In this document: positions 1 to 36,244 of the stretch, piece after piece
How positions within the stretch are numbered: the first letter of the stretch is position 1
Layout of the letters: each line of letters opens with the position of its first letter
Made by a program: the position numbers and the translations under genes
The notes under the pieces: model-generated
Seen by the model: the letters and a program-made list of their open reading frames with translations, nothing else
The model's database searches: none
What the model was told of the DNA's origin: nothing
From: Bacteroidia bacterium
Lineage (GTDB): Bacteria; Bacteroidota; Bacteroidia; SpSt-205
Length of the DNA stretch: 36,244 nt
Direction of reading: 5' to 3'
Assembly: GCA_025059915.1 (NCBI GenBank)
Contig: JANXDD010000005.1
Location: 1 to 36,244, forward strand

Positions 1-83
1 CTCAGGAGGCTGGCACTATCCCATATGAGATTTTGGCTCGTCTCTCTCCCAGAGTGTATAGAATGTACTCATGGGGTGGATGA
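1..83 (+). CDS. alr: Alanine racemase, C-terminal fragment (gene runs off the window; in Bacteroidota often a MurF-Alr fusion)
   Basis: Not in the ORF track. The frame starting at base 3 reads QEAGTIPYEILARLSPRVYRMYSWGG*, matching the Alr C-terminal GTIxYE...SxRVxR motif. TGA at 81-83 overlaps the birA ATG (ATGA). Confidence 0.85.
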   Translation, partial: QEAGTIPYEILARLSPRVYRMYSWGG

Positions 84-793
84 AACGGTATTTTTTCCCT
101 GAGCTGGACTCTACGCAGAGCCTTCTGCGAGAATGGGCTGAGAATCATTTTTATCCTTCTGGTACGCTTGTATGGACTTTTCATCAGCGGGCAGGCTATG
201 GACGAAAGGGCTCCTCTTGGTACGCCGCTCCCGGTGAAAGTCTTACTTTTAGCTTTCTTCTGCGGGAAAAGATAGAGCCTGAGACGCTGCTGGCGCGGGC
301 GGCATTAGCCTTGTATGATACAGTTTCCCCGTATGTTTCTTCTCCCCTTTATCTCAAGTGGCCTAATGACCTATGGGCAGGAGCCCGTGGGAAGCTGGCA
401 GGAATTCTGGCGGAGGTGCGATGGGCTGGAGCTCACCCCTTATATGCAATCATAGGAATCGGAGTCAATGTATATCAGCGGGAATTTCCCGCTGGCCTAC
501 AGGCGGTAAGTTTAGCTCAAATAGGAAGTCCCCCTTCCGAGTTAGAGCGCTTATTGGAGGAGTTTGAAAAGGCCTTTCTGGGGTGGAGTACAGCGGAGGC
601 AAGCTATGTGCGAGAGAGGTTTGTAGAACGGGCCTGGCGAGAAGGTATTCTCTCCCAGGAGGGGCATAGCTTGCCAGCATACCTTTTGAAATGGACAGAG
701 GCAAACGAAATACACTTTGAAACTCCGAAGGGGCTGTATGTATGCCCTGCTGGACAAGTGGAAATGATATGGAAGGCCCGCTTTTCTGCATAG
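80..793 (+). CDS. birA: Biotin--[acetyl-CoA-carboxylase] ligase, class I (no N-terminal HTH)
   Basis: Motifs LDSTQ, QRAGYGRKG, LKWPND, KLAGIL, IGIGVN. Start placed at ATG 80 (ATGA overlap with alr) rather than 71. Confidence 0.93.
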   Translation: MKRYFFPELDSTQSLLREWAENHFYPSGTLVWTFHQRAGYGRKGSSWYAAPGESLTFSFLLREKIEPETLLARAALALYDTVSPYVSSPLYLKWPNDLWAGARGKLAGILAEVRWAGAHPLYAIIGIGVNVYQREFPAGLQAVSLAQIGSPPSELERLLEEFEKAFLGWSTAEASYVRERFVERAWREGILSQEGHSLPAYLLKWTEANEIHFETPKGLYVCPAGQVEMIWKARFSA

Positions 794-1497
794 ATGTAGG
801 CAATAGCACGGTGAAAGTCGCTCAGTTTTCTCCTGCGGGAGAGATGCTGGGGCTGGAGCCTATAGAAGAGCCTGAGCAGCTTCTTTCTCTTACTGGGAAA
901 AGGGTTGTTTATATAGATACTCGGCTGGAGCCGCACTGGCGGGCTCGCCTCGCTGAAATAGGAGCGGAAGAGCTCTCCCTAAGCCGAGGAGTACCTTTTG
1001 TGTCGGATTATACCTTGCAGTTAGGGCCTGAGAGAGCAGCTCAGATTATAGCGGTGTGGGAAAGTGGGAAGTTTCCAGCGGTTATCCTTAGTTTAGGCAC
1101 CGCTTGTACGATAGACTACATAGATGCGGGGGGAAGGCACCGAGGGGGAACTATTACAGCGGGAATTCACTTGCGTCTGCGAGCGCTGAAAGAGGGAACA
1201 GGGCGGCTGCCCTGGGTAGAGCCGCAAAAAAGAGCGCTCCAACTTGGCACTAATACGGAAGAAGCCATCATAGCAGGGGTGGTGGGAGGCTTTCGGTTAG
1301 AGCTTAGGGCTCGGCTAGAGAGCCTTAGGAAGCAGTATGGGGATTTTTCTATTTGGGTTACAGGGGGAGAAGTAGAGCTGGTCAAGGATGAACTTCCCGC
1401 GGACGCTATCTTTGCGCCTGAACTGACACTGCGTGGCGTGTGGCTCTGGCAGCGATTTTTGCATACCTCTGGGGGCAGCTCACTTTCAATCCTTTGA
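769..1497 (+). CDS. coaX: Type III pantothenate kinase
   Basis: IDVGNS, LGPER (for GxDR), SLGTACTID, GGTITAG, LGTNTEEAIIAG, VTGG. Start ATG 769 overlaps the end of birA. Confidence 0.9.
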   Translation: MEGPLFCIDVGNSTVKVAQFSPAGEMLGLEPIEEPEQLLSLTGKRVVYIDTRLEPHWRARLAEIGAEELSLSRGVPFVSDYTLQLGPERAAQIIAVWESGKFPAVILSLGTACTIDYIDAGGRHRGGTITAGIHLRLRALKEGTGRLPWVEPQKRALQLGTNTEEAIIAGVVGGFRLELRARLESLRKQYGDFSIWVTGGEVELVKDELPADAIFAPELTLRGVWLWQRFLHTSGGSSLSIL

Positions 1498-2615
1498 GCG
1501 GGTATGGGACGGGGTTTCCGCATTTGACGGCGTCGGGGGGTGGATTGGGAATGGGGCGGCTTTCGGTGGTAGGGCTCGGGGTTGGCCTTCCTGAGCAGCC
1601 AGCCCATAGTGCCCATCTCTCAGCCATGCAAGCGGATTTCAGCGGCTATGGGCGCTCTCAAATCCTGCGCACCTCCACCCAGCGCGCCCGCTTCGGCTCA
1701 GGCTCGCTTCAAAACCTCCAAATGAGCTTTGCCCGAGGTAAGGGTTGGGGGTTTGCTATCGGACTTTCCCCCCAAGCCCTCCAGGGGTACCAAGGAAGCT
1801 CTCACCTTCGCTCCCCCCTTGCTTTCCGATATGCAGAAAAAGCTGAGGGACTTCTTTCCTTGGCTTATCTTCAGGTCGGCTTTCGGTGGAAGCAGCTTGG
1901 ATTAGGTTATCAGTTTGGCTATCTGTGGGGCACTTATGAGCGGCAGCGCAGCATCCAGCTTCTGGACCAGCTTCTTCCAGACCTTTTACTTACTACTTTG
2001 CGGCTGAGCGGCGTCCAGCATCGCATCGGCGCCCTATGGCAAGACTCTCTCAAAAGCTGGGCTTATCAGCTGAGTCTCTCCTACGCCTTGCCAACGCAGC
2101 TTCACTATGAGCTCACTTACAGCTTTCAGAAAAATTTTTCCCTTACCAGCATCCTCGTGGATACTTTTGCCAATGGTGGCGGGAAAATGGACTATTCCCC
2201 TGCGCTGCGTGGAGGCTTTACTATAGGAAATGCTCAGTGGCGGATGGGTGTAGAGGGAGCAGTAGTAAAGGGCGGGCAAAAGTGGTCGGGAGCGGGTTTG
2301 CCTTCAGCGGAGGGACGGACAGGCTGGGATGTACGCTTTGGAATAGAGTGGCAGCCAGATTCCCGCAGTAATGCGTTCTATAAGCGTTTGAGATATCAGG
2401 GGGGAGGATATGTCGCCCAGATGCCTTATGTGGATTTACATTTTTATGGGGTTACGACTGGCATCGGCTGGCAGTTTCCTCGCAGTCCTAATCTCGTTTA
2501 TTTAGCGGTGGAATATGGACATGCTCCCCATCCGCAGATCAGAGAGACTTTTCTTCAAGTCAGCGTTGCAGCCGTTTTCCGAGAGCTATGGTTTATCCCG
2601 CCGCGTATAGACTGA
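1440..2615 (+). CDS. Outer-membrane beta-barrel protein (FadL-like family commonly found after coaX in Bacteroidota)
   Basis: GTG start, short signal-like N-terminus, NPLSGYGTG (resembles the SPYSxYGLG motif), alternating aromatic beta-strands, C-terminal ELWFIPPRID. Confidence 0.7.
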   Translation: MALAAIFAYLWGQLTFNPLSGYGTGFPHLTASGGGLGMGRLSVVGLGVGLPEQPAHSAHLSAMQADFSGYGRSQILRTSTQRARFGSGSLQNLQMSFARGKGWGFAIGLSPQALQGYQGSSHLRSPLAFRYAEKAEGLLSLAYLQVGFRWKQLGLGYQFGYLWGTYERQRSIQLLDQLLPDLLLTTLRLSGVQHRIGALWQDSLKSWAYQLSLSYALPTQLHYELTYSFQKNFSLTSILVDTFANGGGKMDYSPALRGGFTIGNAQWRMGVEGAVVKGGQKWSGAGLPSAEGRTGWDVRFGIEWQPDSRSNAFYKRLRYQGGGYVAQMPYVDLHFYGVTTGIGWQFPRSPNLVYLAVEYGHAPHPQIRETFLQVSVAAVFRELWFIPPRID

Positions 2616-2638
2616 GCATCTGCCTAACTTTCCGCAGC

Positions 2639-4087
2639 ATGAGGGGTAAAGGTTTTGCACTGCGATATGCCGGAGGAGGGGACTATTCTTTGCGTATCCT
2701 TGTCCGATTTTTCCTTGGCCTGATTATTCTACGGGGGGCAGGAGAAAGGGGATATGCGCAAGTTTCCCTTCCCCTCTTTCCGCCGGCGAAAGCACAGCGG
2801 ATTACTTTGCCTGTTTTTCTGAACGAGGTTCGCCGAAATGCGCTGGCTATTCGTCAAGCGGGCGTAGCCTTACGTCCTGTCCAAGCTGAGCTTCAGCAGG
2901 CATATGCAGCCTTTTTTCCCTCTCTAAATGCGAGTGCCAGTGCGACTCAGAACTATGGTACGACCTTTGACCCTTTTGCATTTGATAGGGTTCAGCAGAC
3001 TACGACATTTGCCTCGGGGTCTGTGAGTGCAGGGTGGATCATTTTTGCTGGCTTGGCTAATCATTACCTCCTTCGCCAGGCTCGGGCTAATGCCGCCCTT
3101 ACGCAGGCCAGCTATAGGCGCACTCAGACAGAGGTTTTAGCTCAGGCTCTTATTCAGTTTAGTCAAACTTTGAGCGACTCTTTTCTGATAGCTCTTTCTC
3201 ACCAGCGAATAGAGCGGCTGCGCGACCAGCTTCGGCGCTTTGCAGCGCAAGCTCAAGCCGGGCAGGTTCTTTCGGCAGACAGTTTGTCTATTTCAGCCCA
3301 GATTGCTCGTGAAGAAGCCCAGTACCTCACCCTCTACAATCGTCATCGGGAGAATAAGCTCTTTCTCCTTCAACTGATGGGATGGGATTCGGTGTCGGTA
3401 GATTCGGTGGAATTCAGCTTAGGGGTGGAGGTGCCTGACCTTGGGCTTTTGACGGAAGAAGAAGCAATTCAGCTTGCCCTTCGTAATGCCCCTGAGATAG
3501 AAGAAGCCCGATGGCGAACTGTAGTTCAGACTTACAGCTTGCGAGCAGCACGCGCTGCCTATTTTCCAACTCTTTCATTGGGCGCCTCTCTCCAGACAAA
3601 CTATTCCTCTAACGCCGGGAATGTGCGGTTTGATCCAGCGAGGGGATTAGTACGGGAGCCTCTCTCTTTTGAGCGGCAGGTCAGGGAAAACTTCAATCAG
3701 TCCATTTCTCTTTCTTTGTCTGTGCCTATTTTTCAGCAGCTGCGCCGGCGGACGCAAGTAGCTCGGGCCGAAGGGGCTCTTCGCAGCGCAGAAATTCAAG
3801 TGGAGATTCAGAGGCAGCAGGTGGTGCGGCGCACCCAGCAGGCTTATCTGGCGTGGCGAAATGCTCTCCAGCAAGAGGCTGCCCTACGCTATAGTGTAGA
3901 GGCTTCTCAAAGGGCTCTCCAGCAGGCTCAGATTCAATATGAAGCTGGTAGGCTCTCTTATTGGGGCTACCGAGAAGCGCTTCTCACGGCTACACAAGCT
4001 CAGCTGGAGCTAGAGCAAGCCCGACTAGATAAAGCATTCCGAGCTATCTTGCTGGCAGCATACACTGGCAAATACACTGGCCTATGA
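2639..4087 (+). CDS. TolC family outer-membrane efflux protein
   Basis: Two OEP repeats (AYAAFFPSLNASAS; ARAAYFPTLSLGAS), LSVPIF, QYEAGRLS, helical Gln/Ala-rich segments. Start uncertain: ATG 2639 or TTG 2690. Confidence 0.9.
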   Translation: MRGKGFALRYAGGGDYSLRILVRFFLGLIILRGAGERGYAQVSLPLFPPAKAQRITLPVFLNEVRRNALAIRQAGVALRPVQAELQQAYAAFFPSLNASASATQNYGTTFDPFAFDRVQQTTTFASGSVSAGWIIFAGLANHYLLRQARANAALTQASYRRTQTEVLAQALIQFSQTLSDSFLIALSHQRIERLRDQLRRFAAQAQAGQVLSADSLSISAQIAREEAQYLTLYNRHRENKLFLLQLMGWDSVSVDSVEFSLGVEVPDLGLLTEEEAIQLALRNAPEIEEARWRTVVQTYSLRAARAAYFPTLSLGASLQTNYSSNAGNVRFDPARGLVREPLSFERQVRENFNQSISLSLSVPIFQQLRRRTQVARAEGALRSAEIQVEIQRQQVVRRTQQAYLAWRNALQQEAALRYSVEASQRALQQAQIQYEAGRLSYWGYREALLTATQAQLELEQARLDKAFRAILLAAYTGKYTGL

Positions 4088-5322
4088 GGCGCTGGCAATG
4101 GCTTCTTCTCATAGGAATAGGGCTCCTCTTACTATTTGGGGTGGGGCGATGGGCGTGTGGAGGCGACGGAGCTCTCACTGTAGAAGTGGATACCCTGCGA
4201 AGGCGAACCATCCGTCCTTTCATCACGGAGACAGCAGTCATCCGACCTGTAGTGGAAGTGCCTATTAGCCCAGATGTATCAGGCGAAGTAGTGCGGATTT
4301 ATGTGAAAGAAGGAGATACGGTAAAAGCAGGGCAGCTTCTTTTTACCATCCGACCAGATAACTACCGTATGGCTCTTCTTCAGATGCAGGCGGCTCTGGA
4401 GGAAGCAAAGGCTCAGTATGCCTCAGCTCAAGCTGCTTTAGCCCAGCAGGCAGCTGCTTTCATTCAAGAATCCCTTGCTTATGAGCGAGCAAAGCGGCTC
4501 TACGAAGGACGAGCCCTCTCAGAGGCTGAATGGGATGCGGCTCGCCTGCGCTATCAGATTAGTCAAGCTCAGCGACAAAGTGCCGAAAACTCTGTCCGAG
4601 CGGCATTCCATCGCATTCGGAGTGTGCAAGCTAACCTTGACCGCACGAAGTTGGATTACGAGCGTACCTCTGTTTATGCTTCCATGGATGGAGTGATTAC
4701 ACGCTTGCTTGTACGGGTGGGGCAGCGAGTGGTCGGTGTAGGACAAATGGCAGGCACCGAAAGCGTCCGTATCGCAGACCTGAGCCGATTTCTCGTAGAA
4801 ACTCAAATCTCTGAAAATGACGTCGTACGCCTACATGTAGGCGATTCAGTGAGTATTGAGGTTCAAGCCTATCCAGAACTGAAACTGCGGGGATATGTGC
4901 AGCAGATTGGGTATAGCTCTGGGAGAGCTTCCCCCCAAAGTGAAGCGGCCAGCGCCCTCGCAGGAGAACAGGTGAGTACCTATCTCGTCCGCATAGCGAT
5001 AGATACCTCAGGCTATGATCCAAAGAAGTATCCCCTACGCCCCGATATGAGCGCTCTGGTACGGATTTATTATGCTAAACGCGAGAATGTACTGACTTTA
5101 CCACTTCAAGCCATTGTTTTACGCAGGGGTGAGGAGGTCGTATATGAAGTGCGGGAGGGAAAGGCTATTGAGCGAAAAGTCCGCAGTGGCTTAGCCGATG
5201 ATAAATGGGTGGAAGTGGAGGGGGAGCTTCAAGAAGGGGCGCTCATAGTTACAGGTCCCTACGAGGTGCTGCAAGAGCGGTTGAGAGATAGTGTGGAGGT
5301 TAGCATTCGTTCTCGCTTGTGA
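4084..5322 (+). CDS. Efflux periplasmic adaptor subunit (MacA/HlyD-like membrane fusion protein)
   Basis: N-terminal TM segment, lipoyl half-motifs ISPDVSGEVVRIYVKEGDTVKAGQLL and YASMDGVI, coiled-coil hairpin, LRPDMSA, GELQEGALIVTG. ATGA overlap with TolC. Confidence 0.92.
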   Translation: MRRWQWLLLIGIGLLLLFGVGRWACGGDGALTVEVDTLRRRTIRPFITETAVIRPVVEVPISPDVSGEVVRIYVKEGDTVKAGQLLFTIRPDNYRMALLQMQAALEEAKAQYASAQAALAQQAAAFIQESLAYERAKRLYEGRALSEAEWDAARLRYQISQAQRQSAENSVRAAFHRIRSVQANLDRTKLDYERTSVYASMDGVITRLLVRVGQRVVGVGQMAGTESVRIADLSRFLVETQISENDVVRLHVGDSVSIEVQAYPELKLRGYVQQIGYSSGRASPQSEAASALAGEQVSTYLVRIAIDTSGYDPKKYPLRPDMSALVRIYYAKRENVLTLPLQAIVLRRGEEVVYEVREGKAIERKVRSGLADDKWVEVEGELQEGALIVTGPYEVLQERLRDSVEVSIRSRL

Positions 5323-6281
5323 AGGTAGGGCTTATTGGGTCAGGCAGTTGGGCTTGTGCTCTTGCTTCTTTGATTTGTCAGAATAGGCATACCCTTCTGT
5401 GGTGGGTGCGGCGTCCAGAAGTAGCCGCCACCCTGCGTAGGGAAGGTCGGCATCTGGAGGTCTTTCCAGAATACGTTTTTCCCCAGCAGTGTGTGGAGTT
5501 TGTTACTTCGGACATTACGGCGGTATTGGGGGAGGCTGAGCTTTTGATTTTAGCGATACCTGCGCGGTATGTGTGGAGCACTTTGGAGAAGGTGGATTTT
5601 CCTGAAGGGGTTCCGTGGGTTTCAGGGACAAAAGGGCTTCTTTTTGAGACTGGACTGCGTCCCAGTGAGTACCTTTCTCGCCGAGGGGTGAAAGAGCTGG
5701 CAATTCTCAGCGGCCCCAGTTATGCCGAAGAAGTGCTTGCTTGCCGACCGACATGGGTCGGCTTAGGCACAGCATCCTTTCATCTCCGAGAAGTAGTACA
5801 GGCGGTCTTAGGTACTTCATTTTTCCATTTGCTTCCGACTGCGGCTGTGGAATCTTTAGAGTGGGTGGGCATTTTGAAGAATATCTACGCCATAGGGATC
5901 GGGGCAGTGAGCCTTTTGGGGGATAACGCTCGGGCGGCGCTGGCAGCGGCGATGCTGAGGGAGCTGCAGGCTATTCTATCCGTCTGGGTGCCAGAGGAGA
6001 AGGTAGAGGTGCTCTCCCCGCCATGGGCGGGGGATTTTTTAGTTACTGCATTCGGGACGCTGAGCCGCAATCAGCGTCTGGGGCAGTACTTAGCTCAGGG
6101 CTATCGTCCTCGCACGGCATTGGCTCGGCTCGGCACAGAAGCAGAAGGATATTATGCTGCCCTCTCCCTGCGCAGCCGTATAAGTCCAGAGTTTCCCCTC
6201 CTCTATACCATCACACGCGTCTTGAATGAGGAGGAGCTTTCCGAAAACCTTAGCTCGCATTTGTTGAGGCTCCTTTCCTGA
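5319..6281 (+). CDS. gpsA: NAD(P)H-dependent glycerol-3-phosphate dehydrogenase
   Basis: IGSGSWA Rossmann motif, SGTKG, LSGPSYAEEV, catalytic LKNIYAI, GDFLVT...SRN, AEGYYA. GTGA overlap with the MFP gene. Confidence 0.93.
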   Translation: MKVGLIGSGSWACALASLICQNRHTLLWWVRRPEVAATLRREGRHLEVFPEYVFPQQCVEFVTSDITAVLGEAELLILAIPARYVWSTLEKVDFPEGVPWVSGTKGLLFETGLRPSEYLSRRGVKELAILSGPSYAEEVLACRPTWVGLGTASFHLREVVQAVLGTSFFHLLPTAAVESLEWVGILKNIYAIGIGAVSLLGDNARAALAAAMLRELQAILSVWVPEEKVEVLSPPWAGDFLVTAFGTLSRNQRLGQYLAQGYRPRTALARLGTEAEGYYAALSLRSRISPEFPLLYTITRVLNEEELSENLSSHLLRLLS

Positions 6282-6286
6282 TGATT

Positions 6287-6811
6287 TTACCACTCCTTTA
6301 TATCCTCTCGCCGAAGGCGCTTAGGAATGTATCTGTGGGGGCGATAGAAGCCGCCTATTTGAGCCTCTGCCGTAGGCAAAATCCGCCAAAAGGTTGGGTA
6401 GGCTCTGTGAAGTTGAACCCCTACTCCGCCTTGAAGGTAAAAACGCTGCAGGTAAGGCTCTAACCACACCCGTATCCCCGAGAGAATCATCATCCGCGTG
6501 TCCCAGCGAGTTTCCCTGCCCGGTAGGTACCGCTGGTGAATATGAAATCCAACATAAAGAGGGCGGTCATACCTTTCTTTTTTCATAAAAAAGCCAACGG
6601 GATGAGAAACTCCCAAAGAAAAGTAGGCAGGGATGGGGGAGCAGTGGAAAAAAGTGTGATTGTACCGAAGGGCTAAAGCGGGTCGCGCCCATAGATGAAC
6701 CCCACCTATGCCCCAGCTTCCCCCCCAGTAAAAGGGCTTGGGAGCATCTAAAGGCTGACTATAGGCGACGCAGCTTCCCAGCAGCCCAATCCACTTGATA
6801 GCGGCTCTCAC
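6287..6811 (-). CDS. Hypothetical exported protein, possibly a small beta-rich outer-membrane protein
   Basis: GTG 6811 gives a signal-like N-terminus MRAAIKWIGLLGSCVAYSQ, followed by aromatic/Gly alternating strands. Fills the gap between gpsA and the upstream lipoprotein gene. Start uncertain (ORF extends to 6847). Confidence 0.6.
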   Translation of the reverse strand: MRAAIKWIGLLGSCVAYSQPLDAPKPFYWGGSWGIGGVHLWARPALALRYNHTFFHCSPIPAYFSLGVSHPVGFFMKKERYDRPLYVGFHIHQRYLPGRETRWDTRMMILSGIRVWLEPYLQRFYLQGGVGVQLHRAYPTFWRILPTAEAQIGGFYRPHRYIPKRLRREDIKEW

Positions 6812-7328
6812 TGGTAGTCGTCGTAGTGCGCGGCTCCTCTCCAACAAAGTCTGTTACTCGCTCTTCACTGCGCCTTAGGAGGCTGCCATCCCGTTCCAAT
6901 AGAGCTTGAGCTTGACTTACTCTATTCGGAAAAACCTGCTGATAGGCACACAGGAGGGTATCTAACAGATTGCAAGTGCTATCTGTCAAAAGGGCATAGA
7001 AGAGGGTGCCGTCGGGAGACATTAGCTCTATGAACCAGAGCTCTCGGGCCTCTGGTCCTTTCCAGCGACCAATGGGAGCATACACGCCCACAGGTAGCAC
7101 CTGCTTTTTGAGCCATTCTTGCACCTCTGGAGAAAATGGATCCATGGACCGTCCTGAGGGAATTTGCACAGGAGGGACTACGGGAGGAAGTCCATTTCTC
7201 AGCTCCTCACAGACAGAGGGACTACCGAGATTAAGAGGAGGGGCTTCTTCTGTCGGCGTAGAAGAAGGAGTAGGACTACAAGAACTTAGAAGGCATAAGA
7301 GCCCTGCCCATACATACCTGTAGGTCAT
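6759..7328 (-). CDS. Hypothetical lipoprotein
   Basis: MTYRYVWAGLLCLLSS-C lipobox, Pro/Ser/Thr linker after the Cys, own -7 promoter box 4 nt upstream. Confidence 0.8.
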   Translation of the reverse strand: MTYRYVWAGLLCLLSSCSPTPSSTPTEEAPPLNLGSPSVCEELRNGLPPVVPPVQIPSGRSMDPFSPEVQEWLKKQVLPVGVYAPIGRWKGPEARELWFIELMSPDGTLFYALLTDSTCNLLDTLLCAYQQVFPNRVSQAQALLERDGSLLRRSEERVTDFVGEEPRTTTTTSESRYQVDWAAGKLRRL

Positions 7329-7332
7329 GATA

Positions 7333-7340
7333 CAAACTTA
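7333..7340 (-). promoter_or_regulatory. Bacteroidota -7 promoter element TAAGTTTG
   Basis: Perfect TAnnTTTG, 4 nt before ATG 7328. Confidence 0.75.
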
Positions 7341-7365
7341 CGGGCTTTTTATGAGAATAGATGCG

Positions 7366-7373
7366 TAATATTG
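7366..7373 (+). promoter_or_regulatory. Candidate -7 element for glmS (TAATATTG)
   Basis: One mismatch to TAnnTTTG, 6 nt before ATG 7380. Confidence 0.45.
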
Positions 7374-7379
7374 CAAGCA

Positions 7380-9230
7380 ATGTGCGGTATCGTAGCTTAT
7401 ACGGGTTTCCGCAGCGCAGCGCCTCTCTTGATAGAGGGCCTTCGCCGGCTGGAATACCGGGGATACGATTCTGCTGGGCTCGTTACTCTCTCTAATGGTC
7501 AGTTCTGGCTTCGCAAGCAGGCAGGAAAAGTCTCAGCTTTGGCTCGTGTAACCGATGAGCGCTCAGTTCCCGGTACGGTTGGCATTGCTCATACTCGCTG
7601 GGCTACCCACGGCGCTCCCACCGATACCAACGCTCATCCCCATGTCAGCTATGATGAAAATCTCGTGCTGGTGCATAATGGCATCATAGAAAATCATGCT
7701 GCTCTGCGTGCGCGTTTAGAGCGGGAGGGCATAAGCTTTGTGAGCGAGACAGATACAGAGGTTTTAGCGCACTGGCTGGCGTGGATACGTCAGCAATATC
7801 CGACTGAGAGTTGGTCAGAGGTAATAAAGCGGGCTTTCGCTCACGTAGAGGGAACCTTTGGCATAGCTATTTTGGTCAAACAGGCCCCCGGGCTTGTGAT
7901 TTTGGTGAGGCGATTCAGTCCTCTCTTGATAGGATTAGGAAAGGGTGAATATATCGCTGCTTCGGATGCCACGGCTATTATCCCTTATACGCGGGAGGTG
8001 ATTCATTTGGAAGAGGATGAGGCTGCTCTTTTGCACCCAGACTTTTCGGAGCCAGAAATTTTCAGCCTGAAGGATAAGATACGCATTCCTCAGAGAGAGT
8101 ATATAGAGTGGGATGTAGCGGCGATTGAGCGGGGGGGCTATCCTCACTTTATGCTCAAAGAGATATTTGAGCAGCCTCAGGCTTTGCGTGAATGCATGCG
8201 GGGTCGGATTCGTCAAGAGCCTTTAGAGGTGCGGCTGGGAGGAATCAGTAGCGTAATGGACAAGCTCCTCTCTGCTTCTCGTCTCACTCTCGTGGGATGC
8301 GGAACCAGCTGGCATGCTGCCTTAGTTGGGGAATATCTGATAGAGCAGTTAGCTCGCGTCCCTGTGGAAGTTGAATATGCTTCAGAGTTTCGTTACAGGG
8401 ACCCCGTTATTTTGCCAGGCGATGTTGTTATAGGTATAAGTCAAAGTGGGGAAACCGCTGATACTTTGGCTGCCCTTCGCATGGCAAAAGCCCGAAATGC
8501 CCTCATTTTAGGCATCACGAACGTAGTAGGTTCCAGCATTCCACGTGAAACCCACGCAGGGATATACATTCATGCAGGTCCTGAGATAGGGGTGGCTTCT
8601 ACAAAAGCTTTTACGGCTCAGCTTACAGCGCTTACGCTTTTTGCCCTACATCTGGGAGCTGCTCGGTATGTCATAGACCGCAGCCTTCATGACCTTTTGA
8701 TAGAAACGCTTCTTGGGCTGCCTGACTTGGTAGCGCAGACCTTAGAACGGCTAAATGAGCCTGCCTTACACGTTGCTGAGCAGCTTGTCTCTGCGACAAA
8801 TGTGTTCTACCTGGGGCGGGGATATAACTTCCCAGTGGCTTTAGAGGGTGCTCTCAAGCTTAAGGAGATTGCCTACATTCATGCGGAGGGCTATCCTGCT
8901 GCTGAGATGAAACACGGCCCCATAGCGCTGATTGACAAAGGAATGCCAGTGGTAGTAATTGCTCTGCGGGACAGCCTTTATGAAAAGGTGCTGGGAAATA
9001 TCCAAGAGGTACGCGCCCGAGGGGCAAAAGTCATAGCTATTGCCACAGAGGGGGATGAACACATTCGTTCGTATGCGGAGGAGGTTCTGTACGTGCCAAA
9101 AGTACCTGAGCCTCTATCTCCAATTTTGGCCGTACTTCCGCTCCAGCTTTTAGCCTACCATACAGCGGTCTTACGCGGATGCGATGTAGACCAACCGCGC
9201 AATCTGGCTAAGTCAGTAACAGTAGAGTAA
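7380..9230 (+). CDS. glmS: Glutamine--fructose-6-phosphate aminotransferase (isomerizing)
   Basis: N-terminal MCGI (catalytic Cys1), LEYRGYDSAG, HTRWATHG, SQSGETADT, VASTKAF, C-terminal PRNLAKSVTVE. Confidence 0.99.
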   Translation: MCGIVAYTGFRSAAPLLIEGLRRLEYRGYDSAGLVTLSNGQFWLRKQAGKVSALARVTDERSVPGTVGIAHTRWATHGAPTDTNAHPHVSYDENLVLVHNGIIENHAALRARLEREGISFVSETDTEVLAHWLAWIRQQYPTESWSEVIKRAFAHVEGTFGIAILVKQAPGLVILVRRFSPLLIGLGKGEYIAASDATAIIPYTREVIHLEEDEAALLHPDFSEPEIFSLKDKIRIPQREYIEWDVAAIERGGYPHFMLKEIFEQPQALRECMRGRIRQEPLEVRLGGISSVMDKLLSASRLTLVGCGTSWHAALVGEYLIEQLARVPVEVEYASEFRYRDPVILPGDVVIGISQSGETADTLAALRMAKARNALILGITNVVGSSIPRETHAGIYIHAGPEIGVASTKAFTAQLTALTLFALHLGAARYVIDRSLHDLLIETLLGLPDLVAQTLERLNEPALHVAEQLVSATNVFYLGRGYNFPVALEGALKLKEIAYIHAEGYPAAEMKHGPIALIDKGMPVVVIALRDSLYEKVLGNIQEVRARGAKVIAIATEGDEHIRSYAEEVLYVPKVPEPLSPILAVLPLQLLAYHTAVLRGCDVDQPRNLAKSVTVE

Positions 9231-9237
9231 GCTCCTA

Positions 9238-10746
9238 ATGCCCGCATGGCGATATCCCTTCGTGTGGGCAGCAGCGGGCATGATTTTGGGGATTCTCCTT
9301 GCTGAGATTTCAGGGAAGGGAGCTTTGCTCATATGGGGTGGAATAGTAGGGGGAAGTGCCTATGCGTGGTTTAGATTGCAGTGGGGGCGGCTAGTGTGGA
9401 GCTTGCCTCTTTTCGCTTTTCTGGGATGGGTGCGGGCATGGGTGGAAAAACTTCCTCCTCCTAATGCTCTTTCTACTTTCACGGGACATCTGGTTCGGCT
9501 CTCTGGGTATGTAATAGAAGAGCCTTTTCGCACAAAAAGGGCTTATCGGCTTCTTTTGCGGGTAGATTCAGTTTATCTATATCGCTTGAGGCAGCTCTTT
9601 CCTACAGAAGGTCGGCTTCTTCTGTATGTGAGAGACAGTAGCGTAATGACCATTCCTGTCGGGACCCGCATTTATGCTTCCTGCCGGCTGGATAGCATTC
9701 GCTTCGGGGCAGATTATTGGGCACGACAAAAAGTTTTTGTAAGTGCATTTTCAGAAGAGGTGGAGAAAGGAAAGATAGAACCCCTTTACCTCTTCGGTTA
9801 CTTTCAGCGGCTGCGGCAAGCTATAATAGCCAAGATGGAATCCACCTCTCCTCTCTCAGGGGCCCCTCTGGCTGTGGCACAAGCGCTTCTACTGGGATAC
9901 AAGCGGGGCATAGAACCAGAAGTCCGAGAAACTTTCCAGCTCTCTGGCGCAGCTCATATCCTTGCCGTGTCTGGAATGCATGTAGGGCTTGTTTTGTCTG
10001 TATGGCTTTTTCTTCTTTCTAAGCTGCCGGCGGGGTGGGGAAGGCATTGGGTCAGTCAGAGCCTCCTTCTGGTGGTAGTGGTAATGTATGGCTTTCTTAC
10101 TGGCGCCAGTCCTTCTGCAATGCGAGCCGTGATTATGGGAAGTGTGGCTATCGCAGCGCGCATGCTTCAGCAGCTTTATCTGCCGCTGAATGCCTTAGGC
10201 TTTGCAGCATTTCTCCAGAGTGCAGCCGAACCAAATGTAATATATGAACTGGGATTTCAGCTTTCTTACGCAGCCGTAGGAGGAATCATGGCCTTCTACG
10301 AGCCTATCCGAACTTTTCTCTTGCGCCGCTCAAAGAAAGAAAGCCTCTTTTTCTCCTACCTCAAAGACATTACTGCTGTTTCTCTGGCAGCCCAAGGAGG
10401 AACGCTATTTTTGAGCTGGGCGTACTTTGGGCGCTTTCCTATCTACTTTCTGCTGGCGAACTTGATTGCAGTGCCGCTGGCTACAGCATTAGCTTTTTCA
10501 GCAGTGGCGTGGGTCGGGCTTATGTATGTGCCAGGCGTGGCAGAGATAGTGGGCTATCCTCCTTATGCTTTTGCTTGGCTGCTTGTGAAAAGCGTTCAGC
10601 TTATATCTGCACTGCCCGGGGGAAGTCTTTCCCTTCCTGCTATCCCTCCTTATCTGGGGGTATTCCTGACGCTCATCACGATAGTCGCCGTAGGGGTGTG
10701 GCTCCATCATCGCTTGAAAGAAGCCAAAACGCCTTGGCTCATTTGA
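9238..10746 (+). CDS. comEC: ComEC/Rec2 family competence protein (no C-terminal beta-lactamase domain)
   Basis: HILAVSGMHVG, GASPSAMRA, LGFQLSYAAV, NLIAVP, many TM helices, N-terminal OB-like region. Confidence 0.9.
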   Translation: MPAWRYPFVWAAAGMILGILLAEISGKGALLIWGGIVGGSAYAWFRLQWGRLVWSLPLFAFLGWVRAWVEKLPPPNALSTFTGHLVRLSGYVIEEPFRTKRAYRLLLRVDSVYLYRLRQLFPTEGRLLLYVRDSSVMTIPVGTRIYASCRLDSIRFGADYWARQKVFVSAFSEEVEKGKIEPLYLFGYFQRLRQAIIAKMESTSPLSGAPLAVAQALLLGYKRGIEPEVRETFQLSGAAHILAVSGMHVGLVLSVWLFLLSKLPAGWGRHWVSQSLLLVVVVMYGFLTGASPSAMRAVIMGSVAIAARMLQQLYLPLNALGFAAFLQSAAEPNVIYELGFQLSYAAVGGIMAFYEPIRTFLLRRSKKESLFFSYLKDITAVSLAAQGGTLFLSWAYFGRFPIYFLLANLIAVPLATALAFSAVAWVGLMYVPGVAEIVGYPPYAFAWLLVKSVQLISALPGGSLSLPAIPPYLGVFLTLITIVAVGVWLHHRLKEAKTPWLI

Positions 10747-10767
10747 AGTTTGCTTACTTCGTTGCCC

Positions 10768-11184
10768 ATGTACCGCAATCAAGCCATAGAAATAGATGTA
10801 GATGGCTCTTGGCAAGAAAATGGCTATGTGGGCTACGGACTGGTAGTTCGGCAAGATGGAAAAGAAGTATACCGAGAAGGGGGGCGGGTTCCCTCAAATG
10901 ATCCTGACCTTCAGGCTCATCGGCAGATTGGGGGGGAAATCTATGCTGTTGTGCAAGCGGTGCGCTGGTGCCTCCGCCATAAAGTAAAAGCTTGTACCAT
11001 CTATCATGATTACGAGGGCTTAGCTCGCTGGGCGCGTGGAGAGTGGAAAGCTAAAACTACGCTGACCAAGCGCTACGTGGATTTCCTCCGCCGAGCTGGT
11101 GTGGAGATAGAATGGGTGAAGGTGCCAGCCCATGCGGGGCTGGTATGGAATGAGATAGCGAACAAGTTAGCCATGGGCTCCTGA
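10768..11184 (+). CDS. rnhA: Ribonuclease HI-like protein (single domain)
   Basis: VDGS, GGEIYA, YHDYEG, W..G.WKA, KVPAHAG..WNEIANKLA. Start chosen at ATG 10768. Confidence 0.85.
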   Translation: MYRNQAIEIDVDGSWQENGYVGYGLVVRQDGKEVYREGGRVPSNDPDLQAHRQIGGEIYAVVQAVRWCLRHKVKACTIYHDYEGLARWARGEWKAKTTLTKRYVDFLRRAGVEIEWVKVPAHAGLVWNEIANKLAMGS

Positions 11185-11196
11185 GGACTTCCGTTT

Positions 11197-12147
11197 TTAT
11201 ATCCCTAAGCTCTCTATAGCTGCTTCGCAGCGGCTTCGGATTTCTTCTTCTAAATTGTCATAGGCTCTTGGCTGGAAGGTCTCGCCGGTCAGGCGCTGAT
11301 AGACTTCAATGTACCTTTCCCGAGCCTCTTGGATTATGGTAGGAGGGAGGGGAGGAGGGGTGGCATTAGGTTGTCCTTGAAAGCCTTGGCGCATAAGCCA
11401 TTCGCGTACATATTCTTTGGTCAGGTGGATTTGGGGGTCTTGGCGAGCTTGCCTTTCATAGTATCCGTCCAACTTTAAGTACCGAGCACTATCAGGAGTA
11501 TGTACCTCGTCGGCCAGAAGGACTTCTCCATCCCACGTTCCAAATTCATACTTCGCATCGCAGAGGAGCATCCCCCCACGCTCTGCAATCTCTATACCTT
11601 TTTTGAAGAGATAGAAGGCATATTCTCTGATGCGATCCCAGTGGGCTCGGGGCACCAGTCCAGATTCTACTATCTCTCGCTCAGAGATTTCCACATCATG
11701 ACCAATAATGGATTTCGTAGTAGGTGTGAGAATAGGCTCGGGAAGAATATCATTCTCTATAAGTCCGTCGGGCAATCGCACGCCGCTGATTAACCGTCCC
11801 CCAGTCCGATACAAGCGCCACGCATACCCTACTAAGCACCGCCGAATAATCACCTCTACCGGATAAACCTTCACTCGCCGCATCAGAAGCACATTGGGGT
11901 CAGGCGTACTAATCCAAGCAGAGGGCACTTCATTTTGATAAAAGCGGAACATGAAATCCGATATCCCCGTGAGAACTTGCCCTTTATGAGGAATTGTCTC
12001 GGAAAGGATAGTGTCAAACGCCGAGATGCGGTCGGTCGTTACGATCAAAAGGTATTCATGCTCTATCTCGTACACATCGCGTACTTTGCCCCGATAGAAG
12101 CCTGTCTGCTTTGGCAGCTGAAAGTTAGTCTGGTAAAAACCTTGCAT
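11197..12147 (-). CDS. purC: Phosphoribosylaminoimidazole-succinocarboxamide (SAICAR) synthase
   Basis: YRGKVRDVY, TDRISAFD, PHKGQVL, TPTTK, DAKYEFG, DEVHTPDS, KEYVREWL. Confidence 0.97.
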   Translation of the reverse strand: MQGFYQTNFQLPKQTGFYRGKVRDVYEIEHEYLLIVTTDRISAFDTILSETIPHKGQVLTGISDFMFRFYQNEVPSAWISTPDPNVLLMRRVKVYPVEVIIRRCLVGYAWRLYRTGGRLISGVRLPDGLIENDILPEPILTPTTKSIIGHDVEISEREIVESGLVPRAHWDRIREYAFYLFKKGIEIAERGGMLLCDAKYEFGTWDGEVLLADEVHTPDSARYLKLDGYYERQARQDPQIHLTKEYVREWLMRQGFQGQPNATPPPLPPTIIQEARERYIEVYQRLTGETFQPRAYDNLEEEIRSRCEAAIESLGI

Positions 12148-12153
12148 GGCTTT

Positions 12154-12906
12154 TTATGAAGTGGCAGCGTAATGGGCGGCGATTTCCTCTGTCATAGCGA
12201 GGTTGTGATACACCTTTTGAACATCATCGTGTTCCTCCAGCTGCTCTATCAGGCGAAGGGCTTTTTGGGCTTCTTCCCAGCTGAGTTGCACATATGAGCT
12301 GGGAACCCAAGCCAGGGAGGCTTCTTCTGGTTCAATCTTGAGCTTTTCCAGGGCTTCTTGGAGGGCTCCGAAGCTCTCGTAGCTACAAGTTACTACGGCT
12401 GTATCTTCACTGATTTCCACATCTTCTGCGCCTGCTTCTATCATGGCTTCTAAGAAGGTTTCTTCTTGGGGAATTCTTTCGGCGGGGATAGTGAATACTC
12501 CTTTTCGGGAGAAAAGATAAGACACGGCGCCCGAGGTGGCGAGGCTACCCCCTCCGCGGGAAAAAAGCGTCCTAAGCTGAGAAACTGTGCGGTTCGTGTT
12601 ATCGGTCATGGCTTCAATCAGGACAGCTACGCCGCCAGGCGCATAGCCTTCATACATGACTTCTGTGTAGTTTTCTGCGCCAGAGTCGCCTTTGGAAATA
12701 GCGCGTTCAATCACATCCTTAGGCATATTGGCGCGGCGAGCGTTCTGAATAGCCAAACGCAAACGCGGGTTGAAGTCTGGGTTAGGGCCGCCCTCTCGTG
12801 CTGCTACCGTGATTTCTCGCACCAGTCGGGTGAAAAGCGCTCCTCTTTTCGCATCCACTATGGCTTTTTTTCGTTTTATCTGCGCCCATTTACTATGACC
12901 CGCCAT
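12154..12906 (-). CDS. yebC: YebC/PmpR family protein
   Basis: The conserved N-terminus MAGHSKWAQIKRKK fixes the start at 12906; also NPRLR, YEGYAPGG, TDNTNRT, DDVQKVYHN. Confidence 0.97.
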   Translation of the reverse strand: MAGHSKWAQIKRKKAIVDAKRGALFTRLVREITVAAREGGPNPDFNPRLRLAIQNARRANMPKDVIERAISKGDSGAENYTEVMYEGYAPGGVAVLIEAMTDNTNRTVSQLRTLFSRGGGSLATSGAVSYLFSRKGVFTIPAERIPQEETFLEAMIEAGAEDVEISEDTAVVTCSYESFGALQEALEKLKIEPEEASLAWVPSSYVQLSWEEAQKALRLIEQLEEHDDVQKVYHNLAMTEEIAAHYAATS

Positions 12907-12910
12907 ACAA

Positions 12911-12918
12911 CAAAGATA
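12911..12918 (-). promoter_or_regulatory. -7 promoter element TATCTTTG (yebC-purC)
   Basis: Perfect TAnnTTTG, 4 nt before ATG 12906. Confidence 0.78.
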
Positions 12919-12929
12919 CAAAGCCTCTC

Positions 12930-14324
12930 TTAGCGGCTCTTTCTAAGAATATGATAGGCAAATCCACCCACTATTCCCATTCCTGCGGCAGTCATGAAGA
13001 GACGCCATTCCATGCTTTCTGCGCATAGAGGCTCCATGAAGGTTACAGCGAGTGCAGGTAAGGTAGCTCCTGCGATTGTAAGTCCCAGGCGCAGCGCCCC
13101 CCGAAAGCTATACCCCATAGTAAGGGATAAAGCCGTCATGCCTCCATAGGCAAGGAGGGTAGTCCATGCGCTGGCGATGTATCCAAACCTTGGAATGCCA
13201 TATAGATTCCCCATCCAAGTTATCAGACTGCCGACGGCTGTGATGACTATGCCGGGGGTTGGGGTCTTTTTGAGCTTGTACCAAATAGAGGCTTGGATGA
13301 GAGAGCCAGCAAAAAGATTTGCCCATAGAAGGATAGGCACCACTTTGAGCGCTTCATGATAAGCTGTAGGGAAGAGCGGTTTAGGAAGCAGTCCCCCCCA
13401 CTGCGTTGCTAAAAGCGGTTTTGTCCATAGGGTGAGAAAAATCACCCCAATAGAGGCGATGGTGTGATATAAAATCCAGCTTCGGTGGAAAAATGAACTG
13501 TCTCCCCGGTATTCGCCCAGCAGGAGCGGCTCTCCCGCTTGACGATACGCTTGAACAAAAAGCGCCAAAGCCATCGCCGCTTTATATGCAGCTCCATAGA
13601 GAGCAGTTTCTACCAAACTGTACCGAGCCAATAAAATGCGGTCTAATACATCGTTTGTAGCGCCAAGGAGGCCCATGATAGCCAGAGGAACCCCATACTG
13701 CAGAAGTGTGAAAGCTGACGGTGCCTCTGAGGGAGAAGGAGGCGGTCCCCACGCAAGCCCCCATATAAGCCGCAGCGCAGAAGAGAAAAGATTAGCCCCG
13801 AGAATAAACTCCACCCCATAGCCCTGGATACCTACGCCCCATATATTGAGTAAAAGAAAGGTGCCTACATGTCCTATTTGGATTGCGGCAAATCGCAGAG
13901 GCGAGCCTATCGCTCTCTGATGCGCCAAAGTAAAACTGCCCCAAGCATCTACCATCCATATGCTTATAGCCAGCCAGAGAAGGGCTTCTCTCCCCTTATA
14001 CCCTAAGGCTGGAGAAATAAAAGGCACTGCCAGAGCAAGAGGAAAGTTGAGCAGAAGCCCGCTCAGGAGAAGTAGTCGCATCACTCGCCAGAAGGTGCCG
14101 CCTAACTGCTCCTTTCTGCCGAAGCGGAAATACGCTGTCTCCATGCCCAAGCCCGTAGCTATGAGTCCAAAGGCAATCCACGAGTACAATTCAGACAGGC
14201 GCCCGTAGTCTTCTACAGGGAGCCTATGTACATAAAGGGGAGTAAGGAGCCAGTTGAGAAGGCGAGCAGTAGCACTGGTAAGCCCGTAAATCGCTCCATG
14301 ATACAGGAGCCTTCGTAGAGACAC
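12930..14324 (-). CDS. MOP-superfamily polysaccharide/oligosaccharide flippase
   Basis: AIYGLTSATARLLNWLLTPLY, GMETAYFRF, LDRILL, YGAAYK, FVQAYRQAGEP and about 12-14 hydrophobic segments. GTG 14324 preferred because the listed TTG at 14330 lies inside the promoter box. Confidence 0.85.
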   Translation of the reverse strand: MSLRRLLYHGAIYGLTSATARLLNWLLTPLYVHRLPVEDYGRLSELYSWIAFGLIATGLGMETAYFRFGRKEQLGGTFWRVMRLLLLSGLLLNFPLALAVPFISPALGYKGREALLWLAISIWMVDAWGSFTLAHQRAIGSPLRFAAIQIGHVGTFLLLNIWGVGIQGYGVEFILGANLFSSALRLIWGLAWGPPPSPSEAPSAFTLLQYGVPLAIMGLLGATNDVLDRILLARYSLVETALYGAAYKAAMALALFVQAYRQAGEPLLLGEYRGDSSFFHRSWILYHTIASIGVIFLTLWTKPLLATQWGGLLPKPLFPTAYHEALKVVPILLWANLFAGSLIQASIWYKLKKTPTPGIVITAVGSLITWMGNLYGIPRFGYIASAWTTLLAYGGMTALSLTMGYSFRGALRLGLTIAGATLPALAVTFMEPLCAESMEWRLFMTAAGMGIVGGFAYHILRKSR

Positions 14325-14327
14325 GCT

Positions 14328-14335
14328 CAAAGGTA
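14328..14335 (-). promoter_or_regulatory. -7 promoter element TACCTTTG (flippase)
   Basis: Perfect TAnnTTTG, 3 nt before in-frame GTG 14324. Confidence 0.65.
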
Positions 14336-14500
14336 GGAGACTACAGGGGTACTGTCTCGTATGCTATCGCCAGTTTTTTACCGCACAGCTGATGAGCGTA
14401 CGCAGGGGCTACAGGAAAAGGGCTTCAGGGCTGGTATGAGATTACGACTTCTTATAAGCAATTACCGCTGAGAGTGGCTTTTTGAGGGCTTACGAAAAAG

Positions 14501-14621
14501 GTAGTAGATAAGCTAAACTACGTTGAGTACTTCTGTCAGGCTATGCAGCCCTTATGAAGGAAGCAGCTGTGGTAGATAAGCTGAACTACGCTAAGTATCT
14601 TGTAGCTTTGCAGCCTATATG
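14501..14621 (+). repeat. Imperfect direct repeat (two units of about 55 bp, 68-bp period), each containing an 18-bp dyad GTAGnTnAGCTnAnCTAC
   Basis: 14501 gtagtagataagctaaactacgttgagtac...gctatgcagcccttatg versus 14569 gtggtagataagctgaactacgctaagtat...gctttgcagcctatatg. Confidence 0.85.
14603..14610 (+). promoter_or_regulatory. -7 promoter element TAGCTTTG (thrS)
   Basis: Perfect TAnnTTTG, 8 nt before ATG 14619. Confidence 0.7.
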
Positions 14622-16535
14622 CAGCGCATCCTCCACTGGGCTGGACAGACATTTTCTTCTGAAGCTTCACCAGAAGAGCCACTTTACAAGGTTTTAGAAC
14701 GGGTGGGGCTGCCAGCAGGTACGGAGATTCTCACGGCCACTACAAATGGGTCTATCCATGAGCTACAAGCTCCCGTCGGAGACCATGTGGAATTTCAGCT
14801 TTTAGGCTGGGATTCGCCCGAGGGGAAATACGTCTTTTGGCATTCCAGCGCTCATATTCTTGCAGAGGCGATTTTGTCTTTTTTCCCTAAGGCGAAGCTC
14901 AGTATCGGCCCTCCCATAGAGAATGGATTCTACTACGACATAGATTTCGGCGATACTCCCATATCCCCAGAAGATTTTGAGCGCATAGAGCAGAAATTTC
15001 TTGAACTTGCTGCCCAGCCTGAATACTTTGTCCGCAAAAAAGTCTCTAAGGAGGAGGCTCTCTCTTATTACCAGCAGCGAGAAAACCCCTATAAGATAGA
15101 GCTTATTCAAGAGCTTCCCCCTGATGATATTACTTTTTATGAGTCGGGCAATTTCGTAGATTTATGCAAAGGCCCGCATTTGTGGCATTCGGGACCTATT
15201 CGTGCAGTGAAGATCCTTTCGTTGGCGGGGGCTTATTGGCGAGGCGATAGTCGGAATCCTCAGCTGACGCGGGTCTATGCTATAAGCTTTCCTGAGAAAG
15301 CCCTTTTAGAAGAGTATCTCCATTTCTTAGAAGAAGCGGCTCGCCGTGATCACCGAAACCTGGGCAAGCAGCTTGACCTTTTTTCTTTCCACGAGGAGGG
15401 GCCGGGCTTTCCTTTCTGGCATCCTAAAGGCATGCGCCTCCTTACTGCTCTCCAAGACTGGATGCGGGCGAAGCTCCTCCGCAGTGGCTATGAAGAGATA
15501 AGAACGCCAATCATTCTCACTCAGCGCCTGTGGGAGCAATCAGGCCACTATGAGAACTATCGGGAGAACATGTACTTCACTACCATAGACGAAGAGCCCT
15601 ACGCCGTAAAGCCAATGAACTGTCCCGGAAGTACAATTATTTACCGCAGCCGTTTAAGGTCATATCGGGAACTGCCGCTGCGCCTATTTGAGTTTGGGCT
15701 TGTGCATCGGCATGAGCTTTCTGGCGTGCTTACGGGGCTTTTCCGAGTGAGGGCTTTCACCCAAGACGATGCTCATATCTATTGCACGCCAGAGCAGATT
15801 GAGCCAGAAATCACCGCTCTCCTACAGCTGGTGAATGAAGTATATGAAGCCTTCGGATTTTCTCAGCGGGAAATATACCTCTCTACTCGTCCAGAAAAGT
15901 ACATTGGTTCTCTGGAGCTTTGGTCTCAGGCAGAATCAGCTTTAGAGGCTGCATTGCGGAAGTCTGGCTTCACTTTTCAGATTAATCCAGGGGAGGGGGC
16001 TTTCTACGGGCCGAAGATAGACTTTGTTGTGCGGGATAGTTTGAGGCGGCGATGGCAGTTGGGAACGATTCAGTTAGACTTTTCCATGCCCAGACGATTT
16101 GGTTTGGAGTACATTGGTCCGGATGGGCAGCCTTCTACACCAGTGATGATACATCGGGCTATTTTGGGTTCCTTTGAGCGGTTTATAGGGGTGCTGCTGG
16201 AGCACACAGCAGGTGAGCTTCCCCTATGGCTATCCCCTATTCAAGTCAAGGTTTTACCAGTGAGTGAAAAATTTTATGCCTATGCAGATGAGGTCGGCAA
16301 GGCCTTAGCTCAAGCTGGCATACGATGGGCAGTGGATAAAACGGATGAGAAACTTGGCAAAAAAATCAGAGAAGCGGAACAGGAGAAAGTTCCTCTTATC
16401 TGGGTAGTTGGGGCGAAGGAAGCAGAGAGCGGCACTGTCTCTATACGGGATCGGCGCACTCGCACCCAATCGGAGGGAGTGCCCTTGGCGCAGGCTGTGC
16501 AGGATGTTCTTCAGGCTTCCCAGCCCCCTATATAA
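14619..16535 (+). CDS. thrS: Threonine--tRNA ligase
   Basis: Editing domain WHSSAH / DLCKGPH, RDHRNLG, Zn-site KPMNCP, RVRAFTQDDAH, GAFYGPKID, HRAILGSFERF, anticodon-binding domain. Confidence 0.99.
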   Translation: MQRILHWAGQTFSSEASPEEPLYKVLERVGLPAGTEILTATTNGSIHELQAPVGDHVEFQLLGWDSPEGKYVFWHSSAHILAEAILSFFPKAKLSIGPPIENGFYYDIDFGDTPISPEDFERIEQKFLELAAQPEYFVRKKVSKEEALSYYQQRENPYKIELIQELPPDDITFYESGNFVDLCKGPHLWHSGPIRAVKILSLAGAYWRGDSRNPQLTRVYAISFPEKALLEEYLHFLEEAARRDHRNLGKQLDLFSFHEEGPGFPFWHPKGMRLLTALQDWMRAKLLRSGYEEIRTPIILTQRLWEQSGHYENYRENMYFTTIDEEPYAVKPMNCPGSTIIYRSRLRSYRELPLRLFEFGLVHRHELSGVLTGLFRVRAFTQDDAHIYCTPEQIEPEITALLQLVNEVYEAFGFSQREIYLSTRPEKYIGSLELWSQAESALEAALRKSGFTFQINPGEGAFYGPKIDFVVRDSLRRRWQLGTIQLDFSMPRRFGLEYIGPDGQPSTPVMIHRAILGSFERFIGVLLEHTAGELPLWLSPIQVKVLPVSEKFYAYADEVGKALAQAGIRWAVDKTDEKLGKKIREAEQEKVPLIWVVGAKEAESGTVSIRDRRTRTQSEGVPLAQAVQDVLQASQPPI

Positions 16536-16558
16536 GATAAAAATCGTATTTTGGGGCC

Positions 16559-18019
16559 ATGAGAGAAGATATACTCTTAGGGGGGCCATCCGCTTTTTTG
16601 GCGGAGGAGCTGGGGCTTCAGCTTTCTGAAAGGCTTGTTGCCTATCAAGCCTGGTGGGAGACGGAGGGGGCCTCTATCTCTGCAGCGATAGATCGGCTTG
16701 GAACCCCTCATTTGCGACAGTTCAGTCCTACAGGCGAGCGGGTAGATGAAATACTCTATCCTCCCAATTACACTTATCTGCTGGATGCGGGCTACTCAGC
16801 AGGAGTTTTATACGAGGTGGCGGAGAGGCATGATTGGCGGTTCAGCTTTATGTTGGGGTTTATCACCTCGTATTACGATCCGGGGGTGTATTGCCCATAC
16901 ACGGTTACTTTTTCGGCTTGGGTGCCGATATATAAGTACTATTCGGGGGCGCGTCGGGAGGAGTTTCTAAACCTTTTGACTCGGCGGGAACCTCCCTTCG
17001 GACAGGGGGCGACCTGGATGACAGAAATAGGAGGGGGGTCTGACTTAGGGGCAAATGTTCAGACGCATGCGCGTTTCTCTAACGGAATGTGGCTATTGAA
17101 TGGAGAAAAGTATTTCGCCAGTAATGTAGGAGCAGATTTGAGCGTAGTGGCTGCGCGACCGGAAGGAGCTCCTACCGGTGTCAAAGGCGTTGCCCTTTTT
17201 ATCGTTCCGCGGGAAAGGCTCCATGGTATCGGTCGGAATTATTTGATTCGCAGGCTGAAGGACAAGATAGGTACTCGTAGTGTGCCCACGGGGGAGGTGG
17301 AGCTTCGAGAGGCTGAGGGTTATTTGATTGGTGATGCTCGGCAGGGGATTTATTACATCATGGAGGTGCTCAACTTTTCTCGGGTGGCAAATAGCATCGG
17401 GGTAGTAGCACATGGACTACATGCTCTTTCACAGGCATATCGGTTTGCCCAGCAAAGGAGGCTTTTTGGGCGATTTTTAGTAGAGCAGCCCCTTTTTCGG
17501 CATGAGCTGGCTCAGCAGTATGAAAGGCTCCGATGGGCAGGTGCGCTGGCTTGGCTTACTGAGCAGTGGTTAGAGACCGTCTGGCTTGAAAAGCCCCCTT
17601 ACTCAGAAAAGTATGCCCTCTTTCGCCTTTTGACTCATTTGGCGAAATTCTGGACTGCGAAAGTTGCCCTTCAAGCTGCCCAGTGGAACTTTGAAATATG
17701 GGCAGGGCTGGGGACGCTTAGAGAGTTTCCACCTGAGCGCTTCGTTCGGGAGCTGCTGGTAACTGACATTTGGGAGGGGACCCGACATCGCCACCTTCTG
17801 GATGGGTGGGAAGTCCTGCGGCGCTATCCCCTTCTCTCTCACATATCCGCACTGTGGGAGATTCAGGCAGTAGATTCTTCTCTGCTCACCGATATAGAGA
17901 AGGCTCTAAGCCTTCCCGAAGAAGAAGCTATTTCGCTCATAGAACCTCTACTCACCCGCCTCGCTCAGGCCATCGGTATGATTACAGCGGAAAAGCGTTC
18001 CTATGCAGTGTTAGCCTAA
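16559..18019 (+). CDS. Acyl-CoA dehydrogenase family protein (AidB-like)
   Basis: CPYTVT, WMTEIGGGSD, LNGEKYFAS, RRLKDKIGTRSVPTGEVE, RRLFG, LAKFW, IWEGT. Upstream TATTTTGG (16547-16554) lies 4 nt before the ATG. Confidence 0.88.
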   Translation: MREDILLGGPSAFLAEELGLQLSERLVAYQAWWETEGASISAAIDRLGTPHLRQFSPTGERVDEILYPPNYTYLLDAGYSAGVLYEVAERHDWRFSFMLGFITSYYDPGVYCPYTVTFSAWVPIYKYYSGARREEFLNLLTRREPPFGQGATWMTEIGGGSDLGANVQTHARFSNGMWLLNGEKYFASNVGADLSVVAARPEGAPTGVKGVALFIVPRERLHGIGRNYLIRRLKDKIGTRSVPTGEVELREAEGYLIGDARQGIYYIMEVLNFSRVANSIGVVAHGLHALSQAYRFAQQRRLFGRFLVEQPLFRHELAQQYERLRWAGALAWLTEQWLETVWLEKPPYSEKYALFRLLTHLAKFWTAKVALQAAQWNFEIWAGLGTLREFPPERFVRELLVTDIWEGTRHRHLLDGWEVLRRYPLLSHISALWEIQAVDSSLLTDIEKALSLPEEEAISLIEPLLTRLAQAIGMITAEKRSYAVLA

Positions 18020-18589
18020 GGGGCTGGACCTACTTCAGCTTATCCAGTGAGAAAGCTTCTGGGCTGAGATTTTTCGGATTTCCTTTGAGAAACTTTTTCC
18101 ATTTCTCAAAAGCTCTCTCTTCTGAGCTATGCCTGCTCAAAGGAAAGAGAGGGTGATAGCCCTCTGTACAGGGCTTTCTATGCGGAGGCTACAAACCTCC
18201 TGAAAGGTGGGTCTGATTAGAGCTGAGGAGCTCTCTGGCTAAGGCTGAGGGGGAAAAGCAGGGCTCTAAAAAAACTTACGTATTCCGAGGAGGGGAGCCA
18301 TTCGTCAAAAAATGAGTGCAGTAGCAAGCGCTTCTTTTGCTTTCAGCGCCATGGTCAGAAGCTGTGGGGAAAGCGGAGCCCTACTAACTTTTCTTCAAAA
18401 CTCTTTTTGGGAAAGAGAAGTTAGGCAGCCTTGCTTGGGTTATGCTTTGGGGGGGCAAGGGGGTAGCTGCTTACGAGCAGGAGGAATCTTTGTGTAGGCT
18501 TGAAACTTGATTAGCATCGGGCGCGGGGTTCATAGAAAGCAGAAACTTTGTCGCCCCTTCCTCTGCGAAGTGGAAAAAGGCTATATGAG
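18020..18589. other. Long intergenic region between convergent genes with multiple inverted repeats; function unassigned
   Basis: Stems at 18084-18110, 18079-18146, 18148-18165, 18158-18175, 18184-18200, 18219-18234, 18384-18424, 18425-18470. No convincing ORF. Confidence 0.45.
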
Positions 18590-19627
18590 CTATGAGGTGG
18601 GAGGAAGGCTTTCCTCTTCGGCGGCGGCTTCTTGGGAGGTCGGGATTTCTTCTTCTCCTGTGTAAGCTGTCTCCCACGCAGAGGCATTGTAGCCAGCTAA
18701 GCGGGCCAGATGAACCATATTTTCTGTGTAGCCATGGGTGAAAATCACTTCCTCTGCTTCAGTCTCCCGCAGCGTCTGGAGAAGCTGATAAAAGTCGGCG
18801 TGGTCTGAGAGGGAGAAGCCTCGGTCTAAGGCTTTTTGTCGGCGGCGGCCGCGGATAGCCATCCACCCCGAAGCCTGAGCTTCTTCATAGGGCTCAAAGC
18901 GGCTAAGCCAGCGGCTCTTCTGTACCGCCGGCGGAGCTATCAATAAGATGCCGTTTTCTTTATTCCATTCTGCCGCTGATTTCCAAGGAAGCAGTCGCAC
19001 ACCCGCCGCTTCGTATATCTGATTGAGCTCTACCAGACTTTGATGAACATAAACAGGGCCTACTGGCGGAAGGGAAGCCAGAAGCCGTTGAGCCTTCCCC
19101 AACGAATAGGCATATAGAATGGCATTTTTTCCTTTAGCTCGGCAATCAGCCCACCACTGAGCTATTTCTTCTATGACAGTCTCGGGCGGTGCCCATTGAT
19201 AAATAGGAAGTCCGAAGGTGCATTCCGAAATAAGCACATGAGCCTTCAGCGGCTCAAAGGGTGAAGTCGTTGGGTCTGCCTGCCGTTTATAGTCTCCTGT
19301 AATTACATACACCTCACCTCGATACTCTAACCGAATCTGTGCCGCTCCTCTTATATGACCAGAGGGATGAAAGCTGACTTTCACTCCAGTGATGGAGCGC
19401 TTCTCCCCCCATCTTAGTCCTTCTACTTGAATGTTTCCCAGTCGCTGACGCAAAAGGGGGACATTTTCCTCTGAGGTGAGGTAAGCTGCACTGCCCCATC
19501 GTGCATGGTCGCTGTGGGCATGGGTGATAAGAGCATACTTCACAGGCCGCCAAGGGTCTATGAAAAAATCCCCCGGCTCGCAGTATAAGCCATAAGGGGT
19601 AGGATATATCCAGCGCTCCACCGGCAT
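18590..19627 (-). CDS. Ligase-associated DNA damage response exonuclease (MBL/beta-CASP fold)
   Basis: GLYCEPGDFFIDPWRPV, ITHAHSDH, GHIRGAAQIR, TGDYKRQADPT, ECTFGLPIY, YSLGKAQRLL, ASGWM..RG, LSDHAD, THGY. Confidence 0.92.
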   Translation of the reverse strand: MPVERWIYPTPYGLYCEPGDFFIDPWRPVKYALITHAHSDHARWGSAAYLTSEENVPLLRQRLGNIQVEGLRWGEKRSITGVKVSFHPSGHIRGAAQIRLEYRGEVYVITGDYKRQADPTTSPFEPLKAHVLISECTFGLPIYQWAPPETVIEEIAQWWADCRAKGKNAILYAYSLGKAQRLLASLPPVGPVYVHQSLVELNQIYEAAGVRLLPWKSAAEWNKENGILLIAPPAVQKSRWLSRFEPYEEAQASGWMAIRGRRRQKALDRGFSLSDHADFYQLLQTLRETEAEEVIFTHGYTENMVHLARLAGYNASAWETAYTGEEEIPTSQEAAAEEESLPPTS

Positions 19628-22600
19628 CAGTTGGTGAGGGAGAAGCGAAACTGTACTCCTACTGCCGTGAAGGAAGTAGGAAAGGAATTCGACAGTACAG
19701 GGCGATTACGGGTGTGCTCTATGTAGGCGCGGACAGTGAGCTGAGTGCTGATGCTGTAATCCACCGCAGGCTTTATAGTGAAAGAGCGAGTGCCTCCTAT
19801 CGGCTGCGTGAAAATCGGATTGTCTATCTGGCGGTTTTGATTAATCAGGCTACGATAGGTGATTTCTATGCGGAAGGTCGCGCTATTTTTCAGCTCAAAA
19901 GTTCGTCCAAAGAGAGAGAAGGGCTGCAAGAAACTCTCTCGCCGCCAGTTCCATGTGAAACTGAATTCGGTATTCTTGTTTTGATTGAGCTGAAGGGCTC
20001 CGACATTGAGGGTAGTGGTACGACTGCGCCGCAGTTCTATAGTAGTGTTCATGCCGTTTTTCCAGGCTATATTGAACCCTACCAGCGGAGAGAAACTCTC
20101 CTGAATGCTAACTGCATTGATGACAAAGACGGGCTCAAAGTTATATACCGTAAGTCCTGGCAAAGTATCTAAGGGGCTCTGAATAGGCTGGATGGACTCG
20201 GAAAAGCCGTCTCTATTTCGGTCTGCCGCCCGCAGGTTGAGAACATAGCTTGCTGTATAGGTGCCTCGGTAAGCGTGATTGAGGGTAACGGTTCGGAAGC
20301 GCTCTTTGAAAAATGGAATTTGGCTCAGTCCAGTATAGCTGACATTCCAGTTAGGAAGGGGAATTGAAGGAAAAGGCGAAAGGCTCATGCGATTGGGGTT
20401 ATAGGGACCATAAGCGCTCAAAAAAGCGAGGGTCAGCACATCCTGCTGAGAACCTGTATAGCCGTTCCAGTAGTCTCGGCGCGTTAGCACGGCATTTGGT
20501 CCAAGGACGGATTCGTAAAAAGGATTAGAAAGCCGCAGGCGGGTAGAAAAAATGTAACGATACTCTCCTTCTAACCGCTCATAGGAGCGGTCTCTTTGTC
20601 CTAACGCTAAAAGCCGGGCCCCAAGAAAACTCATGCTAAAGCTACCCTGAGCACTGGGGTTACTGAAAGCAAAGTCCTGCTGGAGGGTATCCCAGCCAAA
20701 AAGCCCTCCTCGGGTAAAGCTTTCATTGCGGGTAAGGGTAAGGTCTATACGCAAGTCTTTTACTGGAGTGATGCCTGCGCGGACATTGAGTTGGGTGCTA
20801 CGGGTTTGCTGGAAAGGAAGGGTGAAGCGCGGGTCCCGAGTGAACCAGCCTTTGCGGGCATTTGTTTGGAGCCATCCGCCTTGCAGGTCAGGCTGTTCCC
20901 CAAGGATAAAGCCCCATCCCGGCGCTTGACTTCGCACCCCCGTAACCGAATCAGTATAGTCCCAGTCTAATCCAAAGTTAGCTGGACGAGGCAGAAAACC
21001 CGGTAAAGTCGTCCCTTGCTGACGGCTGTAGGTTACATCCACATTCTGAATGCCGAAAATAATCTTGCCTATCACTCGTCCAATTTGCCGGGCTGCGATG
21101 TATGGGTCATCTCCTTGCTTGCGAGAAGTATCTGCTTGAGAAAAGATGTTTCTTTTCGGCGGAGGCGTCAAAAGTTTGTCAATAAACTTGACCTTCTTGT
21201 ACAAGCTGGATAGCTGAAACTGCCCCGTTACTTGAATGTTACGGCTGTTGGAGATGGTATTACCAAATCGCTCTTGTCCCAGAGCTGCTGTCATCCACCG
21301 ATAATCGGCTGTGTAGGTAACGCTGGAATTTATCCAATCTGTCCATTTGATTTTGTTCAGTGGCAGCCGATAGGTGGCCGTAATGTTTTGTTGGAAGTTC
21401 AGGGTGCGACCGAAATTTATTCGGTGAAACTTACCACGAGCGGGGTCTTTTCCAAAGCTGAGAAAGTTATTCCATAAGCTATCTCGTTTCTCAGGGGTGT
21501 TGATAGGTCCTTCTGGTTCATCTACCCGAGCCTGCACGGTGGCGTTATAGTTGAGATTGAGGCTGGGGGTAAGGTTCCATTGGAGCACATACTGACGATT
21601 CAAAAGGAAGTTCTGGTAGAAAGTGGGGCGAACTTGCGGTCCGCCGCCAATGGGACGAAGCTTTTGCTCTTGATACTGGCGGTTCCCCTCCACTCGCCAG
21701 CCAACTTGCGCTGGAAGATAGCTTATGCTAAAATCCCTAAGAAGTGCAGGCTTTAGCTTTCCGAAGGGCTTGAAGGGCTTGGATTGGAAATTGTAGTTAT
21801 AGGCAATGCTGCCGGTGTATTGGCGGTTAAAGAGATATTCGGTTTGGGGATTGCGGGTGTAAGTTTCATTGTAGCCATAGCTAAAGAGGAAGTTTTGCAA
21901 GTGCCAGAATCGCTTCTTAGCTTGCGGGTTGACGTAGGTCTTTCGCACCCCAGCGAAAGTGTAGCTGTAGGTGCGGCTATAAGAGGTGAGTATCCGCTCT
22001 AAGCTATCTCGCTGAGAGAGATTGGATTGAGCTTCTAAACGGGTGCGTGTCAGGACATCGGGGTCGTATGGACTATACAGCGGACGAGTAAAACTCTCCC
22101 CATAAGTGAAAAACGCGGGGATTTCCAAACCGGCTTTTTGAGGGAGGAGGCGATGAAGTTGCAGCCCGCCTGTCAGAGTGTAGCGCTGCTGCCATTCTGT
22201 AGAGCGCTGCCCTACCTTTTGTTCAATAGAGCCGAACCAGGGCGTACTCATGCTGCCTGATACGGACAGATTGCCTAAGTCAGCCAGTCGCACATTGAGC
22301 ACGCCCGAGGTACTCCACCCTGGACGAGTGTTGTAATTTGTTACTCGCAGTTCATTCACCCAGACCTCTACGCAGATGGGACCGCGCCCGTCGTCGGGAT
22401 TCCGTATTCCGATGAGAATAGTTTTGACATTATTGAGCTGGGGAGTGCCTTTCACAGAAATCCTACTGCCATTAGGGAGAGTATAAGTGAAAACCTGATT
22501 GATGGGGAAATTCTGGCGCTGTCTGGCTTCATCCCTAAGAACTTTTACAAAGTTGAGGTCCTCTAAGCGAATGTCTATGTTATTTGCCCAAATGTTTTCT

Positions 22601-25600
22601 ACGCTAAGGTTGCCGGGTTGGGAAAGCTGGAGGGGAACTTCATACTCGTAGTAGTTGTCTGAGTAGTCTGTACCAATGCGGATAAATAGCGTAACATCGC
22701 CGAGCTGGCTTACGTTTGGTGGAATGGGGCTTCCGACGAGAGGTTCTGCGTGAGCCCACAGGCGAAGCCGCTCATAAAAGCGCAAGTCATAATTGAAGGT
22801 GCGAAATACCCCGCGCCCATCTCCATCCGCGAGGTTGCATACCCGCATGACAAGGCTTTGTTCATTTTGAAGAAGGCCAGCGATAGGACTGCCGGGAATC
22901 GGCTGGCGCAAGATATTGGGCGGCAGGACGTAAGGGAAGGGTTGACGCGAACCGTTTTCTTCTATATTCATCGTGCCTGTCTCAAACTTTGTCGGATCCC
23001 CTGCTGGGTCTGGCAGAAGCGTTTCGTCCCGCTGATTGAGATTGATGAGGGCCCGGCGCCACATTGTGGATACAAGCTCCAACTTTCCAAAGCGCAAGAC
23101 CACCTCCCTGTCAAAGTTTGTAAGGTACATCCGAATAAAGTCTATGGCTTTGAAGTTTTGGATACCTCCTACGGGGGTTCCAGCGGATAGGGGTATTCTG
23201 AAGAGGTACCAGCGGGTGGTGACGGTGCTCCCATTAGGGAGCTTCACCTCCAACTCTCGCTTATCTACAATGTAATTTCGTCCTACGACGAGGTCCTGCG
23301 GGCGAAGGGATACACGATAGGAATAAAAAGCCTCCTGAGTATTGAGGGTGCCATCTAAGTTGATATCTTCTACATCAGGCAGGGCGCTGGCTTGACGAGT
23401 AAAAGGCTCATTAGGCCGCGGAATAGGAGAATTTCCCTCTAAGCCGCTGAAGCGCTTATACCTTTCCAAGATACTGGGACTGCTAATGTCTCTAAAATGA
23501 GCGTAATCATCACTGGAGGGGTCATTCAAAACCTGCTGGTAGGCTTCGGGGCTCAGTACGTTTTGTAGCTGAGATAAGTAAGAGGAGAAGAAATTGCGTT
23601 CAGCTTCGCTGCGCAGGCCATCTAAGCCAACATCTTGAAACTGGCGGGCGTTCGGATCATTATCAAATGCTAAGGTGGGGATTTGGATATTAGGCACTCG
23701 GCCCCATGGGGTCAGGGTCAGATTGAGATTTGCGGCATCGTCTTCCGCTCGTGTAGGCAGTCCATGCTCGTAAGCCCGACGATTATCTGGAAGTACATCC
23801 TCACTCATTTGACCCAGATTGAAATAAAGATCTCCTCCTTGTGCGGAAGGATTGTCCAAGAAGGGGTCCATAAGCCAGAACTCTATAAACTCATAGTTTG
23901 CTGCTTCAAAGTCGGTATTGCCTATCACTCGGCGCATGATGCCAGCCCAATTTGTTTGAGGATTGCGGAAGGTGCCGTCAGGATTGAGAGCGTTAGGGTT
24001 AGCGTTGTAGTTGTAGGGACCGCGTTCCTGCGGGCGGTAGTAAAGGTCAAAAGTCGTGAGGATGTTACTGCCTGCTGCGATAGTCCGATTAGGAAATATC
24101 TCCGCTGGCTCTACTCGTCGGGTATAGTGTGAGTTTAGGGCAGGGCTCTGATCATTCAATCCAAAAGTGGAAGGGCGATTGTAGAATTCTGGGTCTATGA
24201 AGTACCATGAAAGGGCTGCACGCGTGAAGTTAGCCGAGAGGGGATTAGGGTCACTCGGGCGCAGAGAAGGCGGCGTAGAGGCTAACTTCCACTGAGTCCA
24301 TTGAGTGAGGTCCAGTACATTCCGTAGTCCTTCAAAGTCGTCTATGTAGGCAATTCCTCGTTCTCCCCCTGTAACTACCTGGCGTGGTATGCCAGGACGC
24401 AGTTGAGCAAATTCTCCTTTGAAGGTAATCTCACTCTCTTCCTTCGTAGAATAGAAGGGGAGACTATTCAGAAGGGCGCTCAGAAAACGGGAGCGCTCTT
24501 GGAGATTTGCATCTATGCCCCACATTATGTTGGCAGCAGGTTCCTCAGAGATGATGACTTTATTGATGAGAGGTCGCTCGTAGAAACTCAGGCCAGTAGC
24601 GCCCAGCTGGAACCGCTGAGAGGGGCGCCATTCCACCCGCCCGCCCACCAGAGTCTTTTGGTCTATGCCAAAAAGCACATTGCTCTCAAATCGTACCCGA
24701 ATCTCCTGCCCAGATTGGAGAATACCCTGGTTTAGGATGGTTACTTTTCCGATAGTATAATCCACTTGGTAATCTACTCCCTCAGTGAGGGGAGCGCCCC
24801 CTGCCGTCACGCGAATGCTTCCCGGCTGAATCTGCGGCGTATTGAGATTTATCTCTGCCCCTGTGGAGGCGAGAAAGCTGTATTTGAGCTTGAACCGATT
24901 GAGCTGGGGATAGTACTGGACAGCATCTACCTGCGTGAGGCGATAGAGAGGGTCATAGGCGTATTTGATAGAGTCATTGACGGGGTCGGTTACGAACTGG
25001 CGGACAAGATGCCGCCCAAAAGGCTCTAAAACTGGAAAAACTATTATTCCCCTATCAGGAAAAACTGTAACCTGAGGAATAAAGTCAAAGACGTTGTCTG
25101 GACCAGCTTCCATGTTGTTGCGCAGGCGGTCTAAGCCTACTACCTGCAGAAGCGGCTTTTCCCTCGTGTCGGCAGAAGGAAGATAGAGAATATCACCACT
25201 TCCATCCGTGGCTTCATATACGATTTGCAGGTCAAAGCCCTCAGGACGAATGTTGAAAGCGTCTAACCGATACACATTTTTCATCATCAGGTCCCAGGTG
25301 GGGTAAGGCTGATTGTTGAGTGTGGGGCGAATCGCTTGCGGCTTGAGCATCTTGAGAAAGAGGACGTTGCTATTTTGAGGGTCAGCGGGCTGATCTATGC
25401 TAAATTCCCCCACCCGATAGACTGTATTGTCGCCTGCGAGGGTGTATTCATACGCCACAAAGACGGCGTCATTGGGCTGAAGGGAGATATTTAGGCTGAT
25501 ATAGCCCAGCTGCCGATGAACAAAATACTCATTTTCATTGAGCCGGCGCATGTTTTCCACCAGCTCAAAGTCTTGTCCATTGACGAGCCCCTCTTGAGAA

Positions 25601-26847
25601 AGGTAAAATACTACAGAGTCACGTGAGCGGGCCCCTGGATGTCGCAGTACTCGGGCATATACTTCATTAGCGTTGTTGTCAGGGTTTTGACCGCTGACGG
25701 CGATACCTGGGTTGAAAAGCCGCCCTCCACGAGAAGGAAGATTTTCTCCTAAATCCACTAATCCCACGGCATTGCGGGTGTTCTGCGCAACTGCATTGGC
25801 TCGGTTAGTAACCCATACCTCTATACGAGTGATATTGATGGGAGAGCTAACTACAGGGAGGGTGGAAAGGGATTGCTCATATAAAGAGCGGAAGAAGTGG
25901 TTGAGAAAAAAATGCCGGTTGAAATCGTAGTCGCTGGCTTTTTTGACGCGCTCTTGGCGCTGACCTCCTGCTCGGACGACAACCTCTTGACTTTTGCTGC
26001 GCTGCTGAGATGCCAACGCCGTAACGAAAACAGAGCCAAATTGCATTCTTGTTTTGATGCCCCACAGGTTTTGTCCTCCTGTGATGAGAGTGCCACCCAA
26101 AGGAAGCCCCACATTCCCTGCTTCTATGCTCTTGATAATGTCATCCTCGTAGCCTTGGTACTCTATTTTGAACTGATTCTCAAAGCTAAAGCCTGTCTGA
26201 GTGTCCCAGTTAAGGCGGAGCTTGAGTTTTTCGCCGATGTTGCCTATAACATTGAGCTGGATTTGCTGATTGAAGGCGAGGTTAGTATTGCGCTGCTGGC
26301 GGATAGTGAGAGCTGGATTGCGCATGCGATTGCTGCGCAGAGACAAGTCCAGTAGGACATTGATATTGGGGCGAATATCCACCCGCCCGCTTCCAAAAAT
26401 ATCTCTGAAAAGCTCGCTATTGATGTTTATAGGGGGGACGAGGCCGGAGAGGGACTGTGTAGTGGGGGTGGTACCTGGACGATTTGAAGTGGAGCTAAGC
26501 TGGGCCTCGCGGCTGCGGCGCTCTAAATACTGGCGAGTGAAGCGCCTGGCCTGGATTTTTTCATACTCCTCCCGACTGATGTAGGAAGGCGGGCGAATAG
26601 TCTTACCTCCTATGCGCTCATACACCCAATACCCTTTTCCATCAGGTGTAAGTTCATACACCACCTCATAATTGCTTGGGGGAGGTAACATCCATGGAGG
26701 GGACGGAATGTATCGCCCTGTTACATCAGCGGGCGAATCGCGAAATCTGGTACGAACGGTGTCTCCTGGCTGAGCTTTTAGCCATTCTACGACACCGAAC
26801 GCGTATAAGATTAAAACTCTACTCTTTAGGGAGAGCCGAAGCGGCAC
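19627..26847 (-). CDS. sprA: Type IX secretion system translocon SprA (Sov)
   Basis: 2406 aa; FRDIFG, IGEKLKL, YQGYEDDIIKSIEAGNV, WDLMMKNVY, YIDDFEG, FWLMDPF, EDINLD, VWVNELR, SFSPLVG, C-terminal beta-strand QFRFSLTN. Confidence 0.96.
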   Translation of the reverse strand: MPLRLSLKSRVLILYAFGVVEWLKAQPGDTVRTRFRDSPADVTGRYIPSPPWMLPPPSNYEVVYELTPDGKGYWVYERIGGKTIRPPSYISREEYEKIQARRFTRQYLERRSREAQLSSTSNRPGTTPTTQSLSGLVPPININSELFRDIFGSGRVDIRPNINVLLDLSLRSNRMRNPALTIRQQRNTNLAFNQQIQLNVIGNIGEKLKLRLNWDTQTGFSFENQFKIEYQGYEDDIIKSIEAGNVGLPLGGTLITGGQNLWGIKTRMQFGSVFVTALASQQRSKSQEVVVRAGGQRQERVKKASDYDFNRHFFLNHFFRSLYEQSLSTLPVVSSPINITRIEVWVTNRANAVAQNTRNAVGLVDLGENLPSRGGRLFNPGIAVSGQNPDNNANEVYARVLRHPGARSRDSVVFYLSQEGLVNGQDFELVENMRRLNENEYFVHRQLGYISLNISLQPNDAVFVAYEYTLAGDNTVYRVGEFSIDQPADPQNSNVLFLKMLKPQAIRPTLNNQPYPTWDLMMKNVYRLDAFNIRPEGFDLQIVYEATDGSGDILYLPSADTREKPLLQVVGLDRLRNNMEAGPDNVFDFIPQVTVFPDRGIIVFPVLEPFGRHLVRQFVTDPVNDSIKYAYDPLYRLTQVDAVQYYPQLNRFKLKYSFLASTGAEINLNTPQIQPGSIRVTAGGAPLTEGVDYQVDYTIGKVTILNQGILQSGQEIRVRFESNVLFGIDQKTLVGGRVEWRPSQRFQLGATGLSFYERPLINKVIISEEPAANIMWGIDANLQERSRFLSALLNSLPFYSTKEESEITFKGEFAQLRPGIPRQVVTGGERGIAYIDDFEGLRNVLDLTQWTQWKLASTPPSLRPSDPNPLSANFTRAALSWYFIDPEFYNRPSTFGLNDQSPALNSHYTRRVEPAEIFPNRTIAAGSNILTTFDLYYRPQERGPYNYNANPNALNPDGTFRNPQTNWAGIMRRVIGNTDFEAANYEFIEFWLMDPFLDNPSAQGGDLYFNLGQMSEDVLPDNRRAYEHGLPTRAEDDAANLNLTLTPWGRVPNIQIPTLAFDNDPNARQFQDVGLDGLRSEAERNFFSSYLSQLQNVLSPEAYQQVLNDPSSDDYAHFRDISSPSILERYKRFSGLEGNSPIPRPNEPFTRQASALPDVEDINLDGTLNTQEAFYSYRVSLRPQDLVVGRNYIVDKRELEVKLPNGSTVTTRWYLFRIPLSAGTPVGGIQNFKAIDFIRMYLTNFDREVVLRFGKLELVSTMWRRALINLNQRDETLLPDPAGDPTKFETGTMNIEENGSRQPFPYVLPPNILRQPIPGSPIAGLLQNEQSLVMRVCNLADGDGRGVFRTFNYDLRFYERLRLWAHAEPLVGSPIPPNVSQLGDVTLFIRIGTDYSDNYYEYEVPLQLSQPGNLSVENIWANNIDIRLEDLNFVKVLRDEARQRQNFPINQVFTYTLPNGSRISVKGTPQLNNVKTILIGIRNPDDGRGPICVEVWVNELRVTNYNTRPGWSTSGVLNVRLADLGNLSVSGSMSTPWFGSIEQKVGQRSTEWQQRYTLTGGLQLHRLLPQKAGLEIPAFFTYGESFTRPLYSPYDPDVLTRTRLEAQSNLSQRDSLERILTSYSRTYSYTFAGVRKTYVNPQAKKRFWHLQNFLFSYGYNETYTRNPQTEYLFNRQYTGSIAYNYNFQSKPFKPFGKLKPALLRDFSISYLPAQVGWRVEGNRQYQEQKLRPIGGGPQVRPTFYQNFLLNRQYVLQWNLTPSLNLNYNATVQARVDEPEGPINTPEKRDSLWNNFLSFGKDPARGKFHRINFGRTLNFQQNITATYRLPLNKIKWTDWINSSVTYTADYRWMTAALGQERFGNTISNSRNIQVTGQFQLSSLYKKVKFIDKLLTPPPKRNIFSQADTSRKQGDDPYIAARQIGRVIGKIIFGIQNVDVTYSRQQGTTLPGFLPRPANFGLDWDYTDSVTGVRSQAPGWGFILGEQPDLQGGWLQTNARKGWFTRDPRFTLPFQQTRSTQLNVRAGITPVKDLRIDLTLTRNESFTRGGLFGWDTLQQDFAFSNPSAQGSFSMSFLGARLLALGQRDRSYERLEGEYRYIFSTRLRLSNPFYESVLGPNAVLTRRDYWNGYTGSQQDVLTLAFLSAYGPYNPNRMSLSPFPSIPLPNWNVSYTGLSQIPFFKERFRTVTLNHAYRGTYTASYVLNLRAADRNRDGFSESIQPIQSPLDTLPGLTVYNFEPVFVINAVSIQESFSPLVGFNIAWKNGMNTTIELRRSRTTTLNVGALQLNQNKNTEFSFTWNWRRESFLQPFSLFGRTFELKNSATFRIEITYRSLINQNRQIDNPIFTQPIGGTRSFTIKPAVDYSISTQLTVRAYIEHTRNRPVLSNSFPTSFTAVGVQFRFSLTN

Positions 26848-26865
26848 AAATAAAAATAGCCGCTA

Positions 26866-26873
26866 CGAAGTTA
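26866..26873 (-). promoter_or_regulatory. Candidate -7 element for sprA (TAACTTCG)
   Basis: One mismatch to TAnnTTTG, 18 nt before GTG 26847. TAACTTCGTAGC nearly matches TAACTTTGTAGC at 27301. Confidence 0.5.
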
Positions 26874-26888
26874 TAGAAGGAGCGCTAT

Positions 26889-27044
26889 TTAGTACACGTG
26901 ATTGTCCACTCGGGTCGCTGGGCAAGAACCGCTTCGCATCCACACTGACCGCCCACCCGCTCGTCCAGAGGCACAGGCTTCCAGAAGAATGGCTACCGCC
27001 ATGAATGTAAGTACAACTAAACTTGTTTTACGGATTTTGCGCAT
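26889..27044 (-). CDS. Small lipoprotein (51 aa precursor)
   Basis: MRKIRKTSLVVLTFMAVAILLEA-CASGRAGGRSVWMRSGSCPATRVDNHVY: basic n-region, hydrophobic h-region, lipobox Cys24. Promoter box 4 nt upstream. Confidence 0.75.
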   Translation of the reverse strand: MRKIRKTSLVVLTFMAVAILLEACASGRAGGRSVWMRSGSCPATRVDNHVY

Positions 27045-27198
27045 ACAGCAAATATACGCTCTCTTCACGATATGAGTTGCAAGGGCAAGGAGTTCGTACC
27101 TTATGGCGTTTGCGATGGGCACTGGAGAGAGAACATCCCGCTATCAAAAAGGCCAAAATGCCCCCGAGAACTAACCTATACTTCCTCCAGGCTATCAC
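27028..27198 (-). CDS. Small lipoprotein (56 aa precursor), absent from the ORF track
   Basis: Manual translation: MIAWRKYRLVLGGILAFLIAG-CSLSSAHRKRHKVRTPCPCNSYREESVYLLYAQNP*. Lipobox IAGC. Start GTG 27198, or in-frame ATG 27201. Confidence 0.72.
   Translation of the reverse strand: MIAWRKYRLVLGGILAFLIAGCSLSSAHRKRHKVRTPCPCNSYREESVYLLYAQNP
27049..27056 (-). promoter_or_regulatory. -7 promoter element TATATTTG
   Basis: Perfect TAnnTTTG, 4 nt before ATG 27044. Confidence 0.7.
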
Positions 27199-27200
27199 CA

Positions 27201-27221
27201 TGCAAAGGTATTCACTTTGCA
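27201..27221. promoter_or_regulatory. Inverted repeat TGCAAAG-N7-CTTTGCA overlapping a minus-strand -7 box (TACCTTTG, 27203-27210); candidate operator
   Basis: Perfect 7-bp arms seen directly; the operator role is inference. Confidence 0.5.
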
Positions 27222-27300
27222 GGATTTGAAAAAGGGGGTATTAGGTCCATTCCCACATTTTGACCAGAGTAAGGGAGCTTTTTTGATGCTGGCTATTTTG

Positions 27301-27308
27301 TAACTTTG
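27301..27308 (+). promoter_or_regulatory. -7 promoter element TAACTTTG
   Basis: Perfect TAnnTTTG, 4 nt before GTG 27313. Confidence 0.75.
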
Positions 27309-27312
27309 TAGC

Positions 27313-27870
27313 GTGAGGGGGTATCATCTCGGCAAATTCGTTTTGGGGGGCCTTCTTCTGGTTATATCGTGTAAGCGGGAGAAGAAGGACGCAACAGAGG
27401 ACATCGGACATGCTCCTGTGACGACGATAGAGGTTTGGCTTATCAAGGGTGCAGATACGATTAGAGGGCGCTATAAGGATCCAGATGGCCCGGGGGGGCG
27501 GCCTCCTGCGATTGATACCCTTCGTCCGCGAGCAAACGAAACTTACACTTATGTCTTACGCATTCTGGATGAGAGCGGTAATCCTACGAAGGATCTTACG
27601 GAGCTTATATTCTCCCAGCAGAAAAATACTCATCGTATGTTCTTCTTTCCTACTCCAGAGGAGTTAGTGACTATACAGATAGGGGATACAGATGATTTCG
27701 GGCGTCCCGTCGGGGGGCGAGGCACTTGGCGTCAAGGAATTGATACAATCAGAGAGGGAATCGTCCGATTTCTTCTGCGGCATTACCTAAATCCGGCCGA
27801 TAAAGATTTCGGGCTGGAGCGTGGTAGTACAGATTTAGATGTCAGGCTTCCCATAAGAATCCAAAACTAA
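27313..27870 (+). CDS. Conserved Bacteroidota lipoprotein of unknown function
   Basis: Lipobox LVIS-C followed by KREKKD; motifs VTTIEV, DPDGPGG, HRMFFF, LRH, GSTDLDV resemble a widespread Bacteroidota lipoprotein family. Confidence 0.8.
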   Translation: MRGYHLGKFVLGGLLLVISCKREKKDATEDIGHAPVTTIEVWLIKGADTIRGRYKDPDGPGGRPPAIDTLRPRANETYTYVLRILDESGNPTKDLTELIFSQQKNTHRMFFFPTPEELVTIQIGDTDDFGRPVGGRGTWRQGIDTIREGIVRFLLRHYLNPADKDFGLERGSTDLDVRLPIRIQN

Positions 27871-27880
27871 ACGATAGTGT

Positions 27881-28255
27881 ATGAGGCTTAAACTGAAGAA
27901 GCGCCTGCATGCGGAGGGATTGCGTTGCACGCATCCTCGCCGGTGTATTCTGGAGGCTTTGGAAAAGGGACCTAAAACCCATGCTGAGCTTCTCCGAGAT
28001 ACCCAGCTGGATAGAGTAACTATCTACCGCAATCTTATCGCGCTTCAGAGGACGGGGCTCGTGTATAAGGTGTACTTGCCAGGGCACGAGCCTGTGTATG
28101 TGCTTTGCGAGAGTGAAGGTCCTACACACGCCCATTTTTTCTGTCAGAAATGTCGTAAGGGTATATGCCTTCCCCCTAATATTGTGCAGATAGCGGAGCC
28201 ATGGGCTTCTCGCACGGAAAGAGTTTTTCTACTGGGCAGCTGCTCGGAGTGCTAA
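27881..28255 (+). CDS. Fur family transcriptional regulator
   Basis: THPRRCIL, helix DRVTIYRNL, HAHFFCQKC and C-terminal GSCSEC (two CxxC structural Zn motifs). Confidence 0.9.
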   Translation: MRLKLKKRLHAEGLRCTHPRRCILEALEKGPKTHAELLRDTQLDRVTIYRNLIALQRTGLVYKVYLPGHEPVYVLCESEGPTHAHFFCQKCRKGICLPPNIVQIAEPWASRTERVFLLGSCSEC

Positions 28256-29533
28256 AAGGGCTTCCCCTACGAGATAGACGCTCCCGGTAACCAGGATGGT
28301 TTGACATTCTTGGGAAGCGGCTGCTAAGGCATCTGCGACACTTCTGAAGGCCCTTCCTTTATAGCCAAGGTGGGAGGCTATTTCGGCGAGATGGGGGGCG
28401 GGGAGTGCCCGTGGATTGTCAGCTTGGGTGAAATAAACTGGCCCTTGCCAACCGCCAAAGGCGTGGAGAGCTCCTTCTATGTCCTTGTCTGAAGAAAAGC
28501 CTATCACGAGCCCTTCTATGGTCTGAGGGGCATTTCGCACGAGGCGGCGCAGAGCTGCAAAGCCAGGGGGGTTATGCGCCACATCCAAAAGATAGGTGTG
28601 AGTCTCGGAGCGAATCCACTGCCCCCGCCCATATAGAGGAGCTAAGCGCCCTGCCGAAGCGATGCCCTCCTTTATCGCCTCTTCATCCACTGACCATCCT
28701 AAATCCCTAAGACGCTCTATAGCTGTTATAGCAGTGGCGATATTGACAGCTTGATAGTCCCCTGTAAGATCGCAGAGATGAGAGGTACTTGTCATTTCCT
28801 CCGTAAATACCCGGTAGTAAGTCTGCGGTCCCTCCATCCAAGCCGCAGGAGATAAACGGCGATGTACTTCTGTAAGGGGTGCGTTTTGGTTATGAGCCAC
28901 TTCCCTGAATACCTCATACACTTCAGGATGCTCTTGCTGAGCTACTACAACTGGACGCTCTGGTTTGATAATCCCTGCTTTTTCTCGGGCAATATGAGTG
29001 AGGGTGGGTCCTAACACTTCTACGTGGTCCCAGCCAATAGGAGTTATCACAGCGAGCAGGGGAGTAACTATATTCGTAGCATCCCATCTCCCCCCTAATC
29101 CTACCTCTACGACAGCCACATCCACCTTGGCATCTGCGAAATACGCTAAGCTCATTCCTACGGTAGCTTCAAAGAAGCTGAGCTGGAGCTCTTCTATCGC
29201 AGCCCTCCAGCGAGAAAGAAATTCATCTACCCATTCTGCTGGTGGCTCTTCTCCATTGACACGCATGCGTTCTGTGAAGCGCCACAGGTGGGGTGATGTA
29301 TGAAGCCCTACCCGATATCCTGCAGCGCGGAGGATGGAGGCTATCAAAGCAGAAGTAGAACCTTTTCCATTTGTACCAGCGATGTGGATGATAGGATAGC
29401 GGCGGTGCGGCGCTCCTAAGACCTCATCCCATCGTTTCATGAAGGCTAAAGTGGGATGAAGGGCTTTTCTCCCAGTTTGTTCATAAACTTTCAGGCGAGA
29501 GTACAGCCAGGCTTGCCACTCTGCGATGGACAC
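28229..29533 (-). CDS. folC: Bifunctional folylpolyglutamate synthase/dihydrofolate synthase
   Basis: HIAGTNGKGS, HTSPHL, SFFE, EVGLGGRWDATN, DH...LG, EKAGIIK, LDVAHNP, VTGSVYLVGE. Upstream TACCTTCG (29538-29545) lies 4 nt before the GTG. Confidence 0.97.
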   Translation of the reverse strand: MSIAEWQAWLYSRLKVYEQTGRKALHPTLAFMKRWDEVLGAPHRRYPIIHIAGTNGKGSTSALIASILRAAGYRVGLHTSPHLWRFTERMRVNGEEPPAEWVDEFLSRWRAAIEELQLSFFEATVGMSLAYFADAKVDVAVVEVGLGGRWDATNIVTPLLAVITPIGWDHVEVLGPTLTHIAREKAGIIKPERPVVVAQQEHPEVYEVFREVAHNQNAPLTEVHRRLSPAAWMEGPQTYYRVFTEEMTSTSHLCDLTGDYQAVNIATAITAIERLRDLGWSVDEEAIKEGIASAGRLAPLYGRGQWIRSETHTYLLDVAHNPPGFAALRRLVRNAPQTIEGLVIGFSSDKDIEGALHAFGGWQGPVYFTQADNPRALPAPHLAEIASHLGYKGRAFRSVADALAAASQECQTILVTGSVYLVGEALLALRAAAQ

Positions 29534-29564
29534 GAGGCGAAGGTAAGGTGTGAAGGATTTGGGC

Positions 29565-29572
29565 TACTTTTG
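29565..29572 (+). promoter_or_regulatory. -7 promoter element TACTTTTG
   Basis: Perfect TAnnTTTG, 4 nt before ATG 29577. Confidence 0.72.
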
Positions 29573-29576
29573 TGAG

Positions 29577-31268
29577 ATGAACCTTTATCTGAGCGATGTT
29601 CGGCGGCTTACTCTCTGGAATCGTCATGAGGCTCGTTTGCGAGAGGCTTTAGAAGCATGGCGTCGCCGAACCTACTGGTATGCTTTCCCTGAGGATCCAA
29701 AGGAGTATGGAGAAGAAGCAGCTGCTGAAGGTGAAGCTGCTTTTCGCTCTCAGTTGAATAAGCCTTTTGATAGGCTTAGGCAGTCTGCGCGCCGCTGGCT
29801 TTTGTCGGATGAGGTTTCACCCTACACCCGAGAGCCTTTGGGCATTTCTTACCCTCAAATGGAAGTTGCAGAGGCTCTCTTTCATGCGCAGGAAGCTTTG
29901 TCTCAGTGGCGATGGGTGCCGTACACTGAGCGGCTCGGTCTGCTGATGGAGTCTATTCAGCGCTTTTCTAAGCACTTTTTTGAGGTAGCGCATGCCACTA
30001 TGCACACGACGGGTCAGGCATGGATGATGGCATTTCAGGCATCTGGTCCTCATGCAGCAGACCGAGCAGTAGAGGCGCTGGCTGTAGCCTATGGGGAGCT
30101 TAGTCAGATTCCCTCGCAGGTTCAGTGGGTGCGAGATTTCGGAAAAGCTCAAGCAGTAGTTGAGAAATACTTCATTCCTCAGCCCGAGGGTATTTCGCTT
30201 CATATCGGCGTTTCTACTTTTCCCGTGTGGAATGTTCTGCCAGGATTATACGCCAGTCTGGCGGTCGGCAGTCCCGTCCTAATGAAGCCCCATCCCCGAG
30301 CTATTTATCCGATAGCGGTAGTAGTTTCTATCCTGCAGGAACTTTTTGAGGAGTATGGGCTTTCCCCTGCTATTGTACAGCTTCTTCCTGATACAGTTGC
30401 AGAGCCTATTACGAAAACCCTCGCTGAACATCCCCTCGTTCGCATCATAGACTATACGGGAGGCACAGAATTTGGGAACTACTTGGAAGGCCTGCCAGGG
30501 AAGGTAACCTTTTTAGAAAAAGCTGGCGTGAATGGGGTTTTGATAGAAAGTGTGGAAGATATGGAGGCTGTGGCTAAAAACCTTGCATTTTCCGCCAGCT
30601 TATACAGCGGTCAAATGTGCACCGCCCCTCAGAATGTATATATTCCTCGGGAAGGTGTTCGGACGCCACAGGGTGTGCTTTCCTACGAGGAAGTGAAAGC
30701 GATTCTTACAAAGGCGGTGGATGACCTCTCTTCTCATCCGAAGGCGGCACCGGCGATTCTGGGGGCTCTGCAGAATGATGCTGTCTCGGAGCGGATTGAG
30801 AAACTTGCAAGTACAGCGGCGGCAGTTCATCGGGCTCCGCAGGCGTACGCCCATCCGCAATACAAGGCTGCTCGCACTCTCACCCCCATCGTCGCTGAAG
30901 TAGCTTCTCCCGAAGATAAGGCAGCTCACACAGAGCATTTCGGTCCTCGTTTGCTTTTTATTCCCGTGGAGAGCCCACAGCGCGGCTTAGAGACCCTTTA
31001 TCAGCTTGCTCGGGAGAAGGGCATGCTCTCCTGTGCGATTTATACCACGGATTCAGACTTCAAGCAAAAAGCGATTCGCTTGCTCGCAGAAGCAGCGGTG
31101 CCCTTGAGCTTCAACTTCCGCGGACAGGTTTTTATCAATCAAAGTGTAGCCTTCTCGGACTTCCATGGTACTGGGGGGAATCCCGCAGGAAATGCATCTT
31201 TCACAGATGCCAGCTTTATTGTGAAGCGATTTCGTTGGATTGGAGTGCGGGACTGCCTACAGGCATGA
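29577..31268 (+). CDS. paaN: Phenylacetic acid degradation protein PaaN-type aldehyde dehydrogenase
   Basis: MHTTGQAWMMAFQASGPHAADRAVEA, TFPVWN, KPHP, IDYTG, EKAGVN, catalytic YSGQMCTAPQN, EHFGP, NQSVAFSDFHGTGGNPAGNAS. Confidence 0.88.
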   Translation: MNLYLSDVRRLTLWNRHEARLREALEAWRRRTYWYAFPEDPKEYGEEAAAEGEAAFRSQLNKPFDRLRQSARRWLLSDEVSPYTREPLGISYPQMEVAEALFHAQEALSQWRWVPYTERLGLLMESIQRFSKHFFEVAHATMHTTGQAWMMAFQASGPHAADRAVEALAVAYGELSQIPSQVQWVRDFGKAQAVVEKYFIPQPEGISLHIGVSTFPVWNVLPGLYASLAVGSPVLMKPHPRAIYPIAVVVSILQELFEEYGLSPAIVQLLPDTVAEPITKTLAEHPLVRIIDYTGGTEFGNYLEGLPGKVTFLEKAGVNGVLIESVEDMEAVAKNLAFSASLYSGQMCTAPQNVYIPREGVRTPQGVLSYEEVKAILTKAVDDLSSHPKAAPAILGALQNDAVSERIEKLASTAAAVHRAPQAYAHPQYKAARTLTPIVAEVASPEDKAAHTEHFGPRLLFIPVESPQRGLETLYQLAREKGMLSCAIYTTDSDFKQKAIRLLAEAAVPLSFNFRGQVFINQSVAFSDFHGTGGNPAGNASFTDASFIVKRFRWIGVRDCLQA

Positions 31269-31295
31269 GGGAAAGATAAAATGCGTTCCTTTTGG

Positions 31296-31303
31296 TATCT
31301 TTG
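31296..31303 (+). promoter_or_regulatory. -7 promoter element TATCTTTG
   Basis: Perfect TAnnTTTG, 4 nt before GTG 31308. Confidence 0.75.
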
Positions 31304-31307
31304 AGAA

Positions 31308-31958
31308 GTGAGGCTCATAATGCTTGGGCTTGGGGCGCTTTTGTGGGCACAGGAGCGCCCCCTGGTAAAGATTGGGAAGCTCCAATACGGGGGAGGGGGA
31401 GACTGGTATGGCAATCGCGCCTCGCTCTCTAACCTGCTAAAGTACGTCCAGCAGCATGCCCCTATTCCTGTCCAACTGCAAGAGGAAGTTGTTCGTCCAG
31501 CTGCACCTAACCTACATGAGTTTTCGCTTCTCTACGCTTCTGGCCATGGGAATATAGAGTTTTCACCCGAGGAAGTTGAGAATCTGAGAAAGTACCTTCT
31601 GCGGGGCGGCTTTCTCCTCATAGATGACGACTATGGCATGCATGAGTATGCCAAACGAGCACTTTTACAGATTCTACCCGAGGGGCAGTTTCAGCTTATC
31701 CCAGACAATCATCCGATTTTTCACTGCTACTACGACTTTCCGTATGGACTTCCCAAGGTTCATGAGCATGATAATAAAGCACCGCAGCTATATGGATTGT
31801 TTTATCAAGGGCGGCTGGTGGCAGCTCTTACCTATGAAGCGGACTTAGGGGATGGCTGGGAAGACCCGCAGGTGCATAAGGACCCTCCAGAAGTTAGAGA
31901 GCTGGCTTTTCGCATGGGCGTCAATATCTTATGCTACGTGCTGACACATGCATGGTGA
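31308..31958 (+). CDS. DUF4159 domain-containing exported protein
   Basis: Short signal peptide, YGGGGDWY, SGHG, YLLRGGFLLIDD, HPIF, GLPKVHEHD, DLGDGWED, MGVNI. Confidence 0.88.
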   Translation: MRLIMLGLGALLWAQERPLVKIGKLQYGGGGDWYGNRASLSNLLKYVQQHAPIPVQLQEEVVRPAAPNLHEFSLLYASGHGNIEFSPEEVENLRKYLLRGGFLLIDDDYGMHEYAKRALLQILPEGQFQLIPDNHPIFHCYYDFPYGLPKVHEHDNKAPQLYGLFYQGRLVAALTYEADLGDGWEDPQVHKDPPEVRELAFRMGVNILCYVLTHAW

Positions 31959-32001
31959 AAGGAGGGGAGCCTTGCGACGCTTTTCTCACAAATAGGGAGG
32001 G

Positions 32002-34314
32002 CTATTTCTCTTCCACCGGAAGTTCCCCTCTCTTAGAAGGCTTATTTTTACCTTTAGGAGCAGGCGGGGAAACGTTCTTTTTGGCAAGCTTCCATGAGAA
32101 CTTCGGCTTTTCCGTCGTACCAGTAACAAGGATAGCCAGACGAATGCGCTCATCCTCGCTTTCTTCTACGAACTCTTTTACGCGCTCGTAGCTTTTGTCT
32201 AAAAGGATACGCGGTACCTCTACCAGGAGGTCATAAGCCAGTTCCCCTTTGAGGGTGTGTGCTCCAGCCACACGCATTTTCCAGCGATTAGCTTGGAGCC
32301 ATGTCGTGTCTGTCCGAATCACCCCCTCCTCCAAGGAAATCCGAGTATCTACCTGCCCTACTTCTATGCGGCGAAAGTCTGTAAGAGGAATAAGGGAAAA
32401 GAGCTCGTAAGTGTAGGGGCTTTCTACGATGACGAGGTTTTGCAAGGAAAGCTTGAGTTTTCCTTTTACATCAGCCCAAGAGATTTTTCCTTGGGATAAA
32501 GGAAGGCTGCCGCTCAGCTCTCCTTTGACCTTGCCCTGCATATGCCGAAGAAGCGGAAAAAGGGTGTCTAACTGCGGCAGCTGCTGATAAAGACGACTAA
32601 GGTCTATGTCTGCAAAACGCCCCTCTCCTTCTACAAGGGTAGGGGTAAAAAGCCCAGTAAAAGAAACTTTTCCCCCTCCAATCCCCCAAACCTGAAGCTC
32701 TTTCAAATGAAGTGCCGAGTGCTCTTTCACAATGTGAGCTTGCATCGGACCAAATAGCCCATTTGTCCAGAGAAAAGTATCTATCCGAACCTTGATATCG
32801 CCCTGCCAGTCTATGGGGGGACCAGCTCCTTTGCTGCTGGGCTCATACTTCAGCCGGGATAAATGCACCTCTCCCAAAATGTTCAGAGGGGCAGCGGTAC
32901 TGTCCCAAAGTCGGCTGTAAGAGTGGACGGAAAGAGAAGGAGCGCTAATAGTTATGTCCTCATATCGTCCGGTAAGGTTAGTTATGTTTAGCTTGTCGGG
33001 CGAGGCTTTGAAAGATACCTGATTGATTTGAAGGGGAGGGGAGAGAAGGTCCTGAATGTATCCTTCGCCGTGGAAAGCCCATCGGTGCTTGGAGCGCTGA
33101 AGGCTCCCTGTCATCCATACGGTGCCAGCAAGGGAGTCGGTTTTGGGAAGTTTCCATCGGCGGAGAAGAGCGAGATTGAGACGGGCATAAAACTCAGCGG
33201 AAATCTCCTCGGAGGAGAGGCCGTATTTTCCCCGAAGGTATAGGGTATCTGAATCGCCCCCGACGAAGTAGAGGCTATCTACTTCTACGGAGCTCTTTTT
33301 GGGGAGGTCGGAGTCCCAGTATAGCCTTCCTTGGGCATAAAGGACTTGACAAGGGTAATCCTCTATGCTAAAAGGCTTGGAAGTTTGTAATGCAGCATTC
33401 AGGCGGAGGCGAGGGAGTTTGCCCCGCCCTACTGGACCTAAAATTTCGCCTTCGGCTCGCAAACTCCCGCTGAGCTGGCTGAGTGCCGAAGGAGCATCTG
33501 CCCACAAGGCTTTTACTCTATCAAGGTCTATATCCAAATCTTCTATCCGAAGGGAGAGTTCAGGGCGTTCTTTGCCGAGCTGGATGCCTCCTTGTACCTT
33601 CGTAAGCATGCCAGAGAGCCCTACATGCAGTGGAGAAAAAAGCAGCCAGTCTGTTTCATAGGTGATGTTGCCAGTCAAACTAAAAGGCTGGGCAGGGAGA
33701 TAGTTCTTTTTGTGGTGGAGGAGGTGCTGAACCTGCCCTTCGGCTTGACCTTGGATGTGGAGCTGGTGTTTCAGTCCTTTGAGACGGGCTTTGAGGGAGG
33801 AAATAAGAAGCGCTAAGCTGAAGTTAGCCTTTTGGTCAGTGTAGAGAAAGTATCCTTCCTTTACCTTTACCTGCTCTAAAGCCCAGGGGGAAGGTTCCTC
33901 AGCAGAGCGTGAAGGCGTCTGAAAGATTTTCTCCCATGGAGTGTATCCTTTTTGATCATATACAAGCCAGACCTGCGGCTTCTCTAAAATGAGACCCTCT
34001 ATACGGTAGTTTTTCTCAATAAGAGCTTCCCAGAGGTTCAGATGCAAAACTACCGCTTCAGCGGAAAAAAGGGTATCTCCATCCTTGCTCTGAAGGAGGA
34101 AGCCTCGCAGTTGTAAGCCCAGTGCTGGTAGCGCTCGCAGCGAACCGACCTCTACGGCAGTTAGATGAATTTTAGCGGAAAAAGATTGCGCCAGCTCTCG
34201 TATCACCCAGGCTATTAGCCGCTCTTTGGAAAGATATATCAGCAGAAGGAGCCCTCCCGCCAGCAAAGATATACTCAATAAAAGCCCTGCCAAAAATCGG
34301 AAAACCCTTCTCAC
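32002..34314 (-). CDS. AsmA family protein (AsmA-like N- and C-terminal regions)
   Basis: N-terminal TM anchor, LNLWEAL..YRIEGLILEKPQV (AsmA-N pattern), long beta-rich body, C-terminal GAHTLKGELAY and VTGTTEKPK. GTGA overlap with the upstream gene. Confidence 0.8.
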   Translation of the reverse strand: MRRVFRFLAGLLLSISLLAGGLLLLIYLSKERLIAWVIRELAQSFSAKIHLTAVEVGSLRALPALGLQLRGFLLQSKDGDTLFSAEAVVLHLNLWEALIEKNYRIEGLILEKPQVWLVYDQKGYTPWEKIFQTPSRSAEEPSPWALEQVKVKEGYFLYTDQKANFSLALLISSLKARLKGLKHQLHIQGQAEGQVQHLLHHKKNYLPAQPFSLTGNITYETDWLLFSPLHVGLSGMLTKVQGGIQLGKERPELSLRIEDLDIDLDRVKALWADAPSALSQLSGSLRAEGEILGPVGRGKLPRLRLNAALQTSKPFSIEDYPCQVLYAQGRLYWDSDLPKKSSVEVDSLYFVGGDSDTLYLRGKYGLSSEEISAEFYARLNLALLRRWKLPKTDSLAGTVWMTGSLQRSKHRWAFHGEGYIQDLLSPPLQINQVSFKASPDKLNITNLTGRYEDITISAPSLSVHSYSRLWDSTAAPLNILGEVHLSRLKYEPSSKGAGPPIDWQGDIKVRIDTFLWTNGLFGPMQAHIVKEHSALHLKELQVWGIGGGKVSFTGLFTPTLVEGEGRFADIDLSRLYQQLPQLDTLFPLLRHMQGKVKGELSGSLPLSQGKISWADVKGKLKLSLQNLVIVESPYTYELFSLIPLTDFRRIEVGQVDTRISLEEGVIRTDTTWLQANRWKMRVAGAHTLKGELAYDLLVEVPRILLDKSYERVKEFVEESEDERIRLAILVTGTTEKPKFSWKLAKKNVSPPAPKGKNKPSKRGELPVEEK

Positions 34315-36047
34315 GGCCGTAGAGTATCAGGAAAAGACCACGCTGGGGGACGCAGACACACCCGTTCGGGGAGGATTGTCGCCATAGAGTCGGGCGGTAG
34401 GTAGTTTTGCCGAACCAAAAAGTAGGCAATCTTCTGAAAGTGGGGCTTGTAGGCGGAGAGCACACAGCCTGTCTCTTTATCTATGAAGAAGCGGTAGGTT
34501 TTGGGATTCGGTAAGAGCATGCCTAAAAAAATAGCTTCGGGGATCGTGAGGTCATGGGGTTCTTTGCCGAAGTAAAAGCGAGAAGCCTCCACTAATCCAT
34601 ACACATCTGGTCCCCATTCTATGATATTGAGGTAGAGTTCTGCGATACGCTGCTTAGAGAGAAGGTGGAATCGCTCTATGATAGCGGTGAGGAGAATCTC
34701 CTCCACCTTGCGAGCCAGAGTTTTTTCCCGAGAAAGGAGAAGGTTTCTGACGAGCTGCATGGTGATAGTTCCCGCCCCGCGTCTGAAGCAGCGGCAGTGC
34801 CAGTTCTCCAGCATGGCTTTGAGAAAGTGGGCTTTTTGGAACCCCTGATGAGAGAAAAAAACCCCATCCTCCGAATGAAGTACGGCATGAAGGACATATG
34901 GCGTGATCTGGGAGAAAACTAAAAAATTAGGCTGGTCTGGGCTCACAAGGATGGTCCGAGTAGAGCCGGGGGGGCTATAAGAAAAGCTTTCTCGCAAAGT
35001 AAGAGGGGTGCGCACTCCTTCCCATGCGTAGATGACGAAACCTTCTGGCTGCCAGTCTACTTCTAACGCCAAAGTATCAGGTAGGCTTGGGTCATATACG
35101 AGCTTTAGGGAAAGAGAGGAGCTGCCGCCCAACTTAGCCTTATCAAGGCAGGTAAAAAAGCCCTGAGGAAAAGCTTGAAGGTAAGCCTGATGGGGCTGCC
35201 GAGGAATGTCAAGCTTTAGCCATGCTCTATTTCCAGAGAGCTGCCCGCCTACAGCGAGAATGCCCTGCAAGGGAAGAGCCCGAGGCATCAGTTCTACAAG
35301 GAAACTGTCTGCATGTACAATACTTTTTAGGTGGAAGCCCACCTGTGCATAGCTTAATTTTCGGCTGGCGAGCCTATGATGAAAAACTTGCACTCCTTCC
35401 GCTTGCAGGTCTGCTGAAAGACTTTCTGGACTCACCGTAAGGTGTCCTGTAAGGCTGTCCCAGCTTAGGAAGTTTTCACCATTTAGAGAGATTCTGCCGG
35501 GGGGGATTTGGAAGCTCAGGCTATCTTCTCCAATCGTGGAGTGAAGGAGGACTTGAAATGTGTCTCTGCGCACCTGGGCGGTGCAGAGCTTTCCGAATTT
35601 ATTCAGCGTGAGCCTAATTCCCTTGGGAAGCAGAAGGTGGTCGCAGACGATAGTGTCTATGCGGGATACGAGACGGATGAGTTTCCTGAAGTTACCGAAA
35701 GCAGAAAAGCTACGAGGGGCAGAAGAAGGTGTAGAATAAGCCGAGGAAGATTCTTTTTGGGCTACTTCTCCATTTTTTATGCGGATGCTCAGAGAAGGAA
35801 AAAGCAGCACACGCAGGGTATCGGCTATGAGCATCCAGTGATTTTTCTCCACGGATAAGTGATAGAAGGCGATTTCTCGGAGCGTACTCCATTCAGCGGC
35901 TTCGTATTTTACACGGTCTATTTCGTATCGCTGACCGACGAGATAAATGAGAAAGGGAAGGACCCGCAACCGCAGAATCCACAGAATCCCCACTCCCCCC
36001 GAGAGGATAAGTACGCTGAAGAGCCCTATCCATTTCCAGCGCTTCAT
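34311..36047 (-). CDS. Peptidoglycan glycosyltransferase (GT51) with long N-terminal periplasmic region and no transpeptidase domain
   Basis: SEDGVFFSHQG, GAGTITMQLVRN, RKVEE, ELYLNIIEWG, LPNP. ATG 36047 (MKRWKWIGLF, TM anchor) overlaps the upstream stop. Confidence 0.9.
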   Translation of the reverse strand: MKRWKWIGLFSVLILSGGVGILWILRLRVLPFLIYLVGQRYEIDRVKYEAAEWSTLREIAFYHLSVEKNHWMLIADTLRVLLFPSLSIRIKNGEVAQKESSSAYSTPSSAPRSFSAFGNFRKLIRLVSRIDTIVCDHLLLPKGIRLTLNKFGKLCTAQVRRDTFQVLLHSTIGEDSLSFQIPPGRISLNGENFLSWDSLTGHLTVSPESLSADLQAEGVQVFHHRLASRKLSYAQVGFHLKSIVHADSFLVELMPRALPLQGILAVGGQLSGNRAWLKLDIPRQPHQAYLQAFPQGFFTCLDKAKLGGSSSLSLKLVYDPSLPDTLALEVDWQPEGFVIYAWEGVRTPLTLRESFSYSPPGSTRTILVSPDQPNFLVFSQITPYVLHAVLHSEDGVFFSHQGFQKAHFLKAMLENWHCRCFRRGAGTITMQLVRNLLLSREKTLARKVEEILLTAIIERFHLLSKQRIAELYLNIIEWGPDVYGLVEASRFYFGKEPHDLTIPEAIFLGMLLPNPKTYRFFIDKETGCVLSAYKPHFQKIAYFLVRQNYLPPDSMATILPERVCLRPPAWSFPDTLRP

Positions 36048-36244
36048 GCGTATAGAATCCCACGGGGACCGATAAGTTTGGATGGTGCATTTAGGGTTTT
36101 GTTTAGCGCCTGCCAGCCAGCGAACATCTCCCGACTCCAAAATACATCATCGCAGACCAGCATTCCCCCAGGATTGAGGCGTTGGTAGAGGTAGGTAGCG
36201 TATTCATACAGTGCAGGGCCGCGGTGGTCTCCATCTATGTAGAT
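36044..36244 (-). CDS. Class I SAM-dependent methyltransferase, C-terminal fragment (runs off the window)
   Basis: Not in the ORF track. Reads IYIDGDHRGPALYEYATYLYQRLNPGGMLVCDDVFWSREMFAGWQAL...GILYA*, matching the IDGxH...GG..VxDD..WS..M...W pattern. Confidence 0.82.
   Translation of the reverse strand: MYIDGDHRGPALYEYATYLYQRLNPGGMLVCDDVFWSREMFAGWQALNKTLNAPSKLIGPRGILYA

What the first reader, a model, noticed from the sequence alone, without database searches (positions are those of the whole stretch)
7328..31308. Promoter -7 box sits exactly 4 nt before the start codon at most operon heads: predicted pervasive leaderless mRNAs
Seen: perfect TAnnTTTG-N4-start at seven genes: 7328(-) TAAGTTTG-tatc-ATG, 12906(-) TATCTTTG-ttgt-ATG, 27044(-) TATATTTG-ctgt-ATG, 27198(-) TACCTTTG-catg-GTG, 27313(+) TAACTTTG-tagc-GTG, 29577(+) TACTTTTG-tgag-ATG, 31308(+) TATCTTTG-agaa-GTG. 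One-mismatch boxes at N4 precede folC (TACCTTCG) and the ACAD gene (TATTTTGG). Spacing is N3 for the flippase, N6 for glmS and TolC (mismatched boxes) and N8 for thrS. The 12-nt offset explains the recurring spurious Y-x-C-x-M extensions in the ORF track (YLCCM, YICCM, YFCEM). Known: TAnnTTTG is the Bacteroidota primary-sigma element, and transcription starts a few nt downstream of it; model Bacteroides and Flavobacterium mRNAs are mostly leadered. Inference: +1 coincides with the start codon (AUG and GUG), so this lineage would use leaderless initiation as a default. Caveat: starts 29577, 27198 and 14324 were chosen partly using the motif; yebC and the signal-peptide genes are fixed independently.
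Basis: partly seen in the sequence, partly recalled or inferred. Interest (0 to 1): 0.75.

Follow-up and report, generated by a model that had tools for sequence, protein, structure and literature searches.

The report
Promoter boxes abutting start codons
In this uncultured Bacteroidia bacterium the phylum's usual promoter box sits only 4 to 8 bases before the start codon of about two thirds of independently transcribed genes, so most of its messenger RNAs should begin at or next to the start codon, which is rare in every Bacteroidota species whose transcripts have been mapped.

Summary
All seven TAnnTTTG-N4-ATG/GTG sites are in the window as described. In the 2.04-Mb genome, 250 of 1409 boxes are followed by ATG or GTG at exactly 4 nt, against about 40 expected. 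TTG and CTG are not enriched there.

Published mapping puts the box at -12 to -5, so N4 places +1 on the first base of the start codon. The -1 pyrimidine, +1 purine and near absence of TTG starts fit this.

Of 414 divergently transcribed gene heads, 44% carry a perfect box at N3-8. With one-mismatch boxes the figure is 70% raw, about 64% after my correction. Exact N4 alone covers 22-35%, not "most".

All 17 genomes of the family show the signal. Most other Bacteroidota genomes scanned do not. A second family (f93) does, and several others do weakly.

Mapped Bacteroidota have only a few percent leaderless mRNAs. No RNA data were available, so leaderless transcription remains inferred.

This scan has noted the same phenomenon before on other genomes. 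I found no paper reporting it.

The parts
7326..7340 (-). TAAGTTTG box, 4-nt spacer, ATG of a 189-aa gene (6759-7328) with no family hit. It is divergent from glmS; the two start codons are 51 nt apart.
   Evidence: no Pfam or NCBIfam hit
12904..12918 (-). TATCTTTG box, N4, ATG of yebC/pmpR (12154-12906). The start is fixed by homology.
   Evidence: NCBIfam NF001030 aligns profile positions 1-242 to residues 1-244. Box-N4-ATG is kept in the two closest relatives, L001 and L002.
14322..14335 (-). TACCTTTG box, N3, GTG of a 464-aa gene (12930-14324).
   Evidence: no family hit
14603..14621 (+). TAGCTTTG box, N8, ATG of thrS (14619-16535). Predicted leader of about 4 nt.
   Evidence: TIGR00418
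16547..16561 (+). TATTTTGG (one mismatch), N4, ATG of an acyl-CoA dehydrogenase gene (16559-18019). Marginal support.
   Evidence: This variant class is only weakly enriched, 7 against 3.9. Family hits.
27042..27056 (-). TATATTTG box, N4, ATG of a 51-aa putative lipoprotein gene (26889-27044).
   Evidence: The lipobox-like LLEAC is read from the translation. No Pfam hit.
27196..27210 (-). TACCTTTG box, N4, GTG (or N1, ATG at 27201) of a 56-aa putative lipoprotein gene (27028-27198).
27301..27315 (+). TAACTTTG box, N4, GTG of a 185-aa gene (27313-27870).
   Evidence: no family hit
29531..29545 (-). TACCTTCG (one mismatch, the commonest tolerated variant), N4, GTG of folC (28229-29533). It sits back to back with the paaN promoter.
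   Evidence: TAnnTTCG is 37 against 4.4 at N4 genome-wide. TIGR01499.
29565..29579 (+). TACTTTTG box, N4, ATG of paaN (29577-31268). Its start codon is 43 nt from the folC start codon.
   Evidence: TIGR02288 aligns profile position 3 to residue 12.
31296..31310 (+). TATCTTTG box, N4, GTG of a DUF4159 gene (31308-31958).
   Evidence: PF13709

Best explanation
The TAnnTTTG element is the -7 box of the Bacteroidota primary sigma factor. In mapped species it spans -12 to -5. A start codon 4 nt downstream of its G therefore has its first base at +1, and RNA polymerase would make an mRNA that begins with AUG or GUG (leaderless). Spacings of 5 to 8 nt would give leaders of 1 to 4 nt.

Such mRNAs have no room for any upstream ribosome-binding signal. 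They must be recognised through the 5'-terminal start codon and initiator tRNA, as in mycobacteria, Deinococcus and archaea.

In this genome, and in all 17 genomes of its family, this is the majority arrangement for the first genes of transcription units. Genes inside operons lack both the box and any Shine-Dalgarno signal, and are presumably translated by the usual SD-independent Bacteroidota route or by coupling.

Shown: the sequence architecture, its statistics, its conservation and its taxonomic spread. Inferred: the transcription start position and the mode of translation.
For: 1. Sharp peak. Of 1409 boxes, 184 ATG and 66 GTG lie at offset 4, against about 20 each in the background. TTG (15) and CTG (12) are not raised.

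2. Gene-level counts. Among 1552 genes with complete 5' ends, perfect boxes before a candidate ATG/GTG/TTG start number 21, 200, 63, 51, 47 and 27 at N3 to N8. The background, counted for ATG/GTG candidates, is about 9 per offset.

3. Geometry. The box is at -12 to -5. T-12 to G-5, with the start site 4-5 nt after the box.

4. Promoter-like context in 197 N4 sites. G is avoided at the two n positions (0.10 and 0.06), as in F. johnsoniae. Position -1 is a pyrimidine in 78%, and +1 is A 0.74 or G 0.26. Positions -20 to -17 are A/T-rich.

5. Start codons at N4 are ATG 147, GTG 52 and TTG 1. This matches the RTG-only rule for leaderless initiation shown in mycobacteria.

6. In the N7 set, purines peak at spacer positions 5 and 6 (70% and 81%). 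This fits a start site at a fixed distance from the box.

7. The box marks heads of transcription units. A perfect box at N3-8 occurs in 183 of 414 divergent heads (44%), against 84 of 739 genes lying under 25 nt behind a same-strand gene (11%).

8. The N4 codons are real gene starts.
- 139 of 200 are the first start codon of their ORF.
- In the 76 cases with at least 15 open codons upstream, coding potential drops from +0.277 downstream to -0.196 upstream. Controls give 0.388 and 0.393.
- The yebC start is homology-fixed.

9. Conservation. Of 29 orthologue pairs with aligned N-termini in another genus (G014), 21 have a perfect box at N3-8 and 2 have a one-mismatch box. All 17 genomes of the family (G000 and 16 others) have 298-462 N4-7 ATG hits, against 16-69 for the reversed pattern.

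10. There is no SD alternative. SD-like 4-mers occur at -18 to -5 in 8% of 508 operon-internal genes, against 14% in a control window.
Against: - No transcript 5' ends are mapped for this organism or any relative, so every statement about +1 is extrapolated from other Bacteroidota.
- No fixed -33 element is visible. This is also true of F. johnsoniae.
- 126 of 414 divergent heads have no box within N3-8 even allowing one mismatch. Of 218 heads without a near box, 161 have no perfect box within 200 nt. A sizeable minority therefore uses other or degenerate promoters.
- About 9 perfect boxes per offset at N10-30 exceeds my rough estimate of about 1 per offset by chance, so leadered transcripts exist too.
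- My gene calls come from a home-made dicodon caller, not a validated tool.
- One-mismatch counts carry roughly 8-10% false positives per gene. This is my estimate, operon-internal class.
- GUG is a poor leaderless initiator in E. coli, yet 26% of N4 starts are GTG.
Confidence: 0.8

Rival explanations
1. The boxes next to start codons are real promoters but minor ones. Most transcripts of these genes would come from upstream promoters or read-through and carry ordinary leaders, so leaderless mRNAs would be a side population.
For: 84 of 739 genes lying under 25 nt behind a same-strand gene also carry a perfect box at N3-8, for example yebC, 23 nt behind the previous gene. Read-through transcripts with 'leaders' must therefore exist for some. 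Boxes at N10-30 exceed my rough estimate of chance.
Against: The median start-to-start distance of 207 divergent pairs is 71 nt, and 90 pairs are at most 60 nt apart. This leaves no room for another promoter plus a leader. Of heads that lack a near box, only 57 of 218 have any perfect box within 200 nt, so additional upstream perfect boxes are not common. Box proximity is conserved across genera.
Confidence: 0.1
2. UAnnUUUG acts in the RNA as a translation-initiation signal a few nucleotides before the start codon (for example a U-rich bS1-binding site), and transcription starts further upstream.
For: Bacteroidota use non-SD, AT-rich upstream signals. Full-length bS1 is present.
Against: - The motif is identical to the DNA -7 box, including avoidance of G at the n positions.
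- It is largely missing from operon-internal genes, which also need translation signals: 11% against 44%.
- The -1 pyrimidine, +1 purine and exclusion of TTG starts are start-site or leaderless features, not RBS features.
- A 4-nt spacing is shorter than the non-SD motifs described.
Confidence: 0.04
3. The pattern is chance, compositional bias or start-codon mis-calling.
For: The total box count in the window is only mildly above shuffles (25 against 17.0; 6 of 100 shuffles reach 25).
Against: The offset histogram uses no gene calls and shows about a 6-fold peak for ATG plus GTG at one offset only. Reversed-pattern controls give 10 against 185. Coding potential changes at the N4 codon. The window binomial is P = 8.5e-6.
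Confidence: 0.01

Closest known systems
Bacteroidota primary-sigma (sigma-ABfr type) promoters: the -7 element TAnnTTTG, with or without a -33 TTTG. Known from B. fragilis, F. johnsoniae, F. psychrophilum, B. thetaiotaomicron and S. copri.
   Same: Same box consensus, including avoidance of G at the two n positions. A/T-rich stretch near -18, and a -33 element that is weak or absent as in F. johnsoniae. The expected start site 4-5 nt after the box fits the -1 pyrimidine / +1 purine signal.
   Different: In mapped species the box is followed by a leader. The median is 24 nt in F. psychrophilum and 32 nt in B. thetaiotaomicron, and the mean is 33 nt in F. johnsoniae and 69-76 nt in S. copri. Leaderless mRNAs are a few percent. 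Here the start codon follows the box directly in roughly two thirds of transcription-unit heads.
Leaderless-dominant bacteria: Deinococcus deserti (60% of mRNAs, 47% exact), mycobacteria (about one quarter), and GeneMarkS-2 'group C' genomes.
   Same: A promoter's downstream element lies at a fixed short distance from the first gene of an operon and is absent before internal genes. Only ATG or GTG is used at the 5' end. The leaderless share is comparable to or above these cases.
   Different: Those lineages use a Pribnow-type -10 box read by a sigma-70-type factor, 6-8 nt from the start. Internal and leadered genes there use SD sites. Here the box is the Bacteroidota -7 element at 4 nt, and SD is not used at all. 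GeneMarkS-2 placed 408 of 450 Bacteroidetes/Chlorobi in group B. Its Table S4, which lists the rest, is a PDF that I could not read.
Archaeal leaderless transcription (GeneMarkS-2 'group D')
   Same: Leaderless as the default for operon heads: 60-80% of operons in many archaea.
   Different: There the signal is a TATA box about 26 nt upstream, with archaeal or eukaryote-like initiation factors.
Earlier notes of this scan on other genomes (e1-725000, e1-1505980, e1-4919251, e1-5117251)
   Same: They report the same box-next-to-start architecture in uncultured Bacteroidia. These are AI notes and I did not check them.
   Different: They concern different genomes and windows. I did not test whether those genomes belong to families f1 or f93.

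Membership tests
Bacteroidota sigma-A (sigma-ABfr type) -7 promoter element | Consensus TAnnTTTG, with T, A, T, T, T, G nearly invariant and G disfavoured at the two n positions | tested here: met
   In 197 N4 sites G is 0.10 and 0.06 at the n positions. The main tolerated variant is TAnnTTCG, 37 against 4.4.
Bacteroidota sigma-A (sigma-ABfr type) -7 promoter element | Transcription starts 4-5 nt downstream of the box G (box at -12 to -5) | not testable with these tools
   No RNA data. Indirect support only: -1 pyrimidine 78%, +1 purine 100% by construction, and a purine peak at spacer positions 5-6 in the N7 set.
Bacteroidota sigma-A (sigma-ABfr type) -7 promoter element | A -33 TTTG element upstream | tested here: not met
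   No position from -60 to -21 exceeds 0.06 bits in the aligned N4 set. The same was reported for F. johnsoniae, so this feature is not strictly required.
Bacteroidota sigma-A (sigma-ABfr type) -7 promoter element | Located before first genes of transcription units rather than before internal genes | tested here: met
   44% of 414 divergent heads against 11% of 739 close same-strand followers.
Leaderless-dominant genome (GeneMarkS-2 group C-like) | A promoter element at a fixed short distance from the start codons of first genes in operons, in a large share of operons | tested here: met
   N4 peak; 44% perfect and 70% with up to one mismatch at N3-8 among divergent heads.
Leaderless-dominant genome (GeneMarkS-2 group C-like) | 5'-terminal AUG or GUG only (no UUG or CUG) | tested here: met
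   N4 starts are ATG 147, GTG 52, TTG 1. TTG and CTG are not raised at offset 4.
Leaderless-dominant genome (GeneMarkS-2 group C-like) | Mapped start sites coincide with start codons | not testable with these tools
   No RNA run was listed for the window stretch.
Leaderless-dominant genome (GeneMarkS-2 group C-like) | Pribnow-type -10 box as the promoter signal | tested here: not met
   The signal is TAnnTTTG, not TATAAT. The genome works like group C but with the Bacteroidota box.

The most novel reading that the evidence does not exclude
Whole lineages of Bacteroidia have made leaderless or 1-4-nt-leader mRNAs the default for transcription-unit heads. These are this order (17 f1 genomes plus a sister family whose peak is shifted to N5-N7) and, separately, family f93, a low-GC family in the same class. 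Housekeeping genes such as rpsA and rpsU are included. The standard Bacteroidota ribosome is kept (anti-SD present, bS21 and bS1 present). That would mean the SD-independent Bacteroidota ribosome is intrinsically good at initiation from a 5'-terminal AUG or GUG. It would also mean that promoter-start fusion has arisen more than once within the phylum, perhaps along with very short divergent intergenic regions (median 71 nt here).
Probability: 0.6. Interest if true: 0.7.

Novelty: new variant of a known kind. Interest (0 to 1): 0.6.

Why it matters
Bacteroidota are the textbook case of bacteria that ignore Shine-Dalgarno pairing yet keep leadered mRNAs. How their ribosomes pick start codons is still being worked out. 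Lineages in which most first genes have no leader would be a natural experiment, because start-codon selection there cannot depend on any upstream mRNA sequence.

Practical consequences:
- Gene callers that prefer the longest ORF add false N-terminal extensions here, such as the Y-x-C-x-M tails.
- In these genomes the box-start rule gives a cheap way to place start codons and promoters together.
- SD-based feedback on rpsU, described for Flavobacterium (introduction passage), cannot work the same way here, because rpsU has a box at N6 and no SD.

The claim remains a prediction until 5' ends are mapped.

Tried and rejected
- RNA evidence: the look-up of sequencing runs on window:24500-34400, kind rna. 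No RNA holder was listed.
- 16S of the window's own genome: none found in a 96%-complete MAG. I used two same-genus genomes instead. No 16S was found in the f93 or f2 genomes.
- GeneMarkS-2 supplements. Table S4, the per-species group lists, is a PDF that cannot be read here. The Word supplement has no mention of Bacteroidetes, FCB or Chlorobi. Whether any Bacteroidetes were put in group C is therefore unknown to me.
- Family-exclusive trait: rejected after the class scan and the G451 histogram.
- A special ribosome (lost anti-SD, lost bS21 or truncated bS1) as the cause: not supported.
- G137 (f33) looked enriched in whole-genome pattern counts: N4 128 against control 33, and N14 56 against 28. 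Its first 163 kb gave a flat histogram. I leave it undecided.
- The one-mismatch boxes of glmS and the OEP gene are not supported by variant statistics.
- I considered a scan of metagenome contigs for transcript-like contig ends but did not run it, because the odds were low.
- I did not compare sigma-factor, IF2 or IF3 sequences.
Full report
THE OBSERVATION

The window holds 25 TAnnTTTG boxes, against 17.0 +/- 4.4 in dinucleotide shuffles. All seven claimed box-N4-start sites are there, at the stated coordinates and strands. Seven of 25 boxes followed at exactly 4 nt by ATG or GTG has a binomial probability of 8.5e-6 at p = 2/64.

- folC: 29533 GTG, N4, TACCTTCG
- an acyl-CoA dehydrogenase gene: 16559 ATG, N4, TATTTTGG
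- 14324 GTG, N3
- glmS: 7380 ATG, N6, TAATATTG
- an outer-membrane efflux gene: 2639 ATG, N6, TAACTTTC
- thrS: 14619 ATG, N8

Gene identities were checked with NCBIfam and Pfam. YebC, PaaN, ThrS, GlmS, FolC, PurC, an acyl-CoA dehydrogenase, OEP, SprA and DUF4159 were confirmed. The 'flippase' at 12930-14324 had no hit. The YebC profile aligns from position 1 to residue 1, which fixes that start independently of the motif.

THE GENOME-WIDE TEST

The genome is 2.04 Mb in 202 contigs, 51% G+C and 96% complete.

Without any gene calls, I counted what follows each of its 1409 boxes.
- At offset 4 there are 184 ATG and 66 GTG, against about 20 each at offsets 10-39.
- TTG (15) and CTG (12) are not raised.
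- 218 of the ATG/GTG open an ORF of at least 80 aa.
- Offsets 5 to 8 are raised less (72, 55, 51 and 31 with an ORF of at least 80 aa, against a background near 12).

I then called genes with a simple dicodon model. This gave 1684 genes, 1552 of them with a complete 5' end.
- 200 genes have a perfect box at N4 of a candidate start, and 399 have one at N3-8.
- 139 of the 200 N4 starts are the first possible start codon of the ORF.
- Where the frame stays open for at least 15 codons upstream (76 cases), the per-codon coding score is -0.196 upstream and +0.277 downstream, and it is lower upstream in 89%. At 1058 control internal ATG/GTG codons the values are 0.393 and 0.388.

The N4 codons therefore behave as real gene starts.

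WHY THIS MEANS LEADERLESS

In F. psychrophilum the box occupies -12 to -5. In F. johnsoniae the invariant bases are T-12, A-11, T-8, T-7, T-6 and G-5, with the start site 4-5 nt after the box. A start codon 4 nt after the G therefore begins at +1.

The aligned N4 sites carry further promoter marks that were not part of the search pattern.
- G is avoided at the two n positions (0.10 and 0.06), as in F. johnsoniae.
- Positions -20 to -17 are A/T-rich.
- Position -1 is a pyrimidine in 78%.
- The next base, the first of the codon, is always a purine (A 0.74, G 0.26).

Start codons at N4 are ATG 147, GTG 52 and TTG 1. [quoted passage not shown]

In the N7 set, purines peak at spacer positions 5 and 6 (70% and 81%). 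This fits a start site set by the box and a leader of 1-3 nt. The share of GTG starts falls as the spacer grows: 26% at N4, 22% at N5, 14% at N6, 9% at N7 and 7% at N8.

No fixed -33 element is visible. The same was reported for F. johnsoniae.

HOW PERVASIVE IT IS

Divergently transcribed genes must each have their own promoter. Of 414 such heads:
- 91 have a perfect box at N4
- 92 have a perfect box at N3 or N5-8
- 53 have a one-mismatch box at N4
- 52 have a one-mismatch box at another spacing
- 126 have none

That is 44% perfect and 70% with up to one mismatch. Correcting the one-mismatch class for the roughly 8-10% seen among operon-internal genes gives about 64%; this correction is my estimate. 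Exact N4 alone accounts for 22% (perfect) to 35%.

Among 739 genes lying less than 25 nt behind a same-strand gene, 11% have a perfect box.

The only strongly tolerated variant is TAnnTTCG (37 at N4 against 4.4 background). The glmS and OEP variants are not enriched.

Leadered promoters also exist. Perfect boxes run at about 9 per offset at N10-30. By my rough estimate, chance would give about 1 per offset.

Intergenic space is very tight. The 207 divergent pairs have a median start-to-start distance of 71 nt, and 90 pairs are at most 60 nt apart. 47 pairs have perfect boxes on both sides. In the window, the folC and paaN start codons are 43 nt apart, with the two boxes back to back.

THE TRANSLATION APPARATUS

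SD-like 4-mers occur at -18 to -5 before 8% of 508 operon-internal genes, against 14% in a control window further upstream. SD is therefore not used, as elsewhere in the phylum.

The MAG has no 16S gene. Two genomes of the same genus do, and their 3' end keeps CCUCC.

bS21 is found in 16 of 17 family genomes. A full-length bS1 of about 577-601 aa is found in 15 of 17. Both are present in this genome.

These genes themselves have boxes next to their starts: rpsU at N6 with no SD, and rpsA at N7. Nothing unusual was found in the apparatus. I did not examine IF2, IF3 or the sigma factor.

TAXONOMIC SPREAD

The closest public YebC loci are from MAGs titled Bacteroidia or Bacteroidota bacterium. 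The two closest (88% and 78% identity) keep box-N4-ATG. More distant ones have leaders or no box.

Family and order:
- For TANNTTTGNNNNATG, the 17 genomes of the family (two genera, including this one) have 145-223 hits, against 3-23 for the reversed pattern.
- The order holds only these 17 genomes plus one genome of a second family, G017.
- In another genus of the family (G014, 200 kb fetched) the histogram peaks at N4.
- Of 29 orthologue pairs with aligned N-termini in G014, 21 have a perfect box at N3-8 and 2 have a one-mismatch box. Only 9 have the same spacer as here, so proximity is conserved and exact spacing drifts.
- The sister family genome G017 peaks at N5-N7 instead. Its counts at N4, N5, N7 and N14 are 55, 98, 110 and 37.

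Wider scans:
- Among 400 other genomes sampled across the phylum, none approaches this genome's 185 hits against 10 control in 2.04 Mb. The best density is G137 with 128 against 33. The best ratios are in family f60, for example 50 against 6.
- A class-wide scan for N4-7 (400 other genomes) shows most at ratios near 1-1.5.
- Family f93 stands out: three genomes of 2.9-3.0 Mb have 812-902 hits against 295-327.
- In 150 kb of one f93 genome (G451, 35% G+C) the histogram peaks at N4 (13, with 34 at N3-8, against a background near 2).
- Weaker enrichments occur in f15, f60, f95, f111, f83 and f3.
- A typical low-GC genome (G028, 400 kb, 712 boxes) is flat.

The trait is therefore patchy within the phylum. 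It is extreme in this family and in f93, and it is not typical.

WHAT IS KNOWN

Mapped Bacteroidota are leadered (passages read in each case):
- B. thetaiotaomicron: 3.7% of 5' UTRs are under 10 nt, and the median is 32 nt.
- F. psychrophilum: 5.5% leaderless, median 24 nt.
- F. johnsoniae: 87% of leaders exceed 10 nt.
- S. copri: 35-36 leaderless transcripts.

A 2011 survey that searched only for Pribnow-type signals found leaderless genes in 1 of 37 Bacteroidetes/Chlorobi genomes, and said it might miss other promoter types. GeneMarkS-2 placed 408 of 450 Bacteroidetes/Chlorobi in its non-SD group B. I could not read the table that lists the rest.

Leaderless dominance is known from Deinococcus deserti (60% of mRNAs, 47% exact; abstract), from mycobacteria (about a quarter) and from archaea.

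Four full-text searches gave no paper reporting a leaderless-dominant Bacteroidota lineage. I read listings, plus passages from the most relevant papers. One paper loosely calls leaderless initiation 'prevalent' in Bacteroidetes while citing the lack of SD.

This scan's own earlier notes describe the same architecture on other genomes. They are unchecked AI notes. They agree with my reading but are not independent evidence.

VERDICT

The interpretation, pervasive leaderless or near-leaderless mRNAs, is the best-supported reading (0.8). It stays an inference because no RNA data could be obtained.

This is a new variant of a known kind. Leaderless dominance is known elsewhere, but not with the Bacteroidota -7 box and not in this phylum, as far as my searches show.

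Noticed in passing
G017 (sister family f2, same order), whole genome: The box-to-ATG peak is shifted. Counts at N4, N5, N7 and N14 are 55, 98, 110 and 37, with reversed-pattern controls of 39-45. Many of the listed N7 spacers end in GCT, GCC or GCG just before the ATG. This suggests 1-3-nt leaders as the norm in that family.
   Followed up: partly
G451, G488, G519 (family f93, same class; loci L151-L159): A low-GC (35%) Bacteroidia family of MAGs shows an N4 peak as dense as this genome's. N4-7 ATG hits are 812-902 against 295-327 controls. In 150 kb there are 13 at N4 and 34 at N3-8. This looks like a second leaderless-rich family in the class.
   Followed up: partly
G000 contig C186:2633-2794 (-) and C11:10831-12318 (-): rpsU (bS21) has TATCTTTG-N6-ATG and no Shine-Dalgarno sequence. 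rpsA (bS1) has TACCTTTG-N7-ATG. The SD-dependent feedback on bS21 described for Flavobacterium could not work the same way here.
   Followed up: no
window 26889-27210 (-): Two tandem small ORFs of 51 and 56 aa, each with a signal-peptide-like start and a lipobox-like Cys (LLEAC, LIAGC), and each with its own N4 box. The box of the downstream ORF lies inside the 3' end of the upstream ORF. No Pfam hit.
   Followed up: partly
window 29531-29579 and 7326-7382: Back-to-back divergent promoters. The folC and paaN start codons are 43 nt apart, and the 7328(-) and glmS 7380(+) start codons are 51 nt apart. The upstream part of each promoter therefore overlaps the neighbour's box or coding sequence. 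Genome-wide, 90 of 207 divergent pairs are at most 60 nt apart.
   Followed up: partly
genome-wide (G000): TAnnTTCG is the one clearly tolerated box variant at N4 (37 against 4.4 background). The share of GTG starts falls steadily as the spacer lengthens, from 26% at N4 to 7% at N8.
   Followed up: partly
window 19627-26847 (-): A 2406-aa SprA (type IX secretion) gene. Its GTG start has only a weak one-mismatch box (TATTTTTA, N3). Its stop overlaps the start of a ligase-associated DNA-damage-response exonuclease gene at 18590-19627.
   Followed up: no
L145, L146 (16S of G008 and G010, same genus): The 16S 3' end reads GGATTACCTCCTTTCT. A TACTTTGA-like sequence lies about 65 nt before the mature 5' end. 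I did not analyse the rRNA promoter.
   Followed up: no
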